This document shows, in pieces, positions 1-64,000 of a DNA stretch of 64,000 bases. Numbering within the stretch: position 1 is the first letter of the stretch; each line of letters begins with the position of its first letter. A model generated the notes under the pieces. The model was given only the letters and a program-made list of their open reading frames with translations. It was not told the origin of the DNA and searched no databases. Location of the stretch: positions 989,297 to 1,053,296 of the forward strand of contig CAWHDJ010000018.1 of NCBI GenBank assembly GCA_963827955.1. Reading direction: 5' to 3'. Source of the stretch: an uncultured delta proteobacterium. GTDB taxonomy: Bacteria > Myxococcota_A > Polyangia > Polyangiales > Polyangiaceae. The position numbers were made by a program, and so were the translations under genes.

Positions 1-127
1 CCTCCAGGACGCCGCCGAAGGGCAGCCGTCCGCGCCCACCGCGCCAACGGAATGGTGGTCGGACAGTAGTTGCAACTGCGCGCCGCCCTCGACGGTTGCG
101 CTTCATGCGACCGCGGAGCTGCCGCCC

Positions 128-998
128 ATGTCGACGGGCACGTTCACGTTCGGCGCGTCGCCACCTGATCCGGGGGCGAAGGCCCTCGCCGACATGGACG
201 AGAACGAGATCCTCTCCGCCCTACTCTACTGCCCTGAGCTGTTCCAGTGCCTGTTCGGCCCCCTGAACTATGATCGGCCGAGGTTCTGGGTGGCGATCGG
301 CCTTCACCGGCGCGACCTGGGCCTGCCCGACGCGGGCAAGCCGGGCGACATCGATGTCCTGCTCGGTCCGATGGTGGGTCGCGCCCCAGACTTCACGCGG
401 CTCGTGGGAGTCGAGGTGAAGGTGCGCCGCGCGAAGCAGGGCGACCCGGGCAACAGCCCCTCGTTCGGCACGAAGCAGGCTCGCGGGCTCCTCGAGCTGG
501 GCTGCGACCGCGCCGCGTTGGTCCACATCGTCGTCGCGCACCAGGTCGCCGACGCGGCCTGGATCCACGGAAGGCGGAGCATCGGGTCGCTCTTCGGTAT
601 GGATCTGACCCGCGCGGTCAGCGCACTCGCGCATGGGACGGCCCCACATCGAGATGCTCGTCTCGGCTACATGGTGGCGGCCTGGGGCCACGCCGCTGGG
701 AAGCTCACCGCTCGCGAGCAGTGCCCTCGTGGTCTACCCGCTCGTCCGCCCGGCCCCCAACCATCGGCACTACTGGCTCGAGTTCCAGAGCGCGAGCGTC
801 AAGGTCCAGCGCGCACTCGGCGATCTTTGGAACACGCGCAATCCACCCGATCACATCATCCGGCACTGCTACCTTTGCGGCCACGTTGTCCCCGTCCCGC
901 GGCGGCGTCCTGCGACGTGCCCCCAGTGCGAGAGGGCGTGGGTTCGGCCGTTCGCGATGCCGCACCCTGAGAACATTCGGCGCCTCGACACGCGGTAG
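128..998 (+). CDS. hypothetical protein: putative PD-(D/E)XK-like nuclease core plus C-terminal CxxC..CxxC zinc-finger. Apparent +1 frame discontinuity at about 640-760 joins ORF 128..970 to ORF 633..998.
   Basis: Frame 2 is protein-like up to '...GKLTAREQ'. Frame 3 is protein-like from '...HRHYWLEFQSASVKVQRALGDLW...HCYLCGH...CPQCERAW'. 'PGDIDVLLGP...VGVEVKV' resembles a D...ExK nuclease motif (inference). Confidence 0.4.
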
Positions 999-1081
999 GG
1001 CCACCCACGCATCCGCAGCATCGAGAGCCCGATCGCTCTGTCGAAGATGGTGGCCGTCCCGGGTGCCGCGTCCTTCGACTG

Positions 1082-1194
1082 GTGCACCGCATGTGAGGTG
1101 GGTTCAAACGGTTGCGCGCGCCTACGAGGGCTCGTCAGCCGCTTCGCCTCCACGATCTGATGCCACCTCACATGCGGTGCACTAGCTAGCTAGC
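1082..1194. terminator. Perfect 20-bp inverted repeat (1082-1101 GTGCACCGCATGTGAGGTGG / 1163-1182 CCACCTCACATGCGGTGCAC) with a 61-nt spacer, followed by palindromic (CTAG)3 at 1182-1193. Lies in the convergent intergenic region; candidate bidirectional terminator or protein-binding site.
   Basis: Read directly from the sequence. Located between convergent CDS 128..998 (+) and 1237..2031 (-). Confidence 0.55.
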
Positions 1195-1236
1195 GATGGT
1201 TCCCAATAGCTGTCGAAGCCGGAAGCTTTTCCTGAC

Positions 1237-2031
1237 TCACACCTCCCGGAACGCCTTGCGGTCGGTACGCCAGGCGTCGATGACGTTGGCCAGCGTCGGG
1301 CTCCCGTCCGCGTTCCACATCTCGGGGTCGCCGTCCCCGGGCGCATAGTCGCACACGAACATCCGGCCGTTCGGGGGGAACACAGTGGCCTTCCAATGAT
1401 TCTCGTCCGCCTGCCGAATCTGGAAGCGGGTCTTGCCACGGGTGGACTCGGTCGCCTGGGTCGCGTGCCCCGTCGCCCGCCTGAACGCGGCGGCGCTGCC
1501 GACCGGCGCGAGGAAGAGCACCCACCGGCCTCGGAGCGTGCTTCCGAACCTGCGCGCTTCGCTCTCGGTCCAGGGCCCGCTGGTCAGCGACACGACGTGC
1601 CGCTTGTCGACCTGCAGGACATACCAGTCGGTCCGGGGGTCGTCGTCGCCGTCGTTGTACTCGTAGACCCGCTCACGCTCCTTGTCGAAGGCGCGCTCCG
1701 TGCCGTCGGGGGCATGGAAGAGGACCCAGGGGACACCGACCTCGGCGTCCGCGAAGTCGCGGGCGTTCGTCTGCGTGACCCAGGGGCCCTCGCCGAGGTC
1801 CTCCGTCGTCCCATCAGAGTGTGTGCGCAGGATGTACCAGCCGCCCGGCACGCCACCCGGCGGCGGAGCTTGCCGGCGCAGCACGTCCGACAGCGCCGAA
1901 GAGGGGTCCACGGATCGGCGCAGACGCGGCACCCTCAGTTCGGGGTGGTAGGCGACGTGGGGGCCCTCCACCCACCCGACACGGTAGAGGCCAGAGGTGA
2001 CCCAGAACCTCGTCGACTTCATGCCAGCCAT
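1237..2031 (-). CDS. hypothetical protein (~265 aa) with an internal duplicated module ('PWVLFHAPDG...' / 'RWVLFLAPVG...')
   Basis: The C-terminal 265 aa of ORF 1237..2346 are protein-like, starting at ATG (MAGMKSTRFW) at 2031. The upstream 105 aa are Arg/Ser-rich and out of character. Confidence 0.5.
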   Translation of the reverse strand: MAGMKSTRFWVTSGLYRVGWVEGPHVAYHPELRVPRLRRSVDPSSALSDVLRRQAPPPGGVPGGWYILRTHSDGTTEDLGEGPWVTQTNARDFADAEVGVPWVLFHAPDGTERAFDKERERVYEYNDGDDDPRTDWYVLQVDKRHVVSLTSGPWTESEARRFGSTLRGRWVLFLAPVGSAAAFRRATGHATQATESTRGKTRFQIRQADENHWKATVFPPNGRMFVCDYAPGDGDPEMWNADGSPTLANVIDAWRTDRKAFREV

Positions 2032-2770
2032 GGGTCTGAGGATCGAAGACGCGATCCCCAGGTGCGAGCTTGTCCGGCGTGACGCAGGCGATGTCGGCGA
2101 GCTCGCGAGCGAAGGCGAGGAGCGACGCGCGCGCGTAGCGGTGCTCGCGCGCTGCGTGACCGATGTTCCGCTCGATGTTGAGCGCGTGCTCCGCGGTGAT
2201 CCGACCCTTGCTCTGGGCCAGCCGGAGCGCGTCTCGCACCTCGCTGATCGCTCCGATCGCGATCGGCTCCGCGGCGGGCCGGCGGGCGGCCTTCGGCTCG
2301 TAAGCGTTCGGGTAGGGCGACAGGCGGGAGGGCCGGGCGACGGCATGGGCGGGGCGCTCGGGCTGGTCGGGCCTCCCGGTCGTCTCCTCCTCCCGGCAGC
2401 GGAGCACAGCGGTCAGCGCCGAGATGGGGTAGACCCAGCACGCGCCGTGCTGCCCGATGACGGCGGAGACGAAACGGCGAAGGCCCCGCGTGCACTCGGC
2501 CTTCGTCGCGGGGCGCGCCTTGTGCACGGGCTCTTCCATCGGGGCGATGCTCTCGCCGTCGACGGTGCGCCAGACGACGTAGGGCCCGCCCGCACTGTCG
2601 ATCCCCTGGGACTCGCGCAGGACGAGGTGCGCGTACTGCTCGCCCGCTTCTGACCCGACGCTCGTCGCGACGTGGACCACGTCGTAGCGGTCGAGCGGTC
2701 CTCCATCCACGGGCTCGGCGAGGAGGGAGGGCCAGAGGGCAGCGTCATCGATCGAGAGGTTCCTGTTCAT
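1814..2770 (-). CDS. hypothetical protein (start MNRNLS at 2770). The 3' end overlaps the next gene by about 215 nt, so its C-terminus is uncertain.
   Basis: ATG at 2770 overlaps the stop of the upstream gene (ATGA). The body is protein-like; the last ~60 aa are low-complexity. Confidence 0.45.
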   Translation of the reverse strand: MNRNLSIDDAALWPSLLAEPVDGGPLDRYDVVHVATSVGSEAGEQYAHLVLRESQGIDSAGGPYVVWRTVDGESIAPMEEPVHKARPATKAECTRGLRRFVSAVIGQHGACWVYPISALTAVLRCREEETTGRPDQPERPAHAVARPSRLSPYPNAYEPKAARRPAAEPIAIGAISEVRDALRLAQSKGRITAEHALNIERNIGHAAREHRYARASLLAFARELADIACVTPDKLAPGDRVFDPQTHGWHEVDEVLGHLWPLPCRVGGGPPRRLPPRTEGAASAPIRGPLFGAVGRAAPASSAAGWRAGRLVHPAHTL

Positions 2771-3144
2771 CGTGATCTCCTCGGCGGCGAGACGGCCACC
2801 GGGCCACCAGGCCCCCACTCCTCGACGATGTCCTTGTGGGCGTCGTACACCTCACGACGCGCCGCGGGGGTCAGCTTGGTCCACGCCGTTTCGAGGATTG
2901 TTCGGAGGTCACCGACCTCGTGATCCGGCTCCGACTCGCGCCCGTGCACTTCGGCGGCCTCGAGCAGCGCGGCGAGCTTGTCGCGACCTTGCTGTACGAC
3001 CGCGGGCTTGGCCTCGAGCTGGCTGCGTGCAGCCGCGCTTCCCGTCTGCCTGCGCCAGCGGTCGATAGCCTCCTCCGCGTCCGCGCCAGCGACCTTGAGG
3101 CGGTGCGGCTTGCCTCGAACGAAGATGCACCAGAGGTCATTCAT
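2767..3144 (-). CDS. small hypothetical protein carrying a 'DLWxIFVRG...EEAI(D/R)RWRRQT' domain
   Basis: 125-aa ORF. Paralogous to the C-terminal part of the gene at 3191..3835. The ATGA overlap with the downstream gene indicates translational coupling. Confidence 0.5.
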   Translation of the reverse strand: MNDLWCIFVRGKPHRLKVAGADAEEAIDRWRRQTGSAAARSQLEAKPAVVQQGRDKLAALLEAAEVHGRESEPDHEVGDLRTILETAWTKLTPAARREVYDAHKDIVEEWGPGGPVAVSPPRRSR

Positions 3145-3190
3145 GGGTAGCTCCTCTTGCTCGCGGCGTCGGAGGGTGATCTCCTGGCGA

Positions 3191-3835
3191 TCAGAACGCC
3201 GTCTCCTTGAGCCGGCCGCCCACCATCGCGTAGGTCACTTCGAAGGGGTGGCGCGCGTCTTGGCTCTCGACGCCGCCTTCCGTACCGAGCGCGCGCACGC
3301 GGCGCTTGACCTCCGTCACAGCGTCCTTGCGGACGTCGGTGAACCAACCCGCCACCTTGCGGGGACGGCGCCTTTCCACCACCCAGCAGTGGTAGCGGAG
3401 CCGTGCACCGCTGACAGTTGCCTTGGCCCGGTTGGACGTCTCCGGCTCGGCGATGATCTCACCGCGGGGGACCTGACTGTGCGTCTGTCGGCGCCAGCGG
3501 CGGATCGCCTCTTCCTCGTCGGAGGCGAACGCCAGGAGCGGCTGTGCTTCACCGCGTACGAAGATCGTCCAGAGGTCCCCCTTCGCGTCCCCCTCGCCCT
3601 TTGCCTTCGCGAAGAGCTTGGCGACGTTCTTGGCGTGCTTCTCCGCACGGCTTCCCTTGCCCACCTGCTCGACGAGGATCGCGCCGTCCCGGAGGTGCAC
3701 CTTCGCGCGGATCGCTCCGTCCTGGGTCGCATGGACCACGCCCGGGGGGCCCGGAAGCGGGAAGTAGTCGCTGTGGAAGAAGGCCGGCTCGACGTCCTCG
3801 AAGGTGAGTCTCTCGAGCTGCTCGTTCAGCGTCAT
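3191..3835 (-). CDS. hypothetical two-domain protein; its C-terminal half is paralogous to 2767..3144
   Basis: ATG (MTLNEQLERL) at 3835. 'KGDLWTIFVRGEAQPLLAFASDEEEAIRRWRRQTHS' matches 'DLWCIFVRGKPHRLKVAGADAEEAIDRWRRQTGS'. Confidence 0.55.
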   Translation of the reverse strand: MTLNEQLERLTFEDVEPAFFHSDYFPLPGPPGVVHATQDGAIRAKVHLRDGAILVEQVGKGSRAEKHAKNVAKLFAKAKGEGDAKGDLWTIFVRGEAQPLLAFASDEEEAIRRWRRQTHSQVPRGEIIAEPETSNRAKATVSGARLRYHCWVVERRRPRKVAGWFTDVRKDAVTEVKRRVRALGTEGGVESQDARHPFEVTYAMVGGRLKETAF

Positions 3836-3854
3836 GGGATGCTCCTCGTGGCTC

Positions 3855-4454
3855 TCATGTGGGTCCGCACGCGTCGCCGAAGCAGCCGGCGGGCAGGATC
3901 CACGGGTCGATGATGACGGGCTCGTCGAACGTCGTGGAGAGCGCCGCGCGGATGTCCTCCGCACGCATGCCCTCGCCGTGAAGGCCCCCGAACGGGTGGC
4001 CCTGGTTGGCCATCTGGAGGACGCTTCGGTGCCGATCGATGGTCTTCCCGAAACGCTTCTCGTAGTCGGCGATGCGCTGGAACTGCTCCGGGTTCACAGC
4101 ACGGAGGGAAGCCCACTGGTCGGGGCTGCCGAAGATGCAGCCCGCGCACGACACGCGACCCCAGCCGAGGCGGTACGCGGGGTGCGGGTTGACGTGGCAA
4201 TGCTCGATGAGGGCCCAGACCTGCTCGGCCTTCCAGCCGTGTACGGCCCGCCAGCGATTGATCGTCCGCGGGGTTCTTCCGTTCCGCAGGTCGGTGTCAT
4301 CCGCCTCGAACACCGCATAGCTCTGCCGCTTCTTCGACTCCTCGCCGCGCTCACCCGTCAACACCAGCGTTCGCCGATTGTTGAAGCGCTCCTGGTTGCG
4401 CAACGCGGCTCCGGCGACCATGATTTTGACGTTTGCTTCATGATGCACCTCCAT
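3855..4454 (-). CDS. PAPS-reductase (CysH/DndC) family protein, C-terminal portion only; lacks the N-terminal PP-loop
   Basis: 'LTGERGEESKKRQ' fits the G-x-R-x-x-ES-x-x-R family motif, and 'SCAGC' is the C-terminal Cys pair. There is no SGGxDS motif upstream. Only 250 nt separate it from the divergent antiporter gene. Confidence 0.5.
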   Translation of the reverse strand: MEVHHEANVKIMVAGAALRNQERFNNRRTLVLTGERGEESKKRQSYAVFEADDTDLRNGRTPRTINRWRAVHGWKAEQVWALIEHCHVNPHPAYRLGWGRVSCAGCIFGSPDQWASLRAVNPEQFQRIADYEKRFGKTIDRHRSVLQMANQGHPFGGLHGEGMRAEDIRAALSTTFDEPVIIDPWILPAGCFGDACGPT

Positions 4455-4706
4455 CGTGAGGTCGGTTCGGATTGTGGGAAATGCAGCGTCTCGCTCTCCG
4501 CCGTCCCGCTGAGCCAAGGGCAAAGCCCTGGCCGGCCGCTTCCTCGTCGCGCCCTTCCGGCTCTCGTGCGTCCGGTCTTCGGAGACGACGCGGCACGCAG
4601 GCGACCTGGCGCTTGATCGTTCCCTGCCGAGATCCCTTGCCGCCGCGCCGGCGCCGCGGGAACTCCCCCGACCATGAGCGCTCTCTTCCACCTCCGCGAG
4701 TAGCCC

Positions 4707-5957
4707 ATGGGCTCCGCTTCCGATCCCGTCGCCCACCTCGCCCTGGTGCTCGGCCTGCTGCTCCTCGCCGCCCGCCTCTGCGGCGAGCTTGCTGCCCGCG
4801 TGGGCATGCCCCAGGTGCTCGGCGAGCTCCTTGCCGGCGTCGCGCTCCGCCTCCTGCCAGGCGCTTTCTTCGGCGACCTCGGGACAGAGCCGGCCCTCGA
4901 CATGCTCGCCCGCCTCGGCGCGCTCGTGCTTCTCTTCGACGCCGGCCTCGCCCTGAGCGTGCGCGACGTCCTCCGCGTTGGCGGCGCGGCAGTTGGCGTG
5001 GCAGTCCTGGGTACGGTCGGCTCGTTCCTCTTCGGCCTCGGCGCGGTCACCTGGCTCCTTCCCGTCGCCAAGCCGGCCACGCGCGTGTTCCTCGCGGGCG
5101 CGCTCACGGCGACGAGTGTCGGAGTGAGCGCGCGGGTGCTCAAGGACGTCGGCCGGTCCACGCGCACCACGGTCGAGGCGCGCACCATCCTCGGCGCTGC
5201 GGTCATCGACGACGTGATCGGCCTCCTGGTCCTCTCGCTCGTGACCGGCTGGGCCACGAGCGGCGCGCTCGCGGCTTCGGGCGGACTCTCGCTCGCCTTC
5301 CTCATCCTCAAGACCGCCGTCTTCTTCACCGTCCTGCTCACCCTGGGCCCGCGCCTCGTCCCCGGCCTGCTCCGCTTCTCCGCCCGCCTCCGGACGCGGA
5401 GCGCCCTCGTGGTCACGGGCCTCGCACTCTGCTTCCTCCTCGCCTGGGCCGCCGATGCGATTGGCCTCGCTCCCATCGTCGGCGCCTTCACTGCTGGCCT
5501 CGTGCTTGAGGAGGCGCACTGGCGCGCGTTCCTCGACCGGGGCGAGCGTGGGCTCGACCAGGAGGTCGAGCCCCTCAGCGCTTTCCTCGTCCCTCTCTTC
5601 TTCGCTCTCCTCGGCGTGCGCACCGACCTCCGCGCTTTCGTCGACGCTTCCGCCCTCGCCCTCGCGCTTGGTCTCACCCTCGCCGCCGTCCTCGGCAAGC
5701 TCGCATGTGCCCTCGGCGCCGCCCGCGGCTCGAACCGCCTCACCATCGCGTTCGGGATGATGCCGCGCGGAGAGGTCAGCCTCGTCTTCGCGAGCCTGGG
5801 GCTCTCGCTCGGCGACGAGGGTCACAAGATGCTCGACCGGCGAGCCTACTCCGCCCTCGTGATGATGGTGGTGCTGACCACGCTGATCACGCCGCTCGGC
5901 CTGAAGTGGAGCCTCGGGCGGCAGCCCCGCAGCGCGCCGCCGAGTGAGCCTCAGTGA
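4707..5957 (+). CDS. monovalent cation:proton antiporter (CPA1/CPA2 superfamily, Kef/NhaP-like membrane domain)
   Basis: 416-aa polytopic membrane protein with many hydrophobic helices and a fold typical of Na+/H+ or K+/H+ exchangers. The large antisense ORF 3855..6176 opposite it is a shadow ORF. Confidence 0.8.
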   Translation: MGSASDPVAHLALVLGLLLLAARLCGELAARVGMPQVLGELLAGVALRLLPGAFFGDLGTEPALDMLARLGALVLLFDAGLALSVRDVLRVGGAAVGVAVLGTVGSFLFGLGAVTWLLPVAKPATRVFLAGALTATSVGVSARVLKDVGRSTRTTVEARTILGAAVIDDVIGLLVLSLVTGWATSGALAASGGLSLAFLILKTAVFFTVLLTLGPRLVPGLLRFSARLRTRSALVVTGLALCFLLAWAADAIGLAPIVGAFTAGLVLEEAHWRAFLDRGERGLDQEVEPLSAFLVPLFFALLGVRTDLRAFVDASALALALGLTLAAVLGKLACALGAARGSNRLTIAFGMMPRGEVSLVFASLGLSLGDEGHKMLDRRAYSALVMMVVLTTLITPLGLKWSLGRQPRSAPPSEPQ

Positions 5958-6072
5958 CGACTGCACGGGTGAGAGGGCGGCGGGGACTACCGGGAAGGGT
6001 AGCGCAAGCGAGGCCACGAACTCGCCGACTACGGTGTTGACGTGCGCTCCATGATGCACCGCCCTTGCGAGA

Positions 6073-8353
6073 TCAGTGTGCGGCATGGGAATGACCCTTC
6101 CGCGTGTGCTTGAGCTTGATGATCCGGAGTCGCGAGAGCGTCGCGGGGTCAAGCTTGAACCAGAGCGGACGACCATGGCCGCCGCGGTCGCTGGGCTTGA
6201 GCCAGCGCCGGGCGACCCAGTAGCGAACGGTCTCCAGCGAGACGTCGAGCTGTGCGGCGACGGCGCGCAACGAGTACAACCCGTCGGACCGCTGGGGAGG
6301 GGTCACCCACTTCTTCTTGACGTTGAGGTCTTCGAGTCGCGCGATTGTTGCGTCGTCGAGCTTGAACCAGGCGGTGGGCCCTGGACCGCTGCGCGCGCTG
6401 GGGACGAGCCAGCCCCGCGCGACCCAATAGTGCACGGCGCCTGCGCGAACCCCGAGGCGCTTGGCGACCCCTCGGAGAGAGTACAAGCCGTCGGAGCGCT
6501 GGTAGGGCGGAGTGCGCGGTACCGACTCAAGAGCGTGACGTCTCCGAACCCCGTTGACGGCCCCCTCTTGCCACTCGTTGCCGAAGCGACTGCGAAGCCC
6601 TTGACGGTTCAGTTCCTGAGCGATCTGCGCGTTCGTCTTCCCTTGCTTGATGAGGGATTGGATCAGCTCAACAAGTGCGCTCTCGCTCGTTGCATCTCTC
6701 GGAGGCCGCGCGCGTGGGACGGTGAGGTCGGTGACGGCGCCCGTGCGCCAGAGGACCTGGATGCGCGTCAACGGCTGCGGGACGTCGATCGGCGTCAGAG
6801 TGACATGCTGCACGAGCATGCGGAGGAGGTTCTTGCGGTCGGCATGCGTCGTCGTATCCGCGTCCCACACCTGCCGCAGGTCCTTGGCGAGCGCGAGAAT
6901 GCGGGTGCGGTCGGACGCCGAAAGGTCGAGCTTGTCCCGCTGACGCGCCTCCTCGTATTCACGCTCGACGGTATCCAGCTCTTGGAGCTTGGAGTTCCAC
7001 TCGTGCTCCAGGGTGCGCGCGACGACGCGGTTGTCAGGATCCACGGCCTTGTAGCGGCGCTCGGCCAGGCGCGCCTCGTACCGCGCGCGATCGAGGCGAA
7101 GCTTCCACTGCTTGTCGAGCTCCGCCGTCTGCCGCTCCGCCTGACGCACCACCTCCAGACCGAGCTCGATCTCGGGCACGTGCACCGTGTCCAAGAAGAG
7201 CTTGGTGACCGCCTCCTCGATGCGGGGCCCAGAGACCATCCAGCAGACCGGATGGCCGCCGCCGTACCTGAGCGGCGCGCGGCAGTCATAGCTGGGATCA
7301 GCATGGCGGCCGACGTAGCGGACGGTCATCTTGCGCCCGCATCGACCGCAGATCGCCAGGCCCTGCAACAGCGCGGAGCCTCTGCCGGGTGCACCGCGCT
7401 GGTCGGGAGCGCGGCGCGGCGCGTTGCTCTGCAACTTGCGCTGGTTCGCCATGAACTCCTCCCACGAGATGTAGGCCGGGTGGTGGTCGCGAATGCACAC
7501 CGTCCAATCGTCCTGCGCGCGCTTGCGGACGCCGCGGCGCACCTGCCCGTTGATCAGCATCCTGCGCGCCTCGTAGCGGCCGAAGGCGAAGGCGCCGGCG
7601 TAGATCGGGTTCTCCAAGACGCGCAGGACGAAGGCGAGGCGCGGAGCGTGCCAACAACGCTCCTGCGTCGTAGGATCGCGTCCCGGCATCTGAAGGCCGT
7701 GCGCCAAGAAGTAGCGCACCACGCCGCATGCACTTCCATTCAGGCGGAAGCGCTCGAAGAGGAGCCGGATCACGCGTTGAACGTGCTCGTCGGGATCGAA
7801 GCGAGGGGTTTCCTGACCCTCGTCCCAGATGTAGCCCGCCGCCGTCTTGAACCGCAGCGCGCCCCGGCGCGCCTTGCTCAACTTTCCGCCGTGCAGGCGC
7901 AGACGCAGCCAGGTCAACTCGACCTCGCTCATGGTGCCCTTGAGCCCCAGCAACAGCCGGTCATCCGGGTTGCGAGGGGTGAAGACCGACTGCTCGTCGA
8001 GCAGGATCACGTCGGCCAGTCCGCAGAGATCCAGCAGCCGGTACCAGTCCGCGGAGGAGCGTGCGAGGCGCGAAACCTCGAGCGCAAAGATGGCGCCGAC
8101 TCGCCCGTGGGCCGACGTCCTCTGCGAGGCGCTTGAAGCCGTCGCGCCGCTCCGTGCCCGCCGCGCTCTGCCCGAGGTCCTCGTCGATGATCTCAACGCG
8201 CTCCGCGGGCCAACCGAGCTCGATGGCGTGTTGCTTCAGAGCGTACTGGCGCGCGGTCGACTCGGGGTGATTGCGCACCTGCCGCGGGTCGGACTGGCGC
8301 GGGTAGACGACCGCTCGGCGCTCCAGGTGGGTCGACTGGATCTTGTCGTTCAT
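6073..8353 (-). pseudogene. large serine recombinase (integrase), split by a single-base frame discontinuity at about 8105-8115. Carries a tandemly duplicated C-terminal ~60-aa HTH-like module.
   Basis: N-terminus 'AVVYPRQSDPRQ...' gives the Y-x-R-x-S catalytic motif in the frame of ORF 7961..9049. 'VGAIFALEVSRLARS', the recombinase domain, the Zn ribbon 'CGRCGRKMTV...C' and a coiled-coil lie in the frame of ORF 6073..8196. The C-terminus contains 'QRSDGLYSLR.VA..L.V....V.YWVAR.WL.PS' twice. Confidence 0.8.
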
Positions 8354-8802
8354 CACCGGCCTCCTTGTGCGCGCCGGCCCGGACGACCTTGAGCACGAGC
8401 GTCGCCCATGCTCCCAATAGGTCGCGCCGCACGTCCGTCGGTAGCGCGCCCAGTCGAGGTGGATCGGGTCGATCGATCGGGTGCGGTTGCATCCACGGGT
8501 CCGCTCGGGGGCTTGAGGTTGCCTCGTGGAGACTCCTGCGGCGGACGGTGCTGCCGGTCCAGCATGTCGGCGACGGCATCCGCGAGCTCCACCAGTCCAC
8601 GCGCGGACAGCAGAACCTCGCGACCCCCGACCTGTGGCGGTGCCACAGGCGGGCCGCGGTCGGTCCACTCCTCGGGCAGCACGATCATCTCGCGCTTGGA
8701 CCCCTCGATCTGAACGTAGCGGCGCCCGTCCGGCGCGGTGTACGCGTGAAGCAGGACGAACCGGCGTCCTCGGAAAGGATGGATCGGCAGGGTCACCGTC
8801 AC
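8353..8802 (-). CDS. small hypothetical protein immediately upstream of the recombinase and translationally coupled to it (GTGA and ATGA overlaps). Possible recombination directionality factor or accessory protein.
   Basis: 149-aa ORF. The N-terminal 90 aa are protein-like ('MTVTLPIHPFRGRRFVLLHAYTAPDGRRYVQIEG...'). Its stop overlaps the recombinase ATG. Confidence 0.45.
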   Translation of the reverse strand: MTVTLPIHPFRGRRFVLLHAYTAPDGRRYVQIEGSKREMIVLPEEWTDRGPPVAPPQVGGREVLLSARGLVELADAVADMLDRQHRPPQESPRGNLKPPSGPVDATAPDRSTRSTSTGRATDGRAARPIGSMGDARAQGRPGRRAQGGR

Positions 8803-9476
8803 GAAGCGCGAGGACTCGGTGATGTCGGGTGCATTCTCCGACGTGCGTCTTCGTGTAGGCCGAGCACCAGCGCTTCCCGAGGTCGCCCGTCTTCATCGGA
8901 AACTGCCGGCGATAGCCGGGCTTGTCGCTCTCGCCGCCCGCGCGCTCGAGCCCGTACGGAGTCTCGAACAGGTACGCCGCTGTCGGGGTTTGGTCGCGGA
9001 GCATCTCGCCCTCGAACCCGCCCACCTTCCAACTGAAGTAGATGCGCACGCCGAACGCCGCGGCGATTCTGGCGGCAATAGTCTCGCGTGCAGGGCCAAT
9101 CCATCAGCGTCGAGCCCTCACGGCCGTCGACGTCGTGATGCCAGAGCTCGATGCGTTCCTGTGGAACGCCGAGCAGCAGCAGCAAGAGCAGCAGCGCGAG
9201 GGAGTCCTTGCCGCCGCTGAAGGCCACGATGATCACGTCATACGAGAACGGGTCGACCGCGGGCTTGCTCGGCGTCGGTGCGAAGGCGACGTGACTCGGT
9301 GCGAACGCGAAGCGCTGCCACGGAAGCGGAGGGGGCGCATCACGTGCGAGCGGGCGCGACGACCGCAGGGCGCGGTCGGAAGAGGCTTCTGCAGTCGCTG
9401 CTCGCAGAAGGGCCCCGAGCGCGGACATCCGGCCCTGGTTGGGGGCAACGGAGACGGGCGCATCGAGGGCCGTCAT
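8799..9476 (-). CDS. PAPS-reductase family PP-loop ATP-pyrophosphatase (DndC/CysH-like), paralog B. Frame discontinuity near 9060; the 3' end is uncertain.
   Basis: 'VIIVAFSGGKDSLALL' is a PP-loop. The protein continues in another frame as 'FGVRIYFSWKVGGFEGEM...GLERAGGESDKPGYRRQF...KRWCS' (the R-x-x-ES motif). The ATG at 9476 overlaps the stop of the upstream gene. Confidence 0.55.
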   Translation of the reverse strand: MTALDAPVSVAPNQGRMSALGALLRAATAEASSDRALRSSRPLARDAPPPLPWQRFAFAPSHVAFAPTPSKPAVDPFSYDVIIVAFSGGKDSLALLLLLLLLGVPQERIELWHHDVDGREGSTLMDWPCTRDYCRQNRRGVRRAHLLQLEGGRVRGRDAPRPNPDSGVPVRDSVRARARGRRERQARLSPAVSDEDGRPREALVLGLHEDARRRMHPTSPSPRAS

Positions 9477-10495
9477 GAAGCCTCCTCGCTCACATACGAA
9501 GTGGCCGGGAGCCAGTCGCACCCCGTTGCCTTCGTGGCGCGCTCTGCCCGGCCGCACACCGGACACGGCATGCGCCGAGGGCGGTAGGGGGTCTCGATGT
9601 AGACGGCCAAGGGCGGCGCGCGGTAGCTGCCGTCGGGGAGCGTCCTGAACCCCATGATGGACAACTTCTTCCCGGCCTTCGTCGGCGGCTTGTTCGCCTC
9701 GAGCGCGGCCGTGCGCGCGAAGTCCCGGGGCAGCTCCCGCGCGAACGTCTGCCAGTCGCCGCGCGAGCCGTACGGGCAGAAGGTGCACGCGCTCTTCCGG
9801 GGCACGGGGAAGCCGAGGCGCTCGATGAGCGCTTGGCCCCGGCAGCGACACAGGTTCCGCTCGATCAACGGGAAACGGTTGTGGCGTCGGGCTTGGCCGG
9901 GCCGCTGTGCGCGTCGCCCGCCGGCGTTGGGGTCGTACGCCGCCCGCCCTTCCTCCGCTGCGTCGAACCCCACCCAGACCTCCACGTCGAGGCCGGAGAA
10001 GCGGTCGTCCATCCACCGCTCGAACCGCTCCACCTTGCCGACGATGGTGCAAATGCGGTCGGGGCCCGAGACGGGGATCTGGCGGCGCTCCTCCAGCCAG
10101 GCAAAGAGGGAGCGGCTTTCCCGCACGGGGTAGCTCGTGGTGTCGAGCGTCAGGAACTCGATGCCCTGGGCGGCGCAGAGCGGCTCGACGATCTCCCGGA
10201 TGTGGCTGTATGTGCCCGGCCACTCGCCCGGGTCGCGGCGCGCGGCATCGCCCACGTCGACGAACACGCAGACGTCGGGCGGCTCTCTCTGCTCGATGGC
10301 GTCGAGCAGCATCGCGAAGCTGTCGAGGCCCCCACCGTAGGAAAGCACACGGGGGCGCCGTGGTGCTGGCGCGCTCGCCGCTCGCAGCAGAGCCCCGAGC
10401 GCGGACGGGGAGTGCTGGCCTTCCGCGCTCGCCGCCCGCAACAGAGCGCCGAGCGCGGACGGCTGTGCGCGCGCGGCGCCAGGCACGGCGCTCAT
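9473..10495 (-). CDS. PAPS-reductase family PP-loop protein, paralog A. Its N-terminus carries two copies of the 'SALGALLRAASA' peptide.
   Basis: 'VLSYGGGLDSFAMLL' is a PP-loop. Several Cys motifs are present (CRCRG, CTFCPY, CPVCG). The ATG at 10495 overlaps the methyltransferase stop (ATGA). Confidence 0.6.
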   Translation of the reverse strand: MSAVPGAARAQPSALGALLRAASAEGQHSPSALGALLRAASAPAPRRPRVLSYGGGLDSFAMLLDAIEQREPPDVCVFVDVGDAARRDPGEWPGTYSHIREIVEPLCAAQGIEFLTLDTTSYPVRESRSLFAWLEERRQIPVSGPDRICTIVGKVERFERWMDDRFSGLDVEVWVGFDAAEEGRAAYDPNAGGRRAQRPGQARRHNRFPLIERNLCRCRGQALIERLGFPVPRKSACTFCPYGSRGDWQTFARELPRDFARTAALEANKPPTKAGKKLSIMGFRTLPDGSYRAPPLAVYIETPYRPRRMPCPVCGRAERATKATGCDWLPATSYVSEEAS

Positions 10496-11265
10496 GCCGC
10501 ACTGCTCACACGCGGGCGGATCGCGCTCCGCGCCGGTGGCGTCAGGAGCCGGGCCTCTACCGCCACGCGGCACCAGTGGGGGACGATGTCCACGGCGATG
10601 CAGCGCAGGCCCATCGCCCGGCAGACCGTCAGCTCCGGCCCCGTGCCGAGATACGGCACGACGACGACGTCCCCCCGCCGGAGCTTCGCCCTCTCGCGGA
10701 ACACCCACTCGACGAGCGCTACCGGCTTCTGCGTCGGTCCGAGGTGCGCCACGCCCGTCTCGCTTGCGCGTGCGACGCCGCGCCAGAGATGCGTGAAGCG
10801 ACGGATGGGGGTGCGGAGGTTGGTCCACGCCAACTCACCGTCACCGCCGTCGTTGCTGCCCGTTTCGGCGCGCTTGTCCCAGAAGAGCCACCCGCGCTGG
10901 TCGGGGAGCCGGCTCGCATAGTGGTTGGCGCCCCAGAGCACGATCCGAGGGAAGTGGAGAAGGTGCGACGGGTCGAACGGACGATCGTTGCCAGCCATCG
11001 GAGGCCAATCGTTCGCGCGCGGCCTGCCTCGGCCGCCGACCAGCCGGCCCCCGCGCCCGCGCCGAGCGCCGTCGAACCGCTGGCGGGGATCGAACGGCGG
11101 GTCCGCATGGACCAGCGCCACGTCCTCGGGCCGGAGGCCGAGGGCGCGGAGCCGTCGCGGAACGACCTCGCGGCAGTCGCCGGCGTGCACTTCGATGTCG
11201 CCGTCGTTGTAGACGAGCCCCGCCTCGGCCCGCGCAGCGCGAAGCCGCGCGGCGAGGCCGGACAC
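10492..11265 (-). CDS. beta-class N6-adenine/N4-cytosine DNA methyltransferase (CcrM/M.PvuII-like arrangement)
   Basis: Motif order is 'VALVHADPPFD' (DPPY/F), then 'GPTQKPVALVEWV' (HPTQKP-like), then 'VVVPYLGTGPELTVCRAMG' (FxGxG-like). A GTG start with an AAGGTGG RBS lies just after the TAA of the upstream gene. Confidence 0.75.
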   Translation of the reverse strand: MSGLAARLRAARAEAGLVYNDGDIEVHAGDCREVVPRRLRALGLRPEDVALVHADPPFDPRQRFDGARRGRGGRLVGGRGRPRANDWPPMAGNDRPFDPSHLLHFPRIVLWGANHYASRLPDQRGWLFWDKRAETGSNDGGDGELAWTNLRTPIRRFTHLWRGVARASETGVAHLGPTQKPVALVEWVFRERAKLRRGDVVVVPYLGTGPELTVCRAMGLRCIAVDIVPHWCRVAVEARLLTPPARSAIRPRVSSAA

Positions 11266-11281
11266 GCGCCCGGCGCCCACC

Positions 11282-12404
11282 TTACGCCTTGCCCTTCTTC
11301 GCGAGCATCGCGAGCAGCTCCTCGACGATCGGGCGGCTCTCGGCGATCCATTGCACCAGGCTGCGCCGCATCTCACGCGTACCGCCCTTCTCGAGCCGCA
11401 CGCGGGTGTCTTCGACGTCGAGCGACATTTCGCCCGAATTCACGGGCCACGGCGCGGCCGGCAGCTTGGCGAGGAGTGCGCGAGCACGTCCTACGGCGTC
11501 CTTCGACGTCGCCGCCGCGGGCGTCGCCTTGTTGCTGGCCATGGACGCGTACCGCAGGCCCAGGGCCAGGGCGAGGCGGCCATTGAAGCTCAGGTCGCCG
11601 CTCGGGATGCCGGCTTGGTCGAGCATCTGCTCCGCAGACTGCTCGCTGCCCCGCCGCTTCCAGAGCTCCTCCGCGTCGTCCCGCGCCTTCCACCGTTTGC
11701 GAAACCCCGCAGCCCATTCTTCGTGCGTGCGAACGGACCGTGCCGCGTTCGCTTGGATGGCCGGCACCGCCTCGCCGGCGCGGTGCAGCCGCACCCGCAG
11801 CGCCCCCGCGAGACGAGCGCGGAGGTTGAGCCCTTCGCGCGCCACGCCGGCCTCGTCGAGGATCGCGTGCAGCCGCTCTTCCAGCACCGGGCACTGCCCG
11901 TCGACCTCGGGCTCGTCGGGGTAGTCTGGCGCCGGCATCGCCGGCATCGCCGGCGTCGCTGGCGTCGCCGGGGGCGCCGCGCTCTCTTTGGCTGCATGCA
12001 GCAGCGCCGAGAGCGGCGACGGAGCGGCCCCACCGACGGCCACATCCGGCGCCGGCGCCGCGGCGCGCTCAAGGGGGAGCGCCGCGGACGAGAGGACGGT
12101 CCCGCCTTCACCCCGCGGGCAGAGAGCAGCCTCGGCCGGCGTGAGGCTCTCGCTCTCCGGCCGGAGCTCGATCTCGTGGGCGTCATCGAGCGAGAGGAGC
12201 GCGCCGTGGATCGCGTCGAGGTCGAAGCCCTTGGCGATCAGCGCGCGCACCACGTCCGGGATCCGCACGACGAGCGAACGGGGATCCGCCTGGCGCCGCA
12301 GCTCGGCGAGGACGGGGAGCCGGGTTGGGCGTGCCCAGGTCACGGCCGGAGGCCCTCGTGGTCGAGATCCACGGCGTTCGCGATGAGAGGGCGGCGGCGG
12401 TTCA
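11282..12404 (-). CDS. hypothetical protein with an internal 'SPLSALLHAAKESAAP' motif. Apparent frame discontinuity near its 5' end; a likely ATG overlaps the stop of the giant gene.
   Basis: Protein-like from 'VTWARPTRLPVLAELRRQ...'. An alternative ATG-initiated frame ('MNRRRPLIANAVDLDHEGLRP') overlaps the TGA of the upstream gene. Confidence 0.45.
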
Positions 12405-15400
12405 TTTCGGGACGACCGTGCAGATCGTGGCCGGCTCACCCTGGCTGTTGACCCCTTCGCGCACGATGGTCGCGACGACCTCGGTCTTGACCTTGCCCCC
12501 CTTCGTCTTGACCTTGATCCTCTCGCCGGGCGTGGGGGCAGGTCCCTCGACCGCGATCCCCCATTTGTTGTAGCCGAGGCTCTTGTACTCCGCGAAGGGT
12601 CGCTCCACGGGCGTAGACGTGGCCCTCCCTGCTGCCGCAGAACCGGCCCGGCCCGGAGCGAGGTCCCCGAGGCCCATGGCGTCGAGCAGCGCGTTGACCA
12701 CGTGCGCCTGCCCGCGGACGGTGTAGGTCATGCCGACCCGTTTGGCGGAACCCTCCGGGTCGAAGATGACGCGGCCGTCGGGCGTCTGAAGCTCGTAACG
12801 GCCCAGCACCATCTGCATCGAGTTGCCGGGCAGCGCGCGGGCGGCGTCCTTGAAGACATCGTCGGCGAACACCATGTCGGACACGACTCGGACGTGCTCT
12901 GCGCCGGCTCGCGCGGGCGCCGGCGCCGGCCGCGGCACGAGGTCGCCCATGCCGAGCGCCTCCATCGTCGCGGCGAGCCCCTTGCCGTAGATCCAGTGAG
13001 AGACCCCGGATTGACCAGGAAACTCGACGCCGCGCATCCGGTCAAACTCGATGTCGCCCTGCGGGGTCACGACGGAGAACGCACCCAGCTCCAGCTCCTT
13101 GACCGTGTTGCCCGGCATGTCGCGAAGGATGCGGAGGAACTGCGTGTCGCCGTACAGCTTCTCGCCGCGGCGCTGGACGTGCTTCCTGAACTCGTCGGTG
13201 GGCTCCTCGGCGCGCCGCGGCAGGCTGTTCTCGTCGGGCTCCTCGAGACGCGGCGCCGGGGGCGTGCCCCCCACGTTGACCGGGGGCGTGGCGGGCCGGC
13301 GCACGATGACCGAGGGTTGGACGCCCGCGGCGGGCGCCGTAGAGCGGTCTACCCGGATGGTCGCGATGAAGGCGTCGAGCGCCGCTCTCACGTCTGCATC
13401 GCTCTTGCCTTGTGCGACAGCGGTCTTCGCGACGGCGGCGATCCGAGGCGTGTCCAGCAGGTTGACCTGCACGCCTTGCAGCGCGGCTTGAGCGAGGCGG
13501 TTCGCGCGCCTCTCCTCCGCCGCGGAGAGCGCCGTGCGCCGCGCGCCGCCCGCCTCCCCCCGCTCGGGTGCGGTAGGCGCGGTCGGCGCCGCCGAGATGA
13601 CCTCGTGGTGCGGATTGCGGAGGCGCGTGATGACCTCGTGGAGCGCGTCCCTGAACAGGTCGGTCGAGACGGCGCCGGGGGAGGTGACGGCCGCCTCCAA
13701 CTGTTTGATCGCCGCCTCGACGTCGGGGACCACCAGCGTGTTGCCCTCCATCGCCCCCGGAAGGAAACGCGCGACCGCCGCACGCTGCACGGTGCTCAGT
13801 CCCTCCAGCCTGGTCCCCGCGCCCGCACGTACCGCCGCAGAAGCCGCGGGCTCAGGCCCCCCACCAACGCGTGCCGCGACAGGGGCAGCGGGCGCCGAGC
13901 GCCGAGCGGCGGCGCTGGGTCCCGTCTCGTCCGCGTCCGTCTCGCCGGCCTCCTCCCTGCCGGTCTCCGCCTCGCCGGTCTCCGCCCCGCCGGTCTCCGC
14001 CTCGCCGGCCTCCGCTCCGCCAGCCTCCGCCTCGCCGGCCTCGGCTCCGTCGGTCTCCGCCTCGCCGGCCTCCGCTCCGCCGACCTCAACCTCGCCAGCG
14101 TCCTTCTTCTTCTTCGCCTTCAGCAAGGCAGCCCTGGCAGCCTTCTGCTCGGCCGTCGCGCCGGAGAGCAGATCGGACGGCAAGCCCAGGGCCCACCAGT
14201 ACCGGGCGCACGCCAACAGCGCGCCGTAGGAAGCATCCGAGATCGGCGCGAGCGCCAAGAACTCTTCGTAGCCGGCCCGGGTGGGCGGGAGGATCGCGTC
14301 GAGCCGCTGTTTCACGCCGACGGTGAGCACGCCGCCGCGAACACCGGGAACCTCGAGCTTGTCGGCGTCGAGGGTGAAGCGGTCTTGGAGGTCGTTTAGA
14401 TGGGACGTGATGTCGGCGCCGTAGCGGGCCCACATCTTCGTGACCCACTCGTCGGTCGCATCCACCCAGTTCAGCTCCCGCAGGACCTTCTCGGTGGTCG
14501 TGGAGAGATGACGCGCGAGCTTGGGCAGGATCTCCCCCCGCATGACCCCGTCCATGCGCACCTCATCGTCCGCCGGCCAGTCGCTCGCGTCCGTGATGCG
14601 GTGCTCGGGGAGCAGGTGCAGCTCGCCGATCTGGGCGAGCCTGACGACGCGCCACTCCACCTGACCGACCGACCGAGCGCCGATGGTGTAGCCGTCGCGG
14701 ACCCTGCCGTACTCGTCGAAATTGAGCACGCGGTGGTCGCGATCGTCAGGGCTCTTGGTGCGCAGTCCCTCGTAGAGAGGCGCGACGGCCTTCTCGTAGA
14801 CCTTGACCAGCTCGGAGGTCCCGCTGGGGGTCTCCCTGTTCTCGGTCTTCGACGTGGGCACGAAGACCAGCATCGTGTGGTCGCGCGCCGCTTGGGCCCA
14901 CTCTCCCCAGGGCCATACCTTGGGGTCGACCCGGGAGACGTCGGCCAGGCGCAGCTCGCCTTCGGCCCGGAGGCGATTGGCCCTCCCAAGCTGCTGCTCG
15001 GCTTCTCGCGGTGCGTTGCCGCATCGGTCGAATTGTGGCGTTCCGGCTTCCGGTTGGGCCTCGGCCCATTCGGCGGGCAGGTTGAGCAGCTCCCCGACCT
15101 TGAGCGGCTTCCACGCCGGCTCGTGCTTCTTCTTCCTCTTCCGCGGGTTCACGCGGTCGAGCTCCTCCTCCCAGTTGTCGCGGTGGTAGGCCCCGAGCTT
15201 TCTCGCGATCGACACCTTGCTGTCCCCGGGCCTTACCCGGTACAGCGCTTGCTCTTCCGTCTTCTTCTCCTGCTGCTGCCTGGTGCCCTGGGCCTCGATG
15301 CCGGGCCGGTCCGCGGCGCGTGCCATGCTGAAGAAGAACCCCGCCGTGCGGAGCGTCGCCGAAGCATTCGCAGCGGTCTTCGCGTCCTGCTCGGCCTTTC

Positions 15401-18400
15401 TCTTGGCCTCCACCGCCGCGAAGAGGAGCCGCGCCTTGACGGGATCGCACGCGATCATCGCGAGGATCTCTTCCGGCCCCATGTTCATTTGCGCGCCGGG
15501 GTTGTTGGTCTCGCGCGCTTGCCCCTCGATGAGGTCCGCCATCCAGGCCCGCTTGCCCTGGATGAGCGTAAACTTCATGGAGTCCGGGAAGCACTTCATC
15601 ATGAAGTAGTAGATTTCGACCCGGGAGAACTGGTTTCCCTGTCGCCAGGCGCGGCCATTTCGCTGCTGAAGCGTCGCAGGGTCCCAGGGCAGGTCCACGT
15701 GATAGACGCGGCACGTGCGCCTCTGGAGGTTGATGCCTTCATACGCCACCTGATTCGCGATCACGACGTCGTACTTCGGCTCCACGGCGGGGAACGTGGT
15801 CGGCATACCCGTCGCCGGATCCAAAAACGTGAGCTCGGGCGTGCCGTTGAAGTCGGCGGCGATCCGCTGGCGCGCGTCCGCCGAATGCTCGGGGTTGTGG
15901 GGGTCGGCGTTGAGGATGGCGATGCGGGACCTGTCGATGCCCGCTTCCTCGAGCACCATGCGGAGCCACACGTGCGCCGCGATGCTCTCGACGAAGACGA
16001 TATGGCCGCAATCGGGTCGCTCCAGGATCAGGTCCCGTACGGCCCGGAACTTCGGGCTGCTTGGAGAGCGGACGCTCTCCGCGTTCTCCCAATTCCAGAG
16101 CGCCTCGAACACCGGGGCGCCGGTATCCTTGTCCACGCCGACTTGCTTGCGGTCGTCCAGGTTCGCGTGGATACCGACGAGCCCGAGCAGCGCCAGCAAG
16201 CCGAGCGGGTTGCCCAGCTTGGGGTTCGCGAGCATCGCCTCGATCCTCTTCGCGTAGTCGAGGCGCTTGCGCTCCTGCTCGTCGTCGCCGACGACCTGAA
16301 TCTGGCGCGAGATCGGCTTCGGGAGCTTGAGCCCCTCGTCGAGGCCGATGGCGAGCGGGTAGCCCATGCGATCGCACACGTTGCCGAGCAGATCGAGCCA
16401 CGTCCTGCCGTCCCCGAGCCGGTGCTGCGCGAGGGCCACGTTGCGCGCTGCCGCCTTGAGCCTGGGAGTCTCGTCCTCGGGCGGCTGGAGGGCGTTGCCC
16501 TCCGAATCCGGTGTCTCCTCCGGGACGAGGCCCCGTGCGGCCTGGATGCCCTTCTCGACGTCGACGGAGGCCCAGCCCCATACCCGAGCGATTCCGTCGA
16601 CCGATCGTCCCTGCTTGTCGGTGAGCTCCAGCCACGCCGCGTGCCGCACCGGCGCGCCGGCCTTCTCCACGTCCTCTGCGGTCTCAAATTCGCCGTACCA
16701 GAAGATGGTGTCGCGCAGCTCGTGCAGGTTCATGAACCCCACGCAGGCGGATGCCGTCTTGGCGTTGCCCACCATGTCGACGACGATCTTCGTCTCAAGG
16801 CGGCAGTAGCGGTCGATGAACTGCTCGGGGTCCTCGATACCCTGACGCGCGAAGGCGTCGTGGGCGATGTACTGAATGAGGTTGTAGAACTCGAGCGGCG
16901 AATTTTTCGCGGGCGTTGCGGAGAGGAGCACCACGCCCGCGCCGCCGGAGCGCCGGCGCACGGTCATGGCACGGAAATCAAGCTGCCACGCGCGGTTGGA
17001 GCCCTCGCCCGCCGCCCCCATAAATTTCGGCACGCCGAATTCTCGCGGCGCGGGCAGATAGAGATTTTTGTAATTCTGCGCTTCGTCGACGATCAAGAGG
17101 TCGACGCCGAGCTGGTCCCAGGTGAGCCCCGGGTCGAACCTCTGGCCCTTGGGGAGTTGGAGCTTGCTCGCGACCCACCCCGCCGTGCTCTCCTTGAGCA
17201 CGACCTCCTCGCGCTCCGTCAGGCCGTCGTCGCTGCGCTCGTCCTCATCCTCCTCGTCAACCTCGACCTCGCCGCCGGGGCCGATCTTGCCGCCGATCTC
17301 GGTGTCCTTACCGCTGGTGCGGCCGGGGTGCTTCGCGGCGTTCCTGCGGCGGAGCACCAGATTCCGCTGGATCGCGGCGGTCTGCTCGACGTAGTCGACG
17401 ATGTCCCCCGCGACATCTTCGTGCGGATGAACGACGAGTACGTGACCAACATGACGTCGAACTCGCCGGCTTGGAACCTCGTCCACTTTTCGGCGCGCTC
17501 TTCGGGCGTGTCGGTCTCGCTGGTGTGTTTGCCGGTGTTGCGACCCGTGGAAATGACCTTGCGATTGGCCCCGATGACGCCGACCCGGTAGTCCGGGAGC
17601 GCCAGCGCAAGCTCCGCGACCCAGTTCCACACGATGCTGTTGGGGACGACGATCACGGGCCGCTTCGCCCAGCCTTCTTGGCGCGCTGCCGCGAGGATGG
17701 CGGCGCCCGTGTACGTCTTGCCGACCCCCACATCGAACGCGACGAGGCCGCCGCGGTTCGCCACGACACGCCGCGCGCCCGCGTTCTGGTGGGGCCTCAG
17801 CGTGACGCGGTTTCCCCACCGCGCGAGGGGCAGCGGGTCGATCGCGTAGCGCTTGGGCTTGTACCCCTGGAAGGCCCGCTGGTAGGCCCGTTCGATGATC
17901 TGCTTGCGACCTTCCGTGGCCGAGCACCAGGCTTTGAACGACTTGTTCCAGGCGTCGGCCTGCTCGACACGGATGTTGTCGATGTTGTCGTCCTTGTTCT
18001 TCTTCTGCGGGCGGAACAGGCTGCGGTCGTGGTTAATCCAGCCGAGGACGTTGCCGACGTCGTCCTGCCAACCTCCCTCGATGTCCTCGTAGTCCTTGCC
18101 GACTTCCTTGACGAGGCCATCCACGCGCTCCAGGCGCACCGTCCCGACCTTCGCCAGCGTCTCGATCCAACACTCGACGAGTTGGAGCGGGATCCACGCC
18201 TGCTGGGGGGAGAAGGAGTCCTTCGTGATGTCGTCGAAAAATGCCGGCTTGATGACGTCCAGAAGCCGCGCAACTTGGTCCGCGGCCTGCTCGTCCCCAG
18301 CGTCCGCGCGCTCCTTCGCGCGGTCGTGCTTGTCCCAAAGGTCGCCGGCGAAGTAGTCCTCGGGCGGCACGAGCTCGCCGGGACGGTCCTCGCACCAGCC

Positions 18401-21400
18401 TGCGTCGAACAGCGCCTGCAGGTCGTCTTCGACCTCCGAGGCGTGCAGGACGCGGTGCTGCTTGTAGAGGTGCGTGGACCACGCTACCGGGTCGTCCTCC
18501 GGCCCGGTGTAGGTCGGCTCCCACTTCGGCGGCGTGCGCAGCGCCTGAACGAGATTTGTCGACCCGCGCTCGTAGCCGGTCAGGAACTTCTGCGCGCCGG
18601 GGTCGTTGCCTTCGGTGGCGAGCTTCTGGAGGCCCTTGTCCTCCGACGGCGGCCCGTAGGTCTTCGACCACGCGGTCAGCGCGTCGTGCAACTCCCTCCA
18701 GGCCAGGAAGGGGGTCTCGCTCTTCTGTGCAGACACGCCCTCGAGGAAGGTGGCCAGCCGGGTGCCGAGGGCGGAGGCCAGCTTGAGCCGTGCCACGCTC
18801 CCCACCAGCGTCGCTGCCAGAGACTTCGGTCTCGGTGCAGGCGGCTCCGCGGGCAAGAGCGGCGCGTGGACGCAGCCGGCGCAGATGGGCCGTTCGCGGA
18901 ACGCGGGCAGGCCCTGGAACTCGCCGACGATCTCATAGCCGCCGCCGTAGCGCCCGTTGGGCTTCACGGTGCCCAGTACGTGGCTCGGATTCTCGACGAA
19001 GTAGTTGCCCTCGACGATGCTCTGGTCTGCATCGTCGATCGCCGAGCTCTTCCCATCCCGCGACTGCAGCACGCCCCCCCGCGAGCGGAAGAAAATGAGG
19101 TCGACCGTCACGAGGGCCTGCGGGAACAGGTTGCTCGGGAGCCGGAAGGCACACATGAGGTGATGCCGGAGCAGGACCGTCGCGCGGAGGTCCGTGGCGC
19201 CCGCACCCGTCATGAACCCCGAGGGGATCAGGAAGACGCCGATGCCATCCTTGGCGAGCAGATCGAGGGCGCGACGGAGGAAGTATTGCCAGGACTCCTT
19301 GTAGCCCGCGTAGTCGGCGCTGGTGTCCTCGTGCGCCGCTTCGCCTCGGACGCCATAGGGCGGGTTGGAAATGACGAGCCCGAGACGCCCGCGCCACTGG
19401 TCCTGGTTCTCCGTGACCCACTGCTCGAAGGGGCCCTCGAACAGGTCGAGCTTGGGCCGCATCGCGCGCAGGATCGCGGCCGAGACGTGGCTGAACTCGA
19501 CGGCGTGCCATCGGAGCTGCTCGTAACCCGGGCCCTCCATCGTCCGGGGGAACCGCCCGACTCCCGCGCTCGGCTCGAGCGCATCGATCGTGCCGTTACC
19601 GATGGTGGCCAGCGCGGGGAAGTAGGGCTGGAGAACGCGCCCTACTTCACTACACACCAGCGAGGGGGTATAGTATTCGTGGATCAGGCCACGCTCTTCC
19701 GCCTGCATCCCGGGCGGCATCCTCTGCACAAACTCCGCGAACGTGTGGCGCCGGCCCTTCTTCTCGCCGAGCCCGCCCCAGCCCGAGTACGCGCCCAGGG
19801 TCAGCAGCTCGGCGTCCGTGGGCGGCCGTGGATTCTTGTTCAGCTCGTAGGCGAGCCACATCGCCGCCAGGTTCGCTTCGCGCCTTGCCTGCTTCTGCCG
19901 GTGCTCCTCCGGCGTGCCCTCCGTGTAGACCCGCTCGAGGGTCTTCGCCGTGTCGAGGGGCAGCGGGCCCGCTCCGATCGCGGCCGCGACGGAAGCCAGT
20001 GCTTCCGGCGTGAGCGTGCGGGCCTCTCCAGGCGTGGCCGATGCGGGCGCTCGCACATCGGGCGTGGCCGCCGACGACCCCATCGCCGTGTTCACCCAGC
20101 GATCCGGCTCGCGCCCGCCCCCGCTGACGAGCTTGACGCGGCCCCGCGACACCAGCGCGCGGGCCGCCTTGCGGACCGCCTCGACGGCCGTGCCGAGCCG
20201 CTCCGCAAGCTCCGCGGAGGACCGCGGTGCGTCCAGCGTGGCTTCCAGCACCCGCTCCTCGAGCGCGCTCTGCGCCTCCGCGGATAGAGGCCGTGCCGAA
20301 GGCGCGGGCTCGGCCCCGGACCGCGCGGAGGGAACGCCCGCGGCGGCGGCGCCCGCAGCCGTGAGCATGCCGGCAAGCCGCGAGACGGACGCAGGTGCAG
20401 CCGCGGACGGTGCAGCCTCTGCCGGACCGGCCTTGGAGCGCTCAAGCGCCGCTCGTCTGATCTCCTGCCAGTCTGCGAGGCCGTGCTTGAGCACCTTCGC
20501 GGCTTCGCCGCTCTTGGTGAAGAGCGTGCCGATCTGCCGCTCGCTGCCGTCGAGGTCGCTGGTGGAGATCCACCATCCCATCCCCGGCCTGGCCTCGATA
20601 TGGAACACGGGCGGACGCGTACGAAGCGGATCCTGGGCGAGAGCGTACTCGAGCGCCGCCCGGACGCTCTTCCCAGCCTGGGCGAGCGCATCCCGCTGCG
20701 CGTCGGCGCTGCCCGCGGCAGCCGGCTCTTCGAAGACGAACTCAGGCCCCACGCCATCGGGCGACAGCACCTTGAACCCCTTGTCCGTCGGCACGACCAG
20801 CGTCTCGTCGGAGAGCGGCAGCCAGGTCACTTGCCCGTCGGACTTGCTGGTGGGGTCCTCGACCTTGAGACCGATCTCGTGCAGCCTCACCTGCTCAAGG
20901 ATGCGGGCGGAGGGCACCTGGGGGCCCCTTCCCCGGTCCACCAAGTAGAGCCGGGTCCCCTTGGGGAGATGCTTGAGCGCATCGACGGAGTTGATGAGCG
21001 GGAGGCCGGGCCGCGGGACACCGGGCGTCGCCGCCGCCGGCAGCTCGGAAGCACCGCCCTTGGGCACGCCTGGTCCGTGCTTCCGCGCGATCTTCATGAC
21101 CTCGTTGGCGAGCACCTCCGAGTCGTTCAGCGCGAGCTTGACGGCCAGGTAGACCCGCCGCGTTTTCTGGGGGATCTTCCACCAGTCGTCCTGCGCGGTC
21201 ATGTCGATGAGGCGATCGATTTCGAGCGCGGTCTCGTCATTCGCCAGGAGCGTCCTCAGAGCCCGCAGCTTCGGGGACACCGGGGGAGCTGCCACCGGCG
21301 CCGCAGCGACCTGCGCGAGCCGCTCATCGACGTGCATCTCCCTCAAGAGGAGCGTCATCGCTTCGGGGGGGCCGAAGACGGTGTGGGACCGCCCGACCTG

Positions 21401-23242
21401 GCCCGGGAAGGTCTTGCTCGTGGGGTCGAGCTGGATATCCCCCGCCGGCGTGTGCAGCGTCAGCATCCCGTACGCGACGTGCTCCACTGAGAACCCCGGC
21501 AGGCGGCCCGCTGCGCGCGCGAAATCCGAGTCGACGTAGATGCGCTCGCCATCGCGGTCGAAGGTCCAGTCGTCTCGGTGCGGCGGGACGTCATGCCCCC
21601 AGCGCGTGGGCTTGTGCTCGTTGTAGGTCTTGCGGAGCTTGAACGCCGTCGTAAGGCGCTCCAGCAATTCGGAGACCGCCTCGACGTCGCAGCCGAGCAT
21701 GGTGGCGATCTCTTCCAGCGTGCGGTACTCGCCGAGCGTCGCGGCAAGCACGCCCTCCTCGGTGGCGCAGGGAGTCTTCGCCTCCAACCCCTGGGAGAGC
21801 GCCTCGGCCCGATGCTCGACGACCGCTGCCGCATCCTCGGCGGTCGGGATGCCCGCCGGCGCCGCCGGTGCCGGCTCGGCGGCGAGTGCCGTTTGGGCGT
21901 CGGCAAGAAGCTCCGAGAGCCCGGAGGCCGGCGCTCTGTCCTGCTGCCGGGACGAAGGCACGGGAGCGGCTTCGGCGTTGCCCTCGGCGCGGCTCCAGAC
22001 GCCGTACTGCTCTTGGAGATCCACGCGCCCGCCGCGCGCGACACCGAACATGCGAAAGGCCCCCACCTCGCCTTGGAGCTTCGCGGATGTCGTGCGCAGG
22101 AGCTCAGACCGTTGCCTTGCAGGGGCCTGTTCGCGCTCGATGCGGTTCAGCAGACGGCCCAGCGCTGCGCCCAACGTCTTGCCGTCGCTGCCGAGCGCCC
22201 ACGCCGCTGCCACCTTCTCGCGGAGGAAGCGCAAGAGGTGCTCGCGGCGCTGCGCGTCGATTGCCTCGGCCTCGGCCAGGAGCCCGGAGGCGCGCTCGAA
22301 ACGCTCGACGGGAGGGGCGTCGCCGTCCTCGATGTCCTGCGCGAGCTTCTCGAGCGCGACCGCGGCGGCCCGGCCCTCGCTGAGCTGGTCGGCCCGTTGC
22401 CGCTTCGCTCGCAGGTCGGCAATGGCAGCCGCGGGGGATGCCGTGGCAGCGTCCACTACACGCGCGGCGTCCTCCTCGTCCTCACGTGATGCGGGCCGCG
22501 GCGGCGGGATCCGGACCGCGAACCCGGGCGACACCGCCGGGGGGGAGGCGCCTGCGGCAGACGGCTCGATCACGGAGCGCCGCACCCTTGCGGTTGCGCC
22601 CTCGACCGCCAGCCTCTTCCATGCGTCCGCCGCAGCATCGGCACGCTGTGCGATGCTTACGGCGCGGGGCAGGTCGACGATGGTGCGCTCGGCGCCTCCT
22701 CGGTCTCCGCCCATCGCCTGGATCGCGCCGATGACGCCCTCCCGGTCGGGCCCGACGTCGACGAGCACCACGTCCCAGAGGGTGCTCGGGGGCGCCTCGG
22801 GGATGAGCGGCCTCGACGGCAGGTAGTACGCGGTGAGGCCCCTGCCAATCGGCATGGCGACGATGAGCTTCTCGCGGACGAGATCCGAGAGGAGGTTCAC
22901 CGCGGAGGGGTCGTCGAGCGCCGCGAGGATCGCGCGCTGGCTCGCTGGGCCCTCGGAGAGCATGGAGAGGATCCGCTCACGGACCTCCCGCACCAGGGCC
23001 GCTTCGCGCTCGCGTTCTGCCGCGCGTGTGGCTTCCGTCGAGGCGTAGCGGGCGGCGCGCTCTGCATCGGTCTCCAGGCGCCACCAGCCCGGGTGGGTGA
23101 ACGGCGTGCGGTCGCCATCGTCATGCTCGATGACGACGTAGCCGTCCTTGCTCCGCACCTCGACGACCACGCCGGGCGGGCTACGCGGGGTCACGGTGCT
23201 GTTGTCGACGACGCGGTCGCCCACCTCGAAGCGCGGCAACAT
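12402..23242 (-). CDS. giant multidomain protein (~3,600 aa). Contains an N6-adenine-type DNA methyltransferase module, an SNF2/DExx-box helicase and a long repeat-containing C-terminal region. It is DarB-like. One frame discontinuity in a G-run at about 17405-17415 joins ORF 17219..23242 to ORF 12402..17927.
   Basis: 'LVISNPPYGVRGE' is the NPPY motif IV. 'AFDVGVGKTYTG' is a Walker A. 'LLIVDEAQNYKN' is motif II. 'QRNGRAWRQGNQ' is the helicase motif VI (SNF2). The C-terminus holds (GEAEx)n tandem repeats and an internal duplication ('...GDIEFDRMRGVEFPGQSGVSHWIYGKGLAATMEALGMGDL' / '...GRVIFDPEGSAKRVGMTYTVRGQAHVVNALLDAMGLGDL'). Confidence 0.75.
13941..14098. repeat. 15-nt tandem repeat encoding (A/T)E(A/T)GE units within the giant gene
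   Basis: Read directly: 'gcctcgccggtctccgcc' units are repeated about 10 times. Confidence 0.7.
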
Positions 23243-26200
23243 GCCGATCTCGGACGCACGGATGGGCGAAGCTCGGCCGTGCGGGACACGAACTCGGCCG
23301 GGCGCTCCACGAGCACCTGGCTCTCGAACTGGCGCGCGATGTCGAGGACCTTATCGGCGAGAGCCTCGTCACCGCGCAGGTGCCGGATCGCGGCTCCGTA
23401 CACCACGCGGGTCTTGATGATGTTGTCCCACCAGTGGTCCTGTGCGGCCCCCTCGATCGCGGCTTCGACCTCCCTTGCCCGCGCCTCGTCTCCGAGCAGG
23501 CGGGTGAGGGCCTCCAGCATCGGGCTCGGCACGGCCGAGCGGAGCGTGTACCAGCGCTCGTCATCCTCGACGCGCATGTCGAGGATGCCTTCCTCCCGCA
23601 TCTGCCGAAGCAGGCCGACGACGCGACGACTCTCCTCGCCGGAAGCAGTCACGCCGGCGACCTCGCGCGTGATCACGCGAAGAGGGGCCCCGCCTCGGCG
23701 CTCGTCGAGGTACGCCACGATCTTCGCGCGGGCGGCGTCATCGTCATCCTTGCCCTCGGGCGGCCGAGGGGACGAGGACGCCGCGGCCTCGGCGGTGGCA
23801 AGGAGCTGCGAGAGGGGGCTGCTGGTGGGTGCCGGTGCGCTCGGCGGGCTCGGCTCGGGCGGCCGAGGGGAGGGCATCCGGAAGCCCGTTGCTGCCGGTG
23901 CGCTCGGCGGGCTCGGCTCGGGCGGCCGAGGGGAAGGCATCCGGAAGCCCGCTGCCGGGGCCGCGGGCGCGGTGGCAGGCCCCGGCTCGTCGGCGCGGAG
24001 CTCGAGCGACGCGAGCCTCTGCGCCACGCCGCCGGGCAGCGTGGACCACTCCGTGATGTCCTCCGGCGTGTAGCCCAGAAGCTCGAGCCGCCAGGCGAAT
24101 GCCGGATCCTCGCCCGCGCGGCGGAGCGCTTCGGCGATGTCGCGGTAGTTCGGCGACATGTCGGCCTCTGCCACGGAGCGCGTTTGGGCCCAGCGCTCGC
24201 GGGTGGTGGGCCCGCGCTCTCCGTGCTCGATCCCCCAGGCCGCGCGCTCCAAGATCGAAGCGGTTCCGCGGCCCTCGCCCGCTGCCCTTGTCCGCAGGCG
24301 ATCCGCGGTCGTCATGACGTGGTCGAGCCCGACGCCGCTCTTTTGGCCGCGAGCCTCATCTGCGATCTGTTGCAGCACGACGTGTGCTCGCGCGTCCCCG
24401 GCGAACTCGCCCACGCTGTCCAGGTACCGCGCGAGCGCGATCTTCAGCCGCACCTCTCCCGGCGCCGGCGTCGCGGGCGCCGCCGGCCGCGCCCACCGCT
24501 CCACCGTGCGGAGGAGAGCGTCGACCGTCGGAAAGTCCTCGCGCATGTTCGACGAGATCGAGTGCGCCGCGCCGGGGTCCTTGCCCCCGCCCCAGTGCAC
24601 CGCTTGCGCGTGGAACCAGAGCCGCCCGAGACCCTGCTTCTCGGCCCAGGGCGTCCCCAGGTGCGGCTTCACCGTCCATCCCCGGTCCTTCAGGCCGTTG
24701 AGAAGCATCGCCTTGACGGTGCGGAAGGCGGGGGGCTTCGGGGCGCGGGGGGGAGGCGAGGGGCGCGCCTCGGTCGCCTCCGCTCCGCGAGGAGTGGGCG
24801 CGACGGCGAGCCAACGTGCGAGGGTTGCAGGCTGGGGCGTCCCCTCCGCGATCCAGCGCGTCATCACTTGCGCGAGTGGTTCGCCGATCGTGAGCCCTGC
24901 CGCGGCGAGCGCAGCCCGGTGGTGCAGCATCGCCGCGTGCGCCATCTGCCAGCGCGCGGTCTCCTGGCTCTGCTTGTCGGTCTCGTCGAGGAGCCTCGCC
25001 TTGTGCGCAAGCGCCTCGGGGCCCGGGTCTCGAAGCGCCTCACGAATGGCGGCCCACTTCGGGTGCTTCGGTGCGCGCGATGGACCAGGCTCGGCCGTCG
25101 GCGTAGACGACGCTGCCGCCTGAGCGGCTGCAAGACGCTGCGAGAGCACGGAGGTCGGCCCCGCGCCGTGCCCGGACGAGGGGACCGCCGGTTCCGCCGT
25201 CGCCATCGGCGTCGAACCCGCCACGCGGGAGGCGATGCTGTAGAAGTTGACCCCCGATCGCGGATCGTAGCGGGTGTCGACCACCTTCTCCTTGGCGAGC
25301 TTGACCAACTCGTCGCCGACGCGTCGCCGGTCCTCCGTCGCCGTGCCGCCAACGTCGTCGTGGACCATCCGCAGCGTCGCCTCCCCCACGCGGGAGAGGT
25401 ACGTGAGGATCGCGATCCGGCTCTTCCCGGCCTCGCCCTGAAGCTCCTCGGTGGGGACCTTGTTGGGCGCGAGCGGCGCAGCGGATTCCTGTGCTTGGAG
25501 CGCGGCATCCTCGCCGAACTCGTCGACGATGGCGGCGACAACCCGGTCGAGCGCCTCGTCCTGGGCGCGCTTCGTGTGGGCGTCCACCGGCCGCTTCAGA
25601 GCCCTCACGGCGCCGAAGAGAAAGCTCCGCCAGTCGCTAGGGTGCTGCCGCGCGAGGAGCCCCTTGAGGGTCGCGCTCTGTGCCACCCCTGCGAAGCGCT
25701 CGGCAGCGGCGCCCGTCTCGAAGGTGAGTACGGGGCTCCCGTTCTCGCGCTGGACGACGAAGCGATATCCCTCGGGGGTGGTTGTCACCAGGCGGGCCAC
25801 CCGAAGGTTCCCCACGGGGACCGACTCTGCCGTGCCGCCCGTGGGGACCTCCGCCCGCATCGCTGCCCCTACGATGCTGGAGACTTCGTCCTCGCTGACG
25901 CCTGCCTCTCGCGCGGCGTCGAACGCCTGCTCGGCCCGCGCCGACTCTTCTCGCGTGCTCTCGGGGAAATGCTTCGCGCGCACCGCCACGAGCGCTTCCC
26001 CAAGCCGCACCCGGGCTTCCGCCTTTCTGGCGTCCGCCCCCACCACGGGGAAGCGGGCGGCATCGAGACGGTCCGCCACCTCGCCGAACGAGCTTCCCCG
26101 CTCCTCCAGGTAGAAGACCCTCGTCTGGCGAACGTCAATCGAGAAGGTGATGCCGTAGGGCTTGGACTCCCCGGGGGCGTTCGAATGGAAGGCGACGAAA

Positions 26201-28419
26201 TTCGCGTCGGCGTTCTCGGGGAAGTAGTAGAAGGTCGCCTCAAGCGACGTCTCGCCCGCGTGGCTCTTGTGGAATACGTCCGTCTTCGGCAGCGTCCACG
26301 GCACGCCGGTCTGGAGGATGAGCTTCTCGTGGAGCGCTCGCAGAAACGCGTCGGACTCCGCGGTGAACGCGTCCGCCCGGGCCCGGGATCCTCCAGCTTC
26401 TCGAGGCGCGCGCTCCGACCTGCGAACGCTACGAGCAGGCGTAGGCGACTCCGCCGGGAGCAGCCTCGACTGCGGCCCGTGCGCCTCCAGCGGCGTCTCC
26501 ACGCGCCCAGCGCCCGCCAGGTGCTTGACCTGGCGCAGCTCCTCCGCCGTGATGAGGAGTGCATGCGTTTCGAGCTGTTTGATGACCGCGGCGCGCAGCT
26601 CCGTCGCGGGCAACGTCATCTTGGCGGCCTCGCCGGCGATGGTGCGGAGCCGGTATGCGGCGATCTTCGCGCCCTCACGCTCTGCGGCCACGGCCTGCCG
26701 CTCGAGGTACGCGACGATCGCCCGGCGTTCCTCGGCCGCTGCCTGGGCGACGCCAAGCATTTGCGAGAGGGCCGAAGGAGCACGTGCCGCCGCGGCCTCA
26801 CGCTCCGAGGCCGTGCGCTGTTGAGCGAGCGCCGTGAGGGATCCCGGAGGCGGACGCCGCGAGGACGGGGGGGCGCCTGGCGTGGTCGGAGTGGGCGGGG
26901 GGGCCTTCCGGACCGGCGGAAGGTCCAGCTTGCCAAGCCGGATGAGCGGGTCCTTCCCCAACCGCGCGGCTTCGAGGAAGCGGTCTACGTCGAGCGACGC
27001 GCGGAAAGCAGCGAGCACGCCCGCGCGCTCGTTGGAAGGATAGCCGGGCGCGGCGTGGATCTCGTACCCTTTGCCAAGCATGCCCGTCCAGCGGATGGGA
27101 CTCTCTTCGCCTTCGATCTGGCCAAAGGCACCGCTGAAGTGGAAGCTGTAGCCCGGCCAGGGTGCGCTCTGCTTGTAATGCCGGCCCATGTATCGCCAGA
27201 ACTCCGTGTCGACGTAGAGCTTGCCGCTTTCCTCGTGCACGGGGACGTGGACGAACACTGCTTCCGCGACGGGCGTTTCTTGCGCGACACGATAGAGTTT
27301 CAGGCCGTTCGCGGTCGTGTGAGCCGTGAGGTGCCCAATCGCGACCAGCGTGTGCACCCACTCGCGCGCCAGCTTGCGGCGCGCCTTGTTGGCCTCGCCC
27401 ATCATGCCGCCGACCTTCAGCACGATCTGCTCGATGCTGGCGTCGCCGACTCCGGTGACGTACGCGACGATCTCTTTTTCCTCGGCCTCGGGGACGGGCG
27501 GGCCGAGCTCGGCGAGCGCCGTCCACCGGAACGGCGAGTCGATCGCTCCCGGCACGATGCGAGCCTTGTCGGCGAGCGCCAGGCGCTTCAACGCGGCTTG
27601 GATGGACTCGGCATCCCACCCGACGCGCACCTCGATCTCCTCGACCGTTCGAGGAGTGCCAGCAATCTCACCGAGGACCTGGCGCGCGATACCCTCCTCC
27701 GGCGCAACCATCCGGAACGGCGCCGTGCCCGGCGCCGCGGCGGACGTGCGACTCGCCTTCGCGTACTCGAGCACCACGTCCCGGAGCGTGAGCCCAGCCG
27801 ATTCCGGGTCGTAGAGCTTGGCCTCAGCGTAGACGACAACGAGGTTCTCGCGCTCGAAAAGCGCGCCGGGCGGTACCTCGGGCGCCGCGGCGTCGACCGC
27901 CGCCTGGAACGCACGCACGGCCCGCTCCGGTTGGATGATGGTCGCCCCGCCGCGACCGTCGTTCTCGAACGAACCGACGTTTTCCCCGTTCCAGAAGATG
28001 CGGCCAGCCCAGCGAGGTGTTTCCTCGCCCTCGCCGCGCTCGTCAAAGACCAGCCGGAGGCCACCGCCGATGTCGACCTCGGGCTTCGCGAGAGCGGCCG
28101 TGGGTGCGGGCGTGGCTCGGATGGCGTCGTAAGCGGCCCGCATGACCGCGCGCGTGACGCGAGCTTGGAGCGCGGGGTCCTCGACGAATTTGGCCATCAA
28201 CGGCGCGCCGTCGCGCTCCACGCGCGCCGTCGCCATCTCGATAAGCCTGCGCGGAAGGACCAAGCTGAAGTTGTCGTAGCTGTTCGCCTTGGCCCACCCG
28301 ATAACGGCCGGATCGCGCTGCGCTTCCTCCGTCAAGAGCTCGACGAGCCCGCGCTCCTCGGCGTCGCGGAGCAGCGCCGCGAGTCGGCCGCCAGGCGGGG
28401 ATTGAGGGGGAGGCGCCAT
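23191..28419 (-). CDS. large hypothetical protein (1,742 aa). No recognisable catalytic motif. Contains a 57-nt tandem duplication.
   Basis: Continuous protein-like ORF. The ATG at 28419 lies immediately 3' of copy 1 of the conserved upstream element. The gene overlaps the start of the giant gene by about 50 nt. Confidence 0.6.
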   Translation of the reverse strand: MAPPPQSPPGGRLAALLRDAEERGLVELLTEEAQRDPAVIGWAKANSYDNFSLVLPRRLIEMATARVERDGAPLMAKFVEDPALQARVTRAVMRAAYDAIRATPAPTAALAKPEVDIGGGLRLVFDERGEGEETPRWAGRIFWNGENVGSFENDGRGGATIIQPERAVRAFQAAVDAAAPEVPPGALFERENLVVVYAEAKLYDPESAGLTLRDVVLEYAKASRTSAAAPGTAPFRMVAPEEGIARQVLGEIAGTPRTVEEIEVRVGWDAESIQAALKRLALADKARIVPGAIDSPFRWTALAELGPPVPEAEEKEIVAYVTGVGDASIEQIVLKVGGMMGEANKARRKLAREWVHTLVAIGHLTAHTTANGLKLYRVAQETPVAEAVFVHVPVHEESGKLYVDTEFWRYMGRHYKQSAPWPGYSFHFSGAFGQIEGEESPIRWTGMLGKGYEIHAAPGYPSNERAGVLAAFRASLDVDRFLEAARLGKDPLIRLGKLDLPPVRKAPPPTPTTPGAPPSSRRPPPGSLTALAQQRTASEREAAAARAPSALSQMLGVAQAAAEERRAIVAYLERQAVAAEREGAKIAAYRLRTIAGEAAKMTLPATELRAAVIKQLETHALLITAEELRQVKHLAGAGRVETPLEAHGPQSRLLPAESPTPARSVRRSERAPREAGGSRARADAFTAESDAFLRALHEKLILQTGVPWTLPKTDVFHKSHAGETSLEATFYYFPENADANFVAFHSNAPGESKPYGITFSIDVRQTRVFYLEERGSSFGEVADRLDAARFPVVGADARKAEARVRLGEALVAVRAKHFPESTREESARAEQAFDAAREAGVSEDEVSSIVGAAMRAEVPTGGTAESVPVGNLRVARLVTTTPEGYRFVVQRENGSPVLTFETGAAAERFAGVAQSATLKGLLARQHPSDWRSFLFGAVRALKRPVDAHTKRAQDEALDRVVAAIVDEFGEDAALQAQESAAPLAPNKVPTEELQGEAGKSRIAILTYLSRVGEATLRMVHDDVGGTATEDRRRVGDELVKLAKEKVVDTRYDPRSGVNFYSIASRVAGSTPMATAEPAVPSSGHGAGPTSVLSQRLAAAQAAASSTPTAEPGPSRAPKHPKWAAIREALRDPGPEALAHKARLLDETDKQSQETARWQMAHAAMLHHRAALAAAGLTIGEPLAQVMTRWIAEGTPQPATLARWLAVAPTPRGAEATEARPSPPPRAPKPPAFRTVKAMLLNGLKDRGWTVKPHLGTPWAEKQGLGRLWFHAQAVHWGGGKDPGAAHSISSNMREDFPTVDALLRTVERWARPAAPATPAPGEVRLKIALARYLDSVGEFAGDARAHVVLQQIADEARGQKSGVGLDHVMTTADRLRTRAAGEGRGTASILERAAWGIEHGERGPTTRERWAQTRSVAEADMSPNYRDIAEALRRAGEDPAFAWRLELLGYTPEDITEWSTLPGGVAQRLASLELRADEPGPATAPAAPAAGFRMPSPRPPEPSPPSAPAATGFRMPSPRPPEPSPPSAPAPTSSPLSQLLATAEAAASSSPRPPEGKDDDDAARAKIVAYLDERRGGAPLRVITREVAGVTASGEESRRVVGLLRQMREEGILDMRVEDDERWYTLRSAVPSPMLEALTRLLGDEARAREVEAAIEGAAQDHWWDNIIKTRVVYGAAIRHLRGDEALADKVLDIARQFESQVLVERPAEFVSRTAELRPSVRPRSACCRASRWATASSTTAP
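23827..23945. repeat. 57-nt direct tandem duplication encoding 'GFRMPSPRPPEPSPPSAPA' twice
   Basis: Read directly, inside CDS 23191..28419. Confidence 0.65.
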
Positions 28420-28535
28420 GGCTTCCCCGAGCGTGCGCCGCCGCTCGATGCGCGCGCAAGGCGCTTACCCGCCTATGGATTTCACTTATCAGCCAGGATC
28501 CGTGGAAGTTCCTAGACCCGTTGTGGGATGATCCC
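28420..28535 (-). promoter_or_regulatory. conserved ~115-bp upstream element, copy 1. AT-rich invariant core TGATAAGTGAAATCCATAG in the gene orientation. Ends at the ATG of the 1,742-aa gene.
   Basis: Aligns over its full length with copies at 33713..33828 and 36254..36367. It is the only AT-rich 19-mer in this 70% GC region. Confidence 0.6.
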
Positions 28536-29855
28536 AGGTTCGAGCTTGAGGATGCCGGTCCACCTCCGACGCGCGGCGATGGCGGCGGTCTTGCGGGTCG
28601 CTTCCACGCTGCCCACCGGGATCCAGTCCTCGCCCCGGAGCTGGCTCACCTGGAAGACGTGCGCCGCCGCGCTCCCCTTGCTGGAAGCGGGGCTCGTATC
28701 CTCGAGCAGGGGCAGTCGGCGCTTCGCCGGAACTGGGCCGCTCGCATCCACGAACTGGGGCGGACCACCTACCGGGCCGGTGTACTGCTCCTCGGGAGGC
28801 TCCATCGCGAGGTAGCGGTCCAGCATCGCCGGGTCCCGCCGCACGGCACGGATGAACTCCGCCATGGCCCCCGGCTTCGGGATGGCGCCGCGGAAGCCCT
28901 TCACGGTCCTGCCCCAGAGCCCTTCGATGCCTCGCAGACCCGCCTGGGCGGCGTCCTCGATCGCGATGATTCGGTCGGCAAGCACCGGATGGTCGCGCAC
29001 GAGGCGCGCGATTTCCCAGGGCTTGCTTGCCGGACAGAAATAGCATGCCGACTTGGGCGGGATTGGGATGCCTGCTGCGCGCAGCTCCGCCTTGATGCGA
29101 GCGCGATCCCACTGCCACTCCCTGAGCGGATAAACGTATTCGTAGTGGTCATCGTTCCGCAATTGGTGAGCGCGGCGGGAGTCGCGATAACCGTAGTCGT
29201 AGCCGATGGCTTTCACCACCTTGCCGCCACGTGCCCAGAGCGCCTGCGCGCGCGGGTCCTTCGCGAGCCACGCCTCTTGCGGCCGGATCTTCCACTCGGA
29301 ACTACACGACTTCTTACCGAACGCCTGACCCGGGAGCGACTCGTATGCGAGGCACTTCTCGCCGAGGGTCGAGTACGGCATGCCCGTGACCTTCGACACG
29401 CTGGGGTTGCTGCGCACCATCACGAACTCCGGGAAACCGATGCTCCGCAGCCAGCGTTGCCGCTCCTCGCGGAATGCAATGGTCTCCGGCCATTCGTCGC
29501 CGGTTTCGGCGTGCAGGATAACGTCGGGCCTGACGCCCAAGCGGTGCAGGCCCTCCAGCATCCCCGTCGAGTCGACGCCCATGCCGTCCGCCACCACGAG
29601 CAGGGGCCGGGCCCAGGGCGGCAGTGCGATGAACCGGCGTAGCGTCATGGGGGGCTGCGAGCCGCCCGCTGGCGCCTGGCCGGTGCGCGCGCGCAACCTC
29701 GTCGACGGGGTCGCGCGCGCCCGGCGCTTCCTCGACGGCGCCTTCGCCGGGGCATGCGCCTCGGCGGCCTCGCTCGCTGCTCGGAGCTGCGCTGCGAGTC
29801 CGCCCTGCGGGGCTGCTGCCGCCCGCAGCATCCCGGCAAGCAGGCTCGACGCCAT
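28512..29855 (-). CDS. PAPS-reductase family-like protein, paralog C (degenerate PP-loop). N-terminus has the 'LLAGMLRAAAA...LAAQLRAAS' motif.
   Basis: 'LLVVADGMGVDSTGML' is PP-loop-like. 'GYRDSRRAHQ' fits the R-x-x-(E)S-x-x-R motif. 'ACYFCP' is the C-terminal Cys pair. Confidence 0.5.
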   Translation of the reverse strand: MASSLLAGMLRAAAAPQGGLAAQLRAASEAAEAHAPAKAPSRKRRARATPSTRLRARTGQAPAGGSQPPMTLRRFIALPPWARPLLVVADGMGVDSTGMLEGLHRLGVRPDVILHAETGDEWPETIAFREERQRWLRSIGFPEFVMVRSNPSVSKVTGMPYSTLGEKCLAYESLPGQAFGKKSCSSEWKIRPQEAWLAKDPRAQALWARGGKVVKAIGYDYGYRDSRRAHQLRNDDHYEYVYPLREWQWDRARIKAELRAAGIPIPPKSACYFCPASKPWEIARLVRDHPVLADRIIAIEDAAQAGLRGIEGLWGRTVKGFRGAIPKPGAMAEFIRAVRRDPAMLDRYLAMEPPEEQYTGPVGGPPQFVDASGPVPAKRRLPLLEDTSPASSKGSAAAHVFQVSQLRGEDWIPVGSVEATRKTAAIAARRRWTGILKLEPGIIPQRV

Positions 29856-29891
29856 CGCTGATCTCTCCCAGCCGAGGGCCGCGCGCCCGCG

Positions 29892-31598
29892 TCAGGCAGC
29901 GGCCTGCGAGGCAATCATGCGGAGATCGTCGGGGTGGTGCTTGGCCCAGTCCTCGAAACCCATATAGGGATCGGTGAGGTTGTTTTCCCGCATCCAGGCC
30001 GTCACCGGCTTGCCTGCGCCCGCGCGCCAGAAACGCTGAATCTCCGCCAGCTCCGCCTCGCGCTGCTCCGGGGTCTGGTTCGGGTTGGCCGCCAGGTGTC
30101 CGGCGCGAAGCTGGGCGAAGACAACGTCGTCGGGGCCCATGCTCCGCACGGTGCGCGGACCCTCGTGGGCGGCGGGCGGCGCCGCGGCCCTGGTCGCGCT
30201 GGCCGGAGCCGGCTCCGCCGCGGCCGTCGCGGGCCCCCTCACGCTCGGCGGCTTGGCCGTCCGCTTCGAGGGGGGCTTCGCCGCGGGCTTCTTTGCCGCC
30301 GGCTTCGTCGCCGCCGGCTTCTTCGCGGCGGGCTTCTTCGCGGCCGGGGGCTTCTTCGCGGCGGGCTTCTTCGCCGCCGGCTTCTTCGCGGCGGGCTTCT
30401 TCGCCGCCGGCTTCTTCGCGGCGGGCTTCTTCGCGGCGGGCTTCTTCGCCGCCGGTGCCCCGGGCTTCTTGGACGCCTTGGCATGCTTCTCGGCCAGCGC
30501 CGTGAGACGGGCGCGATCGTCGCCGGAGACCGAGATCACGTCCACCGCCATCGCGCCGGACTTCGCCGCCTCGAGCTCGGTGCGCTTCTCGGCCGCGACT
30601 TGGGTCGCGCGCTCCTTGGTGAACGGGCCGTACACCGTCAGCACGTTGCCATCCGATTTGACCTCGACGAACGAGCGCGCCTTCGACGCCTTCGAGGTCT
30701 TCGCCGCTTTGTTCGCCGTCCTCGCCGTCTTCTTCGCGGCCTTCCGCGCAGCCGCGGTGTTGGACTTCGGGGGCCTGCCACCCTTGCCGGCGGCGTAGAC
30801 GCCCCTGTGCCCCGGCGCACCGTCGTTGTCGAACCGCGCCTTGGCCTCGGCCAGGGCTGCCTTGACTGCCGCCAGCGGCGTGCCGGGCGCGCGCTTGTCG
30901 AGGATGCCCTGGATCCTCTCCCTCGACACGCTTGCCGGATGGCGGATCAGGACTTCCTCGCCCGAGCCTCCAACCTGGAACGAGCCCGAGACGTAGGTGC
31001 TCCTGCTGGCCGGCTTGCGCGTGCGCCGGCCAGAGGGCGCGCCCGCCGATCGCGGTGCAGCCGCTGACCCGCCGGCGGGGACCCCCTTGGCGACGTGGCG
31101 TCTGTGGATGTGCTCGAGGAACTCCGCGGTCGCGTTGGCGGACAGCATGCTCGTCTCCGTCTCGTACGAGCTCGGCCCCGAGGCGTGGCCCGTCCACACC
31201 ACTTCGTTGCCCGCAATGGCCCTCGCCTTCCTCCCGCTCTCGTGCACCATGAGCTCGTCGCCGTTTTCCATCCTGACGAGGAAGGAGTCGCGGTGGCCGC
31301 TCGAGCTACTCCCGCCGTTCGTGGCCGCCGAGGCGGGGTGAGCGGCGCGGCGATGGGCTGCCGCTGGGCGCGAGGGGTGTGCGCCCGCATGGCGGCTCGT
31401 GCGGGTCCCGGAGGGGGCACCGCCCGTCGTGGTGCGATGACCGCTCGGCGGAGTCTTCTCCACGCTCCCCGACGTGGTGCCGACACGATGAACCGTGGCG
31501 GTGTGCTTGCCCTCGGCCAGGTCCACGTTGACCGTCACGGCGAAGCTGTTCTCGTTGCGGTTCCGCGTGGTGATCTGCTTGTGCTTGGTGATCGACAT
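29892..31598 (-). CDS. hypothetical protein with a long (PAAKK)n Lys/Ala/Pro repeat, histone H1-like
   Basis: 568-aa ORF. The ATG at 31598 (MSITKHKQITTR...) is protein-like. The central region is 'KKPAAKKPAAKKPAAKK...' for about 25 repeats. Confidence 0.6.
   Translation of the reverse strand: MSITKHKQITTRNRNENSFAVTVNVDLAEGKHTATVHRVGTTSGSVEKTPPSGHRTTTGGAPSGTRTSRHAGAHPSRPAAAHRRAAHPASAATNGGSSSSGHRDSFLVRMENGDELMVHESGRKARAIAGNEVVWTGHASGPSSYETETSMLSANATAEFLEHIHRRHVAKGVPAGGSAAAPRSAGAPSGRRTRKPASRSTYVSGSFQVGGSGEEVLIRHPASVSRERIQGILDKRAPGTPLAAVKAALAEAKARFDNDGAPGHRGVYAAGKGGRPPKSNTAAARKAAKKTARTANKAAKTSKASKARSFVEVKSDGNVLTVYGPFTKERATQVAAEKRTELEAAKSGAMAVDVISVSGDDRARLTALAEKHAKASKKPGAPAAKKPAAKKPAAKKPAAKKPAAKKPAAKKPAAKKPPAAKKPAAKKPAATKPAAKKPAAKPPSKRTAKPPSVRGPATAAAEPAPASATRAAAPPAAHEGPRTVRSMGPDDVVFAQLRAGHLAANPNQTPEQREAELAEIQRFWRAGAGKPVTAWMRENNLTDPYMGFEDWAKHHPDDLRMIASQAAA
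30275..30455. repeat. 15-nt tandem repeat (gcgggcttcttcgcc)n encoding the AAKKP repeats on the minus strand
   Basis: Read directly from the sequence. Confidence 0.7.
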
Positions 31599-31625
31599 GG
31601 TGGTTACCTCGGGCGCGTAGCGGTC

Positions 31626-33630
31626 TCATGCGAAGACTCGGTAAAGGCTGTAGAGCAGCGCGGCGGACACCAGAGGGACCGCCGGCGAGCCGCCCGACGT
31701 CGTCTCCTCGGGCTCCGCGCCGCGAGGCCCGTGCGGTTCTGCGGGTTCGGCGAGCGTGACCTCGAGATCCGCGCCGTAGAAGTAGCGGAGGATGCCGTTC
31801 CACCGCCAACCCCGAGTGGCGAGCGCGTCGGCCCCGTTCTGCGAGAGGCAGCCGCGGTTACGCCTGTTCCGCGGGTCGGCGACCGGGCTCGGGCAGGGGT
31901 GGACGGCGCTGCCCACCAGCCCCTCGTTGTAGGTCACGAATCGCTCGGTGGGGTACTTCGCGCTGACGATGCCTCGCAAGGCCCCGGGAGCCCAGACCGC
32001 GCCCGCGACATGGCTCCCGAGGATGAGCGCCCCCTTCCAGAGGGCGACGCCGCCGCGCGTCTCGGCGGCGGCACGGACCGCCAACGGCCTTGGGGGCGAG
32101 AGGGCGACCTGGAAGCGCTGGCTGTTCGGGATGGGGTGCGCCGCCGTGCCGAGCGTGGGATCCGCGGCGAGCGCCTGCTGGACGTAGGTGCGGGCCGCGA
32201 TCGCCACCGCCTTGAGCGCATCGAGGCGCCGCGAAGGGCTCTCGCCGGCTACGACGAGGGCGACGTAGTCTTCGAGGTCCAGCTCGCCGAGGCCGGTGAC
32301 GACCGCGCGCGCACGGAGCTGCACGTGCTCCAGCGCGGGCTCCTGCGCGCCGCTCGACGGGTGCGCGCCGCCGGACGGGTACTCCAGCCAACCGAGGAAC
32401 GCGGGTTCGTCGACGCGGTGGGTGCGCTCGGCCCAGGCGTCGCCGCTGTTGGCCTCGATCGTCCGGAGGGTTCCGGCGCCGTCGGGCGGCGCGCTCACGC
32501 GCCCGATGTGCCCGCTCCCGCCATGCACGGGATTCCTCCCCGTTGCGTCTCCACACGGCGCCGTCGCCGACCTTCGCGCGATAGCCGTCGCCGCGCGGAT
32601 GGAATCTCCCGCTGCGCACGACGTCGGCGACGCGCCCGGTGTAGGCGTGCGGAAGTCGCTCGCCGGGCCGGAGCGCCTGGCGCCCGGCCCAACAGAACCC
32701 CCAGGCGCACCAGTCGCTGCCCTTGGCCCCCCCGTACTTGGCGATCCCCGGCCCCCAGTTGCTGCCCGCGGGCTCCTCATGGACGCCGGCGTCGAGCTCG
32801 CCGCGCGCGACCGCGAGCGCGCGCTCGCCGAGCGTCGTGTCCGCATGGCCCGAGGCCGGTGCTTCGGCGCGCGGTGCGCCAGGCGTCTGCGCTGACCCAC
32901 GGGGCTGCGCGCCCGGTGGAACGCGAGGCACCGCGCGCGGCGGTGCATCGAGGGCGAGCAGATCCCGCAGCTCCTCGCACGCCTCGGGGAGGACGTGCTG
33001 GGCCTGGTAGATGTGCCCGGCCTTGTCGTGGCCCCCGGCCGAGTAGATCGCGAGGTGGCCGCGCCAACCGTCGCCCGTTCCGCCCGGCGCCTCGCGATGC
33101 ACCCGGATCTCGTGGTCGGGCGGCTCCGGGAGGAGGTCGAGACCCGTGGCCAGTTCCGCCATCGCGCGCGTCGAGGTGTAGGCCGGCTCCGTCTTGATGT
33201 AGCTGTGCGTGATGACCGTCGTGACCTTGCCGGCGCGCGCATCGCGCACGATCCCCTTCACGTAGTCCCGTTGCCATGCGTGCGGGGGATAGTCCCCGTG
33301 CATGCCGTCGCAGAGGACGAGCGCGAACGCGGGCGCTCCCGCGAGTCGCAGTGCGCGAACGCGCTGGCAGCCGGCGGAGAACCCGATGAGCGCCGCGAGC
33401 CAGAGCGGGCGCCCCACCTGCGCTTCGGCCCACGCGAGGATCTCCTGCCATGTCTCGGTGGCGTAGGGGTTGAGGCCGACGACGCAGGGACGCGGGCCGA
33501 GCGCCGCGAGCACCGCCCCAGGAACACCGCTCGGTGTTTCCGTGTCGCGCTGGCCGCGCTTGTCAGGCATCGGCGACGCGAAGCACACGAGCGCGCCCCC
33601 GGTCCCGCGCTGAACGAGCGCGAGGGCCAT
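31626..33630 (-). pseudogene. multidomain cell-wall hydrolase: N-terminal domain of unknown function, CHAP-like cysteine peptidase, then a SpoIID/LytB domain. Frame discontinuity at about 32520-32530.
   Basis: 'GSDWCAWGFCWA' and 'GHIGRVSAPPDGAGTLRTIEANSGD' match the CHAP Cys and His regions. 'DALKAVAIAARTY...GCLSQNGA...RYFYGADL' is the SpoIID signature. The two halves lie in different frames. Confidence 0.65.
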
Positions 33631-33712
33631 CACGCCACCCGCTCGGCGACGACGTTGACCGCGGACGCGAGCGATGCTCCGCTCGCACCGCTCGCTGTGG
33701 GCGAGAAAGGCA

Positions 33713-33828
33713 CGGCTTCCCCGAGCCTGCGCCGCGGTCCGTGGTGCTCGCAAGCGCCTTACCGTCTATGGATTTCACTTATCAGCGCGGAGCCGTGGAA
33801 GATCCAACGGCGGCCGTGGGATGTTCCT
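33713..33828 (-). promoter_or_regulatory. conserved ~115-bp upstream element, copy 2, about 85 nt 5' of the hydrolase ATG
   Basis: Aligned by eye with copies 1 and 3. Confidence 0.6.
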
Positions 33829-33861
33829 CGGTGCGCCGCAGCAGGTCCGCGCCGAGCGTGG

Positions 33862-36252
33862 TCATCCGGACACAGAAACAGGTGCGTGTGACACGCCGAG
33901 CCGCTCCGCCTCGTCCGCCTCGATCGGTCCGCACTCCACAACGTCGTAGACACGCCCGCAGCCCACGCAGGCGAGCTGGCGGCTCACGATCGACGCGCGC
34001 GCCCCTCCCATCCGGCGCTCCAGCTCCGCATCGGTCTCCCCGTTCAGCCGGCCGGTGAGGACGTCGCAGCCGCACGACGCGCAGACCGGACCGCCGGCAC
34101 CGAAGCGGAAGGCGAGCCGGCCACGCTCCAGCGCCTCGGGATCCAGGTACGCCAGCTCCTCCGCCTGGATCGCGAAGTGATACGCCCGCGCCTCCGCCTT
34201 GGAGATGCCGCTCACCCGCGCCGCGCCCCTCCGGGCCGCGTCGGTCACCCTCACCGGAGGGATGATCCTACGCGGTGGCGGGGCGGGAAGGGCGCTCCAG
34301 TAGCGCTTGACGACCCTCAGCGCCTCCTCGGCGCGCTCCTCGTCACCCAGCAGCGCCCGGGTGATGGCGGAGCGGACCCGCTTCGTCAGCACGAGGTCCT
34401 CCAGCCAGTGCTCGTCGGCGCTCCGCATGGCCTCGGCGACTGCGAACGAATCCTTGCCGAGCGCCGGGTAGATGGCGTCCAGGAGCGCGCGCGTCGGCGT
34501 CGGCGCCACGGCTCGACCCTCCGCCCGCGCGTACTCGGCCTCCCGGAGAGGGGCGCGCGCACGGAGTAGGTTGTCGTAGCGCTTGCGGAGGTCCTTCGTC
34601 GCGCGAGGGATCCTGCCCAGGCGCTGAGCGGCAAGGGTGGCGGCGACCAGCTCGTCGAAGAGCGCCCGCACCTCGGGCGTGTTGAGGTCCCACGCGAAGA
34701 CGTCGGCGTCGTGGAGCGTCGAGAACGCCCGAACCGCTACCCCGCTCGGCACATGGCTGACCTGGAAGGGAAAGCCCGCGGCTTCCTGCCGCTCGAGGTT
34801 CTGGTGGACGACGATGTCGCCGTGCCGCGCGAACACGTCCACGTCGACCGACCGCATCACGTCGGTTCGCCAAATCGGTGCCTTACCGACCACGGGCGCT
34901 GTCTCGGGGCGCTCCTCGGCGTGGCCTCCCTCGACGTGCAGACCGCGGTCGATGGCGTTCGCAGCGACGAAGAGCTCCTCGCTGACCCGCCCCTCCGCCT
35001 CCGCGGCGACGTTCCGCAGATGGACTGTGGCAGCGACCCGGGCATCATGCGCCGTCTGGCCGGGCACGTCGGGCGTCCGCTCGATCGCCACGCCCTCTTT
35101 CCGCAGGGCATCCGCGATCTTCGTCTCGACGCTCACAACTCGATCCGGCGGCCACAACGAGGCGAAGGTCGACGCGCGTCGAATCAGGAATTGGGCGATC
35201 TGCTGCTTCTCGACCTGAGACACGGGAGGCGCTGGCCGGGGCTGCGGAGGCCCCGCGCCGTACTTCGCCACCATCCGCTTGCGGTCCCACTCCTCGGCGC
35301 GCGCGACGAAGGCGGGAAGGTCAGTCGCCGGGACGCGGATGCCGCCGATGCCCAGGCGACGCTCCGCGCCGTTGCCGTCCGGCTTTCCCCACACGTCGAT
35401 GTCGCGCGGGTTCATCTCGTCGACCGTGAGGCGCGTGATCCTGCCCTCGAACTCCTGCGTCCCGTGACGGATCACCTTGCCGCGGCGCTCCCGTGTGTCC
35501 TCGCTCCAGCGCACCCGCGTGCCGACGTCGGGCCACACCATGTACCCGCCGACGCTCCCGAGGTAGCTGAACTCCTCCCGCAGTTGCGCCCTCGCCGCGG
35601 CCTCACGCGTCGGGTTCGGGACCTCCCCTCGCGCACGCGCCTGCTCGTCGAGCCAGTGGAGGCGCTGGCCGATGTTCATTCGTTCGCCGCGCTTTTCGCC
35701 GAACGGCATCGTGAGCGTCAGGCCCGCGTTCCTCCGCACTTCGCTGTCGAGCCAGTGCAGCGGCTCTGTATAGTCCTTGCCGGCGAGGATGATGACGTCG
35801 GCGGCCTCATGGCCGAAGTCGCGAAGCAACTGCTTGCGGACGCGCTCCCCCCAGTCCTTCCGCGCTGCCGGGCTGAGGGCCCTCATGGAGCGGTTGTAGG
35901 TTGCGATCTTCTCCGTGGTCGGGATGACCCCGTGCTTCGCGGAGAGGATGCGGATGTGGTCCTCCCTGGTGACGGCGCGCGCGTAGGCGAGGCTCTTCTC
36001 GAAGAGCACCGACGCGGAGTAAAGCTCGGCGGCGGGGATCCGCTTCCCGTGCGTTTTGACCTTCGACGCGCTGCACGCGATGAGGACGATGAGAGGACGG
36101 CGCCGCTCGGCCTTGGCGGCGTCGGTCGCTGCTCGGAGCAGCGCGGCGAGCGCACCGGCGGAGCCCCTCGCCGCTTGGAGGAGCGCAGCGAGCCCACCGG
36201 CGGGGCCCGGTGCGGCCGCTGCCCGAAGTCTCGCAGCGGGGTCCGTGAGCAT
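33862..36252 (-). CDS. hypothetical 797-aa protein. N-terminal domain resembles YaaA/DUF328 (peroxide-stress/DNA-binding family). C-terminal Zn-ribbon. N-terminus carries three 'LAALLRAA' repeats.
   Basis: 'PLIVLIACSASKVKTHG...ILSAKHGVIPTTEKIATYNRSM' parallels the YaaA pattern 'LILISPAKTL...MLSGLYGVLRPLD..PYRLEM' (inference). 'CASCGCDV...CVGCGRVYD' is a Zn ribbon. The ATG at 36252 abuts copy 3 of the upstream element. Confidence 0.55.
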   Translation of the reverse strand: MLTDPAARLRAAAAPGPAGGLAALLQAARGSAGALAALLRAATDAAKAERRRPLIVLIACSASKVKTHGKRIPAAELYSASVLFEKSLAYARAVTREDHIRILSAKHGVIPTTEKIATYNRSMRALSPAARKDWGERVRKQLLRDFGHEAADVIILAGKDYTEPLHWLDSEVRRNAGLTLTMPFGEKRGERMNIGQRLHWLDEQARARGEVPNPTREAAARAQLREEFSYLGSVGGYMVWPDVGTRVRWSEDTRERRGKVIRHGTQEFEGRITRLTVDEMNPRDIDVWGKPDGNGAERRLGIGGIRVPATDLPAFVARAEEWDRKRMVAKYGAGPPQPRPAPPVSQVEKQQIAQFLIRRASTFASLWPPDRVVSVETKIADALRKEGVAIERTPDVPGQTAHDARVAATVHLRNVAAEAEGRVSEELFVAANAIDRGLHVEGGHAEERPETAPVVGKAPIWRTDVMRSVDVDVFARHGDIVVHQNLERQEAAGFPFQVSHVPSGVAVRAFSTLHDADVFAWDLNTPEVRALFDELVAATLAAQRLGRIPRATKDLRKRYDNLLRARAPLREAEYARAEGRAVAPTPTRALLDAIYPALGKDSFAVAEAMRSADEHWLEDLVLTKRVRSAITRALLGDEERAEEALRVVKRYWSALPAPPPRRIIPPVRVTDAARRGAARVSGISKAEARAYHFAIQAEELAYLDPEALERGRLAFRFGAGGPVCASCGCDVLTGRLNGETDAELERRMGGARASIVSRQLACVGCGRVYDVVECGPIEADEAERLGVSHAPVSVSG

Positions 36253-36253
36253 C

Positions 36254-36367
36254 GGGGCTCCCCGAGCCTGCACTGCGGTCCGCGATGCCCGCAAGCGCCT
36301 TGCCGCCCATGGATTTCACTTATCACCGCGCCCCGGTGGAACATCCAGGGCCGGGCCGTGGATGATC
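36254..36367 (-). promoter_or_regulatory. conserved ~115-bp upstream element, copy 3. Ends at the ATG of the 810-aa gene.
   Basis: Aligned by eye with copies 1 and 2. Confidence 0.6.
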
Positions 36368-36582
36368 CGACACGCGCGGCGGCGGCGCATGCCCCGCTGC
36401 GCCTACCCGAGGTTCCTGGGGCGCCTCGGCGGCCTCGCCCGAAGGCTGGCGACCCGCCTCCGGCGTGGACGGCGCCGGTAACCTGCGAGCGCGGGGCTGA
36501 AGAACCGCGAGTGGCTTGCCGACATGGCATCGGCACCCAACCAACTCGCTCTTGACTCGGGTCGGGTAGTCTCAGAAGTCTC

Positions 36583-37452
36583 ATGCCCGGCAAGCGATCG
36601 ACCAGACGCCCTGCGCGCAACTCCACCCGGTACCGAAACTTTGAGGAACTCCGCGCGGCTGTCCACGCCGCTTGCTGGGAAGAGCTGAAACGAAACCTTG
36701 GCCCGGGGCAGTGGGAGGCGGGGCTCGAACAGACGCTCCGTCGCTTCGTCGCCGACCCCGATGAGTGCGAGGTGAAAGCGCGGGACGCCTTCGCAAAGCT
36801 GCGAAGGGTAATGCTCGAGATCGTTACGATCAGCGCGACCTACCACGCCGAATCGAAGCGCGCCCTTGAGGCGTCGACCCCGGAGAAGCCGGTGCTGCCG
36901 CCTGGTGGCGAATACGTCAGGCTCCTGCACGATTTTGTGACGCCCGCGCTCTTGGCGATCCTGAAGCACCACCGGATGGACTTCCCCAACACATGGTTCA
37001 TGTCGCAGGGCGACTACCCCGACGACGCCTCGATCCGCGCGGCGAAGAAGCCTCTGCCTCGGCGGCAATCCAGTTCCAAGCGGTCACGGCTCGTCCTCCA
37101 GCTCGAAGAGTTCAACCTGCTCGGGCTCCCGTCGCGTTCTACGCCCCCGTACTCGTCGCGCTTCTTTTCCGAGCGCGAGTACGCATTGATCAGCCTGATC
37201 CTGGACATCGGCTTGGTCGACGAGCCTGACGTCAAGCGCGCCCTCAACCGCAACGGGGTCACGGTGGCGAAGGTCGTGAGCGACGAGACGGAGCGCATGC
37301 GACTCACTCTCGGCAGGCTCAGCAAGTGGGAGCAGGTTGCGGAACGCGAACGAGCCGCGATCCACGCCGCATGCGAGCGCGAGGGGCGCGATGCGACGCC
37401 CGAGGAGTTGGAAGTAGTGGACCAGCACACACCGCTGCGCGGCCCGGGGTAG
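36583..37452 (+). CDS. hypothetical protein, transcribed divergently from the long minus-strand operon. Codon usage looks atypical for this region.
   Basis: Clean 289-aa ORF with no motif recognised. Contains more A/T-ending codons than its neighbours. Confidence 0.45.
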   Translation: MPGKRSTRRPARNSTRYRNFEELRAAVHAACWEELKRNLGPGQWEAGLEQTLRRFVADPDECEVKARDAFAKLRRVMLEIVTISATYHAESKRALEASTPEKPVLPPGGEYVRLLHDFVTPALLAILKHHRMDFPNTWFMSQGDYPDDASIRAAKKPLPRRQSSSKRSRLVLQLEEFNLLGLPSRSTPPYSSRFFSEREYALISLILDIGLVDEPDVKRALNRNGVTVAKVVSDETERMRLTLGRLSKWEQVAERERAAIHAACEREGRDATPEELEVVDQHTPLRGPG

Positions 37453-37899
37453 CCCACGAGCGGTCGCCATCACCTGCGGGTGGTGCGCCCACATTTGGTT
37501 GCGACGGTTTGTGGGCGGTGCGCCGCGCGTTCGCCGCCCGCATACTCGGCTGCAAGAAGTCGCCGCCCCATGCTGCGTCGCGCTCACGACGCCGTTGCAT
37601 GCTGCGGCCAGACACCCGTTTGCCTCATTTCATGGAGAAACCCCAATGCCTCTCGCTTCCGTTGCAGTGATTCTCGCGGTTGTGGTCGTCGCGCTCATCG
37701 CGCTGACGCTGGTGCTGGCGCTCATGCACCCCGGGTGGGTTCGGGTGCGTGGGGGCCCGCTGGTTCTCGAGGCGCGCCTGTCCCCTGCGCGCGCACGGTC
37801 GGCTACCCCGCCAACCCAGTCCGCGGGAGCCGTGGGACACCGTGCGGCTCCGCACCCGCCCACCACCACCAGTGGCGTCCGAGCGCCGAAGGCCCCGCG

Positions 37900-38066
37900 G
37901 CGACGACGAGGCCCGCGCTGAGTTCGGCGAGCAGCCCAGCGGCGCGAGCATCGCCGCCGGGACGCCGCTCGGCGTGTCGGTGTCGCGCGCGCCGTTCTTG
38001 TCCGGCATAGGCGACGCGAAGCACACGAGCGCGCCGGACGTCCCACGCTGCACCAGCGCGAGAGCC
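37900..38066 (-). pseudogene. 5' fragment (about 55 codons) of a paralog of the cell-wall hydrolase gene
   Basis: Nucleotides 37900-38066 align with 33470-33630. Encoded 'MALALVQRGTSGALVCFASPMPDKNGARDTDTPSGVPAAMLAPLG' matches 'MALALVQRGTGGALVCFASPMPDKRGQRDTETPSGVPGAVLAALG'. The match breaks down downstream. Confidence 0.6.
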
Positions 38067-38237
38067 ATGGAGTCACCGGCCGATCTCGGCATCGGCTTCT
38101 CGGGCGACAGCAACCTGTGGGGGTGGCTCGACCACCGGCTCTTCGCACCAGGGGCTCCCGTACCGCCAGCTCAACCCAGCCACCATGGCGGAGGAAGCCT
38201 CGTCACTGTACCGTCGGGGTTGCCTTCGATGCGCGTG

Positions 38238-39359
38238 GCGCCCTCCATTGTGTCCCTGCTCGTCCTGGTCGCAGCCGCGCGCCACGTGGGCGCGCAAGGC
38301 GCGGCAGCACCGCCGAAGCGTGCTCCCCCGAGCCCGTCTCCAACCGTGTCCAATCCGGCGGCACCAGCACCCGGCGCGCCAGCGTTCACGGTCGTCAAGG
38401 TCGCCGCCGAACTTGAGTTCACGCTGGGTCCAGGCACCAAGCATTGCCCCGACGAAGAGAGGCTCCACGCTGAGGTCTCCCGCCGGCTCGGTTACGATCC
38501 CTTCGCGGCGGACGCGAATGGAAGACGTGTCGGACGTATGCGCACGACGGTCTCCCGCGACCCCGCGAACGGGAGCTCCCCCGAGGGCATCACCGCGACG
38601 ACCGAGTACACCGACGCCTCGGGCGTGCGCCAGTGGACGAGACGCTATCCCGTGCCCGGGACGAGCGCCCGCGCCTGCGCGGTCGCCATCTCGGGCGCGG
38701 CGGCCAACATCGCCGACGAGTTCACCATCATCGACGACGCGCCCGCTGAACCTCGGCCCCCTCCGCCTCCCCTGAGCCCCGAACCAGCGCCACCTGCCGA
38801 GCCCGTAGCGGCTGCGCCACCATCGCCGCCGTCGACGAGATCAGGCCGCCCGCCGCTCGAGCTTGGGGCCGGCGGCTTCGTGAGCATCGGGACGGCGCCG
38901 CGGGTCACCGGCACGGTGACGCTTCACCTCGGGGTCGTGGTCGCCTCATTCGAGCGCGCGCGGTTGTCGGTCGCCGCGGAGGGCAGCTTCGGCTTACCCG
39001 CATCGGATGCGCGCGGCGTGCAGACGCAGTTGTTCGCGTTCTCGCCAGTGGTGTGCGGGCAGAAGGATCTGCCCTCCGGGGGCGGGGTCACGTGGGGCCT
39101 GCTGGGTTGCTTGCTCGGCACGGTGGGCAGCTTCCGCGGAACCTGGCACGACTCCGAACGGGCCGCGTCCCGAAGCGCAACGTATGGGGCCGCCGGTGGG
39201 CGTGTCGGCGTGACGGGCGGGACGTCGGCGATCGCGCTCCGCGTGCAGGGGGATGTCCTGTACGCGCTGCCCGCCCACGTGCTCGGGCCTGCGGGGGAGA
39301 GCGCCGCCACGGGAAGCGTGGCGACCAACGCGGGCGTCGCGGTCGTGGTCCCGTTCTAG
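38238..39359 (+). CDS. secreted hypothetical protein (N-terminal signal peptide)
   Basis: 'MRVAPSIVSLLVLVAAARHVGAQG' is signal-peptide-like. Ala/Gly/Pro-rich mature region. Confidence 0.5.
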   Translation, partial: APSIVSLLVLVAAARHVGAQGAAAPPKRAPPSPSPTVSNPAAPAPGAPAFTVVKVAAELEFTLGPGTKHCPDEERLHAEVSRRLGYDPFAADANGRRVGRMRTTVSRDPANGSSPEGITATTEYTDASGVRQWTRRYPVPGTSARACAVAISGAAANIADEFTIIDDAPAEPRPPPPPLSPEPAPPAEPVAAAPPSPPSTRSGRPPLELGAGGFVSIGTAPRVTGTVTLHLGVVVASFERARLSVAAEGSFGLPASDARGVQTQLFAFSPVVCGQKDLPSGGGVTWGLLGCLLGTVGSFRGTWHDSERAASRSATYGAAGGRVGVTGGTSAIALRVQGDVLYALPAHVLGPAGESAATGSVATNAGVAVVVPF

Positions 39360-39425
39360 GCCACCGTGTTGGATCCGGACTTTCCCGCTACACGATGCCG
39401 TTTACATCGGCTACGAGCAGCAAAC

Positions 39426-40593
39426 ATGCGCATGGCTTGGGCGGTCGGGGTCTCGGCTGGGGTGCTGCTCGGCGTGGCGATCGGCGCCGTAGTGGCTTGC
39501 TCGTCGGTGGCGAATCTCTGTGACCCTTCGGTGTTCCCCGAAGGCAAGCAGGACCCCGAGTTCATCCAGCGGTGCTGCAACCCCAAGGACTGGCCCCGTA
39601 GGATCGTCACGGACCCCAACTGCCCCAACTACGCGGGAGCGGACGCGGGCGATGCAGGCGACGCGTCCGTAGACGGTCCAATAGGAAGCTGCGCGGGGCA
39701 GTGCCTACCCTATCCGCCCTGGCAATGGCAGAACCCAGGGCTGGTGTGGATCGGGCCCGAAGTGCAGGCGCCGCCGTGCCCGGCGAGCGCACCCGACCTC
39801 GCATACGAGGGTCATACGGATCTCAACGCGCCGCCGCTCTGCGGTGAGTGCGCGTGCGCGCCGGCGAGCGGATCGTGCGGGCTACCCGTGACGATCGCGG
39901 TGAGCCTCGACACCGTGCCCAGGCACCGACCCCGGCGCGGTTCACACCCCGTTCGACCCTCCCGACGGCGGGTGGGATGGCGGTTGCACCACGAACGATG
40001 CCGTTGACGGCGGAGAGCTTTGCGCTGGCGGCCTCTGTGTCCAGTCGCTCACGATCGCGCCGCTTGTGGTGACCGACGCGGGCTGCATGCCCACGCAGGT
40101 GCCGATGACGCAGGATCCGCCGAGCTGGGGGACGTTCGCGCGCGGCTGCCGGGGCACTCCCCCCGGAGCCTGCGGAAACAATGGGCTCGACTGCTCGCCG
40201 CCATCTGCCCCGGGGTTCCACGTGTGCGTCTATCGGGACGGCGATGCGGCCTGCCCAGGGCCCCCGTACACCGAGAGGCACGTCTTCTACGACAGCTACC
40301 AGGACACGCGGAGCTGCTCACCTTGTGCGTGCGGCTCACCAGAGGGCGGCGATTGCAAGGCGGAGGTTACAGTCTACGCGGACGGTGTTTGCATGTCGGC
40401 TCCCGTCGTGTCGGTGCTCGCCGACTCGAACATCGCGACGTGCCACGACGTGAGCGTCGGGTCACCACTCGGAAGCAAGTCGGCGGGCCCGCCGACCTAC
40501 GCGCCCGGGACGTGCAAGCCAAGCGGCGGGCCCACGGGCTCGGTAACCCCGATCGGTCCCGGCACCCTGTGCTGCATCCCACCGCCTCTTTGA
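39426..40593 (+). CDS. Cys-rich repeat lipoprotein, paralog 1. Frame discontinuity at about 39900.
   Basis: 'AVVACSS' is a lipobox. Paralogous along its length to 40626..41660 ('CGECACAPASGSCGLP' / 'PGFHVCVYRDGDAACPGPPYTERHVFYDSYQDTRSCSPCACG...'). Confidence 0.6.
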
Positions 40594-40625
40594 GCGGGCA
40601 CCCGACTCGGATACCCTGCGCGCCG

Positions 40626-41660
40626 ATGCACTCGGTTCACCCGGCAACGTCCATCGCCCTCGCGGCGCTGCTTGGCGCGATAGGATGCGGCACGGGTGCC
40701 GCGCCTACGGGCGCCGCCACGGGCGCAGGAGGGACAGGCGGCTCAGGCGCCGGCGGGAGTACGGACTGTGGCCAGTGCGCGCCAGACGCGCCCTTCAATT
40801 GGACCGATCCAGGGCTCGTGTGGATCGGCGCCGAGAAGGACGCCCCGCCCTGCCCACCGGGCGCTCCCGCCGTCGCGTACGACGGCCACGCGGATCTGAA
40901 CGCGCCTATCGACTGCGGGACATGTACCTGCTCATCGCCGCAGGGGTCGTGCGCGCTGCCGATGACGATGACCGCCAACGCGGCGAGCTGCGCGCTGAAC
41001 AGCGGCTCCACGCCGCACACGCCGTTCAGCCCCGCGAGCGGTTGGTCGGGGACCTGTGACAGCAGCGTCTCCATCGCCTCGGGGAAGCTCTGCTCCGGCG
41101 TTGACTGCGTTCAATCCCTTACGGTCGGGCCGCTCACGGTCAGCGAGAACGGGTGCAACCCCTCGCAGCCCCCGAAGCAAGCCACGCCGACGTGGCAGAC
41201 GTACGCGCACGCATGCCGGGCGGACCCGAGAGTCGGTTGCGAAGGCGGCGCGGGGATCTGCCTCACCGCATCGCCACCTGGGTTCCGAGTGTGCGTCTTC
41301 CAGACGGGCGACGTCGATTGCCCTGGCTTCGGCCCCTATACCGAGAAACACGTCTTCTACGACTCATATGACGACACGCGCGCCTGCTCCCCCTGCACAT
41401 GCGGCGCCCCCACGGGGAGCACCTGCTCCTCGAAGGTGTCGATCTACACGGACGGCGCGTGCTCGACCCTCGCGTACCAGGCCACCGTGGACGCGACCGG
41501 CCCCGCTTGCCACGACGTGCCCGCCGGCACGCCCCTCGGCTCCAAGTCGGCGACCCCGCCCACCTACGCCCCGGGCGCCTGCTCCCCGGGCGGGGGCATG
41601 CCGATGGGCGCCGCGACCCCGACCGGGGCCGCCACGCTCTGCTGCCTGCCTGCGCACTGA
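40626..41660 (+). CDS. Cys-rich repeat lipoprotein, paralog 2
   Basis: 'LLGAIGCG' is a lipobox. Cysteine spacing is conserved with paralog 1 (myxobacterial Cys-rich-repeat-like, inference). Confidence 0.65.
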   Translation: MHSVHPATSIALAALLGAIGCGTGAAPTGAATGAGGTGGSGAGGSTDCGQCAPDAPFNWTDPGLVWIGAEKDAPPCPPGAPAVAYDGHADLNAPIDCGTCTCSSPQGSCALPMTMTANAASCALNSGSTPHTPFSPASGWSGTCDSSVSIASGKLCSGVDCVQSLTVGPLTVSENGCNPSQPPKQATPTWQTYAHACRADPRVGCEGGAGICLTASPPGFRVCVFQTGDVDCPGFGPYTEKHVFYDSYDDTRACSPCTCGAPTGSTCSSKVSIYTDGACSTLAYQATVDATGPACHDVPAGTPLGSKSATPPTYAPGACSPGGGMPMGAATPTGAATLCCLPAH

Positions 41661-41717
41661 GCGAATTTCTCCTTCCGCCCGATCAGAGTGGCCCCCGCCG
41701 GACAAGAAGAGCGTGAG

Positions 41718-43040
41718 ATGGCTGAACCGCATCGAGCCGCCGACGACCGCGACCGAGGCATCGCCCAGGGCGCGCTCTTCCGAACCATCCTCCGCTTCGC
41801 GTGGAAGATGCTCAGGTCGTACGGCCTGACCACCGCCGACCGGGACGACGTAGCCCAAGACGTCGCCATCAAGGCGTACCTCCTGCGGGGGAAGTACCGC
41901 GCCGAGCGCGGCAGCGTAACGCAGTGGGTGAGCGGCATCGTCCGCAACGAAGTGCGCGATTTCCGGCGCACGCAGAGCAAGCAGCCGCCCCTCGCCTCGG
42001 GCGAGACGAAGGTCGAGGCCGTCTGCACGGCCCCGACGCCGGAGGAGAGCGTGGGTTCGATCGACCTCGCCGAGCATGTGTTCGAGTTCTTGCCACCGGA
42101 TGAGCGGCGGGTCGTGATCCTTTACGAGATCGAAGGGTATACGTTCCGCGAGATCGCCGAGCGCGAGGGGATCGGCACCGCCACCGCCATCGCCCGCCAC
42201 AACCGAGGCATGGCGCAGCTTCGCCAGGCGGCCGAAGATGAAGAGCGCCGCGGCGTGGTCCCGCTCCCGGCCGCGTTCGTGGTCGCGCTCGGTCAGGACA
42301 CCGACGCGTCCGAGCCGCCCCCCGATCTGGTGGATCGTGCGTGGCGCCGTATGGCGGCGCTCCTCGGCGTCGAGCAGCCCCCGCAGAGCGAGCCACCTGC
42401 GAGCGGCCCCCGCCGGTTGGATCCGAGCCCCGCCCGCGACGTAGATTGCCCGCCGAGCACCCGGCCGCCGAGCCTGCCCAGCGGGCGAGCCGCGTTGTTG
42501 CGCCGGATCGGTCCACTCGTCGGCGTCGTGTTCGCCGGCGTCGTCGGCAGCCGCATGCTCGACTGCGGCGACCGTCCACGGGACGAGCGCTCGCCTGCCG
42601 CGGTCTTGGCGGCACCAACCCCGACCGCGACACCAACCCCAAGCGCGGCGCCAACCCCGAGCCCGCTACGACCCGCTCCGAGTAGCGCCGGACCCCAAGC
42701 CACGGCGGCCACGGGGGCATCGGCAGCTACTACCCGCAGGGCTCCGGAGGCCACGCGCGCCGGGGCCAGGCCGCGGCTCTCGGCGCGCGGAGCGGAGCCC
42801 TCAAGCCTCGACCAGTTCGACGCCGAGCAGGCGCTCGAGGACACGTGGCGAACGGCGCTCGTCTCGGGCAAGCTCGCAGAAGCCTCGTCGGCGCTAACCG
42901 AGCACACTCGGCAGTTCCCCCATGGGAACCTCGCAGCGTCGCGGGAGCACGCCTGGAGCCAGGTTTGCGCGCTCTATCGACGCACGCGGCCGCAGAGCGG
43001 CACGGCCGAGATGGACGCTGTTTGCGCCGGCCGTCGGTAG
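41718..43040 (+). CDS. ECF-type RNA polymerase sigma factor fused to a C-terminal TM/anti-sigma-like extension
   Basis: Region 2 is 'FRTILRFAWKMLRSYGLTTADRDDVAQDVAIKAYL'. Region 4 is 'DERRVVILYEIEGYTFREIAEREGIGTATAIARHNRGMAQL'. The TM segment is 'LLRRIGPLVGVVFAGVVGS'. Confidence 0.7.
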   Translation: MAEPHRAADDRDRGIAQGALFRTILRFAWKMLRSYGLTTADRDDVAQDVAIKAYLLRGKYRAERGSVTQWVSGIVRNEVRDFRRTQSKQPPLASGETKVEAVCTAPTPEESVGSIDLAEHVFEFLPPDERRVVILYEIEGYTFREIAEREGIGTATAIARHNRGMAQLRQAAEDEERRGVVPLPAAFVVALGQDTDASEPPPDLVDRAWRRMAALLGVEQPPQSEPPASGPRRLDPSPARDVDCPPSTRPPSLPSGRAALLRRIGPLVGVVFAGVVGSRMLDCGDRPRDERSPAAVLAAPTPTATPTPSAAPTPSPLRPAPSSAGPQATAATGASAATTRRAPEATRAGARPRLSARGAEPSSLDQFDAEQALEDTWRTALVSGKLAEASSALTEHTRQFPHGNLAASREHAWSQVCALYRRTRPQSGTAEMDAVCAGRR

Positions 43041-43173
43041 AGCCCGCCCACGACGTTCGGCGCCGACCGAAGGAGCCGCGACAAGAAAAAATCGATCGAG
43101 CCCGATCAGCGAAGCGACGCGCGGACAAGTAGCGTGTGAGGGCTGCCACGGAAGGCCCTCGAAGGAGGCGCTG

Positions 43174-44010
43174 GTGGTGCTGCTCGTCGCCATCCTCGTG
43201 CTCTGCACGCAGGTCCCGGCATGGCTGTTTCTCGTGCGTGTGCTGCGCAGCGCTCGCGACGAACAGGCGAGGCGGGCGACCTGGGAGCGCGCAACCGAAG
43301 CGCGCCTCGCGGGACAAGACCGGCAGCGCGGGCACCTGGGGCGCGCGGTCGCAGCGATCGACCCGCAGGGCATCAAGCCAACGGCCAACCTCCCGCGTCC
43401 TAGGGACGAAGCCCTTGCGGAAGCGCAGAGACGTCGCGCTGCCGCCCTCGAACCTGGACAGCCTCAGCGCTCCGCCGCTGCGCTCGACGCGCACCTCACC
43501 GAGATGGCCGCGGGACCCCAACCTCCACGCGAGGACATCGACAGTGACCGAGCGGGCTTCCCGCCGGTTCACCTTGATGACAAGAGGGCGCTCTCCGCCG
43601 AGCTTGCCGCTCTTCGCTTGGACGACGCGCTCGGCCTTAACGATACGGAGGAGAGGGCGCGGCTACGTCGAGAGGCCGAGGCCGAGGTGGACGCGCGGGA
43701 CCGGGCGCGCGCCCAGGCCGACTCGCCGCCTTTGACGAAGCCACGCGAGAGCCGCCCGCACGCGGTCGCGCGGGAGGAGGCTCCACCGAGTGACGCGATG
43801 GTGATCACGACGTTCGCGGCGACCTTTGAGGGGACCGGGCACCGGGAGAGCGACGAACGCACGCACCTCTACAGCCGCGAACCGCCGGGCCTCACGCCGA
43901 GACCGCCGGACGACCGCGTGACGCCGACCGACGTGTCGCCGGTGCTCCCGAGGGCGATCCAAGGGTTACGCGTGAACGGTGATGCCGCTCCTCTGGAGGG
44001 CGGAGCATGA
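43174..44010 (+). CDS. hypothetical membrane-anchored protein
   Basis: GTG start with a strong GAAGGAGG RBS 5 nt upstream. The N-terminal TM is 'VVLLVAILVLCTQVPAWLFLV'. Confidence 0.45.
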   Translation: MVLLVAILVLCTQVPAWLFLVRVLRSARDEQARRATWERATEARLAGQDRQRGHLGRAVAAIDPQGIKPTANLPRPRDEALAEAQRRRAAALEPGQPQRSAAALDAHLTEMAAGPQPPREDIDSDRAGFPPVHLDDKRALSAELAALRLDDALGLNDTEERARLRREAEAEVDARDRARAQADSPPLTKPRESRPHAVAREEAPPSDAMVITTFAATFEGTGHRESDERTHLYSREPPGLTPRPPDDRVTPTDVSPVLPRAIQGLRVNGDAAPLEGGA

Positions 44011-44486
44011 GCCCCGAGCTGGAGCACGCCGCCGACGCGCCCGCGTCGCCTGCACGACTACTCATCCCGGAGCTCCGGACGCTCCGTGAGCTGCGCGCGG
44101 TCCTGGCGCGCGGGGGTCTACCGGCACGGCGCACGGCGGAGTCGCAAGCGAGGATCGCTGCCTTCCGCACCGTCGAGGAGCTGTTGCGCCTCTTGGACGA
44201 GTACCGCGAGCGAGTCGAGAGGGGCGCCCGCTGCCGCCTCGTGGAGCGGGAGCACGGGCGCGAGCCGGGGAGGCTGCTGCTTGAGCTGCGGATTGAGGAG
44301 GGCCCTGGCCCGAACCGACAGGGAGGCGACCATGATGACGCTCGCCGCGAAGAAGACGCATGCGACGACGCCGGCCCCGGTTGCGAGGGCCACGAGCGAG
44401 CTCCGCCGAGATCCTCGGCGCTCACCTCCACCCGCACGAGGCCGTCGAACTTGACGAGAAGTTCATGGCGCCGCGCCTCATCGTGA
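44007..44486 (+). CDS. hypothetical protein; C-terminal limit uncertain
   Basis: The ATG overlaps the stop of the upstream gene. The first ~100 aa are protein-like. Confidence 0.35.
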   Translation: MSPELEHAADAPASPARLLIPELRTLRELRAVLARGGLPARRTAESQARIAAFRTVEELLRLLDEYRERVERGARCRLVEREHGREPGRLLLELRIEEGPGPNRQGGDHDDARREEDACDDAGPGCEGHERAPPRSSALTSTRTRPSNLTRSSWRRASS

Positions 44487-44665
44487 GGGTCCTCCGAGCG
44501 CTCGCCACCGGGGCCGACGAGGCGGCCAAGGTGTACGGCGACGCGCGCCCGGAGCTAGGCGCTGCGTTCGTCGGGTACGGTGGGCGCCTCGTTGACGAGG
44601 CTGCAAGCATCGAGAGGTCCCTGTCGGACGATCGGCCCGTTCCCCATGGAGGGGCCGCCCAATGA
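44332..44665 (+). CDS. hypothetical protein with a frame discontinuity at about 44400
   Basis: ATG with a GGGAGG RBS ('MMTLAAKKTHATTPAP...'). Continues in the frame of ORF 44360..44665 ('...LIVRVLRALATGADEAAKVYG...'). Confidence 0.35.
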
Positions 44666-45015
44666 CCGAGCCGAAGGTGCCGACGGTCCTCGAAGAAGTG
44701 GACGTGCTCCGTGGGATCCTTGAGGCGAACCTCCAGCCGCTCGAAGTCGCCGAGGTCGAGGGCCTCCTCGTCCAGGTGGTCTCCATCGAACACGCGAAGC
44801 TCCTCCGTACGCTTGCCCTCGTCGCCGAGGAGGTCGGCAAGGCGCACGGCGCCGCAGACTGCATGCTCCGTGCAGCCCTCGACGTGTACGGCGCTCGCTT
44901 GCTGCTGGAGGCCGAGGGCATCGAGAAGTCCATGCTCTTCACTCGGGCGGTCCCCGAGCACATCGCGGAGCTGCACGCGAAGGTGATGGCCGGCGTCAAG
45001 GGTGCGTCATCGTGA
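44662..45015 (+). CDS. hypothetical protein
   Basis: 117-aa ORF with ATGA coupling at both ends. Confidence 0.45.
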   Translation: MTEPKVPTVLEEVDVLRGILEANLQPLEVAEVEGLLVQVVSIEHAKLLRTLALVAEEVGKAHGAADCMLRAALDVYGARLLLEAEGIEKSMLFTRAVPEHIAELHAKVMAGVKGASS

Positions 45016-46344
45016 GCGCCGAGGCCGCCTACCACCCCGCGCACGTCGCGCTTCTCTCCATGGCGCGGCAAGCCGTACGGATCCGACTTCGCCGGCATCT
45101 CACTGGTGATCGTGCTCTGGTTCGGAGCGTTCACGATCGCAGAGGTGATGGTGGTATGGCGACCCTCGTCCTCCTCGCGTGGTTCTACCTGGCCGTTTCG
45201 TCCGTGCTCGCAGTTCTCTGCGTCCGAGGGCAGCGCAGGGCGCTTGCGCGACTGGCCGAAGAGGGGACCGCACTTCACACGCGCGTCGCCAACCAAGAGG
45301 CGGTGATCGGTCGCCTGGCCGACGCCGTTGCAGCGTTCGCGCCCTTGGCGATGGAAGACGAGACGTCGAAGCGCTCGGCCCCGGCGGAGTCGACCACGCG
45401 CCCGCGGACCGAGCCCCCGCCCGCCTCGGCCGAGGGACGCGCCCCGGACACGGAACGCGTCGCGCCCGTCGAGGTGAGGCGCGACGAGCACCGCACCGTC
45501 GAGGTCCACCGCGTCGCCAACGACACACGCGCTCCCGTCGAGGAAGAGCCCGAGAGCGCCGAAGAGGCACGCGTACGGCAACTGCTCGTCAGGCTCCCGT
45601 TTTCCGCGCACAGCCCCATGACGCTGGCGCAGTACATCCGGGAGAAGCAGATCGCTATCCTGGACGAGGAGAAGCACCCGAACGTGAAGCACTGCGAAGG
45701 AGCCTCGTGCTTCCCGGGTGCGTGGAGCGTGTGCGGGTGCCCGTGCCTCTCGTGCAAGGCACGCCGCCACGCGCTCTCGCTGGCCCTCCACCTCTTCGGC
45801 CTGCCCATCGTACGCCTGCCAGGCGAGAAGCGCGCGGCGTGGGATTTGCGCCGACGCGCTCACGAAAAGCAACCCGAGACCGTCGTGCTCCCGCCTTCCT
45901 CGCACGTGGTCGCGTGCATGGCGTCCGTGTCCATCTCGCGCGCGGACGCGCTGTTCTGGGCCAAGCTCGACCGCGCGATCCAGGATGGCGTGGACGTCAA
46001 GCACTGCCGCGGACCGGAGTGCGACCCGTTCCAGGCCACGTGCTCGTGCTCGTGCACGCCATGCGACCGCCGCCGAACGCTGGCCGAGCGAGCGGCGTAT
46101 GAGTATCCGGGCAGACGTTCCGGTGGAGCCCACGAAGGGACCCTCGCCGCACGAGCGCATCATCGAACGCTGGCACGCCCTGCAGGAGGCGTCGGAGGCG
46201 AACGGGCAGCCCGCCACGCACTGCGACGGGGGAGCGTGCGGCGGCGAAGCGGTGACGCTGTGCGAGTGCAACTGCGAAGGGTGCGCGCGCGCCGTCATGC
46301 TCCTCATGCGCGCGGAGCGCGAAGTGCTCGGAGGCGAGGGGTAG
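45012..46344 (+). CDS. hypothetical membrane protein with three 'KHC.G..C....C.C.C..C' Cys-rich repeats. Frame discontinuity at about 46090.
   Basis: GTG start. TM is 'MATLVLLAWFYLAVSSVLAVLCV'. The Cys-rich repeats lie at about 45690, 46000 and 46220, the third in a shifted frame. Confidence 0.45.
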
Positions 46345-46347
46345 ACG

Positions 46348-46593
46348 ATGCCTCGACCCAGAACCGCCCCCCCGCTCGATCACGTCGCGGTCCGACTGGA
46401 CGACGAAACGATCGCGCGCCTCGATGCGCTCCTGCCGCTCTACACACTCCCCGGGCGAGCCCCGACGCGCTCCGACGGCTTGCGCGCGGTGATCCTCGCT
46501 GGGCTCAGTGTCGAGGAGCAACGTGCGGTCCAGTTGGGTCGCGCGCGATGGGTCGCGGCAGAGACGCGCCGCCCGCCAAGCTCGTCGCGCTAG
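46348..46593 (+). CDS. ribbon-helix-helix (CopG/Arc-like) DNA-binding protein
   Basis: 'HVAVRLDDETIARLDALL' is an RHH beta-strand/helix pattern. 81 aa. Confidence 0.5.
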   Translation: MPRPRTAPPLDHVAVRLDDETIARLDALLPLYTLPGRAPTRSDGLRAVILAGLSVEEQRAVQLGRARWVAAETRRPPSSSR

Positions 46594-46603
46594 CTGCTGA
46601 CCG

Positions 46604-47071
46604 TTGCGGACCCTGACGACGGCAGAGCATGTGGACGACTCCCGCACAGAGACCGCCGAGGCCGCCTACCACGCCGCGCACATCGCGTTCCTCGCGATGT
46701 CGCGGACAGGCCGCGAAGCGCTGCGCGTAGCCTTCGACGTGCGCGAACACGCCCGCGCGCGTTGGCTTGCCGAGCTGGACGCCGCGGTCGACACGGCGCA
46801 GGACGCCGCCGCACTCGAACACGCGCTCGCTGAGCGCCAGCGTGCTCTCACGTTGCTCCATGCCCATGGTGAGATGCCACCACCCCTCGACGATGACGTG
46901 CTCCTGGAGATCCACCTTGGCGAGAAGCTGCTCGCCCGCATCGACGACGCGGCTCGTCGGCAAGGCATCACGCGCGAGCAGATCCTCGCCGAGCTGATAG
47001 AGCGTGGCCTTGCTCACGAGGAAGATCGGGCGCCGGCGAGCGACGTTCGCCCCCGCCTGAAGCCACCGTAG
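46604..47071 (+). CDS. hypothetical protein with a C-terminal RHH-like domain. Its N-terminal 'AEAAYHAAHIAFLAMSR' is paralogous to the N-terminus of 45012..46344. Start uncertain (TTG at 46604 or GTG at 46630).
   Basis: 'LLEIHLGEKLLARIDDAARRQGITREQILAELIERGL' is RHH-like. Confidence 0.45.
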   Translation: MRTLTTAEHVDDSRTETAEAAYHAAHIAFLAMSRTGREALRVAFDVREHARARWLAELDAAVDTAQDAAALEHALAERQRALTLLHAHGEMPPPLDDDVLLEIHLGEKLLARIDDAARRQGITREQILAELIERGLAHEEDRAPASDVRPRLKPP

Positions 47072-47286
47072 AAGCTCGCACGTCCGAACCCGCCCGAAGG
47101 AGAACCCGTCGAGGGAACGTCGCCGTGGTCGATGACCTCGACGCCCGCAACGTCACCGCCTTGAGGGATCCCCGCTCAAGGGGGAACTTGCGCGCGCCAT
47201 GGTACCGAAGCTGCCACGCTCCAGAGCGCGATCCGCACGCCGGGAGGCGCGTCAACCATGGCGCGCCACTCGCAAGAGCCCGCGAC

Positions 47287-47808
47287 ATGCAGGCACGTCA
47301 CCTCTCTGCCGCCGTTGCACTCGCCCTCTCCTCTGCCCTCCTCACCGCGTCGTGCCTCCAGCGTTCGACGGCGGCCTCGGAGACCGATCCGGGCGAAGTG
47401 CAGAGCTCGAGCGGTCCCGAGTCGATCGGGCAAGCTCAGGAAGAGTCCGGGAGCGCCTTCTCGTCGGACCAATTCCGCTTCGTCGTGGTGTTGAAGGACG
47501 ATGGGGAGGGCGAGGCCGGCGGCTGGCAGGCGGCCGAGAAGACCTTCTCCTTCGTGGAACGGGATTGGGGCATCCCCGTGTACCTCTGGAAGTGCCGCAT
47601 CGGCATCGAGATGCCGCTCCGGTGCGCGGAGGGGCGCATCACGCCGAGCCGGGCAGCGCTTTACGCCGCCGACGTCGCGAACGTTGTCGTGGATGACCTG
47701 CTCGACAGCCGATCAGCCTGGAGAGGCCAAGGCGGCGAGTTCTGTAGGGAAGCTCCAGAAGGACATGCAGTCGATGTTCAAGTACATGCACCCGGGTCTC
47801 GGCGCTAG
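47287..47808 (+). CDS. lipoprotein, hypothetical
   Basis: 'ALSSALLTASC' is a lipobox signal peptide. Confidence 0.5.
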   Translation: MQARHLSAAVALALSSALLTASCLQRSTAASETDPGEVQSSSGPESIGQAQEESGSAFSSDQFRFVVVLKDDGEGEAGGWQAAEKTFSFVERDWGIPVYLWKCRIGIEMPLRCAEGRITPSRAALYAADVANVVVDDLLDSRSAWRGQGGEFCREAPEGHAVDVQVHAPGSRR

Positions 47809-47823
47809 GGTCAAGCTCAATCC

Positions 47824-48408
47824 ATGAACCTGTCCGATCTGACCGATCTGGTCTACCGTTTCTATCCTCGAGGGCTCATCGAAGGCAGCCACGGGTACTA
47901 CGAAACGGAGGAGTACCACCGCCAGCGGGAGGCGGTGCAGCGAGGCGCTGCCGAGTACCCGACATGGAAGGCGCTCGTCCGCCACTTGGGAGCGCGGTAC
48001 CCGGTATGGGACCACGCGCTGCTCCTGCTCGCGGGGAGCTACGACAGCGGCTACTCGGCCGACGTCAGGATCCCCGGGTACCGGATCGGCTTTCACGTGT
48101 CGTTGCTCGGGCCGTACTATGCGATCCATCGCATCGGCGCCCCTGGTGAAGAGGAAGTGGCGCTCGATCTCGCCCGAGAGATCGAGGCCGCATACTCCGG
48201 GTACATGCCGATCCCGCCGGAAGCTCGGGGAGGAGATCGTGCCCGACGTCTGTCCGTTCGGCGAGGCGACGATCTACAGCCGCCTCCTCTCGCTGTGGTG
48301 GGACGAGAGTTCGGTGCCCGACGACGGCAAGAGGCCGCCGCTCAACGAATCCTGGCCCCGAGGACGAGGCGCCCGCTCCTGGTCCCGACCGTCCCATCGT
48401 CCGCGTGA
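47824..48408 (+). CDS. hypothetical protein. Frame discontinuity at about 48230; the 3' end is uncertain.
   Basis: Protein-like 'MNLSDLTDLVYRFYPRGLIEGSHGYYETEEY...'. Continues in another frame as '...GEEIVPDVCPFGEATIYSRLLSLWWDES'. Confidence 0.4.
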   Translation: MNLSDLTDLVYRFYPRGLIEGSHGYYETEEYHRQREAVQRGAAEYPTWKALVRHLGARYPVWDHALLLLAGSYDSGYSADVRIPGYRIGFHVSLLGPYYAIHRIGAPGEEEVALDLAREIEAAYSGYMPIPPEARGGDRARRLSVRRGDDLQPPPLAVVGREFGARRRQEAAAQRILAPRTRRPLLVPTVPSSA

Positions 48409-48533
48409 AGGACGTGCGACGTTGAGCCGGGGCGACCGACCCCCGACGGGCCGGACGAGCAGCTCGCTGGCCGGCGGGAATCAAGGGGCACCTCTCTGCC
48501 GCCGCACGGGAGCCGAGCCGCGCCTCTCGCGGG

Positions 48534-49050
48534 TCACTTGGCGGACCCCTTCGCGTTGATCACCTCGAGCCGCTGGCGTACCGCGGCTCGCAGCGCCTCC
48601 ACCGAAGAGAACGGCTTGTCGATGCAGGGCGCCCCGGTCCGTTCGAGGAACGTCTTCGAGGCGTCCGTGTATGCGCCGCCCGTCATGAAAGCGATCCTGT
48701 TTCGCATCGGCGCGGGCGCGATGGTGTCGACGTGCTCGTAGAAGTCCGCTCCTGTCACGGCGGGAAGCATCAGAATCGCAGAGGATAAGGTCAAAGCGCT
48801 CCCCCTGCCCGAGGAGCTGCAAGGCGTCCGCGGCGCTCGTTAGCACGACGACATCGTGCTCCGACGTGAGCGCACGCCGAATCATGTTTCCCAGGTACAC
48901 GTCATCATCGATCACAAGAACACGCGCACGTTTCTCCACGATGCTTCCTTTCTGCGAGTAGGCCGTGGCGAGGGCATCGATCGCCATCGCTAGCGCCGTG
49001 ATGTTCGAAGCGAGCGCGCCGACGCGGCTCGCGAGGTGCGCGACCGCCAT
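48534..49050 (-). CDS. response-regulator receiver (CheY-like) domain protein. Frame discontinuity at about 48790.
   Basis: 'RVLVIDDDVYLGNMIRRAL...FDLILCDS' and, in another frame, 'LMLPAVTGADFYEHVDT...RIAFMTGGAY...CIDKPFSSVEALRAAV' give the full receiver signature. Confidence 0.6.
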
Positions 49051-50084
49051 CGCGGTGCGCTCCACGGCTGAGGGTTCGCCGAGTTCGCACGGAACGGTCG
49101 CCGGTCGTTGATGCTCACGCTGCTCGCGCTGTGAGCCGGAGTCTCTCTCGGCTCCGCTCGCCGGCTGCCGAAGCGGTCGCCAACGCTCTGCGGCCCCTCG
49201 AGCGGCGGCCAGTACGGGCGCAACGGCCTCGGCACGCCCCCTCCGCGGTCGACGGTGGCCGAGCAGCGCGGAGAGCGTGGCGCGCACCTCAACGCGTGCC
49301 GCGAGCACGCGCGTCCTCGGGCGCGGCGAGCCGCTGCTGGGTGGCGGACTACCTTCGCGAGGAGCCATCGCCGCCTCGACTGATCGTGGCTTCCTCGTCG
49401 GCGCCCGCGCCGGGCGGCTCTGGTATCCCGGCTCCAACCTGCGCGACGGCTGGCATGCAGGGAAGCGTGCCTGCGCTCGGCGACACGCCCATGGGCTCCG
49501 CGCCAGGGGCTCGGAGCTGGGTGCGCGTGGACTGCTGTCCGAATCTGTGTCGGCTCGTCTTCGTCGAACGGCTGTTCACCCGTCTCCTCCCGCGCCCTCT
49601 TCGGTCGCGCCCCAAGACCGGCCGCGATGATGGCCGGTCCGGACGGGAGCACGGGGGCCGACGCTGGAGGCGCGAGACCAACGTGCGCGGCGCTCGGCCC
49701 CGGCACTCGCGATGGCCCGCGCGAGGGGGGCGCGCCATCCGCCGACAAATCCCCGGCTCGGGTGCCTACTGCCTCGGGGGACGTCACGGGCCCTCGAACT
49801 TCACCGGCCCTCACAGGGGCCAGCTCTCCTGGTGGTGCAGCCCGACCCCGCGCCACGCTGGACGGCGCAGGCGCCGAACCCGGTGGGGCGGGCCCCGCCG
49901 CCCGTCCTGAAGACGGGTCGTCGTGAAGGTAGAACACCCGCTGCCCCAGGAGCCGGCCTGATCCCGCGAGCACCTCGACCGCCCTGCGACCCCTGCGCAC
50001 CTCGGCGTAGATGGCGGCGAGCAGAGCCAGGATGGCGACGAGGAGAGCGACGGCAACCCCGGCCAGCACGTAGGCGAGAGCCAT
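48990..50084 (-). CDS. membrane-anchored Pro/Ala-rich hypothetical protein, coupled to the PP2C gene. 3' end uncertain.
   Basis: The ATG at 50084 overlaps the phosphatase stop. TM is 'MALAYVLAGVAVALLVAILALLAAIY'. The remainder is low-complexity. Confidence 0.35.
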   Translation of the reverse strand: MALAYVLAGVAVALLVAILALLAAIYAEVRRGRRAVEVLAGSGRLLGQRVFYLHDDPSSGRAAGPAPPGSAPAPSSVARGRAAPPGELAPVRAGEVRGPVTSPEAVGTRAGDLSADGAPPSRGPSRVPGPSAAHVGLAPPASAPVLPSGPAIIAAGLGARPKRAREETGEQPFDEDEPTQIRTAVHAHPAPSPWRGAHGRVAERRHASLHASRRAGWSRDTRAARRGRRRGSHDQSRRRWLLAKVVRHPAAARRARGRACSRHALRCAPRSPRCSATVDRGGGVPRPLRPYWPPLEGPQSVGDRFGSRRAEPRETPAHSASSVSINDRRPFRANSANPQPWSAPRWRSRTSRAASARSLRTSRR

Positions 50085-50848
50085 CACCGACCTCCGCCAA
50101 CCACGCACACCACGACCGCGGTGATGTTGTCGGGCCCGCCCGCCTGGTTCGCGCGCTCGATGAGACGCTCGACAGCGACGTCCGCCCCGCCTGCCTCAAT
50201 GAGAATGTCAGCGATCTCCCTTGCGGGAACGACGCGGTGCAACCCGTCGCTGCACGCCAGGAAGACGTCACCCGGCTGGACGGGCTCCAGGCGCCCTGTC
50301 ACATCGACGGTCTCGCGCAGACCGAGTCCACGTGTCGAGACTCGGGCGTCACGCATCCTTTCGGCCTCTTCGCGGGAGGCTCCCATCCGCACGTATTCGG
50401 CCGCATAGGAGTGGTCCTCGGTGAGCGCTTCCAGATCCCGCTGTCGAAGCCGATGAACGCGACTATCGCCGACGTGTGCGATGCACACGTGGTCTCCGTA
50501 GACCAGAAGCCCCGCGAACGTCGTCGCTGGTCCCTCGGCGTTCGGCCAGTTCTGCGCGTGGCGATGAAGGTGCTCGTTCGCGTCGCTGACGGCGGCCATC
50601 AAGAGGCCGAGGGCGTCGTTGGGGGCCATCGGCCACGTCCTGTCGGCTCGCAAGAACGTGCAGACTCGTTCGAGCGCGTGCTCCGAGGCCATCTGGCCAT
50701 TCGGTCTTGACGACACGCCATCGGCGACGGCGAACAGCCCTAGCTGGTCGATGGCGACGAACGCATCCTCGTTGCCCGGACGCCTGCGACCCCGGTCCGT
50801 GCCGCCGGCGGCGTCGAGATGAAATCGCGGTGGGACGAACGATGACAA
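50084..50848 (-). CDS. PP2C-family Ser/Thr protein phosphatase
   Basis: 'GRRRPGNEDAF...LFAVADGVSS...GGPDNITAVVV' are PP2C hallmarks. Confidence 0.85.
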   Translation of the reverse strand: MSSFVPPRFHLDAAGGTDRGRRRPGNEDAFVAIDQLGLFAVADGVSSRPNGQMASEHALERVCTFLRADRTWPMAPNDALGLLMAAVSDANEHLHRHAQNWPNAEGPATTFAGLLVYGDHVCIAHVGDSRVHRLRQRDLEALTEDHSYAAEYVRMGASREEAERMRDARVSTRGLGLRETVDVTGRLEPVQPGDVFLACSDGLHRVVPAREIADILIEAGGADVAVERLIERANQAGGPDNITAVVVCVVGGGR

Positions 50849-51154
50849 TGGAGGACCTCCAGGTCGGTGAGTCTCTCGTCAAAAGGTTGATGGTCGACGC
50901 AGACCGGGCGCCGTGCATGGAGCTGTGCAGCGACCCGTCGCAGCAGCCCGCGAGCGCCCTCTTCCCCTCCATCGCGCTTGGCTTCCCAGAGTGTCCGACG
51001 AAATCGTCCGCGAGACACAAGTGCCCCACTGCGGGTCCACGGGCGTCGCCCGGGCGCCCCCACGCGCATTTTGACGGACACTCTCGGAACGCAAGCGCGA
51101 TGGAGGGGAAGAGGGGCACGGAGCACCCTCAGCGAGGGCACACCATGGTCAATC

Positions 51155-52602
51155 CCCAAGGCCCGACAGATCCGCAAGCAGCGTTGGACCCGCTTTCGGG
51201 CACCCCGTACCGACTCGTCCGACGGGTAACCGCTGGAGCCATGGGCGAGATCCTAGAGGCGGAGCACGTGCGCCTTCGCCGCCGGGTCATCGTCAAGCTC
51301 GTCCACCGCGTGTATGCGACGCTCCCCGGGTTCCGCGACAGATTTCGGCTGGAGGCGCAGGCGCTCGCGACCATCGCCCCCCGGACGCCCCACGTGGTCG
51401 CCGTTCTCGACTTCGGCGAGACCGGGAGCGGCATTCCGTTCTTGGCCCTCGAGCAGCTCTCTGGTCGGACGCTGGAGAAGGAGCTCACCATGCGCGGGGC
51501 GCTGCCTCCGGCCGAGGCGGTGCAGCTCGCCCGGGAGCTCCTCGACGCACTCGGGTGTGCACACGACGCGGGCATCCTCCACCGCGACGTGAAGCCCGAG
51601 AACATCTTCCTCGCCGAGCCCGAGCGCGGCGGCCGCATCCTGAAGCTCCTCGACTTCGGGATCGCGAAGGTGCTGCCAGGCGCAGCGGACGCGGACGGTC
51701 CCGCCCCGCTCGCCCTGCCAACCGAGGAGGGCGTCACGCTGGGCACCCCTCGGTTCCTGGCACCCGAGCAGGCGCGTGGAACCTCGGTCGATCAGCGGGC
51801 GGACCTCTACGCGGTGGGAGCCGTCTTGTACGCGATGCTCACCGGCGGCAATCCCTACGCCCACGTCGAGGGGGTCGCCGCTGTGCTGTTCGCGCAGGCT
51901 ACCGAGCCCCCGCGCCCGCCCTCCATCGTCGCCTCCCAGGCGATCCCGGAGGCGCTCGACCGCGTGGTCCTCAAGGCGCTCGCGAAGAGGCCGGACGACA
52001 GGTTCGCTTCGGCGGCCGAGTTCTCCGCTGCCCTGGAGCGTTCGCTCACGCCAGACGTACCCCTCGTGGGAGGTGGGACTGAGCGCATGGACCTTTCAGT
52101 TTTTCATGGAGCGCGGCGAAGGCCGATGCCCGACAGAACGGAGCCGCTCAACGTGAACGTCTTCCACGGCGCGCGCAGCCCCGTGGCGCCCCCAGCCGCG
52201 GCGCCCGCCGTTCCTCCGGCCGCGGCGACCGCGGTTCCTCCAGCCGCGGCACCCGCCGCTCCAGCCCCCGTGGCTCCTCCGGGTGCAGTTCACGTAGCTG
52301 CTCCGGCTGCGTCGCTGGTAGCTCCTCCGACCGCCGCGCCGGTACCGCCTCCGGCGCCGGTGCCCCCATGGCACTCGCCGCTGGACATGGCTGCGGTGGG
52401 CGCACCTGTGACGCGTCCAGCCCGCGCGCCCATGCTGCCAGGGCGGAGTGGGGCGCCCGCGGGCCCGATGGCGGCCGGGTTGGTTCCCGCGCCCACCTCG
52501 CGCGCTGCGAAGCCACGCTGGGTGGTCACGGCCGCGATCATCGTCACGGTGTTCCTCGTCGCCGTCGCTGTGGGCTTCGTGCTCGTCGTCCGGCTGCGAT
52601 GA
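51155..52602 (+). CDS. Ser/Thr protein kinase (Hanks-type) with a Pro/Ala-rich linker and C-terminal TM
   Basis: 'ILHRDVKPENIFL', 'DFGIAK' and 'GTPRFLAPEQ' are the kinase motifs. C-terminal 'WVVTAAIIVTVFLVAVAVGFVLVV'. Confidence 0.85.
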
Positions 52603-52621
52603 CCGTGAGCACGCCCTCGCG

Positions 52622-54931
52622 ATGCCTCATGGCCACGCGTCGACGCCTGCGATCGGCTATCTTCGCCCCGGCATGGCCGTCTCCATGAAGCTCCCCGACG
52701 ACAAGGAGCCCCCGCTGACGCTCTCGATCGGCGAAGTGCTTAGGGACGAGCTGGACGCGACGGCGTACCAGATCGACGCCTTCACGGCGCGCGGCGGCAT
52801 GGGAGAGGTGTACCGCGGCAGACGACTCAGCGACGGCGCTCTCGTTGCGGTGAAGTGTGTGCGCGGCGAGCTGGTGACCAACCCTACGATTCTCTTGCGG
52901 TCGCGCTTCGAGGCGACGGCGTTGCGCCAGATCGATCACCCCAACGTCGTGCGCGTCTATGGCACGGGCGTCCGCTCGGGCAACGTCCCCTGGCTGGCCA
53001 TGCAGTGGCTGGATGGGTTCACGCTCGAGAAGATCGTCGAGATGATGCCGAAGCGGAGGATCCCGCTGCGCTGGGCGATCCAGATCGTCCGTGACCTGTG
53101 CCTCGGACTGCACGCGATCCACCCGTACGCGATCCACCGAGACATCAAGCCGTCGAACGTCCACCTCGGCCTCGACGCCGTGACGCGAGCGCTCGACCTC
53201 GGCGTCGCCAAGTCGAAGGAGCCCAACGTCCACCTCACCACCACCGGGACGCAGGTGGGGACGTTGCCCTTCATGAGCCCGGAGCAGTTGGACAACCTCA
53301 CGCCTGTCGATCTCCGGTCCGACCTGTGGGCAGCGATCGTCCTGCTGTACGTCCTGATCACGGGCGTCCACCCCTTCGGGGACGCACGTGTCCCATGGCC
53401 CGGAAGCAAGATCGTCCTCGGGTACCGAATTCTGCAAGACCCGCACCGGCCGCTAACGTCGGTGCTTGAAGGTGCCCCGCCGTGGCTCGACCAGATCATC
53501 GACCGGGGGCTCGCCAAAGATCCTGAGCGCCGCCACCGTTCGGCGGAGGAGCTTGCGCAGGTCCTCACCGCCGCACTCGACTACCTCAAGACCAAGACGG
53601 GTCACGCCGAGCCACTCTCGAGCCTGATCGAGCAACTTCATGGCCGCAAGAGTCTGGCGGGGATGAAGCCATCGCCCTCGGCGATGAAGCCATTGCCCTC
53701 GGCAATGAAGCCGTCGCCCTCGGCGATGAAGCCCTCGCCCTCGGCGATGAACGCATCGCCCTCGATCTGGATCCCCCCGCGTACGACAGAGCCGATGCCT
53801 CCGCCCGTCCAAGTGCGCGCCGAGCCTGCGAGCGACGCCTCGGTTGGGATCGTCTCACCTAGCCCGCGCCCTGCGGAACCGGCCCCAAATTCTGCAAGCG
53901 CGCCGCCGCAAGAGCCTGCGCCCGAGCTCACGAGCCGCCAGGTCGGGACGACTGAACCGACCGATCACGGCGCGCGGCCCGCGATGGTGCCGCCTGCCTC
54001 CGCGTCCTCCTCGCCTCCCCCCGAGGTGGGCCCTGGTCGAGCGGACGAAGACGCGGCACAGCCGCGCGAGTCCGATGTCCGCGTGAGGCGCGCTCCCCCA
54101 AAGGCGCCGCAGCCCCTCTCGGAGGGGCCGCAGGCTGCACGACCGGCTCCGCCCGCCATCGACCCGGCTCCCGCCGCGCCGTCGGTCACGGAGGGCACCG
54201 ACGCGAAGCCACGCGTGGGTCGCGTCGACCCACGTCGACGGATTGTAGCCGCTCCGTCCGCAGCGGCACTCGCGGGCGCCGCTCCACGGGGGGCGGCTCC
54301 GATCTCAATCGACGGAGCCCCTGAGAGTCCCCCGGCCTTACTGGCTCGGCGAGCCACCCCGATTGAACAGCCTACGCCGCTGGTGCAAGCGCAGGACGCG
54401 CCGGCCCAAGAAGACAAGGCGCTGCGGGAGGCTCCGCACCAGCAACGCGGCAGAGCGCGGCGATGGCTCGGGGAAGCAAGCCTCTTCGGGGCACCTCGCT
54501 GGCTCGTCGTGTTGCTCTCGACCAGCGCCGTCGTCATCTCGGCCGAGCTGCTCTACTTCTACGACCGCCCGCATGTGAGCCCGCGCACGGGCCCGATCGA
54601 GCCCGCCTCTTCGCTGCCGACGCGGACAGGCGAGCCTGCTCCTGTGCCGGTGGCAGGGACGATCGAGAGTCCAGAAGCAGAGCCACCCCAAGCACCGCTG
54701 CCCCAAGCGCCGCTGCCCCAGGCACCGCTGCGCCAGGTGTCGCCGCCCGAGGCGGTGCCCACGGCCCAAGGGGCAGCGCCAGCAACGGCGGCACCCTCAG
54801 CTCGGCCAGCGCCAGATCCCGTGCACACCGCCACATCGACGCGGAAGCCCAGCCCATCTCCCGAACCCGCGGCGTCCCCACCTACACCTGCCCCGACCGC
54901 CCCGCACCGGGTGTTCGGCACCGAGAACTGA
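52622..54931 (+). CDS. Ser/Thr protein kinase with a long Pro-rich C-terminal region and (SPSAMKP)5 repeats
   Basis: 'AIHRDIKPSNVHL', 'DLGVAK' and 'GTLPFMSPEQ' are the kinase motifs. A TM lies near 'WLVVLLSTSAVVISAELLYF'. Confidence 0.8.
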   Translation: MPHGHASTPAIGYLRPGMAVSMKLPDDKEPPLTLSIGEVLRDELDATAYQIDAFTARGGMGEVYRGRRLSDGALVAVKCVRGELVTNPTILLRSRFEATALRQIDHPNVVRVYGTGVRSGNVPWLAMQWLDGFTLEKIVEMMPKRRIPLRWAIQIVRDLCLGLHAIHPYAIHRDIKPSNVHLGLDAVTRALDLGVAKSKEPNVHLTTTGTQVGTLPFMSPEQLDNLTPVDLRSDLWAAIVLLYVLITGVHPFGDARVPWPGSKIVLGYRILQDPHRPLTSVLEGAPPWLDQIIDRGLAKDPERRHRSAEELAQVLTAALDYLKTKTGHAEPLSSLIEQLHGRKSLAGMKPSPSAMKPLPSAMKPSPSAMKPSPSAMNASPSIWIPPRTTEPMPPPVQVRAEPASDASVGIVSPSPRPAEPAPNSASAPPQEPAPELTSRQVGTTEPTDHGARPAMVPPASASSSPPPEVGPGRADEDAAQPRESDVRVRRAPPKAPQPLSEGPQAARPAPPAIDPAPAAPSVTEGTDAKPRVGRVDPRRRIVAAPSAAALAGAAPRGAAPISIDGAPESPPALLARRATPIEQPTPLVQAQDAPAQEDKALREAPHQQRGRARRWLGEASLFGAPRWLVVLLSTSAVVISAELLYFYDRPHVSPRTGPIEPASSLPTRTGEPAPVPVAGTIESPEAEPPQAPLPQAPLPQAPLRQVSPPEAVPTAQGAAPATAAPSARPAPDPVHTATSTRKPSPSPEPAASPPTPAPTAPHRVFGTEN
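53661..53765. repeat. 21-nt tandem repeat, 5 copies, encoding SPSAMKP units inside the kinase gene
   Basis: Read directly: 'gatgaagccatcgccctcggc' variants. Confidence 0.7.
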
Positions 54932-55046
54932 CGAGAGGAGGGCCCTTTCGCCCTACCGCTTCATTTTGACGGACACTTCTGGAACTTGCGAGCGATGTAA
55001 CTCCTGGGAGCCAGCTTCGTGGTCTCCCGAGCCTGACGAGAACAGC

Positions 55047-55310
55047 ATGAGCCATGCCATCAAGACCGACCCTGAGCTGGAAGCCATGATCGAGGCCGAG
55101 GTTGCCGAGGCCCTCCGACCTCACGAGGGCATCTTCCCGCCCGAAGTCCTGGACGAGATGCGGCACATGATGCGGATCGTGATGCGGACCCACCCCACGG
55201 CCACACATCTCCTGGAGCAACTCCGTCCGCGAGCCGCGCCGGACGAGAGCGGCAAGGAGGACATCAGCATGTTCAAGGGGGTGCGCGCGAAGAAGGCCGA
55301 GGGGCGCTGA
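55047..55310 (+). CDS. small hypothetical protein
   Basis: ATG ('MSHAIKTDPELEAMIEAEV'). Its stop overlaps the next start. Confidence 0.4.
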   Translation: MSHAIKTDPELEAMIEAEVAEALRPHEGIFPPEVLDEMRHMMRIVMRTHPTATHLLEQLRPRAAPDESGKEDISMFKGVRAKKAEGR

Positions 55311-56119
55311 TGTCGCGCGTCGTCCCAGCCCCGTTCGGGCTCACCCCCCAGCAAGCGGAGTGGTACGAGCGCCTCGTGCCGGACGTCCCCAAGGAGGCCG
55401 TCGCCCACCTCATCCACGAGTACGGTTGCGACGACCAGGAGGAGGATCTTCTCCAAGAGGCGTACGTCGGCACGAAGAAGGGCGTGGAGACCTTCGACCT
55501 CGAGAAGGCGGCGAACGGCGCGGACGACGTTGACCTCGAGAAGGCGCTGCGGACGTGGGTGTTCTTCAGCGCGCTTCACGCGGCGCAATCCGCCCTCCGC
55601 AGGGAGAACCGCCACAGCAGCCGGATCATCGGGCGCGTGTGGAATGGCGTCGTCGAGGTATGCAAGCACACGCCGCGCTACGTGCCCCGCGTCATGAGCA
55701 GCCCGGACACCGACCGGGCCGACCTCACTGAGTTCCGGGGCCGCGTCGCCGCTGCGCCTGTCGTCGCGGTGGGCGTCATGGAGATTCCCGCCGCAGGAAG
55801 CGACGACGAGCTCGACGAGCGCAGGACGGCTCGTCGCGCCGAAGCCGTCCTCCGCGATTCCGTGGGCGAGCTGTCAGGGCGCCGGCACGAGCTTCTGCGG
55901 CTCTGCTTCGCGGACGGACTGTCCGCCAAGGGCGCGGCCGAGGCGCGAGGCGAGCGGGGGTACCGCGCCGAGCTGGTCGAGCTCCACAGGGCGCTGGACA
56001 TGGTGGCCGCCCGCTTCACGGGTGCGGGATTCCTCACGCGGCCACCCCTCCCGCCAGAAGCGTGGGGCACGATCCTGCGCGAACGTGAAGAGACGCCGGC
56101 GACGCCCGAGAAACCGTGA
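55310..56119 (+). CDS. sigma-70 family (ECF-like) sigma factor, divergent
   Basis: Region-2-like 'EDLLQEAYVGTKKGVETFD'. Region-4-like 'RHELLRLCFADGLSAKGAAEARGERGYRAELVELHRAL'. Confidence 0.5.
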   Translation: MSRVVPAPFGLTPQQAEWYERLVPDVPKEAVAHLIHEYGCDDQEEDLLQEAYVGTKKGVETFDLEKAANGADDVDLEKALRTWVFFSALHAAQSALRRENRHSSRIIGRVWNGVVEVCKHTPRYVPRVMSSPDTDRADLTEFRGRVAAAPVVAVGVMEIPAAGSDDELDERRTARRAEAVLRDSVGELSGRRHELLRLCFADGLSAKGAAEARGERGYRAELVELHRALDMVAARFTGAGFLTRPPLPPEAWGTILREREETPATPEKP

Positions 56120-57204
56120 TGGAGCTTGGTATGAGCGACGACCGCAAGGACAGCGACGATCCGGCGCACCAGACGATGCCCCCGGAGCTGCGCCCGTTCG
56201 CGCGACCTGTGCCGCCCCAGCGGCTCGTCGCTCCGGAAAACGAGGCGACGTTCAAGGCCGCGATCGACGCGCTCAAGCTCCTGAACGGAGGGCCCGACGC
56301 CGATCCTTTCTACGTCGATCCGAGGAACGACCCGGCGTTCGCGGGGCAGAAGCCTCCCGAGAGCGTCACGGCGTACGCTTCGACGGTCTTGCCCGTCGCC
56401 GAGGCAACCGTGCGAGCGGCGGCACCCGCCAGGGTCGTCATCGCTGACCCCGACGCTCCGCGCATCGTCCGCGATCCCGTCGAAGAAATCGACATTCGGC
56501 CGTTTCAAGGGGTGCGCCGCGCAGTGCGAGAACGCGCACAGGGGGACAACCCGCCTGTCGCACCTGGCGACGACGTGACTGGCGACGAGGTTACCCGGTC
56601 GGTGCGCGAACAGCCGTCAGAGATGGCTGCGAACCCATGGGCGAAAGAAGCGGTAGCCGAGGACGTGCGGGGGAGCGCGCTGCCGTCGTCGCACGCGCCG
56701 CGGGAGGCGCCTCCGGGGGAGGACGATGACGACACGGTGGCGACACGGCCGGCGCCGAGGGGGCGGTGGCGGGCGATCGTGTTCGCGGTCGTCGCAGCCT
56801 GCGTGGCCCTGCTCGTGTGGGCGCTCGGGCGAGGGCGACCGGTCGAGAACGGGGGCCGCGCTCCGATGCCAGCCGCGACCTCGGCGGCGCCTGCCGCCCC
56901 CGCGCTCCCGTCCCCGCCGCCGAGCACCTCGGTGGAGCCTCCTCCGGCACCCACAAGCGCAGATCGCCCCCAGGCTCCAGCGCCTCCAGCGCCTACCGCC
57001 GCCGCCCCGTCGGCGCGTCCCCGCGTGGCGCCGAAAGCGACGAGTGCTGCACACGATCCTTCCAACGATGCCGCCGTGAAGCCGCCTCCCGCGGTGACGA
57101 CCTCGGCACCCGCTGCGCCGCCATCGGTGACAGCGGTCACCCCTCCACCGGCGCCCACGCCGATCAAGAACCCGGTCGAAGGCGACCGCGTCTTCGGAAA
57201 CTGA
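56116..57204 (+). CDS. putative anti-sigma factor / single-pass membrane protein with a Pro-rich C-terminus
   Basis: Coupled (TGATG) to the sigma gene. TM is 'WRAIVFAVVAACVALLVWAL'. Confidence 0.45.
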   Translation: MMELGMSDDRKDSDDPAHQTMPPELRPFARPVPPQRLVAPENEATFKAAIDALKLLNGGPDADPFYVDPRNDPAFAGQKPPESVTAYASTVLPVAEATVRAAAPARVVIADPDAPRIVRDPVEEIDIRPFQGVRRAVRERAQGDNPPVAPGDDVTGDEVTRSVREQPSEMAANPWAKEAVAEDVRGSALPSSHAPREAPPGEDDDDTVATRPAPRGRWRAIVFAVVAACVALLVWALGRGRPVENGGRAPMPAATSAAPAAPALPSPPPSTSVEPPPAPTSADRPQAPAPPAPTAAAPSARPRVAPKATSAAHDPSNDAAVKPPPAVTTSAPAAPPSVTAVTPPPAPTPIKNPVEGDRVFGN

Positions 57205-57207
57205 CCC

Positions 57208-58182
57208 ATGCGCCCGTCCACGATCCTCCTGACCGTCTGCGTCGGCACCGCCGCGATCTCCGTGCCCCGCTTCGCCATGGCTGCTGACCCGACCGAGTCG
57301 TCGGTGGAGGCAAACGCCCTCACCGCGAAGGCAGGGGCCCTCTACGACGAAGGCCGCGCGCTCTACCAGAAGGGCCAATTGGCCGCTGCGCGTGCTTCTT
57401 ATCTCGCGGCATGGAGCCTCAAGAAGCACTGGCAGATCGCCGCCAACCTCGCCGACACCGAGATCCAGCTCGGTAAGCTCCGGGACGCGGCCGAGCACGC
57501 GGCGTACTACCTGCGCAACGCCCCGGCCGACCGGCACGCACGCGGAGACGCGCTTCTCGCGAAGGCGCAGGCCGGCGTCGGCACGCTCACGGTCCACGTC
57601 GACCAGGCTGGCGCGGAGGTCCTCGTCGACGGCCAGGCCGTGGGCACGTCCCCGCTCGAGGCGCCGGTCTTCGTCGAGCCTGGGCACCACACGATCGAGG
57701 CGCGCATCGGGTCGCGGTTCGCCAGCATCGCCGCGGACGCGCCGGCCGGCGCGCGTCAGGACGTCGTCCTCGCTCCGAAGGAGTCGTCGACGCCGCCCCT
57801 GCGCGACGGGCCGAGCCTGCCCGTGATCATCACGGGCAGCGGAATCACCGCCGCGGCCCTCGTCGCCGGCACCGTGCTGGCTGTCGTCGCACACGGCAAG
57901 GCGTCGGACGCGAGCACGCTCCTCGCGACCTTGCCGCCGGCCGCTGCCGCGAGCCCCTGCCAGGCGAACGCGAATACGTGCGCCACCATCAACAGCGACC
58001 GGCACGCGCGCGACACGCTCTCCGATGCGTCGATGGGGGCGTTCATCGGCGCGGGCGCGGTCGGCCTGGCGACGCTCGGCTACGCCCTGTTCACGCCCAA
58101 GCAGCAGCAGTCCAGCGGGCTCAAGGTTGCGCCCCTCGTAGGCTCGGGACGGGGTGGCTTCGTGGTGATGGGGACGTGGTGA
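57208..58182 (+). CDS. secreted PEGA-domain protein
   Basis: Signal peptide 'MRPSTILLTVCVGTAAISVPRFAMA'. 'VHVDQAGAEVLVDGQAVGTSPLEAPVFVEPGHHTIEA' fits the PEGA pattern. Confidence 0.55.
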   Translation: MRPSTILLTVCVGTAAISVPRFAMAADPTESSVEANALTAKAGALYDEGRALYQKGQLAAARASYLAAWSLKKHWQIAANLADTEIQLGKLRDAAEHAAYYLRNAPADRHARGDALLAKAQAGVGTLTVHVDQAGAEVLVDGQAVGTSPLEAPVFVEPGHHTIEARIGSRFASIAADAPAGARQDVVLAPKESSTPPLRDGPSLPVIITGSGITAAALVAGTVLAVVAHGKASDASTLLATLPPAAAASPCQANANTCATINSDRHARDTLSDASMGAFIGAGAVGLATLGYALFTPKQQQSSGLKVAPLVGSGRGGFVVMGTW

Positions 58183-59873
58183 TGCCTGCTTCTCGTGGAG
58201 GGTCTTCGATGCGTACACTTGCCATCCCCGCGCTGCTCATTTTCTCGGTGCTCGGGCTCGCGTTGCACACCGCGGGCTGCTTCGACTCGGCTGACGACTG
58301 CGCGCTCAACCCCATCCTCCAGTGCGGCCCCTGGGCGCCGCACGCAAGCACGAGCTCGAGCAGCTCGGGCGGGCATGACGGGGGAACGGACAGCGGCGAC
58401 AGCGGCCCGCCCCCCGACTGCTCCGGCGATCCCACGACGGACCCCTCGATCGTGCGCGACGCGTGCGGGGTGTTCGTGAGCGCGGGCGCGGCGGACGGGG
58501 GCACGGGTGATGGGACGAAGGAGAAGCCCTTCGCGACGTTCGCCGAGGCGGCGGCGGCAATGCCGGCGCGTGTCTTCGCCTGCGCGGGGACGTACGCTGA
58601 GACGAGCCAGGTGACATTCACCGGCGGGGTCGAGGTGTGGGGCGGGTTCACCGGCTGCACGGCGTCGAACTGGACGTGGTCGGCGACCATGCAGGCGGAG
58701 GTCGCGACCGTCGCAGGCAAACCGGGCGTCGTGCTCGACGGGGGCGATAACAAGCTCGTGAACGTGGCGGTCACGGCGCCGAACGTGCCGATGACCATGC
58801 CGGGCGGGTCGTCGATCGCGTTGCTGGTGAACGGGGGCTCGCTCGACATGACGAACGGTGCGCTCACCGCGGGAGATGCGCAGGACGGGGCCGCGGGCGC
58901 GTCACTCATGTCTGACTCGACGCTGGACGGCGCGCAGGGCGCGAGCGGAGCGAATGCGTGTGATTTGGGGATCCACTCAGGTCCGACAGGCGCGACGAAC
59001 ACGTGCATGACGGGAGGAAGCTCCACCGCAGGCAACGGCGGCGACGGCGGGCAGATCGTGAGCAACATGCTCCAAGCCGCCGGCAACGGCACCGACGGCA
59101 GCGCGATGCCGGCCACGACGCCCAGCGGGACGGCCGACGGGAAAGGTGGCGCGGGCGAAACATCTGTCTCGTGCGCGAACGGCGACAACGGCGCGTCCGG
59201 TACTACCGGAACTTCAGGGGACGGCGCGGCGGGGCCGGGCACGATCACGGCGAGCGGGTACGCTGGCGCCGCGGGGAAGGACGGGACAAACGGCTTCCCC
59301 GGCCAAGGCGGCGGGGGCGGCGGCGGGGCGAAGGGCGGGCTGTCCGTGAGCTGCGGCGGAGACGCGGGGACGATCGCGGTGCCGGGAGCGAGCGGCGGGG
59401 CCGGAGGCACGGGCGGATGCGGCGGCGCGCTCGGCGGAGGCGGCGGGGCAGGCGGGAGCAGCATCGCGCTGATGGTGCTGGGCGCGAAGGTCTCGCTCTC
59501 GAACGTTACGGTGACCGCTGGGAAGGCCGGCAACGGTGGCACGGGGGGCAACGGGCAGAGCGGAGGCAAGGGCGGCCTTGGTGGGCCGAACGGCAGCGGC
59601 GTGGGCAGCAGCCCGGCAGACGCCTGCGGCGGCGGCAAGGGTGGTGCAGGAGGCAACGGAGGCCCCGGCGGCGGCGGGCAGGGCGGGCACTCGCTCGGAA
59701 TCGCGTTCCAGGGGGCGACGGCGCCCGTGGGGGGGACCTTCACGATCAACGCGATGAACGCGGGCGCGGGTGCTCAGGGCGGGCAGAACAACACGACGGC
59801 CAACGCGGGGGCCGGTGCGAGCGGGACCGCAGTCAACTGCTGGGACTTCGGAAAGAACGCCGCGTGCAAGTAG
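58182..59873 (+). CDS. Gly-rich right-handed beta-helix-like repeat lipoprotein, paralog 1
   Basis: Lipobox 'LALHTAGC'. Long GGxGGxG repeat region. C-terminus 'CWDFGKNAACK'. Confidence 0.6.
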   Translation: MPASRGGSSMRTLAIPALLIFSVLGLALHTAGCFDSADDCALNPILQCGPWAPHASTSSSSSGGHDGGTDSGDSGPPPDCSGDPTTDPSIVRDACGVFVSAGAADGGTGDGTKEKPFATFAEAAAAMPARVFACAGTYAETSQVTFTGGVEVWGGFTGCTASNWTWSATMQAEVATVAGKPGVVLDGGDNKLVNVAVTAPNVPMTMPGGSSIALLVNGGSLDMTNGALTAGDAQDGAAGASLMSDSTLDGAQGASGANACDLGIHSGPTGATNTCMTGGSSTAGNGGDGGQIVSNMLQAAGNGTDGSAMPATTPSGTADGKGGAGETSVSCANGDNGASGTTGTSGDGAAGPGTITASGYAGAAGKDGTNGFPGQGGGGGGGAKGGLSVSCGGDAGTIAVPGASGGAGGTGGCGGALGGGGGAGGSSIALMVLGAKVSLSNVTVTAGKAGNGGTGGNGQSGGKGGLGGPNGSGVGSSPADACGGGKGGAGGNGGPGGGGQGGHSLGIAFQGATAPVGGTFTINAMNAGAGAQGGQNNTTANAGAGASGTAVNCWDFGKNAACK

Positions 59874-60134
59874 CGACGATGGAGAAGAATGACCACCCGA
59901 AGAAGCCCGTGAAACACGTGGCCGTGCAGATCAACCCGTCAAGCCCCGATTGCTCGGGCCGGAAGTTCGTGGTGATGGCAAGGCGAAAAACTCGGCTGGC
60001 ATCGCGATGACGAGCATCGTGGGCGACGGCGCCTAACGAGGCGGGACGCGCACCCACGGCGCCCCGTGGTCACGACGCCCAGCGGGAAGGTCGGGAGCGC
60101 TGAGCACCGAAGGTGAAGGAGAGGAGCCTCGACC

Positions 60135-60443
60135 ATGCGATCCACCCAGGTGTGCCCTAAATGCTCGCGGAAGAAGTTCCTGGTGCAGCCTCAATTCCAC
60201 CACCCTCAGTATGCCAACGGCGCCAAACCCCTTCCGGCTGCCACCGTACCGGTCCCTGGGCAGCCGGAGCGTGAGTGGGGGAGCTTCGAGGCTTGGACTT
60301 GCTTGAAGTGCGGCTACACCGAGTTCTACGCGCGCGGGCTTCCAAAGAATGTCGAAGAGGCTGTTGAGCAGTGGACCGAGGAGCACCCGGGCCTCTTGCG
60401 CATCGTTGATGCGGAGCCACGGCGACAAGGCCCGTACCGCTGA
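60135..60443 (+). CDS. small Zn-ribbon protein, paralog 1 ('CPKC...CLKCGYTEFY')
   Basis: 102-aa ORF directly downstream of the Gly-rich gene. Paralogous to 62405..62725. Confidence 0.55.
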   Translation: MRSTQVCPKCSRKKFLVQPQFHHPQYANGAKPLPAATVPVPGQPEREWGSFEAWTCLKCGYTEFYARGLPKNVEEAVEQWTEEHPGLLRIVDAEPRRQGPYR

Positions 60444-60715
60444 AGCAGGCGGATGCGTGGTGCTGCGCGGACGGAGGGGGAGCAGAGGGGCATCGACCAG
60501 ACGGATGCGGGAGCAGCAGCGGCTGCGGAGGCTGACCGGCCGGGCAGAGCGCGCGCGCCGGTCCCCAAGTCGCCACCGTCGATTTCCTGCGCGGTCCCGA
60601 AGAAAGACGGACATCCCGCGGGGGGTCGTTGCGATGGATTCGGTAGAGCCGAAGAAAGGACCGGGGTCCGCGCCAGCGAAGGAAGGGCGGCGCGTTGTTC
60701 CCGGAGAAGGCGAAG

Positions 60716-62298
60716 CCATGATCCAAGCGATGACCACGACCCGAGCATGGGTCGTTGCGCTGCTCGCCCTGGGCTGGTTCGGAGCGGTGGCGTCCGCGTG
60801 TTCGAGCGCGCGGAGCGATTGCCCCTCGGGAACCGGCGCGGCTGCGAGCAGCTTGAGCGGGCACGACGGCGGCACTGCCGGCGTGGAGAGCGGCCGGCCC
60901 CCGTCCTGCAATCCGAGCGAGAGCACGTCGGTGGTGGCCGACATCTGCGGAGTCTTCGTCTCGAGCAGCAAGGGCAGCGACACGACCGGACAGGGGACGA
61001 AGGAGGCGCCCTTCCGGACGCTCGGCGAGGCGCTCGCCGAGGCGATGGGGCGGCCCGTATACGCGTGCGGCGAGCGCTTCACGGAGTCGGTCTGGCTGCC
61101 AGAGAGCGCGACGCTCTACGGTGGGCTCGACTGCACCAAGGGCTGGGTCTACGACGCCTCCCAGAAGACGCAGCTCACCGCGGCGGCGGACGTGATCCCG
61201 CTCACGGTCAGCATGGCGACGACGAACGCGGAATTGTTCGACTTCGCGATCACGTCGGCGAACGCGACGCAGCCAGGCGCGTCGAGCATCGCCGTGCTGG
61301 TGGCGCAGTCGGCGGCGAGCTTCACTCGCTGCGACCTCACGGCGGGGGACGGAAAGGAGGGCGCCGCCGGGGTGCCCCACCCCATCGCCGCCCCGGCGGG
61401 GAAGACGGGCCTGACGGGCGCCGATGCGTGCACGGCCCCCGGACCTCTCGGCGGGATCTCCGTCCTCACTCCGTGCGGCAACGACTACTCGGTCAGCGGC
61501 CCCGGCGGCGACGGCCAGCCCACGGTCGGCGGCCCCGGCGGCGACGGCCAGCCCGGAACCGCGTTGAATGGGGGCCAAGGCGAAGGCTCGATGCTCTGCA
61601 CGTCGGGAACGAAGGGTGAAGACGGCGACACGCTCGCGCCCGCGATGCCCGGCACGGGCGCTACAGGCTTCGGCACGCTCTCCGTCATCGGCTACACGGG
61701 GGTGCCCGGAGGCGCTGGCAGCCCCGGCTCGCCGGGCCAGGGCGGCGGCGGTGGCGGCGGCGCAAAGGGCGGTGCGGGCAACAGTGAGTGTGCGAGCGCC
61801 TCATCCGAGGGCGGCGCGTCCGGCGGCTCCGGTGGGTCGGGAGGCTGCGGCGGTGCCGGCGGCAACGGCGGCGGCGCAGGCGGCTCCAGCATCGCGCTCG
61901 TCAGCATCAACGCCACGCTGAGCCTCAGGAGCGTGACGCTCCAGGCGGGCACCGGAGGCAACGGGGGCGACGGAGGCGCGGGGCAGCCGGGCGGTATGGG
62001 CGGGCCCGGAGGATCCGGCGGCAAGGCCAAGGCGATGTACGCCAACCTGAACGATGCGTGCTCCGGCGGCCCCGGTGGGAGCGGTGGCACGGGCGGCCAG
62101 GGAGGCGGCGGTCTCGGCGGTCACTCGCTCGGGCTCGCGTTCACGGGCAAGGCCCCGCCGAAGAGCGGATGGACGGCGACGCCCGGGATCTTCGGCGCAG
62201 GCGGGACGGGTGACACGATGAACGACAACAAGGGCGACGGCGCCAGCGGTCAGGCCCAAGGGTGCTGGGACTTCGACCGCAACGCCGCGTGCATGTGA
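60716..62298 (+). CDS. Gly-rich beta-helix-like repeat lipoprotein, paralog 2
   Basis: Signal/lipobox 'WVVALLALGWFGAVASAC'. Domain order matches 58182..59873. C-terminus 'GCWDFDRNAACM'. Confidence 0.6.
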
Positions 62299-62404
62299 CG
62301 CCGCTCCATGCCGACTGTGCGATGGCGAGCAAGACGCTCGACTTCACCAACCCCGCGAGCCCGACGGCGTGCATGATGTGATCCACGAGAGGAGCCCATC
62401 GCCC

Positions 62405-62725
62405 ATGAAGTCCACGCAGACGTGCCCCAAGTGTGCCGGCCGAAAGTTCGCGACGATCGACGAATTTCAGATCCCCGATCTACGGGATCGTGCCGAGCGC
62501 GCGGCGCATGGAGTTCCAGCCGTCACCATCGAATCGAAGCCGGACCGATGGGGGAAAACGAGCGCTACAACGGTCGGATCCCTCGAGCAGTGGATCTGCA
62601 TGGGATGTGGCTACACCGAATTTTACACGCGCGACCTCGAAATGGTCGCGGAAGCCGCCCGGCAGTTTCCCCACCGCGTGCGCGTTGTGGATGCCGGGCC
62701 GCACAAGCAGGGCCCGTTCCGCTGA
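62405..62725 (+). CDS. small Zn-ribbon protein, paralog 2
   Basis: 'CPKCAGRKF...CMGCGYTEFY', with the C-terminus '..VVDAGPHKQGPFR' matching '..IVDAEPRRQGPYR'. Confidence 0.55.
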   Translation: MKSTQTCPKCAGRKFATIDEFQIPDLRDRAERAAHGVPAVTIESKPDRWGKTSATTVGSLEQWICMGCGYTEFYTRDLEMVAEAARQFPHRVRVVDAGPHKQGPFR

Positions 62726-62849
62726 CGCGCGCATGTCGGTGTGATGTGGCGCTGCGTGCCCGGGGTTAAGGAACGAGTATCGACGATGCAGCGCTCACGC
62801 ACCCTCCCAGCGACGTCCGTCAGCCTCGACTCTCGCGCCCCTCTTGCAG

Positions 62850-62900
62850 GGGCCCAGGCCCAGGGTGCTGGGACTTCGACACGAATGCCGCGTGCATGTG
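62850..62900 (+). repeat. ~50-bp remnant matching the 3' end of the Gly-rich lipoprotein genes (encodes '...QGCWDFDTNAACM*'). Vestige of a third module copy.
   Basis: Nucleotides 62862-62900 align with 62253-62298 and 59833-59873. Confidence 0.5.
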
Positions 62901-63174
62901 ACGGCGCTCCGGACCAGCCACCCGCGCGGACGCAAGGACGTCGATTTCGTGCGCACTTCATCAAGTCGACGGACACCGGGAGGGGCCCTACCTGCGGTTG
63001 TCAAACACCTTCCACACCCAAATACCGGACACCCGTGTCGCCTGACGCGGGTGGCGTGAGATCACCGCGGGCTGCCTGACGCCGTCCATCCCAAGGGGGC
63101 CGGTGTGTATGCCCCTCGCCGCCGGGTGTGGGGCGTTGGGTCGGCGGCGGTGATCTCACACCTCGCGCTGCCGA

Positions 63175-64000
63175 TCAGCTCAGCGGCACGACGTGGGCAA
63201 CGATGGTGCGCACAGCCTCCTGGCGTTCGCGGTAGGGCACGCGGTGCGTCGCGTGGACGCGGCGGGCAACGGCGTCGAGGAGGGGCGCGGGGGCGTCCTT
63301 CGCGTGGGTGTTAATCTCGTCGGCGATGGCGAGCAGCCAGAGGAGCCGGTCGATGCGGCGATCGGCGGCCAGGGCGAGATCGACGAAGCGGAGCACGCGT
63401 TCGCGGACGTCGGGCACGTCGGCGCGAGCGGCGTCTCGCGCGCGGACGAGCGGCGCGAGCATGTGGTCGCGGGCGTGGAGACGGGCGCGGAGCAGGTCCT
63501 CGGCGATGGCGATGCCTTCGCGCTCGTCACCGAGGCTGCGGACAATGCCGAGCAGGTAACGGGCGTCGACACCGGGAGGCAACGTGCCGGCACGACGCTT
63601 GCCAGTGAAGATGGCGAGGCCATCTACGATGACGTCAAGCGGGTAGCGTGCGATCGCAAGGCGGAGATGTTCTTCCGGGTCGAGCAGGGCGAGGCGCTGG
63701 AAGGCTTCGTCGAGAAGCGTGCGGACGCGGGGGTCCTGACGCGCACTCGCGGTGCTGCGCGCCAGCTCCTGCTTCTTGCGACGCTCCTCGAGCGCGGCGC
63801 GGGCGGCATCGATCTGCTCGGCGGTGACGGGCTCGTTGTAGAGCTCGACACGGGAGCGCCCGCCGCGATCAGCGCGGGGCCGGTGGTTGAGCGTGCGCGC
63901 CCAGGTCTGAGCGACGAGCTTGAGGGCCTGGGCGGCAAGCTTATGCGGGGTCGTGCCGCGTAGGTCGAGCGCGGGTACTGCCTGCCGAAAGAGGCCAAAT
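63175..64000 (-). CDS. hypothetical protein, 5'-partial (open to the window edge)
   Basis: The minus-strand frame is open and protein-like from 64000 down to the stop at 63175 ('...ELYNEPVTAEQIDAARAALEERRKKQELARS...'). The plus-strand ORF 63193..63963 is its antisense shadow. Confidence 0.45.
   Translation of the reverse strand, partial: FGLFRQAVPALDLRGTTPHKLAAQALKLVAQTWARTLNHRPRADRGGRSRVELYNEPVTAEQIDAARAALEERRKKQELARSTASARQDPRVRTLLDEAFQRLALLDPEEHLRLAIARYPLDVIVDGLAIFTGKRRAGTLPPGVDARYLLGIVRSLGDEREGIAIAEDLLRARLHARDHMLAPLVRARDAARADVPDVRERVLRFVDLALAADRRIDRLLWLLAIADEINTHAKDAPAPLLDAVARRVHATHRVPYRERQEAVRTIVAHVVPLS

Follow-up and report, generated by a model that had tools for sequence, protein, structure and literature searches.

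Single-base frame breaks in a 64-kb myxobacterial window are probably consensus errors of a long-read assembly rather than marks of a decaying mobile element

Several genes in a high-GC myxobacterial stretch of 64 kb (the window, by which we mean the whole of the DNA that was analysed) are interrupted by single-base frame breaks, and we asked whether these breaks belong to the deposited assembly or to a mobile element that is decaying in its host. The initial annotation of the window had counted at least 11 frame discontinuities. Six of these eleven sites were confirmed at the sequence level through homologues that are intact, through a paralogue or through domains that the repair restored, namely those in a large serine recombinase (~8111), PAPS-reductase paralogue B (~9088), a giant methylase/SNF2 gene (~17405), a cell-wall hydrolase (~32530), Cys-rich paralogue 1 (~39908) and a response regulator (~48775). 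Three others are probable, and one, at 11282, is a stop/start overlap. The analysis shows that the breaks are present in the sequence, that each amounts to one base, and that the genes they hit have no other damage. As to their cause, we put the probability that they are single-base consensus errors of the deposited long-read assembly, rather than lesions of a decaying element, at roughly 60%.

Results

The recombinase gene runs on the minus strand from 8353 to 6073 and is broken at 8105-8116, where the window carries one extra base (GGCCC versus GGCC in the homologue). In a tblastn comparison with L081, an intact homologue of 761 amino acids (P0002/L081) matched the window in frame -1 as far as 8111 and in frame -2 from 8112 onwards, and the DNA alignment to L081, at 77% identity, had one surplus window base at this point (GTCGG-CCAC versus GTCGGCCCAC). 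The Resolvase domain in the downstream frame begins only at model position 61, and the protein 3' of the break is 72% identical to P0002. The same DNA alignment contains a second 1-nt insertion in the window, at ~9088, and this one lies in PAPS-reductase paralogue B (9080-9092, minus strand), in the N-terminal half of the gene, about 9400 to 8849. Here the extra base falls in TGCACGCGAGACT, which is no homopolymer. After repair, paralogue B gave one contiguous match to phrog_424, and over the 3.2 kb that align with L081 (window 9284 to 6083) all remaining indels are multiples of three. The recombinase cassette was also seen to interrupt a PAPS-reductase gene.

The giant methylase/SNF2 gene (23242 to 12402, minus strand) encodes 3613 amino acids once repaired, and its break at 17400-17413 consists of one G that is absent from a G5 run. 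SNF2 motif I is found in the upstream frame and motifs II and III in the downstream frame; a repaired segment of 418 amino acids aligned by tblastn as one uninterrupted stretch, covering 87-99% of its length, with plasmid SNF2/helicase genes in 1032 records. At 11270-11300 on the same strand, which had been read as a frameshift in the 11282 gene, the stop of the gene from 12439 to 11282 overlaps the start of a DNA methylase gene (about 11290 to 10492). Since this methylase is complete in one frame, in which residues 55-277 match phrog_67 without a shift, the site is an ordinary overlap and not a frameshift. Frame changes at 8843, 9480, 11282 and 23265 were all rejected as breaks, being ordinary gene boundaries.

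The endolysin-like/SpoIID hydrolase gene (33630 to 31626, minus strand) has one extra base in GAATCCCGTG, at 32521-32538. Its homologues P0123, P0129 and P0132 cross the junction unbroken, reading ...GDGAVWDRDSQDPTHGGKGHIGRV..., and tblastn with L082 placed the frame switch at 32533-32549. The frame past the break is 56% identical to P0123, and the phrog_21825 endolysin match extends over the repaired junction. An exhaustive HMMER search found 838 homologues of the hydrolase part, so that the word-indexed protein search with two chimeric queries, which returned a self-hit only for one and nothing for the other, has to be read as a weak negative; the amidase-like domain was not recognised by Pfam or PDB. 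The gene for Cys-rich secreted paralogue 1 (about 39430 to 40600, plus strand) carries one extra base at 39902-39914. With one base removed it is colinear with paralogue 2 (about 40630-41660), which is intact; the two are 49% identical, and the conservation extends to either side of the junction. In the response regulator gene (49050 to 48534, minus strand) the break at 48767-48780 is one extra T in GATTCTG. Deletion of this T extended the Response_reg coverage from model positions 1-51 to positions 1-110 of 111, and the score rose from 20 bits to 48 bits.

Codon statistics point to four more probable breaks, one of them beyond the original list. In the gene at 128-998 (plus strand) the probable lesion lies within 609-660 and consists either in the fusion of two frames or in the loss of the first ORF's stop: codon usage switches frame at about 620-650, the second frame has an ATG at 633, and the only homologue, a Sphingomonas plasmid protein of 178 amino acids, covers the N-terminal domain only. 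The added candidate is a frame change at ~2030-2080 (within 1990-2080) in the minus-strand gene from 2770 to 1240, where the coding score of the upstream frame is gone at about 2050-2080, the frame stays open for 60 codons more, and the downstream ATG shares bases with a third-frame TGA (ATGA). No homologue of this gene was found in PHROGs, Pfam or the metagenome scan. The 45012 gene is probably broken at its 3' end (46060-46108, plus strand), where a similar third-frame TGA overlaps an ATG at 46099; the frame of this gene continues for 170 codons over two downstream genes, and the source's own gene call for it, P0121 (486 aa), extends to 46616. In the 47824 gene, which probably has one extra base at 48214-48230 (plus strand), the codon-usage score favours frame +0 before about 48212 and frame +1 after it. 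A low-sensitivity word-indexed protein search, PHROGs, Pfam and the metagenome scan yielded no homologue of this gene, and the repaired 128-998, 2770-1240 and 47824 proteins remained blank in PHROGs and Pfam. The 44332 site (44300-44465, plus strand) gave three weak frame signals and a possible minus-strand ORF, and no homologues were found for it.

All lesions are single-base indels, with one per gene and no second hit in any of them. No nonsense codons, truncations, deletions or IS insertions were seen in the broken genes, and the frames 3' of the breaks, which are still conserved, stay open over lengths from hundreds of codons to 1,670. Once repaired, the genes could be aligned from one end to the other. 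The density is ~10 breaks per 64 kb, or about one per 5-6 kb. Within the genes the breaks are spread over mid-gene positions, at 11-62% of gene length, as would be expected without selection, and we counted this spread for assembly error. A possible excess of insertions was dropped as evidence, because the sites at ~2030 and ~46100, with their ATGA overlaps, may be -1 lesions; if they are counted as such, the ratio of insertions to deletions is roughly 7:3.

The initial annotation had favoured homopolymer indels as the cause of the breaks and had seen them reach housekeeping-type genes. The first of these points was not borne out. The window contains 34 runs of at least 6 bases and 153 runs of 5, and only one of the 6-7 localised sites, the G5 of the giant gene, lies in a run of at least 5, the others being in runs of 1-3 or in none. 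None of the 34 longer runs is broken, and the nine runs of 7 bases are all in frame. The second point is not clearly borne out. All breaks fall within the first 49 kb, where the integrated element occupies about 1-36 kb and lineage-specific genes lie next to it at 37-49 kb, and the conserved genes at 50-62 kb (a PP2C phosphatase, two Ser/Thr kinases and a sigma-factor operon) are all intact. If breaks arose at a uniform rate, 50-64 kb would escape them with a probability of about 0.06-0.18. The response regulator is the sole signalling gene that is broken, and it stands beside a cluster of genes that had no relatives in the searches.

The window's own proteins had no exact match on record. Two metagenome scans and one viral scan returned no relatives, and plasmids and phages had no megablast match to 9.4-34 kb. 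Among genome contigs no relative of the PP2C phosphatase exceeded 42% identity, and consequently there was no orthologous locus for comparison.

Discussion

The source of the window is an unannotated NCBI/ENA record, a contig of 1,783,973 bp with no Logan short-read copy, and its own gene calls P0001, P0121 and P0122 are truncated. We counted the unannotated state, the megabase contig and the missing short-read copy towards an unpolished long-read genome bin. Most likely the record is a Polyangia-like metagenome-assembled genome that was put together from long reads and not polished with short reads. Modest coverage, or collapsed strain variants of the accessory region, could have made the consensus gain or lose one base, and each such error would divide one otherwise intact gene into two frames. 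The broken genes would be functional in the organism and would need to be re-called after polishing. In this account the sequencing platform, the coverage and the origin of the errors in consensus calling are what we infer. A comparable break density is reported for low-coverage nanopore bins, and bins below 40-fold coverage require polishing (PMC9262707); in soil nanopore assemblies only 57-70% of proteins are full-length (PMC13087279), and large nanopore-only catalogues with a single Medaka polishing round exist (PMC12313526). The window is similar to known long-read frameshift artefacts (the IDEEL-type truncated-protein problem; PMC9262707, PMC13087279) in that single-base indels split intact genes at a density of the order of 10 per 100 kb, in a megabase contig from an unannotated source with no short-read counterpart. 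It is unlike them in that its breaks show no concentration in long homopolymers and its conserved third is unbroken. Long-read errors usually cluster in long homopolymers, and we counted both the lack of such enrichment and the break-free block at 50-62 kb against an artefact.

These two observations also fit a possible, on balance doubtful, alternative: a genuine and recent pseudogenisation of the accessory region, in which the element and the genes at 37-49 kb lost selection and took one frameshift each. The recombinase would then be dead, and the cassette and the island would be fixed in place. The restriction of the breaks to island and lineage-specific genes, their position mostly outside long homopolymers, and the intact state of homologous elements elsewhere (L081, L082, P0123), which would make the lesions derived in this lineage, are all in agreement with this; intact counterparts are L081/P0002 for the recombinase, P0123, P0129, P0132 and L082 for the hydrolase, and the plasmid SNF2 genes. 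In addition, a broken recombinase beside a PAPS-reductase gene that is broken and already split is consistent with an order of events, a coherent story of decay that we counted against an artefact. The single-hit pseudogenes of degenerating prophages, integrative elements and recently restricted bacteria likewise have intact homologues elsewhere, lesions in accessory DNA and an inactivated recombinase, but the window differs from them in its lack of nonsense codons, deletions, IS insertions and second hits and in its fully constrained downstream sequence. With 6-10 frameshifts and a substitution-to-indel ratio of 10:1, neutral decay predicts about 2-4 nonsense codons; there are none, which has a probability of 0.03-0.17 under that expectation. 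No relaxation is visible downstream of the breaks either, where the frames are open, identities are 56-72% and indels are in-frame only. For ~15-20% of genes to carry a single hit each, constraint would have to have been lost very recently and in all of them at once, and the provenance of the record suggests an unpolished genome bin. The conditional statement of the initial annotation, that the recombinase and the hydrolase would be pseudogenes if the lesions were real, is correct: the recombinase would lack the catalytic 81 residues at its N terminus, and the hydrolase would be severed between its Cys and His motifs.

Full-length proteins might also be made despite real breaks, through programmed ribosomal frameshifting, transcriptional slippage or repeat phase variation. 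This reading is largely refuted and we regard it as very improbable, although five of the six firmly localised sites require a +1 shift and the site in the giant methylase gene is a G run. As in the programmed +1/-1 frameshifting of prfB, dnaX and IS3-family transposases, a full protein needs two frames to be joined; unlike in those systems, the shifts in the window are not conserved in homologues and affect unrelated genes with no shared slippery site. The homologues of the recombinase, the hydrolase, the SNF2 segment and the response-regulator domain read through these places in a single frame, the context differs at every site with no common slippery or stimulatory motif, and the zero frame runs on for tens of codons past the breaks without a stop. 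Phase-variable loci switch at a long simple repeat, of at least about 7 bases, whereas the longest run at any site here is G5, too short to be efficient. That the breaks are both real and tolerated, with many genes expressed through +1 recoding without a known slippery motif or an island reversibly switched off by single-base changes, is hardly credible.

Consensus error in a long-read assembly, the cause that had been favoured from the outset, is still the likeliest explanation for lesions that are single-base, limited to one per gene and followed by open and conserved frames. The matter is chiefly one of data quality. Were the breaks real after all, the island would be a freshly immobilised element, which is an ordinary finding. 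If they are artefacts, ~1 gene in 6 of the record is mis-called, and a correction restricted to homopolymers would miss most of the errors, as the breaks are not confined to such runs. The recombinase, the hydrolase, the giant methylase/helicase and the response regulator would then all be intact in this organism.

Frame breaks supported by homologues, a paralogue, or domains

Because of the high G+C content of the window (~70%, with GC3 at ~0.85-0.9), long open frames turn up on either strand and also in wrong frames. Coding frames were mapped from the GC3 phase together with a self-trained codon model and frame-aware Viterbi decoding, and each same-strand frame change was then checked against domains, homologues, or paralogues. 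No close genome was found in the species-representative collection (best match of the PP2C phosphatase, 42%), and relatives of the recombinase came from Polyangia (Byssovorax, Sorangium), which makes a myxobacterial host probable. The initial annotation had listed at least 11 frame breaks. Six of these were proven and three more are probable, whereas at site 11282 an ordinary overlap of stop and start precedes an intact methylase and the coding signal at site 44332 is weak.

In the long frame of the recombinase, the Resolvase domain starts only at model position 61, and residues 1-81, including the catalytic serine region, sit in a different frame. The intact homologue P0002 (761 aa, 72% identity), encoded at locus L081 of a JGI metagenome contig, matches the window in frame -1 as far as 8111 and continues in frame -2 from 8112. 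In the DNA alignment of the window with L081 (3.2 kb, 77% identity), the window carried two single extra bases, at ~8112 and ~9088, and every other indel was a multiple of three. The former proves the recombinase break. The latter disrupts PAPS-reductase paralogue B, for which the break is likewise proven, the repaired protein giving one contiguous phrog_424 match.

Paralogue B is also split on the minus strand (3858-9400) into an N-half (9400 to 8849) and a C-half (4424 to 3858) by a 4.4-kb cassette (8848-4425), which carries a DUF5372 gene, the large serine recombinase, and a Na+/H+ exchanger. When the halves were joined in silico, phrog_424 matched without interruption over residues 62-329 (E 1e-31), and the hit to Pfam PAPS_reduct reached across the join. 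Since L081 has the identical N-half/DUF5372/recombinase order and, aside from the two single window bases, in-frame indels, a conserved insertion site is suggested; the cassette is perhaps an excisable gene-interrupting element. Together with 9476-10834 and 28512-29855, the split gene makes three PAPS-reductase-like paralogues in the island, all matching one common part of phrog_424.

The giant gene (3613 aa; Eco57I-like N6 methylase and SNF2 helicase) and the preceding 1742-aa gene, of no known function, occupy 12402-28419 on the minus strand. In the giant gene, a G5 run is short of one G; helicase motif I falls in the frame upstream of it, motifs II/III in the one downstream. The repaired segment (418 aa) gave unbroken alignments with plasmid SNF2/helicase genes in 1032 records, proving the break. 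For the hydrolase, an exhaustive HMMER search returned 838 homologues, many of them crossing the junction, where they read ...GDGAVW.R..QDP..GG.GHIGRV.... Comparison with the protein of a related metagenome element placed the frame change at 32533-32549, and a phage endolysin profile covers the repaired site, so that this break is also proven. A related element, sharing the hydrolase and the N-terminal part of the giant gene, was present on at least 10 metagenome contigs.

Two tandem Cys-rich paralogues with signal peptides and many invariant cysteines lie at 39430-41660 (plus strand), and no family match was found for the pair. Once repaired, paralogue 1 and its intact neighbour are colinear (49% identity), and deleting one T from the response regulator recovers a complete receiver domain; both breaks are proven on these comparisons.

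Probable sites and neighbouring genes

Codon usage makes breaks probable at four sites: within gene 128-998 and the 47824 gene, at the 3' end of the 45012 gene, and at ~2030-2080, which is absent from the initial list. In each, the codon-usage score clearly changes frame while the first frame remains open but non-coding-like; no confirming homologues were found for the genes. A third-frame TGA overlaps the ATG of the downstream ORF as ATGA at 2031-2022 and 46099-46102. As ATGA overlaps are the usual operon junction, the upstream gene has probably lost its stop through a lesion a short way before the overlap; the change at ~2030 and ~46100 may represent loss of that stop rather than fusion.

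At 41688-43040 (plus strand), the frame of an ECF-type sigma factor with regions 2 and 4 runs stop-free into 260 Pro/Ala-rich residues that include a membrane-like segment; the product may be a sigma/anti-sigma fusion, or two genes may not have been separated. For the small-gene cluster at 44000-48560, relatives were not detected in the searches that worked, and the basis for calling it 'orphan' is weak, as the chimeric-query search was unreliable. Within the cluster, an H-C-x-G-x2-C...C-x-C-x-C-x2-C motif is repeated (45.7-46.3 kb), two ribbon-helix-helix-like proteins are encoded (46348-46593 and 46604-47071), and an AEAAYH.AH.A.L.M motif is common to 45018 and 46650. At 63154-63999 (~800 bases), both strands are open with mirror-image codon-position G+C (GC1 0.82, GC2 0.48, GC3 0.81-0.84), and neither strand had a family match.

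Sequencing error versus gene decay

Every lesion is a single base (an extra base in five of the six proven cases, a missing one in the sixth), and no motif common to the sites was found; recoding is a highly improbable cause. The initial annotation favoured assembly errors on account of homopolymers and breaks in housekeeping-type genes, and neither argument held. Runs of five bases number 153 in the window and those of six or seven 34; the latter are free of breaks, and the giant-gene site is the only one in a run of at least five. The conserved block at 50-62 kb (PP2C, two kinases, sigma-factor operon) contains no break either, which has a probability of ~0.06-0.18 under a uniform rate. Both observations speak for real pseudogenes, and a broken recombinase adjoining a broken, already interrupted gene would make a coherent story of decay. 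Against this, each gene carries one lesion, no nonsense codons were seen (~2-4 are expected alongside 6-10 natural frameshifts), there are no deletions or insertions beyond the single bases, and downstream frames remain open and conserved. These features favour assembly errors.

As the statistical arguments are of about equal weight, provenance tips the balance toward error (probability about 0.6), the direction initially proposed, and genuine decay is rather unlikely. The NCBI/ENA record is unannotated, with a 1.78-Mb contig and no short-read copy, traits typical of nanopore-only genome bins, in which low-coverage frameshift truncations are known (PMC9262707, PMC13087279). If the breaks are errors, collapsed strain variants of the accessory island could yield both their uneven spread and their non-homopolymer contexts. 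The frame breaks are chiefly a matter of sequence quality, of little intrinsic interest.

Follow-up and report, generated by a model that had tools for sequence, protein, structure and literature searches.

The presence of several PAPS-reductase-like genes in a 64,000-nt stretch of DNA from an uncultured delta proteobacterium (the window; Table 1) raises the question of what such enzymes do apart from their usual Dnd, Cys, and Que partners. We favor, at a probability of roughly 45%, the reading that the locus is an establishment and anti-restriction island whose PP-loop enzymes, putatively Fe-S proteins, modify nucleic acid, most likely the DNA of the element itself.

Table 1. Features of the locus (positions in the window)
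Feature	Position	Strand	Description
Conserved gene	3191..3835	-	next gene downstream of B; in related locus L001 homologues flank B, in L002 they follow it
Paralogue B, C-terminal fragment	3855..4427	-	KIMVAG...TGERGEESKKR...SCAGCIFG...GDACGPT-stop
Insert	4428..8848		4.4-kb serine-recombinase mobile element between the B halves
Na+/H+ exchanger	4707..5957	+	insert cargo; Pfam Na_H_Exchanger, E 3.9e-49
Large serine recombinase	6073..8353	-	Pfam Resolvase, Recombinase, Zn_ribbon_recom; two MerR-type HTH domains
Small ORF	8353..8802	-	upstream of the recombinase, overlaps its start
Paralogue B, N-terminal fragment	8849..9476	-	SGGKDS at 9201-9218
Paralogue A	9473..10495	-	340-aa PP-loop protein; SYGGGLDS at 10319-10342
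N6/N4-type DNA methyltransferase	10492..11376	-	DPPF motif; translationally coupled to A
Conserved gene	11282..12439	-	between methyltransferase and giant protein; internal LSALLHAAKESA motif; homologue in L007
Giant 'polyvalent' protein	12402..23242	-	Eco57I/N6 DNA methylase and SNF2 N- and C-terminal helicase domains (Pfam)
Protein without confident domain	23191..28419	-	1,742 aa; N-terminal RLAALLRDA; conserved in L001
Paralogue C	28512..29855	-	447-aa PP-loop protein; ADGMGVDS at 29568-29591
DUF6884 protein	33862..36252	-	~800 aa; three N-terminal LAALLxAA repeats

The first-pass annotation counted four PAPS-reductase-family genes. It located the minus-strand reading frames correctly, but the number is three: the supposed truncated copy at 3855-4454 is the C-terminal half of paralogue B (3855-4427). 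When 9476-8849 is joined to 4427-3855, the resulting 398-aa protein aligns over its full length with uninterrupted homologues of 320-400 aa at 60-72% identity, so there are three genes in total. The C-terminal fragment aligns with the C-terminal halves of the full-length homologues and is the only piece matched by Pfam PAPS_reduct (profile positions 99-172 of 175, E 8e-6). The PHROG family phrog_424, annotated as 'phosphoadenosine phosphosulfate reductase', matches both the N-terminal part of B (E 8.9e-7, profile positions 159-212) and the C-terminal piece (E 1.9e-19, positions 269-379), as well as A (ORF 9473-10828, E 1.5e-23) and C (E 3.4e-25).

The N-terminal fragment of B ends in WCSAYTK at the insertion junction. 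The crossover, AA, lies inside the codons for the conserved RWCSAY(L/T)KI, and the insert termini are imperfect inverted repeats (GGTGCAT...CGTC, 14/22 positions). The same junction is found in a second, independent assembly (Logan contig L023), which is without the extra A at ~9068 that shifts the frame of the N-terminal fragment in the present one; since that base is missing there and falls at GATC, a site of systematic disagreement between the two assemblies, the frame change points to a sequencing error. The Resolvase, Recombinase, and Zn-ribbon domains of the insert, its conserved coding target, the inverted repeats around a short crossover, and the small upstream ORF with a weak resemblance to DUF5372 (E 1.4e-3; 19 bits, cut-off 25) are as in large-serine-recombinase integrative elements, whereas its very small size, its single cargo gene (G+C at third codon positions, GC3, of 0.90), and the recombinase frame, broken in the present assembly by one extra base at ~8113, are not. 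B is a dead gene in the present genome, split within its most conserved codons by this element, so the roles of A and C here are independent of B.

All three genes lie in a single long minus-strand array that fills ~1-36.3 kb of the window and looks like the establishment and anti-restriction part of a mobile element that is integrated or borne on a chromosome. We use the term mobile element because of homology to plasmid- and phage-like loci and because of the polyvalent proteins; transfer, replication, and capsid genes were not identified in the window. The DNA methyltransferases reported next to the PP-loop genes are indeed there. The stop of an N6/N4 enzyme (Pfam N6_N4_Mtase, E 8e-5; PHROG DNA methyltransferase, E 9e-11; PADLOC MTase_II), whose likely start at 11265 gives an N-terminal GLAARLRAARA, overlaps the start of A by 4 bp, just as the stop of A overlaps the start of B, and a giant methylase-SNF2 protein is encoded in the same array. 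The latter would be ~3,600 aa if read as one; here it occupies two ORFs with a 1-nt frame change at ~17400-17430, and in the related locus L001 the SNF2 helicase portion is one gene that aligns to two frames of the window. The giant ORF, with its DNA adenine methylase and SWI2/SNF2 helicase, and the further giant proteins co-linear with it and conserved in L001 resemble the polyvalent proteins that Iyer et al. (2017, PMC5512222) described from conjugative elements and phages, in an account that makes no mention of PAPS-reductase or PP-loop domains. The PP-loop enzymes are separate genes here, unlike in P0398, a giant fusion protein of 1,632 aa from elsewhere that combines an A domain with a canonical PAPS_reduct domain. 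The array also encodes a cell-wall enzyme (SpoIID domain), the conserved gene at 3191..3835, which has no Pfam, PHROG, or PADLOC match, and a DUF6884 protein (Pfam, E 4.5e-28, with a weak YaaA/DUF328 match; PADLOC PDC-M57A, E 2e-25), whose family, by neighbor clustering, directly adjoins B or sits between B and A in related loci.

Multiplication of the fold in the sense of local duplication is not supported by the wider distribution of these genes. A and B are related only distantly (hhalign 78%, E 2e-5), and orthologues occur in many other contigs at 60-87% identity, with 60-80% identical ones for each gene in other elements (A and C themselves are 100% identical to P0121 and P0241, respectively). 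Judged by such comparisons, A and C (hhalign 99.6%, E 5e-25) are sister families, and A, B, and C each belong to an old, widespread mobile-element family rather than being local duplicates. The B family is present on 1,578 plasmids, 1,152 of them conjugative, including the IncC backbone beside repA. More than 1,500 plasmids already carry members of these families under the label 'PAPS reductase family protein'. The C family is found on 142 plasmids, with homologues 37-46% identical to C that lie ~2 kb from B in at least 4; the A family proper is missing from the plasmid collection, where its best match has 29% identity. Known examples of this plasmid and phage family (PF01507, phrog_424) are the IncC backbone protein WP_000946102.1, the sphingomonad plasmid protein WP_133192384.1, and ASV43984 and ASV43981 of Pseudoalteromonas phage KB12-38. 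B is a plain member, with 42-54% identity over ~90% of its length and the same SGGKDS, RWCSAYLK, TGERxEES, and SCAxCIFG motifs, and A and C share its PHROG; the present locus differs in having all three genes, with B interrupted.

That the paralogues work together, as had been proposed, draws real support from fusions and from the co-occurrence of two or three of the families in unrelated loci. A and C are fused in both orders (C then A in P0350, A then C in P0353), A is joined to a C-like domain in P0347, and P0398 pairs A with the canonical domain. B, A, and C lie inside 7.5 kb in L005/L006; L007 has B, then C; L002 has C, NUDIX, one further gene, DUF6884, and B; and L003 has B, DUF6884, DpdA, A, and a C5 methyltransferase. 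Sphingomonad plasmids carry a strawberry-notch helicase, ParB, an ArdC-like zincin, B, three small genes, C, and later SSB, and in phage KB12-38 a methyltransferase is followed by a C-like gene and, farther along, B by a C5 methyltransferase. A and C most likely act together and probably form a heteromer.

Residues of catalytic type are conserved. Family alignments show that each family keeps its PP-loop variant and at least three invariant Cys, and A and C have all of their family-invariant residues. C had been called degenerate, yet its family has GMGVDS as the conserved loop motif, with G93, D95, and S96 invariant. The C-terminal Cys pair ascribed to the paralogues is there and does not vary within any of the three families (SACxFC in A and C, SCAxC in B); the R-x-x-ES-x-x-R motif ascribed to all of them is present in B (RGEESKKR, 4326-4349) and only there, the homologous position reading GFDAAEEGRA in A and GYDYGYRDSRRA in C. 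A has two N-terminal SALGALLRAASA repeats and Cys clusters at ICT, CRC, SACTFC, and a C-terminal CPVCG...GC, and C has N-terminal SSLLAGMLRAAAAP and GLAAQLRAA repeats and the further motifs CSSEWK and SACYFCP. No Pfam or NCBIfam model matches A or C. In fold, the closest matches of the PP-loop proteins are APS reductase and two [4Fe-4S] tRNA thiolases, TtuA and NcsA: TtuA and APS reductase lead the matches of B, and APS reductase, NcsA, and TtuA those of A (AlphaFold model, pLDDT 85.8), all at superfamily level only (TM 0.3-0.4, 11-17% identity). The [4Fe-4S]-dependent tRNA thiolases TtuA, NcsA, and TtcA, which rank first or joint first among the structural matches of A and B (TM 0.33-0.42, 11-17% identity), share the PP-loop and a three-Cys site, and the C-terminal CxxC...C element of A resembles the zinc finger of TtuA. 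A TtuB-like sulfur-carrier gene was not seen in the locus, and the genes here sit with DNA methyltransferases on a mobile element rather than in a tRNA-metabolism context.

The first-pass annotation also found none of the usual Dnd, Cys, or Que partners, and scans with PADLOC, Pfam, NCBIfam, and tblastn bear this out as far as they reached, PADLOC having covered 19 ORFs of the window. One alternative, which we consider unlikely, is nevertheless canonical DNA phosphorothioation of the Dnd, Ssp, or BREX type 4 kind, with sulfur from host IscS and unrecognised partners in place of DndD/E or SspB/C. A, B, and C share with DndC, SspD, and BrxP the PP-loop ATP-pyrophosphatase fold, at least three conserved Cys (the three-Cys arrangement resembling DndC; PMC10853773), and a mobile or defense-type setting; host IscS can substitute for DndA (PMC10853773, PMC12839542); phage PAPS-reductase-like proteins have been compared to DndC in a prophage study (PMC8092301); and the best PADLOC matches are SspD for A (1e-10) and C (1.5e-5) and BrxP/SspD/DndC for B (2.8e-11). 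These matches are partial and weak, however, and the scores fall far below family thresholds (NCBIfam DndC, 16 bits against 290), and none of the three proteins, by the models searched, scores as CysH, DndC, SspD, or QueC. Moreover, PADLOC matched no Dnd, Ssp, Dpd, or BREX partner among 19 ORFs of the window (DndA/B/D/E, SspA/B/C, PglZ, and BrxL included), the proteins are shorter than BrxP and without its DUF4007 or extra domains (PMC12839542), and the families, which number thousands on plasmids, usually occur without such partners.

Action on free nucleotides or in a base-exchange pathway (7-deazaguanine-type or another dNTP-level route) rather than on polymer DNA is a slightly weaker candidate. 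L003 has a DpdA-family gene that overlaps the A homologue at its start, within one operon that also includes B, DUF6884 pieces, and the C5 methyltransferase, and the DUF328 resemblance of the DUF6884 protein recalls DpdC, a DUF328 protein (PMC12839542). The fusions of A to NUDIX (P0128, P0131) and the NUDIX gene beside C in L002 make a free nucleotide substrate possible. Against this, of six A loci examined, only one has DpdA beside A, and tblastn of the window with DpdA from a related locus returned nothing, as did queries with IscS and QueC. Pfam, NCBIfam, and tblastn gave no QueC, QueD, QueE, or FolE signal in the window, and Pfam and NCBIfam no QueC- or CysH-level match. The likeness to QueC and to the QueC-like Cap9/QatC is one of PP-loop fold and, in L003 only, of an A homologue directly after DpdA, with no QueC HMM match and no DpdA or preQ0 genes in the window.

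We give low odds to a role outside nucleic-acid modification, that is, in protein modification, regulation, or anti-defense, after the model of the QueC-like Cap9 and QatC or of IbrA-type proteins. The PAPS-reductase-like IbrA acts as a regulator. QatC is a QueC homologue in defense (PMC13376578), and a preprint describes candidate defense operons with a PAPS reductase and a nucleoid-protein sensor (10.64898/2026.04.06.716658). Against such a role, DNA methyltransferases of unrelated families repeatedly adjoin the PP-loop genes, the plasmid copies are placed among ArdC, ParB, and SSB genes, and the window yielded no ParB/IbrB-like partner. It is more doubtful still that the entire array is a decaying remnant whose copies do nothing. 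B is split, and three single-base frame changes fall within ~10 kb (in B, the recombinase, and the giant helicase), which could mean that the assembly is error-prone or that the element is decaying; yet that in B is absent from the independent assembly, and A, C, the methyltransferase, the DUF6884 protein, and the 1,742-aa protein are unbroken and keep every family-invariant residue. That the genes are ordinary duplicates of assimilatory CysH or APS reductase, used in sulfate reduction, can be dismissed almost entirely: Pfam PAPS_reduct matches B, and APS and PAPS reductases are both among the top structural matches, but NCBIfam scores lie well under the cut-offs (CysH, 22 bits, cut-off 154; APS reductase, 21.5 bits, cut-off 235), with nothing for A or C, cys genes are not nearby, the C-terminal ends differ from the CysH redox tail, and the families reside on plasmids and phage-like contigs.

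A, B, and C are members of known families without characterised function, and the searchable literature yielded no functional study for any of the three. In the anti-restriction island that we favor, each PP-loop enzyme would bind ATP at its PP-loop and adenylate an oxygen atom of nucleic acid, the substrate most likely being DNA of the element itself, after which a [4Fe-4S] cluster held by the at least three invariant Cys would deliver sulfide and displace AMP, a route like that of DndC and the tRNA thiolases TtuA and NcsA. The sulfide may come from a host cysteine desulfurase. The PP-loop enzyme DndC carries its 4Fe-4S cluster on three Cys, and DndA can be replaced by host IscS (PMC10853773). 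Because amides, nitriles, and lysidine are also products of this fold, which in Cap9/QatC-type systems modifies proteins (PMC13376578), sulfur and DNA are guesses. Together with the methyltransferases, such a modification would mask incoming DNA from host restriction.

Three PAPS-reductase-like PP-loop genes, here A, B and C, lie on the minus strand between 3855 and 29855, where the first-pass annotation had counted four, the fourth being a truncated copy at 3855-4454. G+C is ~70% throughout the window, which crowds raw ORF lists with false frames, and real frames were chosen by third-position G+C (GC3). From ~1.8 kb to 36.3 kb the minus strand carries almost all credible genes, the plus-strand frame at 4707-5957 being the sole exception. 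The PHROG profile phrog_424 ('phosphoadenosine phosphosulfate reductase') does match four stretches, of which the SGGKDS stretch of B aligns with profile positions 159-212 only and the truncated copy with 269-379 only; on the latter, Pfam PAPS_reduct covers only positions 99-172 of 175. In a three-frame translation, ...GKRWCSAYTK closes the N-terminal piece of B (8849), and KIMVAGAALRNQ... opens the lower one (4427). The joined pieces make a protein of 398 aa that aligns end to end, across the junction, at 60-72% identity with uninterrupted proteins of 320-400 aa, so that the truncated copy is the C-terminal part of B and the genes number three.

Features of the PAPS-reductase-like array and its surroundings (window coordinates)
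Feature	Coordinates	Strand	Matches and motifs	Shared N-terminal peptide
Paralogue A	9473-10495	-	SYGGGLDS at 10319-10342; phrog_424 E 1.5e-23	10430-10453, 10376-10399
Paralogue B	9476-8849 plus 4427-3855	-	SGGKDS at 9201-9218; RGEESKKR at 4326-4349	9396-9419
Paralogue C	28512-29855	-	phrog_424 E 3.4e-25	~29760-29855
Na+/H+ exchanger (in insert)	4707-5957	+	Pfam E 4e-49	
Large serine recombinase (in insert)	8353-6073	-	Pfam Recombinase 1.3e-19, Zn_ribbon_recom 1.5e-10, Resolvase 1.5e-6; MerR-type HTH domains	
Small ORF (in insert)	overlaps recombinase start		weak DUF5372 match	
N6/N4 DNA methyltransferase	10492-11376	-		11230-11265
ORF 11282				11990-12013
Methylase-plus-SNF2 giant	12402-23242	-	Pfam Eco57I/N6_Mtase, SNF2-rel_dom, ResIII, Helicase_C	
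1,742-aa protein	N-terminus ~28350-28419	-	conserved in related locus L001, like the giant	~28350-28419
SpoIID-domain (cell-wall lytic) protein	31626-33242		upstream of C	
DUF6884 protein	33862-36252	-	weak Pfam YaaA/DUF328 match (DpdC family); strong PADLOC PDC-M57A match (candidate defence gene)	36127-36252 (three repeats)
ECF-type sigma-70 factor and two adjacent Ser/Thr kinase genes	41688-43040, 50707-52602, 52448-54931	+	beyond the array	

The insert that splits B (4428-8848) is 4.4 kb long and carries three genes. Its recombinase has the Resolvase catalytic, recombinase and zinc ribbon domains of a large serine recombinase, the N-terminal RQS...catalytic region being found in the adjoining frame. 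Removal of the insert in silico regains a full-length B that aligns with its homologues across the junction. The ends form an imperfect inverted repeat (GGTGCAT...CGTC, 14/22 positions) that was read by eye; an automatic inverted-repeat search was dominated by chance GC-rich pairs. Crossover occurred at an AA inside the codons for RWCSAY(L/T)KI, a family-invariant motif of B. The insertion is real because an independent Logan assembly (run ERR11523675) holds the same junction in a contig, L023, that runs from the 3′ end of A through the N-terminal piece of B and across the junction to the recombinase start, with 99.8% identity to the window over 1,894 bp. The insert is a mobile element within a gene of another mobile element, and the conserved gene B may serve as an attachment site for such a second element.

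Three genes have a single-base frame change, all within ~10 kb: in B an A is added at ~9068 (CAGAATCGCC in place of the expected CAG-ATC-GCC), in the recombinase a G is added at ~8113, and the giant helicase gene lacks one base near 17400-17430. For the last of these, an extra A at a GATC site was considered as the cause and rejected; no single-base deletion restores the frame, and the window is thus one base short there. The changes may reflect real decay, and are more probably sequencing or assembly errors. The B frameshift is absent from the Logan contig, which itself ends exactly at the recombinase frame change. Between 8106 and 10010, all four differences from that contig fall at GAT[C/T]G sites, in a 1.9-kb stretch that holds only 5 GATCG and 10 GATC sites; the window reads GATC for GATT in the contig at three of them, and the extra A of the window falls at one of these sites. 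The pattern suggests either that basecalling erred at a modified motif or that a methylated cytosine is a hot spot of deamination.

The genes had been taken as a multiplication of the fold, yet each has orthologues of 60-87% identity on many other contigs, and they are not local duplicates. Profile comparison places A and C as sister families (hhalign 99.6%, E 5e-25, 27% identity) and A and B as only distant relations (78%, E 2e-5). In family alignments, A keeps VLSYGGGLDS, ICT...KVER, GFEAGEE..RA, CRC, SACxFCPY and a C-terminal CxVCG...GC; B keeps SGGKDS, WHHDVDGxEGSTLMDW, RWCSAYLK, TGERxEES..R and SCAxCIFG; and C keeps GMGVDS, CSxKWK, IGYD....D..R and KSACxFCP. All three have the N-terminal PP-loop (SGGxDS-type), in a Rossmann-like alpha/beta fold, of the PAPS-reductase/PP-loop ATP-pyrophosphatase superfamily, canonical in B and in the forms (Y)GGGLDS in A and GMGVDS in C, each invariant within its own family. 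Because GMGVDS is the norm of its family, C is not the degenerate copy for which it had been taken, and the R-x-x-ES-x-x-R motif attributed to all copies proves to be specific to B. The C-terminal Cys pair, as annotated, is common to A, B and C; at least three cysteines are invariant in each family, and each retains its PP-loop residues. The C-terminal fragment of B scores 26.4 bits against Pfam PF01507 (cut-off 22.5), a domain that full-length B homologues also carry. A and C have no Pfam match at E ≤ 0.01, and match phrog_424 at 1e-23 and 3e-25, respectively. Four A/C relatives from other genomes (P0359, P0164, P0325 and P0446) have ~300-330 extra residues at one profile position, ~202-205 in the A profile and ~230 in that of C. 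As one of the interrupting segments has a LAGLIDADG domain, the extra segments look like inteins in a mobile-element enzyme.

Ordinary assimilatory CysH duplicates are disfavoured by our results: the B family scores 22.4 bits against CysH PRK02090 (NCBIfam cut-off 154) and 21.5 bits against APS reductase TIGR02055 (cut-off 235), homologues reside on plasmids and phage-like contigs, and the neighbours are methyltransferases, helicases and mobile-element genes of unknown function rather than a sulfate-assimilation context. B also falls far below the cut-off for DndC TIGR03183 (16.1 bits against 290.4), and neither A nor C has an NCBIfam match to CysH, APS reductase or DndC. PADLOC gave only partial and weak matches to SspD (1e-10 for A, 1.5e-5 for C) and BrxP (2.8e-11 for B) and at best E 6e-5 over ~85 residues to DndC. 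The lack of a cysteine desulfurase, DndD/E and QueD/E/F was likewise borne out within the scope of our searches: PADLOC found no Dnd, Ssp, Dpd or BREX partners among the 19 ORFs scanned, including the SspB/C and PglZ/BrxL partners of the systems to which the genes bear partial similarity, and tblastn with an approximate query sequence found no IscS-like gene in the window. QueC had no match in Pfam or NCBIfam, and there is no DpdA homologue in the window; a related locus, L003, does have a DpdA-family gene (DNA 7-deazaguanine transglycosylase-like) at 9066-10004 of that locus, overlapping the start of its A homologue at 10001-10969.

Structure predictions were of good confidence (AlphaFold pLDDT 85.8 for A and 87.0 for a B homologue), and the models point to superfamily-level resemblance only. 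The top structural matches of the B homologue were TtuA, APS reductase (TM 0.60 on target), FAD synthase and CysH, with 11-18% identity among structural matches overall; the TtuA/NcsA/TtcA thiolases among the top matches had TM 0.33-0.42 with 11-17% identity, and E 0.6 in a PDB profile search. The only sequence-level PDB match to the A and B profiles was chain C of 21fy ('PptA', 270 aa; E 0.03-0.36), over the C-terminal Cys-pair region Y.LG...C..C..G..W...R..P..F. PptA may be the first characterised relative. A, B and C are members of families already annotated and functionally blank: no published functional study of any of the three was found in the literature searched, and a prophage paper notes a likeness to DndC and nothing more (PMC8092301).

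The proximity to methyltransferases is confirmed. The N6/N4 methyltransferase and the start of A share 4 bp, and A and B likewise overlap, stop to start, which makes the three genes one coupled unit; the methylase-SNF2 giant lies downstream. With several unrelated enzymatic domains in one protein, the giant is of the polyvalent kind, and both it and the 1,742-aa protein agree with the 'polyvalent proteins' described for phages and conjugative elements (PMC5512222); in L001, the SNF2 helicase portion of the giant is encoded as one gene. The DUF6884 family, which adjoins B in locus L002 and stands between B and A in L003, and the family of the gene at 3191-3835 are both of unknown function and are repeatedly next to B in related loci. 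The SpoIID-domain proteins would fit a DNA-transfer or entry apparatus, though none was identified. Locus L007 has two of them as well, likewise upstream of C, at 109-1869 and 3059-4252, one fused to glutaredoxin and the other with a weak GDSL-lipase match. In the rest of the window, a search for phage structural or transfer genes gave no PHROG match to any of 10 ORFs, and Pfam recognised only the sigma factor, the two Ser/Thr kinases and a PEGA domain. An ECF sigma factor is also found near L002.

At least seven proteins of the array share a short Ala/Leu-rich peptide of the 'LAALLRAA' type near the N-terminus, often repeated. The carriers are the methyltransferase, the DUF6884 protein, the 1,742-aa protein, A, B, C and the 11282 ORF, with variants such as SALGALLRAASA, GLAALLQAA, RLAALLRDA and GLAARLRAA. 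A strict regular expression matches the peptide only in these real frames; across the 64 kb, the other five frames gave no match. Variants occur in homologues from elsewhere (FADLAAHLAGP, FTALAALLGAP), and the L003 DpdA bears one at both of its ends. The peptide could act as a common tag for docking, packaging or delivery.

The families live largely on mobile elements. Of the 1,578 plasmid records found with B, 1,152 are conjugative, and the commonest hosts are Klebsiella, Salmonella, Escherichia, Citrobacter and Acinetobacter; on IncC plasmids the gene is beside repA. Sphingomonad plasmids have the order strawberry-notch helicase, ParB, ArdC-like zincin, B, three small genes, C, DUF2493 and SSB, which is a typical establishment/anti-restriction neighbourhood. 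C was found on 142 plasmids, and in at least four of the records common to the B and C searches the two genes are ~2 kb apart. The A family proper was absent from the plasmid set, and the viral collection held only three A-family loci, the A protein itself having only distant phage matches. The family is common in metagenomes, where the A profile matched 4,012 50%-identity clusters at E ≤ 1e-3 and 88 at ≤ 1e-30. Megablast of 8800-30000 found no near-identical DNA in plasmids.

Local tblastn of the window proteins against related loci showed that the multi-paralogue arrangement recurs in other elements. Loci L005 and L006 have B, A and C within 7.5 kb; L002 has C, NUDIX, one gene, DUF6884 and then B; L007 has B and then C; and L003 has B, DUF6884 pieces, DpdA, A and then a C5 methyltransferase. 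In Pseudoalteromonas phage KB12-38, a C-like gene comes after a methyltransferase, and B, at some distance, precedes a C5 methyltransferase and a DndB-like gene. Family HMMs built in this analysis also detected fusions among homologues from other genomes: C-then-A in P0350, A-then-C in P0353, A with a divergent C-like domain in P0347, and A with a canonical PAPS_reduct domain within a giant protein of 1,632 aa (P0398). To find A and C fused in either order is good evidence that they act together.

Known enzymes of this fold adenylate an oxygen, after which a nucleophile displaces AMP, and one of them, TtuA, the best structural match, thiolates 5-methyluridine, the ribo form of thymidine. In DndC, TtuA, NcsA and TtcA, three cysteines hold the [4Fe-4S] cluster that delivers sulfide, and DndC can draw on the IscS of its host (PMC10853773); the A, B and C families each have three or more invariant cysteines. 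In view of the intact PP-loops, these cysteines and the neighbouring methyltransferases and anti-restriction genes, the simplest interpretation is that A and C, as a pair, would carry out ATP-dependent insertion of sulfur into the element's own DNA, leaving a protective mark. On a bolder reading, A, C and, where intact, B would form a mobile-element thiolation machine that places an undescribed nucleic-acid mark, such as a thiolated base, on the DNA of the element when it enters a new host, its components being assembled, packaged or co-delivered via the shared N-terminal peptide; to this we assign a probability of about 0.15. Alternatively, the proteins may act in a nucleotide or base-exchange route, as NUDIX fusions and the DpdA neighbour in L003 would suggest; DpdA as a general partner was rejected, the gene being absent from the window and not general across loci, and the link is kept as a rival only. 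The substrate may also be other than nucleic acid, since the QueC-like Cap9 and QatC modify protein and the fold is not bound to nucleic acid; the methyltransferase and anti-restriction company points instead to DNA.

Taken alone, the window makes a modest case, one more element of its kind, notable for the recombinase element that interrupts B at its most conserved codons and for the peptide common to many array proteins. Of wider reach are the way in which A, B and C co-occur and fuse, the N-terminal peptide that array proteins share, and the role of B as a target of integration. More than 1,500 sequenced plasmids have the B family in their backbone, the clinically important IncC group among them. 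The joint travel of the families, the fusion in both orders, the retained PP-loop and cysteines and the company of DNA methyltransferases and anti-restriction genes together suggest that plasmids and phages may use, on cell entry, a widespread step of nucleic-acid modification or protection that has gone unrecognised. If true, this would be relevant to the passage of resistance plasmids through restriction barriers.

Follow-up and report, generated by a model that had tools for sequence, protein, structure and literature searches.

The closest described counterparts of the locus analysed here are the "polyvalent proteins" that accompany invading DNA into the cell, whose archetype is the methylase-SNF2 dyad (Iyer et al. 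2017, PMC5512222); DarB, a P1 head protein, protects incoming DNA in cis (PMC5512222). The 7-deazaguanine systems constitute a second group: in phages this modification serves restriction protection (PMC10164549, PMC6884629, PMC10516641), DpdC, which is part of a bacterial restriction-modification system, converts preQ0-DNA to ADG-DNA (PMC10164549), its Pfam domain is DUF6884 (10.1101/2025.02.24.639861), and DpdC-type motifs matching CSASK and LSAKHG have been described (PMC11701544). The PP-loop/PAPS-reductase proteins of the Dnd, Ssp and BREX type 4 systems (DndC, SspD, BrxP) form a third group, and short peptides that target unrelated proteins to one place have a 10-residue precedent in the capsid-targeting sequence of T4 (PMC9026906).

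The 64-kb stretch of DNA analysed (the window) carried a copy of a gene cassette that starts at 2.8 kb or further left and runs to 36.4 kb or beyond. It is best read (probability of roughly 0.55) as a mobile element's toolbox for anti-restriction and DNA hypermodification, now decayed, whose enzymes share a peptide tag. An earlier note on this DNA had proposed a DNA-modification or anti-restriction module of mobile-element origin, and DarB-like profiles, a DUF6884 domain, the coupling of PPa to DpdA in relatives and one relative in a provirus all pointed the same way. The features were as follows (L numbers denote metagenomic relatives):

2767..3144, minus strand: geneB (125 aa), the leftmost gene for which cassette membership was shown
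3191..3835, minus strand: geneA (214 aa), codon-usage call, between geneB and the PPb 3' half
3858..4425, minus strand: PPb 3' half, aligning with residues 164-377 of the intact PPb of L002 at 56% identity
about 4426-8851, no strand: nested 4.4-kb large-serine-recombinase (LSR) element, junction cores (AA) at 4426-4427 and 8850-8851
4707..5957, plus strand: cation/proton antiporter of the CPA2 family, carried as cargo between the two junctions of the nested element
6073..8355, minus strand: large serine recombinase (759 aa repaired), called from Pfam domains, frameshifted
8353..8802, minus strand: DUF5372-like small protein, LSR partner, weak Pfam match
8852..9476, minus strand: PPb 5' half (SGGKDS PP-loop), found by tblastn with the intact L002 PPb
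9473..10495, minus strand: PPa, PP-loop ATP-pyrophosphatase, phrog_424 match
10492..11265, minus strand: beta-class N6/N4 DNA methyltransferase, PHROG DNA methyltransferase match (E=9e-11)
11282..12439, minus strand: p385, codon-usage call, internal tag PLSALLHAA
12402..23242, minus strand: giant polyvalent protein (about 3,613 aa), from Pfam, GC3 and frame analysis
23191..28419, minus strand: 1,742-aa protein, N-terminal tag RLAALLRDA
28425..28549, minus strand: operator/promoter copy 3, upstream of the 1,742-aa gene (repeat family D3, alignment A1)
28512..29855, minus strand: PAPS447, divergent PP-loop paralogue (DGMGVDS), phrog_424 match (E=3e-25)
29892..31598, minus strand: H1-like lysine-rich (PAAKK)n protein, 15-nt repeat in 11 copies, no tag
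31626..33630, minus strand: cell-wall hydrolase, SpoIID domain (E=8e-8), possible CHAP-like Cys/His region
33718..33842, minus strand: operator/promoter copy 2, upstream of the hydrolase gene
33862..36252, minus strand: DpdC-type DUF6884 protein (796 aa), DUF6884 (E=4.5e-28) and PDC-M57A (E=2e-25) matches
36259..36383, minus strand: operator/promoter copy 1, upstream of the DUF6884 gene
37934..38080, minus strand: truncated duplicate of the hydrolase gene's first 45 codons

Like the P1 DarB-type giants, the product of the giant gene (10,841 nt) contained an NPPY adenine methylase (Eco57I/N6_Mtase, NPPY at residue 1293) followed by an SNF2 ATPase (SNF2, Helicase_C); these domains, already claimed from inspection of the sequence, were found by Pfam, and HTH-like regions gave sub-threshold matches only. 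The window copy was frameshifted in a G5 run (17405-17409), the equivalent ORFs being continuous in L001, L106 and L111, and both halves matched phage giant profiles colinearly: phrog_11801 (E about 1e-70), phrog_1685 and phrog_10089 ("DarB-like antirestriction"). The same region was about 24% identical to plasmid and phage giants, cell-wall hydrolases were encoded nearby and the giants of the relatives likewise showed domain shuffling. Unlike the known DarB-type proteins, the cassette giant was set among separate enzymes (PP-loop, DpdC-type, NUDIX, DpdA) sharing a tag, and no packaging or conjugation genes adjoined it in the window; the terms PP-loop and YaaA are absent from the main text of PMC5512222. 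The 1,742-aa protein had been described as an orphan: the reading frame was upheld and database matches numbered three including itself, but segments of it were 63-70% identical to parts of the giants of L001, L002 and L107, and it is a mosaic whose modules occur in the relatives as fused parts of giants. The C-terminal part of p385 was 58% identical to a gene in L113.

The H1-like protein was as described in the earlier note, its matches to HC2 and Extensin falling below threshold (Pfam), and had homologues in L001, L002, L107 and L112. The hydrolase had been taken for a CHAP+SpoIID enzyme, of which the SpoIID part was borne out but the CHAP part was not (E=0.0055, sub-threshold, in the intact L002 homologue); a frameshift lay near 32532, and both frames mapped to a single ORF in L002, L003 and L112. 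A cassette-related fragment was also present at 38 kb: positions 37934..38080 were 80% (DNA) and 81% (protein) identical to 33496-33642, homology stopping after 45 residues.

Nearly all cassette enzymes carried the tag, an element-specific helical peptide of 8-10 residues present in 1 to 5 copies with a Pro/Ala-rich linker. The tag regular expression matched 11 times in the window, always in cassette reading frames (2976 to 36192), and had no match in other frames, in the nested element or between 36.4 and 64 kb. Each relative had its own dialect, N- or C-terminal (LDGLARLAA, AGFALL, GLSAMLARP x5, SFAxxAA, FADLAAHL), and free-standing PPa homologues had no tag and started directly at the PP-loop. 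Recombination between cassette junctions could account for part of the similarity of the tags at the DNA level. As with the T4 capsid-targeting sequence and encapsulin peptides, the tag was about 10 residues long, terminal, joined by a flexible linker, sometimes repeated and shared by functionally unrelated proteins. Its pattern L-G-x-x-L-R loosely recalls encapsulin cargo-loading peptides, and we take this as a lead only. Unlike these precedents, the tags may be internal or C-terminal, their binding role is putative, and the cassette had no identified shell or capsid gene and no evident protease site.

Related cassettes were found on eight independent metagenomic contigs (L001, L002, L003, L109, L111, L112, L113 and L114, the last being the same contig as L105-L108), with genes in common in shuffled order. 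A DarB-like methylase-SNF2 giant, further giants, the H1-like protein and cell-wall hydrolases were common to them; PP-loop ATP-pyrophosphatases, methylases, NUDIX, DpdC-type DUF6884, DpdA and C5-methylases varied, and IS and LSR insertions were present. None of the about 50 ORFs of the window had a Pfam or PHROG match among phage proteins (capsid, portal, terminase, tail) or conjugation proteins, in agreement with the earlier note, which had recognised no such genes. These four kinds of phage gene, and relaxase and T4SS genes, were likewise absent within about 10 kb of any relative's cassette, with two exceptions: a collagen-repeat protein with weak tail-fibre PHROG matches upstream of the L001 cassette, and Phage_L5_gp82 domains. 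These exceptions, together with GH25 and SpoIID lysins among the relatives and the location of one relative within a 128.6-kb IMG/VR-predicted provirus, would suit a reading in which the block served an ordinary tailed prophage as its module of ejection proteins or late accessory genes, with capsid, portal and terminase genes lying beyond the window or deleted; DarB-type giants being P1 head proteins (PMC5512222) and targeting tags having a T4 precedent (PMC9026906) also favour it. We consider this explanation unlikely: virion hallmarks were absent from the 64-kb window and from 50 kb followed along the IMG/VR contig, a stretch that encoded ParA, a Ser/Thr kinase and a small resolvase instead, and a search of 50,697 sequenced phages gave no close relative, PPa reaching 27% identity at best.

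The variable enzymes of the window were three PP-loop ATP-pyrophosphatases, the beta-class methylase and the DpdC-type enzyme. Profile matches bore out all three PP-loop/PAPS-reductase-type genes (PPa, PPb and PAPS447). PPa, which was also studied by an AlphaFold model and fold searches, had 8 invariant Cys and two N-terminal tags (alignment A2) and 480 homologues at E<=1e-10; its free-standing homologues were 55-65% identical, several being on viral contigs. PAPS447 was 26% identical to PPa, had two N-terminal tags and 104 homologues (the closest 87% identical), and an intact homologue of PPb matched PAPS_reduct (E=1e-11). These proteins belong to the same superfamily as DndC, SspD and BrxP, with weak profile matches, and are Cys-rich, compatible with an Fe-S or Zn site; unlike in those systems, the matches were confined to the shared domain, far under family cut-offs (DndC TIGR03183, 19.8 bits vs. 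290), and no DndA/B/D/E, SspA/B/C or BrxC/L/X partners were present. The beta-class assignment of the methylase held (DPPF at residue 55, ahead of the SAM motif; N6_N4_Mtase under the Pfam cut-off), and its N-terminal tag was GLAARLRAA. The DUF6884 protein, previously described as YaaA-like and confirmed as such, had three N-terminal tags and the motifs CSASK and LSAKHG (CxxxK and LSAxxG in the 7-deazaguanine systems, with which the cassette also shares an SNF2 helicase); its C-terminal parts corresponded to separate genes adjoining DpdA in L109. DpdA was present in two relatives (L109 and L111), where PPa was translationally coupled to it. Unlike the 7-deazaguanine systems, the window had no DpdA, DpdB or preQ0-synthesis genes and no dpdD-K restriction genes; lacking DpdA and preQ0 synthesis, it therefore offers the DpdC-type domain no obvious substrate. 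Cassette-type PP-loop enzymes were not mentioned in the deazaguanine literature searched.

Somewhat less probable still is that the host itself encodes the block as a defence island, in the form of a new restriction-modification system akin to Dpd, BREX, Dnd or DISARM in which methylases, PP-loop and DpdC-type enzymes mark self DNA and the SNF2 giant polices foreign DNA. PADLOC matches lend it some weight (SspD, 1e-10, for PPa; BrxP, 4e-13, and DndC, 1e-5, for PPb; DrmD, DpdE and ZorD on the SNF2 part; PDC-M57A on the DUF6884 protein), as do the host-like composition and the place of DpdC in a bacterial restriction-modification system (PMC10164549). However, these matches were at the domain level only, in agreement with the earlier statement that no known defence system was recognisable, and neither a complete system nor a nuclease/effector partner was detected with Pfam and PADLOC. 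The top matches of the giant were DarB-type phage and plasmid giants, relatives of PPa and PAPS447 occurred on viral contigs and in PHROG families, and the shuffled gene order, element-specific tag dialects and IS and LSR insertions typify mobile-element cargo. To our knowledge, known defence systems make no use of peptidoglycan hydrolases or of an H1-like coat protein, which also counts against a defence island.

The left part of the cassette was interrupted by a separate 4.4-kb insertion inside PPb, consisting of the LSR, the DUF5372 gene and the antiporter (Na_H_Exchanger, E=4e-49, Pfam; TIGR00932, E=6e-42, NCBIfam). The PPb 5' half (frameshift near 9067, tag MSALGALLRAA) ended at ...RWCSAYTK and the 3' half began exactly at (K)IMVAGAALRNQ, so that the gene was split between adjacent codons and the flanks rejoin into an intact PPb; in L003 the break was identical to the nucleotide, and PPb was uninterrupted in six relatives. 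Joining the inner arms rebuilt an attP with 13/24 dyad symmetry (null 6.95 +/- 2.3, P=0.011) and termini GGTGCAT/ATGCACC. The LSR contained Resolvase, Recombinase and Zn_ribbon_recom domains and two MerR-type HTH (Pfam) and shared 74% identity with its L003 counterpart, which is intact and has 762 aa; an extra C at 8109-8111 placed the N-terminal RAVVYPRQS segment in a different frame. DUF5372 and the LSR form an autonomous module: the pair had at least 466 metagenomic relatives, DUF5372 homologues lay upstream of the LSR in 18 of 81 loci, and PP-loop genes adjoined it in none of the 81 sampled. Small LSR elements include Tn4451/TnpX-like transposons and SCC-type cassettes, which the nested element resembles in its LSR, single cargo gene, site-specific insertion, 2-nt core and dyad-symmetric reconstructed attP; it differs in the C-terminal MerR-type HTH pair, the DUF5372 partner, the frameshifted LSR and the choice of a gene of another mobile cassette as target.

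The supposed fourth truncated PAPS-reductase copy at 3855-4454 was rejected as a paralogue, aligning to the C-terminal part of the intact L002 PPb; because it is the PPb 3' half beyond the insertion, the cassette reaches left to at least 2767. There, geneB (tag KLAALLEAA) was 44% identical to the gene directly downstream of the methylase-SNF2 giant in L106 and 49% identical to a gene in L113; geneA, with no Pfam, PHROG or NCBIfam match, was counted in the cassette by position only. The model of the earlier note, in which the LSR at 6073-8353 marks the left end of the roughly 30-kb block and integrates all of it, is very improbable. In its favour, the LSR lies at the left edge of the interval given in that note, and in L003 the LSR follows the same PP-loop genes and precedes chromosomal-looking genes. 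The split halves of PPb, the symmetric attP, the intact PPb of relatives, the cassette genes and tag further left, the LSR relatives elsewhere and the frameshift in the LSR gene all oppose the model. The recombinase was correctly recognised, but it neither bounds the block nor makes it an integrative element; no tRNA or att site for the large cassette was found in the window, and no boundary, att site or empty site was definable. Base composition of the block was the same as that of its flanks.

From 6073 to about 36.3 kb every coding sequence was on the minus strand, as claimed, but the view of one long coupled operon had to be abandoned: overlaps of 3-4 nt occurred at 3 of the 15 junctions listed (MTase/PPa, PPa/PPb and DUF5372/LSR). 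A conserved operator/promoter element of about 125 nt was present in three copies, its 18-nt core GATAAGTGAAATCCATAG matching 3 times against 0 expected; these copies divide the block into at least three transcription units, and the cassette genes are expressed from at least three copies of this one element. The window copy is decayed, with one PP-loop gene split and four genes (LSR, PPb, the 3,613-aa giant and the SpoIID hydrolase) frameshifted with respect to intact homologues. The frameshifts could be assembly errors, two of the four falling in G/C homopolymers; the source is possibly a long-read MAG.

The preferred reading, a mobile-element anti-restriction and hypermodification toolbox, describes a cassette family (the "DNA-entry toolbox") that rides on mobile elements of high-GC bacteria not yet cultivated and to which no cultured phage or plasmid offers a close relative. 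Its conserved core consists of a DarB-like adenine-methylase + SNF2 giant, other giant mosaics, an untagged H1-like DNA-coating protein and peptidoglycan hydrolases. Co-delivery of the enzymes with DNA is put forward as a proposal, because no virion or conjugation gene was found in the window or near the relatives' cassettes. The tag may dock the enzymes onto a common partner (the H1-like DNA coat, a giant, or a capsid/transfer complex), so that, as the element enters a new cell, they would accompany its own DNA or work on it. PP-loop enzymes would adenylate and then transfer N or S, the DpdC-type domain might flip bases, and by methylating and otherwise modifying the DNA in the new cell the enzymes would blunt restriction.

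The minus-strand block of the window and its metagenomic relatives form one family of cassettes, built around a DarB-type methylase-SNF2 giant and accompanied by variable DNA- or nucleotide-modifying enzymes; the window copy has a shared operator/promoter element, a shared peptide tag, signs of decay and a nested large serine recombinase (LSR) element. We read it as a tagged DNA-modification/anti-restriction cassette of mobile elements, at odds slightly better than even (probability about 0.55).

Features of the cassette and of the element nested in it (metagenomic contigs carry L-numbers in the text):
2767-3144, minus strand, geneB, a tagged gene left of the nested element
3858-4425 and 8852-9476, minus strand, the two halves of PPb, a PP-loop/PAPS-reductase-type gene
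4426-8851, the nested LSR element
6073-8355, minus strand, the LSR gene
9473-10495, minus strand, PPa, a PP-loop/PAPS-reductase-type gene
10492-11265, minus strand, DNA methylase
11282-12439, minus strand, p385
12402-23242, minus strand, the giant (about 3,613 aa)
23191-28419, minus strand, the 1,742-aa protein
28512-29855, minus strand, PAPS447, a PP-loop/PAPS-reductase-type gene
29892-31598, minus strand, H1-like gene
31626-33630, minus strand, hydrolase
33862-36252, minus strand, DUF6884 gene
28425-28549, 33718-33842 and 36259-36383, minus strand, three copies of an approximately 125-nt element

Three methods (listing of ORFs, codon-usage calling and Viterbi segmentation of the six frames) agreed on the single minus-strand orientation from 6073 to about 36.3 kb described in the earlier note, and profile searches bore out most of the domain calls made there. 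Three PP-loop/PAPS-reductase-type genes were present; the methylase had DPPF ahead of its SAM motif, as in the beta class; the giant had NPPY, Eco57I/N6_Mtase, SNF2 and Helicase_C; the H1-like gene had eleven 15-nt repeats; the YaaA-like protein matched DUF6884 (E=4.5e-28); and the 1,742-aa ORF existed as described. Of the hydrolase, called CHAP plus SpoIID, the SpoIID part stood, while CHAP appeared only as a sub-threshold match in an intact homologue. G+C was about 70% throughout the window, with no compositional step at the block, and neither tRNAs nor Rfam families (gathering threshold or E<=1) were found in the window. Internal repeats were seen in the C-terminal part of the giant (13898-14122, where a 15-nt unit occurs ten times and codes for an acidic (GEAET/GGAEA)n tract) and in the 1,742-aa gene (23825-23950, a 63-nt tandem duplication with 95% identity).

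The block had been taken as one long coupled operon, which the gene junctions contradict: overlaps of 3-4 nt occurred at only 3 of the 15 listed junctions, the others being gaps of 16-231 nt or overlaps of 38-52 nt, and an operator/promoter element was repeated three times. The three copies of this approximately 125-nt element lie upstream of the 1,742-aa, hydrolase and DUF6884 genes respectively, with the start codon directly after the element in two of them and about 90 nt further on for the hydrolase. Its 18-nt core, GATAAGTGAAATCCATRG, gave three matches (0 expected). Each copy looks like a dyad operator, with the imperfect dyad GGAnCATCC...GGATnTTCC, followed by TGATAAGT. A Frpo-like single-stranded DNA promoter was considered and rejected, the three elements folding no better than shuffles (z -0.3 to -1.2), and a sigma-70 consensus promoter scan of 28.3-38.3 kb gave no site.

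The LSR, previously placed at the boundary of the block, belongs to a smaller insertion inside it: junctions 4426/4427 and 8850/8851 enclose only 4.4 kb, and their outer sides rejoin PPb. What had been called a fourth truncated PP-loop copy (the 3858-4512 region) is the 3' half of PPb, as judged from the intact homologue in L002 (377 aa, L002:6949-8082), which aligned to two separate window sites. Its residues 10-195 aligned to 9461-8852, ending ...GKRWCSAYTK, and residues 164-377 to 3858-4512, with true homology from (K)IMVAGAALRNQ. The intact PPb genes of L002 and L105 read TACxxxGAA(A/G)|ATCATGG at the junction, the window reading TACACGAAG|ACGCACG at the right junction and GTCAAA|ATCATGG at the left; compared with the intact genes, these sequences indicate that about 4,426 bp (4426-8851) were inserted at a 2-nt core, AA. 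The inner arms, once joined, gave a putative attP, GGTGCATCATGAAGCAAACGTC-AA-GACGCACGTCGGAGAATGCACC, with dyad symmetry at 13/24 positions (null 6.95 +/- 2.3, P=0.011), and the reconstructed attB was ...GGCCTACACG-AA-AATCATGGTCGCC...; no dyad symmetry was found in the attL, attR or attB combinations. Such a result is what one would expect if the joined inner arms were the attP of a serine recombinase.

The insert contains DUF5372, the LSR and a CPA2 antiporter. The LSR has Resolvase catalytic, Recombinase and Zn_ribbon_recom domains, two C-terminal MerR-type HTH domains (Pfam) and the catalytic-Ser motif RAVVYPRQS, its ORF in the window being disrupted by an extra C at 8109-8111. An intact LSR, 74% identical and accompanied by DUF5372, was inserted at the identical PPb nucleotide position in L003 with different cargo (CLC/CrcB, CBS, enolase, MFS), and PPb was uninterrupted in six other relatives. 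Soil metagenomes are rich in this family (window 6073-8802; JGI metagenome contigs L024-L103): at least 466 relatives with 38-63% identity were found, mostly on 2.5-7-kb contigs, which look as if the DUF5372-LSR element were multicopy or strain-variable. Of 81 LSR loci sampled, 18 had DUF5372 upstream and none had a PP-loop gene; DUF5372 may be a directionality or accessory factor of the element. Taken by itself, the nested element is a small LSR element of an ordinary kind, and the lesson for annotation is that a recombinase adjoining a block may not be the integrase of that block, being here a "parasite of the parasite". Both cargoes include ion transporters: the CPA2 antiporter (4707-5957) in the window and, at L003:14711-20880, a CLC/CrcB fusion, DUF190, two CBS proteins, enolase and MFS, a group resembling a fluoride-resistance set. 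Fluoride-resistance cargo, suggested by the antiporter and the L003 genes, was rejected, no fluoride riboswitch being found in the window (Rfam, E<=1).

The cassette continues beyond this insertion on its left, where geneB (2767-3144) is tagged; in L106 and L113 its homologues adjoin the giants. Further left, at 1237-2818, codon usage changes frame near 2066 within two overlapping minus-strand ORFs (1237-2346 and 1814-2818). They may represent one more frameshifted gene, the fifth, at the cassette's left end; no confirming homologue was found. On the right, a 147-bp direct repeat, 80% identical (33496-33642 and 37934-38080), looks like a rearrangement scar: the second copy repeats the hydrolase gene start and its first 45 codons 4.4 kb rightwards, the DUF6884 gene lying between the copies together with a divergent gene of 289 aa (36583-37452), so that cassette-related DNA extends to at least 38.1 kb.

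Relatives were found on eight independent contigs (L001, L002, L003, L109, L111, L112, L113 and L114, the last being the contig of L105-L108). The 1,742-aa protein had been called an orphan; it had only two partial database matches, and these led to contigs with the same kinds of genes, where its segments recur in giants. Searches with PPa and PAPS447 gave the further contigs. The eight differ in the order and subset of the shared genes: PPa, PPb, PAPS447, SpoIID or GH25 hydrolases, Phage_L5_gp82, H1-like protein, DUF6884, C5- or N6-methylases, NUDIX, methylase-SNF2 giants and other giants, one of which had Serpin and Peptidase_C39 domains. Segments of the window 1,742-aa protein and giant are fused in different ways within the giants of relatives; polyvalent proteins have been described as shuffling their domains in this way (PMC5512222). 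Sequenced phages and plasmids included no close relatives, and among cultured ones PPa reached at most 29% identity. Two relatives (L002:3677-5977 and L003:7847-10045) have whole gene junctions repeated with 64-93% DNA identity, each unit running from the final codons of one gene across its stop into the start and tag of the following gene; these repeats could also serve cassette exchange by recombination. A second case of a smaller element nested in this family was seen at L002:14454-16767, where the cassette is interrupted by an IS21-type pair of transposase (phrog_310, E=3e-34) and AAA_22 helper. A sigma factor beside the L111 cassette was discarded as a link, being unrelated to the sigma genes of the window.

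A motif resembling [LM]x[AGS]xL[RQHE]xA (e.g. SALGALLRAA) occurred one to three times in each of eight cassette proteins of the window: DUF6884 (three copies), PAPS447 and PPa (two copies each), the 1,742-aa protein, p385, the methylase, PPb and geneB. This tag usually lies within 60 residues of the protein start, ahead of a Pro/Ala-rich linker. Searched as a regular expression against all six frames of the 64 kb, the tag gave 11 matches, all in cassette reading frames (2976-36192), and every relative had its own dialect.

Tag dialects in relatives:
LDGLARLAA, in L002, L003 and L112
AGFALL or GGFASL, in L105 and L107, also at the C-terminus
GLSAMLARPAPP, five tandem copies, in L001
SFAxxAA, in L109 and L111, DpdA included
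(S/N)FADLAAxL, in L113

Free-standing PPa homologues (55-65% identical, several on IMG/VR contigs) begin with the PP-loop and are untagged. AlphaFold placed the two PPa tags as short helices, at moderate confidence, before a confident core. The tag may be, as a tentative proposal with the odds against it, a modular docking or cargo-loading signal of an exchangeable DNA-modifying toolbox, which a mobile element would recruit to its own DNA or transfer particle so that the DNA is chemically disguised on entry; within the toolbox, a PP-loop family would cooperate with DpdA- and DpdC-type enzymes, possibly to make a new 7-deazaguanine or thiolated base.

PPa belongs to a highly conserved family (480 matches at E<=1e-10) that has no Pfam model, with eight invariant Cys and a SYGGGLDS motif that is invariant or nearly so. 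A PP-loop of the SGGxDS type was present together with the Rossmann-like fold known from TtuA, PAPS reductase and TilS. The structural model predicts that PPa is a PP-loop ATP-pyrophosphatase, with [Fe-S] tRNA thiolases (TtuA, NcsA), APS/PAPS reductases, TilS and LarE at roughly the same distance. A role as a QueC analogue was rejected, QueC ranking only 24th in the fold search. PPb gave a PDB match to "PptA" (E=0.0017), for which the literature gave nothing to interpret it. In L109 (9066-10969) and L111 (9078-10981) a tagged DpdA overlaps the PPa start by 4 nt, and on a phage-like contig (L005:10001-11326) PPa is fused to NUDIX; this coupling and fusion suggest that PPa takes part in base hypermodification. 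The DUF6884 protein contains CSASK and LSAKHG, corresponding to the CxxxK and LSAxxG motifs of a proposed base-flipping active site (PMC11701544). DUF6884 is the Pfam domain of DpdC (10.1101/2025.02.24.639861), which converts preQ0-DNA to ADG-DNA (PMC10164549). The DUF6884 protein, as single query, gave no match in a viral-contig scan. The terms PAPS, phosphoadenosine and PP-loop were absent from the phage deazaguanine papers compared, as were PP-loop and YaaA from the polyvalent-protein paper (PMC5512222).

No complete known defence signature was found, in agreement with the earlier note, Ssp, Dnd, BREX, DISARM and Dpd being represented only by domains (PADLOC, NCBIfam). The Dpd 7-deazaguanine system is echoed by the DpdC-type DUF6884 domain with both motifs. 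DpdA gave no match in the window by tblastn with the L109 and L111 proteins or in Pfam, the preQ0 supply genes (FolE, QueD, QueE, QueC) and dpdD-K gave no Pfam/PADLOC matches there, and a generic SNF2 similarity to DpdE was the sole dpdD-K-type echo. Dnd/Ssp matches were weak and partial (SspD 1e-10; DndC 19.8 bits against a cut-off of 290), with no DndA/D/E or SspA/B/C partners in the window. BREX and DISARM were matched only in a BrxP domain and in DrmD/DrmA helicase domains, with no set of BrxC, BrxL and PglX or of DrmA, DrmB and DrmC. The giant falls within the known DarB-like/polyvalent class: an NPPY adenine methylase (NPPY at residue 1293) precedes an SNF2 ATPase (SNF2-rel_dom, Helicase_C) in one protein, and three phrogs match both of its halves colinearly, the frame being broken once here.

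Frame breaks were called from GC3 frame plots and from domain continuity with intact homologues on related contigs, and four window genes were broken by single-base changes. In the LSR, a CCC run (8109-8111) has one C too many, which cuts the first 81 residues from the remainder, placing the catalytic RAVVYPRQS segment in another, upstream frame. The 5' half of PPb is broken at about 9067, the SpoIID hydrolase at about 32532, and the giant in a G5 run (17405-17409) between helicase motifs I and II. The two ORFs of the giant had colinear matches to the same phage giant-protein profiles (phrog_11801, phrog_1685 and phrog_10089), and its equivalents are one continuous ORF in L001, L106 and L111. 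The breaks could be assembly errors, because two of the four sites sit in G/C homopolymers; real decay of this copy is favoured, because the plus-strand gene series at 36.5-62 kb had no comparable breaks, detection being weaker there.

As had been noted earlier, no capsid, portal, terminase, tail or conjugation genes were found among about 50 window ORFs searched with Pfam/PHROG, a search that divergent proteins may escape. Nor was there a relaxase/T4SS nearby, as a conjugative leading region would have, or packaging or transfer genes near the giant. In the relatives, virion or conjugation genes were not found within about 10 kb of the cassette. One cassette lies within a 128.6-kb IMG/VR provirus call inside a 684-kb contig, 50 kb of which showed no capsid or virion genes. 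Hints of a phage were this provirus call, the gp82 domains and lysins of relatives and an L001 collagen-repeat protein with weak tail-fibre matches; a plasmid-like hint was ParA with a small resolvase at the L114 cassette end.

Right of the cassette, the tested ORFs of 36.5-48.4 kb had no Pfam/PHROG match except a sigma-70-type protein (41688-43040) and a weak repressor-like match (46604-47071). Plus-strand paralogues were seen at 39366-40007 and 40020-41660 (48% identity over 95 aa) and at 58.5-59.9 and 61.0-62.3 kb, the latter with several 40-86-nt DNA repeats. The first Ser/Thr kinase gene has a 48-nt inverted repeat close to its start (50957-51115, arms 90% complementary, spacer of 63 nt), and a 36-nt motif, CATTTTGACGGACACT... 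(54962-54997), common to the kinase-start region and a sigma-factor upstream region (55.0-55.3 kb), may be a shared regulatory site.

If the cassette is a tagged anti-restriction module, the tag would dock the enzymes to a common partner, such as the untagged H1-like coat, a giant, or a particle or transfer complex; the 10-residue capsid-targeting sequence of T4 is a precedent (PMC9026906). The docked enzymes would act on, or travel with, the DNA of the element at entry. The giant would be a processive methylase, a mode of action put forward for DarB (PMC5512222). Adenylation of a base or backbone position by the PP-loop enzymes would prepare it for N or S transfer, a flipped base would be the substrate altered by the DpdC-type domain, and passage through the cell wall would fall to the hydrolases. 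Three things seem to be new: polyvalent giants combined with three PP-loop, DpdC-/DpdA-type and NUDIX enzymes, the element-specific tag, and the repeated operator/promoter.

Because the window copy is damaged and without DpdA, it is the family, more than this locus, that is of interest. If the tag does dock, it would give a simple sequence handle on the cargo that uncultivated mobile elements carry for anti-defence and DNA modification, and a candidate tool to load foreign proteins. The coupling of DpdA to PPa predicts a role in DNA base hypermodification for the widespread and conserved PPa family, and, if the tag reading is true, anti-restriction in these elements would be plug-and-play, with dialects co-evolving with a putative receptor.

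Follow-up and report, generated by a model that had tools for sequence, protein, structure and literature searches.

The island described here lies in a window of 64,000 nucleotides, which is the whole stretch of DNA that was analysed. Its genes are listed below; labels beginning with L designate related loci used for comparison.

6073–8400, minus strand: large serine recombinase at the island's left end, 73–80% identical to the L001 recombinase
8356–9476, minus strand: PAPS_B, second PP-loop paralog with an SGGKDS motif (PP-loop; tblastn to PAPS_B of L001, L003 and L005)
9473–10495, minus strand: PAPS_A, PP-loop ATP-pyrophosphatase of the phage "PAPS reductase" family (phrog_424, E 6.8e-24)
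10492–11280, minus strand: N6/N4 DNA methyltransferase with a DPPF motif (PF01555; phrog_67, E 6.4e-11)
12402–23242, minus strand: giant protein with Eco57I-type N6 methylase and SNF2 helicase (phrog_10089 "DarB-like antirestriction", E 6e-39)
23191–28419, minus strand: 1,742-aa protein with an N-terminal tag and three weaker internal motifs
28512–29855, minus strand: PAPS_C, third PP-loop paralog (phrog_424, E 3.4e-25)
29892–31598, minus strand: H1/HC2-like protein, untagged, with a (PAAKK)n DNA-binding tail
31626–33654, minus strand: cell-wall hydrolase, untagged, SpoIID/LytB with an N-terminal domain (TIGR02669, E 8.7e-17)
33862–36252, minus strand: DUF6884 (YaaA-like fold) fused to two further modules (PF21818, E 4.3e-28)

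Frameshifts interrupt the recombinase (near 8110–8235), whose L001 orthologue is a Pfam Resolvase/Recombinase, PAPS_B (near 9070), the cell-wall hydrolase (near 32500), which has orthologues in L001, L211 and L214, and the giant (near 17400), a single DarB-like ORF of about 3,600 aa. The PAPS_A sequence, identical to P0001, has conserved Cys pairs and a catalytic core starting at residue 49; its top Foldseek matches are the [4Fe-4S] thiolases TtuA/NcsA and PAPS reductase. The PAPS_C core begins near residue 78, behind a Pro/Ala/Arg-rich linker. The two extra modules of the DUF6884 fusion, matched by tblastn of L003_7564, L003_6896 and L005_7816, exist as independent proteins with C-terminal tags in L003, L005 and L210. 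Family, PDB, phage and plasmid searches gave no match for the 1,742-aa protein. The H1-like protein features a conserved C-terminal helical domain of ~55 aa (W..GG....WM....F..W, about 29895–30050), whose HMM matches the window, L211, L212, L213 and L214 with E values of 1e-22 to 1e-32.

A shared terminal peptide and its coding status

The translated N-termini of six window proteins (PAPS_A, PAPS_B, PAPS_C, the DUF6884/YaaA-like fusion, the N6/N4 DNA methylase and the 1,742-aa protein) display the consensus [S/G]-x-L-[G/A]-A-x-L-[R/Q/H]-A-A. Weaker copies are found in linkers of g11282, the 1,742-aa protein and the DarB-like giant, whose N-terminus in the window has no tag.

9393–9425, minus strand: PAPS_B tag, SALGALLRAAT (score 44 with the PAPS_A seed)
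10373–10405, minus strand: PAPS_A tag copy 2, SALGALLRAAS (predicted helix, residues 30–40)
10427–10459, minus strand: PAPS_A tag copy 1, SALGALLRAAS (predicted helix, residues 14–24)
11230–11262, minus strand: N6/N4 DNA methylase tag, SGLAARLRAAR (score 29.0)
11987–12019, minus strand: g11282 internal tag, SPLSALLHAAK, in an Ala/Pro linker separating two domains
20351–20383, minus strand: giant, tag-like motif at residue 954, Ala/Pro linker
21893–21925, minus strand: giant, tag-like motif at residue 440, Ala/Pro linker
23788–23820, minus strand: 1,742-aa protein, weaker tag-like motif at residue 1534, Ala/Pro linker
25120–25152, minus strand: 1,742-aa protein, weaker tag-like motif at residue 1090, Ala/Pro linker
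26743–26775, minus strand: 1,742-aa protein, weaker tag-like motif at residue 549, Ala/Pro linker
28357–28389, minus strand: 1,742-aa protein, N-terminal tag, GRLAALLRDAE (score 25.8)
29772–29804, minus strand: PAPS_C tag copy 2, GGLAAQLRAAS
29814–29846, minus strand: PAPS_C tag copy 1, SLLAGMLRAAA
36124–36198, minus strand: DUF6884 fusion, two strong tags, GGLAALLQAAR (36166–36198) and GALAALLRAAT (36124–36156)
near 36228, minus strand: DUF6884 fusion, weak third copy, ARLRAAAA, just upstream of the strong pair

All copies reported in the first-pass annotation, namely those at the N-termini of PAPS_A (twice), PAPS_B, PAPS_C and the YaaA-like protein and the internal one of the 11282 gene, were located, and the set was enlarged by the methylase and 1,742-aa protein N-termini and by the weaker linker copies. 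Both PAPS_A tags are predicted to be helical and precede the catalytic core; they differ from each other only at synonymous sites. At least seven unrelated proteins of one mobile element, each DNA-modifying or anti-restriction, have this short predicted helix at a terminus.

The GC content of the genome is 70%, and the motif could be Ala/Leu/Arg low complexity without function, untranslated upstream sequence or an in-frame DNA repeat; the first-pass annotation had itself raised GC bias and misassigned starts as objections. A generic 10-mer screen did not separate the window from shuffled controls, and six-frame noise reached a score of 31, confined to non-coding frames. However, when a PAPS_A copy was the sole seed, other window genes scored 44, 34, 27, 27, 27 and 26, while among 185,706 background positions, taken from predicted proteins of other high-GC loci, 7 scored at least 24 and none at least 26. 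The profile built from the island copies gives these copies scores of 25–33, which are circular because the same copies trained it; in the background 2 of 172,333 positions scored at least 20 and none at least 22. The positions of start and stop codons place the tags inside the ORFs. The PAPS_B tag lies 17 codons downstream of an ATG that is preceded by a GAGGAGG Shine-Dalgarno site. In PAPS_C the sole ATG is 3 codons ahead of the tag, and a stop codon occurs 15 codons upstream. The methylase GTG start candidates are codons 1 and 5 after the g11282 stop codon and sit one and six codons upstream of the tag. Orthologues in other elements start 2–4 codons past an in-frame stop, immediately ahead of their own tag. 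Background scores, ORF positions, the synonymous variation and the recurrence of the architecture in eight other elements with different sequences (see below) all contradict a lack of function, which is scarcely credible.

Element-specific dialects

Eight related metagenomic elements have the same architecture with different peptide versions, hereafter "dialects". Their tags are N- or C-terminal, in 1–4 copies on Pro/Ala linkers, and are carried by DpdA, C5 and N6 methylases, PP-loop enzymes and DUF6884 proteins; a clear consensus is common to 6–10 proteins per element. This comparison with homologues from other genomes, of the kind that the first-pass annotation had called for, favours its idea of a tag placed on unrelated proteins.

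L005: SSFARIAAxFA, 8 copies scoring at least 34 (next-best 22), in six genes including DpdA
L003: SPFAxVAAAFA, 12 copies, N- and C-terminal, including DpdA and C5 methylase
L210: 14 copies, including a methylase (phrog_757, E 5e-46)
L211 and L001: LDGLARLAA, including a DUF6884 protein with 4 copies
L212 and L213: AFGALAELLTP
L214: GLGRIAHLLAP

The L212 and L213 tags are acidic, and none of the basic residues is shared by every dialect. The PAPS_C orthologues of L005, L210, L211 and L214 bear the dialect of their own element and that of L001 has no tag. The two closest full-length giants, P0127 and P0128 from two further contigs, have four N-terminal tags each. Most of the best 120 PAPS_A homologues begin right at the catalytic core; within this set, extensions are confined to the closest clade and consist of tandem copies of other short peptides.

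The tags group by element and not by enzyme family. With the register between dialects set by eye, mean tag similarity is 31.0 for different enzymes of the same element versus 10.0 for the same enzyme in different elements, a difference reached by 0 of 5000 permutations, and the PAPS_A cores are 72–77% identical across elements. Tag differences within elements number 967 at codon position 3, 490 at position 1 and 479 at position 2, and about one third of the within-element codon comparisons are synonymous differences. Synonymous sites vary freely, which shows selection at the peptide level. One L003 tag pair is identical in DNA, so that duplication or gene conversion adds to the uniformity within elements. 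The same modules are fused in some elements and separate and tagged in others, and internal tags are positioned at module junctions in the 1,742-aa protein, the giant, g11282 and the L213 DUF6884 fusion.

The family probably consists of integrative or plasmid-like elements of Myxococcota. The window and ~150 kb of related loci, searched over 10–33 kb per element with several contigs frameshifted, yielded no recognisable gene for a capsid, portal, terminase, prohead protease or type IV secretion/transfer system, and no encapsulin/HK97-fold or BMC shell gene was detected in the island or these loci. L212 and L213 have a ParA-type partition locus, with a ParA-like ATPase adjoining the DUF6884 operon, and L215 codes for a SprT-like zincin at its contig end; these genes indicate a plasmid rather than a phage. 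No ParA was found in the window island.

Putative role of the tag and its partner

The reading that we favour, with a probability of about 0.6, is that the tag is an element-specific docking or targeting peptide gathering a DNA-modification and anti-restriction toolkit at a common partner, for co-delivery or tethering. The amphipathic helix of ~11 residues would act as a transferable short linear motif, with flexible Pro/Ala linkers connecting its 1–4 copies to either terminus of the client proteins. Its clients are the PP-loop enzymes, DpdA, the C5 and N6/N4 methylases, the DUF6884/YaaA-like proteins and, in some elements, the DarB-like giant. The single version shared within each element suggests recognition by one cognate partner that co-evolves with the peptide. 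The toolkit would be brought to one place, so that it either stays with the element DNA and enters a new cell along with it or is tethered on the DNA, and by analogy with the packaging signal of P1 DarB one of these is most likely the role of the partner. Note that DpdA and the PP-loop ATPases could work wholly in the donor cell, a point against delivery. The docking tag proposed in the first-pass annotation stands as far as its translation, predicted helix, terminal position, peptide-level selection and dialects are concerned, and its partner function is inferred from them. Recruitment to the giant, one of the scaffolds it had put forward, is weakened because sister giants are themselves tagged.

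Packaging in the manner of the P1 Dar proteins had been another suggestion. P1 DarB is targeted to the capsid by a signal made up of its first 30 residues, and a consensus among the Dar proteins could not be found (PMC9024508). In both cases a short N-terminal peptide is carried by anti-restriction proteins, here including a DarB-like methylase-helicase giant N-terminally tagged in sister elements, with co-delivery with DNA as its presumed purpose. The island family differs by its one clear consensus, by tags that are also C-terminal, internal or in tandem, and by clients that include DpdA, PP-loop enzymes and orphan methylases. Packaging is known in P1 and putative here, where no capsid or prohead genes were found; the DarB parallel supports this part of the proposal, and the failure to find capsid, portal, terminase and transfer genes in the loci searched speaks against it. 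Encapsulin cargo-loading and microcompartment encapsulation peptides are likewise short, conserved, N- or C-terminal, at times repeated, attached by flexible linkers to unrelated enzymes encoded side by side, and mediate loading onto a multivalent shell. In contrast, no shell gene was detected in the present elements, their tags are unrelated to the LTVGSL-type consensus and their clients act on DNA.

A scaffold bound to DNA in the producing cell, on which the tags would assemble the enzymes as a factory for efficient modification of the element DNA with no delivery involved, is unlikely. Every client is a DNA-modifying enzyme, and the PP-loop family of other phages has an N-terminal domain of ~155 aa in the place of the tag (PAPS_A matches profile positions 156–397 of 460). 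The candidate scaffold is the H1-like protein, speculatively the tag receptor through its C-terminal W-rich helical domain. Protein and domain, both free of tags, are conserved in the window, L211, L212, L213 and L214; in L211 and L212 the domain adjoins the DUF6884 gene with its several tags, and its net charge seems to complement the tag dialect in all four cases, a very small sample assessed by counting charged residues. Even a condensate could arise from tags in 1–4 copies on Pro/Ala spacers combined with a multivalent protein that coats the DNA. However, the AF2 model of the domain alone, from a single sequence, is helical with low confidence (pLDDT 64), and the gene was not seen in the L003, L005 and L210 fragments, which are partial contigs. 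The factory is compatible with co-delivery, as a DNA-bound scaffold would travel with the DNA.

Less probable is a degron or processing signal through which a protease of the host or the element limits the lifetime of potentially toxic DNA-modifying enzymes or cuts polyvalent proteins or pro-enzymes at module boundaries. Degrons of ssrA or Lon type are terminal, hydrophobic and Ala-rich, as the motif is, its internal copies fall exactly at module junctions, and Glu frequently follows the tag (LRAASAE, LRAATAE, LRAARAE, AAFAE, ARFAE), while T4 and phiKZ prohead proteases cleave after Glu. Yet many copies have no Glu (e.g., L211, L210), no protease gene was recognised in the elements except the L215 zincin, tandem degrons are unusual, and strictly conserved element-specific dialects are unexpected given that host proteases are conserved. 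Still more doubtful is a conserved host hub (beta sliding clamp, ParA/MinD ATPase or, for an amphipathic membrane-targeting helix, the membrane), with dialects reflecting differences between host species. Clamp- and PCNA-binding proteins bear short terminal motifs, at times in tandem, on many DNA enzymes, and ParB activates ParA with an N-terminal peptide, GLGRGLxALL; in each system one motif brings many DNA-acting proteins to one hub. The L214 peptide MGLGRIAHLLAP and GGLAALLQAA of the window resemble the ParB peptide, and the ParA-like ATPase of L212 and L213 is next to the DUF6884 operon. This likeness is superficial: hydrophobic spacing is one residue off ParB, the tags mismatch the clamp consensus QL[SD]LF or QxxLxxFF, neither a basic residue nor glutamine is universal, the dialects are element-specific and the window island is devoid of ParA. 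The lack of a universal basic residue and the acidic L212/L213 tags also argue against ParA activation and electrostatic membrane binding.

The putative docking peptide can also be compared with the polyvalent proteins of phages and conjugative elements, for which joint entry of the many effector domains into the new host is predicted (Iyer, Burroughs, Anand, de Souza and Aravind 2017, PMC5512222). The kind of element and the toolkit are the same: the giant matches the DarB-like family, and the same elements also encode methylase, helicase, cell-wall hydrolase and SprT-like zincin domains. PAPS-reductase or YaaA-type domains have no mention in that paper, and a limited keyword search of it found no description of a shared terminal peptide; no earlier description of such a tag was found in the literature. 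Polyvalent proteins join their domains covalently, in contrast to the many separate proteins with a common peptide seen here, whose modules alternate between fused and tagged states from one element to another. The use by related elements of their own peptide versions supports the reading of an undescribed address or docking tag, which would be the non-covalent counterpart of fusing domains into one polyvalent protein.

Gene content of the island and its shared peptide

The island occupies the minus strand of the window, whose GC content is 70%, from a large serine recombinase gene to ~36.3 kb, and is flanked by genes for Ser/Thr kinases and an ECF sigma factor. Its main genes, called from third-position GC, are the following.

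Island genes: coordinates, strand and product
6073-8400, minus: large serine recombinase, left end of the island; frame change at 8110-8400
8356-9476, minus: PAPS_B, a PP-loop ("PAPS-reductase-like") paralog; frame change at ~9070
9473-10495, minus: PAPS_A, a second such paralog
10492-11280, minus: N6/N4 DNA methylase
between the N6/N4 methylase and the giant, minus: g11282
12402-23242, minus: giant ORF of ~3,600 aa; frameshift near 17400
between the giant and PAPS_C, minus: 1,742-aa protein
28512-29855, minus: PAPS_C, the third PP-loop paralog
29892-31598, minus: H1/HC2-like protein of 568 aa with a (PAAKK)n tail
between the H1-like gene and the DUF6884 fusion, minus: SpoIID-type cell-wall hydrolase, frameshifted, with the frame change in 32400-32900
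33862-36252, minus: DUF6884/YaaA-like fusion protein

The giant combines an Eco57I-type methylase and an SNF2 helicase with long extra regions and matches phrog_10089 ('DarB-like antirestriction', E 6e-39); Myxococcota and Nannocystis are among the names on its homologues, which, like the genes flanking the island, suggests that the host is a myxobacterium. PAPS_A and PAPS_C match phrog_424, the phage 'PAPS reductase' family, and the PAPS_A model (pLDDT 83) resembles the [4Fe-4S] PP-loop thiolases TtuA/NcsA and PAPS reductase. The 1,742-aa protein and g11282 have no PDB match, and the former has no match in plasmids or phages either. A mid-gene frame change is found in at least four island genes, those of the giant (within 17219-17927), the SpoIID-type hydrolase, PAPS_B and the recombinase. 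These changes reflect either a decaying element or indel errors of long-read assembly; the same problem affects related ENA contigs (L212-L215).

The first-pass annotation had reported a short peptide on several unrelated island proteins and proposed that it was a targeting or docking tag. Regular-expression scans and codon alignments recovered the tag at every position listed there, and further N-terminal copies were found in the N6/N4 methylase (SGLAARLRAAR) and the 1,742-aa protein (GRLAALLRDAE). In a scan seeded with a single PAPS_A copy the other island genes score from 44 down to 26, while none of 185,706 positions in predicted proteins of other high-GC loci reaches 26. A profile of the island copies scores 25-33 in the island, a partly circular measure for the window copies from which the single-seed scan is free, and no score of 22 or more occurs in 172,333 background positions. 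Weaker versions (score 14-19) lie in Ala/Pro linkers of the 1,742-aa protein (three), the giant (two) and g11282; their scores are near background, and it is their position at module junctions that appears telling. Glu directly follows many, not all, of the tags. Both PAPS_A tags (residues 14-24 and 30-40) are predicted by AlphaFold to be helices (pLDDT 65-75) ahead of the confidently modeled core.

Start-codon analysis places the tags within the translated proteins, as judged from the predicted starts. In PAPS_B an ATG downstream of GAGGAGG precedes the tag, PAPS_C has one sole possible start upstream of it, and several island starts overlap or adjoin the stop of the preceding gene. The earlier annotation had named GC-driven low complexity and mis-called starts as explanations that would empty the tag of meaning; neither is borne out, because of the background scores in high-GC proteins and of the start-codon analysis, respectively. 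Note that PAPS_C has an internal Met at residue ~70 (PPMTLRRFIALPP), exactly at the start position of the untagged orthologue in the related locus L001, so that translation from this second start could conceivably yield an isoform that has no tag.

Further left, beyond the recombinase and a Na+/H+-antiporter-like gene (4704-5957, plus strand), lies a second PAPS_B fragment, limited to the carboxyl-terminal half, in a region with frames at 3858-4481, 3191-4093 and 2767-3234 (all minus strand). The fragment is 52-58% identical to PAPS_B of the related loci L003 and L005, it adjoins a gene resembling the first gene of L003, and near 2982 an ORF of this region contains the tag-like sequence DKLAALLEAAE, with a profile score of 23.1. 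What is left here may be part of a second element with another tag version, or a disrupted integration site.

Tag dialects in related elements

PAPS_A has 474 homologues. Most of the best 120 start at the catalytic SYGGGLDS core, and among these 120 amino-terminal extensions are confined to the closest PAPS_A clade, where they consist of tandem copies of other short peptides (for example SFKHLAVLL...SFAELARVLQ; LDGLARLAAVA...LRGLVAIARRA; SFASAAAALASPFAAVAAAFA). In the contigs fetched, each related element has its own peptide, or dialect, common to unrelated proteins. This comparative evidence, drawn from sequence, is the main result of the analysis.

Dialects of the tag in related loci and the proteins that carry them
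L005: SSFARIAAxFA, N-terminal on DpdA, on a 294-aa protein and on three PP-loop paralogs; two copies within the C-terminal part of a further protein
L003: SPFAxVAAAFA, in 12 copies; carried by PP-loop enzymes, by DpdA at each end, by a C5 methylase and, C-terminally, by two more proteins
L210: SPFAAAAAAL, in 14 copies; among the carriers are a methylase (phrog_757, E 5e-46) and two proteins of unknown function (812 aa and 408 aa)
L211 and L001: L[D/G]xLARLAA, on PP-loop paralogs (four in L211, two in L001) and both ends of a 318-aa protein
L212 and L213: AFGALAELLTP / SFQALVEQLAP, on the DUF6884 protein
L214: GLGRIAHLLAP / LSAALARLAAP, on PAPS_C and a fusion-module protein

The L005 scan gave eight matches of at least 34, the next best scoring 22. 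The L[D/G]xLARLAA dialect is also found on an L5_gp82-like protein, with an in-frame ORF confirmed in L211 only, and in four copies on the L211 DUF6884 protein. The two closest full-length relatives of the giant (P0127 and P0128) carry four amino-terminal copies each, of still other dialects. Across dialects, aligned in a register set by eye, the tag reads L/F, two variable residues, L/I/V and then Ala-rich positions to a final L/F/A; it usually follows Ser or Arg and precedes a Pro/Ala linker.

The tag is more similar between different enzyme families of one element (mean similarity 31.0) than within one family across elements (10.0), a difference that none of 5000 label permutations reached; the PAPS_A catalytic cores are 72-77% identical across dialects. 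Nucleotide differences among the tags of one element number 967 at codon position 3, 490 at position 1 and 479 at position 2, and about one third of the codon comparisons are synonymous differences. The conserved object is the peptide, because the variation is mostly at third codon positions or synonymous. The same predominance of third-position changes rules out a DNA- or RNA-level element at gene junctions, and synonymous variation rules out recent gene conversion as the cause of the tags, the exception being a duplicated carboxyl-terminal module with two tags in L003.

The tagged set comprises PP-loop enzymes, DpdA, C5 and N6/N4 methylases, DUF6884 and its companion modules, the 1,742-aa protein, several proteins of unknown function and, in sister elements, the DarB-like giant. 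The H1-like protein, cell-wall hydrolase, recombinase, ParA and RHH partition genes and small ORFs are untagged. DpdA, of the 7-deazaguanine DNA transglycosylase family (PF23859), is present in L003, L005, L210 and L214, in the last of these untagged; it is absent from the window island, where DUF6884, with its YaaA-like fold, is kept. DpdC is a member of DUF328, which is related to the DUF6884/YaaA-like proteins. The three modules of the window DUF6884 protein are separate, carboxyl-terminally tagged proteins in L003, L005 and L210, and internal tags lie at module junctions. Both features fit the fusion of tagged ORFs, which leaves a tag in the linker, and a tag that serves as a non-covalent alternative to the covalent strategy of polyvalent proteins.

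A generic screen of 74 loci for 10-mers common to amino-terminal regions (BLOSUM score of at least 26) was too insensitive, with 3-4 genes in shuffled controls and L005 alone standing out, and was replaced by seed and profile scans. Seeds from upstream regions were filtered, unfiltered ones giving Arg-rich noise of non-coding frames. The PP-loop family is common in viral contigs; tag scans that included these found the tag in L001, L003 and L005 only. A scan of genome contigs with the PAPS_A alignment returned only distant or untagged relatives, and INPHARED phages gave no match above 27% identity.

Other repeated sequences were seen in further loci. In an unrelated viral contig (IMGVR_UViG_3300009008_000022) GWQAIPKGxKGGYRRR stands near the start of at least four ORFs (nt ~450, 1150, 2670 and 8980), so that this phage, too, may have a terminal tag common to several proteins. 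Beside a PP-loop gene of locus L090, at ~12.6-13.9 kb, a dense array of ~15 copies of one DNA repeat reads FQLRSRWTGSD in several frames and on both strands. The sequence PPWRADLGVVRFDVDI(K/N)PG occurs at ORF ends in different frames, three times in L128 (near nt 190, 2830 and 9890) and in L133 and twice in L129, and is probably a dispersed DNA repeat.

Nature of the element and comparison with known systems

The window copy is integrated beside a serine recombinase, as is that of L001. L212, L213 and L214 come from three contigs of ~78 kb each, L215 being the far end of the L212 contig, with a SprT-like zincin. L212 and L213 have a ParA-type ATPase, a small RHH-looking gene and repeated DNA beside the DUF6884 operon, a gene content that points to a plasmid-like or phage-plasmid-like element. 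Between the ParA/RHH genes and that operon (8932-9669 in L212 and the equivalent region of L213) a translation of repeated 'RHVGPG' is read, which indicates direct repeats in the DNA; they are plausibly iterons, or the centromere, of the ~78-kb element. No capsid, portal, scaffold, prohead protease, terminase or type IV secretion gene was recognized by Pfam, PHROGs or NCBIfam in the island and readable related loci, a search that covered parts of the ~78-kb elements, in which many ORFs are unannotated or frameshifted. L210 and L001 have unannotated small genes, and the contig names of the related elements suggest long-read assemblies.

As in the T4 CTS and P1 DarB type of signal, a short amino-terminal peptide is carried here by DNA-modification and anti-restriction proteins, namely methylases, PP-loop enzymes and the DarB-like P0127 and P0128. 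Signals of this type are necessary and sufficient for uptake of a protein into particles, are often cleaved off after Glu, and load their cargo into a capsid or prohead that the element itself encodes. The first 30 residues of P1 DarB are a capsid-targeting signal (PMC9024508). Whereas no consensus could be found among P1 Dar proteins (PMC9024508), which assemble stepwise around DarA and Hdf near DNA (PMC12810830), the tag has a clear one. With encapsulin cargo-loading peptides it shares the conserved terminal peptide, flexible linker and co-encoded enzymes; the encapsulin operon, however, includes a shell (HK97-fold) gene, and none is among the Pfam/PHROGs matches of the island and related loci. 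By analogy, the tag would work like a capsid-targeting sequence or encapsulin cargo-loading peptide, from which it differs in consensus, in occurring at both termini and internally, and in the lack of a shell or capsid gene in the readable loci. The giant qualifies as a polyvalent protein, being a giant multidomain protein with disparate enzyme domains in a mobile element; the three-module DUF6884 fusion, the serine recombinase and the ParA of relatives extend this likeness. The covalent strategy is described for phages and conjugative elements by Iyer et al. 2017 (PMC5512222). Enzymes of DNA modification or anti-restriction that share a consensus tag were not found described in the literature searched. 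The peptide belongs with the terminal peptides for targeting or docking, a kind already known; what is unusual is its clear, mutually exclusive dialects across sister elements.

Candidate roles of the tag and their significance

The reading preferred here, with a probability of about 0.6, is that the tag serves each element as its own docking or targeting peptide and brings the DNA-modification and anti-restriction toolkit to one putative cognate partner. The purpose would most likely be to deliver the toolkit together with the element's DNA or to tether it there. This is favored because the clients are protein classes delivered by polyvalent and Dar systems, because the DarB-like giant is itself a client, and because P1 DarB has its amino-terminal capsid-targeting signal and the P1 Dar proteins assemble near the DNA. 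That the giant is the docking hub, one of the candidates named in the first-pass annotation, is weakened by the tags on its counterparts P0127 and P0128. A host hub (clamp, ParA or membrane) fits the data less well. The beta-clamp-binding consensus is QL[SD]LF or QLxLxL at a terminus and is present in none of the dialects. ParA-activating peptides of the ParB type combine a conserved amino-terminal basic residue with a cognate ParA; ParA is found in L212 and L213, whose tags are acidic and have no basic residue, it is absent from the window island, and tags also occur at C-termini, unlike those peptides. Nor does the tag resemble a Tat signal (S/T-R-R-x-F-L-K, hydrophobic region and AxA site), as the window tags have no RR, copies are carboxyl-terminal or internal and the clients are cytoplasmic DNA enzymes. 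A degron or processing site likewise accounts less well for the data.

In a rival reading close to this one, the tag would serve an on-DNA modification factory with the H1-like protein as candidate scaffold. In this protein a small conserved W-rich helical domain comes after a histone-H1/HC2-like (AAKKP)n tail of ~15 repeats. The W-rich domain is a separate small ORF in L213, just upstream of the DUF6884 gene, and in L214, between the H1-like gene and PAPS_C; in L212, again just ahead of the DUF6884 gene, it is read at the carboxyl-terminal end of a longer frame that is probably frameshifted. The conservation of this domain (~55 aa) in every element where the region is visible speaks for such a factory, as does an apparent charge complementarity between the domain and the local dialect, which is suggestive and was counted by eye in four cases. 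The AlphaFold2 model of the domain alone has a confidence too low for a fold search.

More tentatively, and with odds below even, the docking reading may be extended to a private peptide 'postcode' of each element lineage, in which one receptor, coevolving with the 11-residue helix, would gather an interchangeable toolkit of hypermodification and anti-restriction enzymes (the DarB-like giant, DpdA, methylases, DUF6884 and PP-loop thiolase-like enzymes) onto the element DNA or into a transfer particle. If true, this would amount to plug-and-play polyvalent proteins held together non-covalently, a natural programmable co-delivery of proteins with DNA.

With its clear consensus and its several mutually exclusive dialects, the tag is directly open to experiment and offers a sequence flag for new toolkit members among 'hypothetical' proteins, such as the 1,742-aa protein, the 294-aa protein of L005 and the 812-aa and 408-aa proteins of L210. 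If the tag mediates co-delivery, it could serve to load chosen proteins onto transferred DNA. It may also serve to join DUF6884, DpdA-type 7-deazaguanine enzymes and the phage PP-loop 'PAPS reductases' in one functional set, and it bears on how mobile elements direct their anti-restriction and DNA-modification enzymes to the correct DNA when they are needed.
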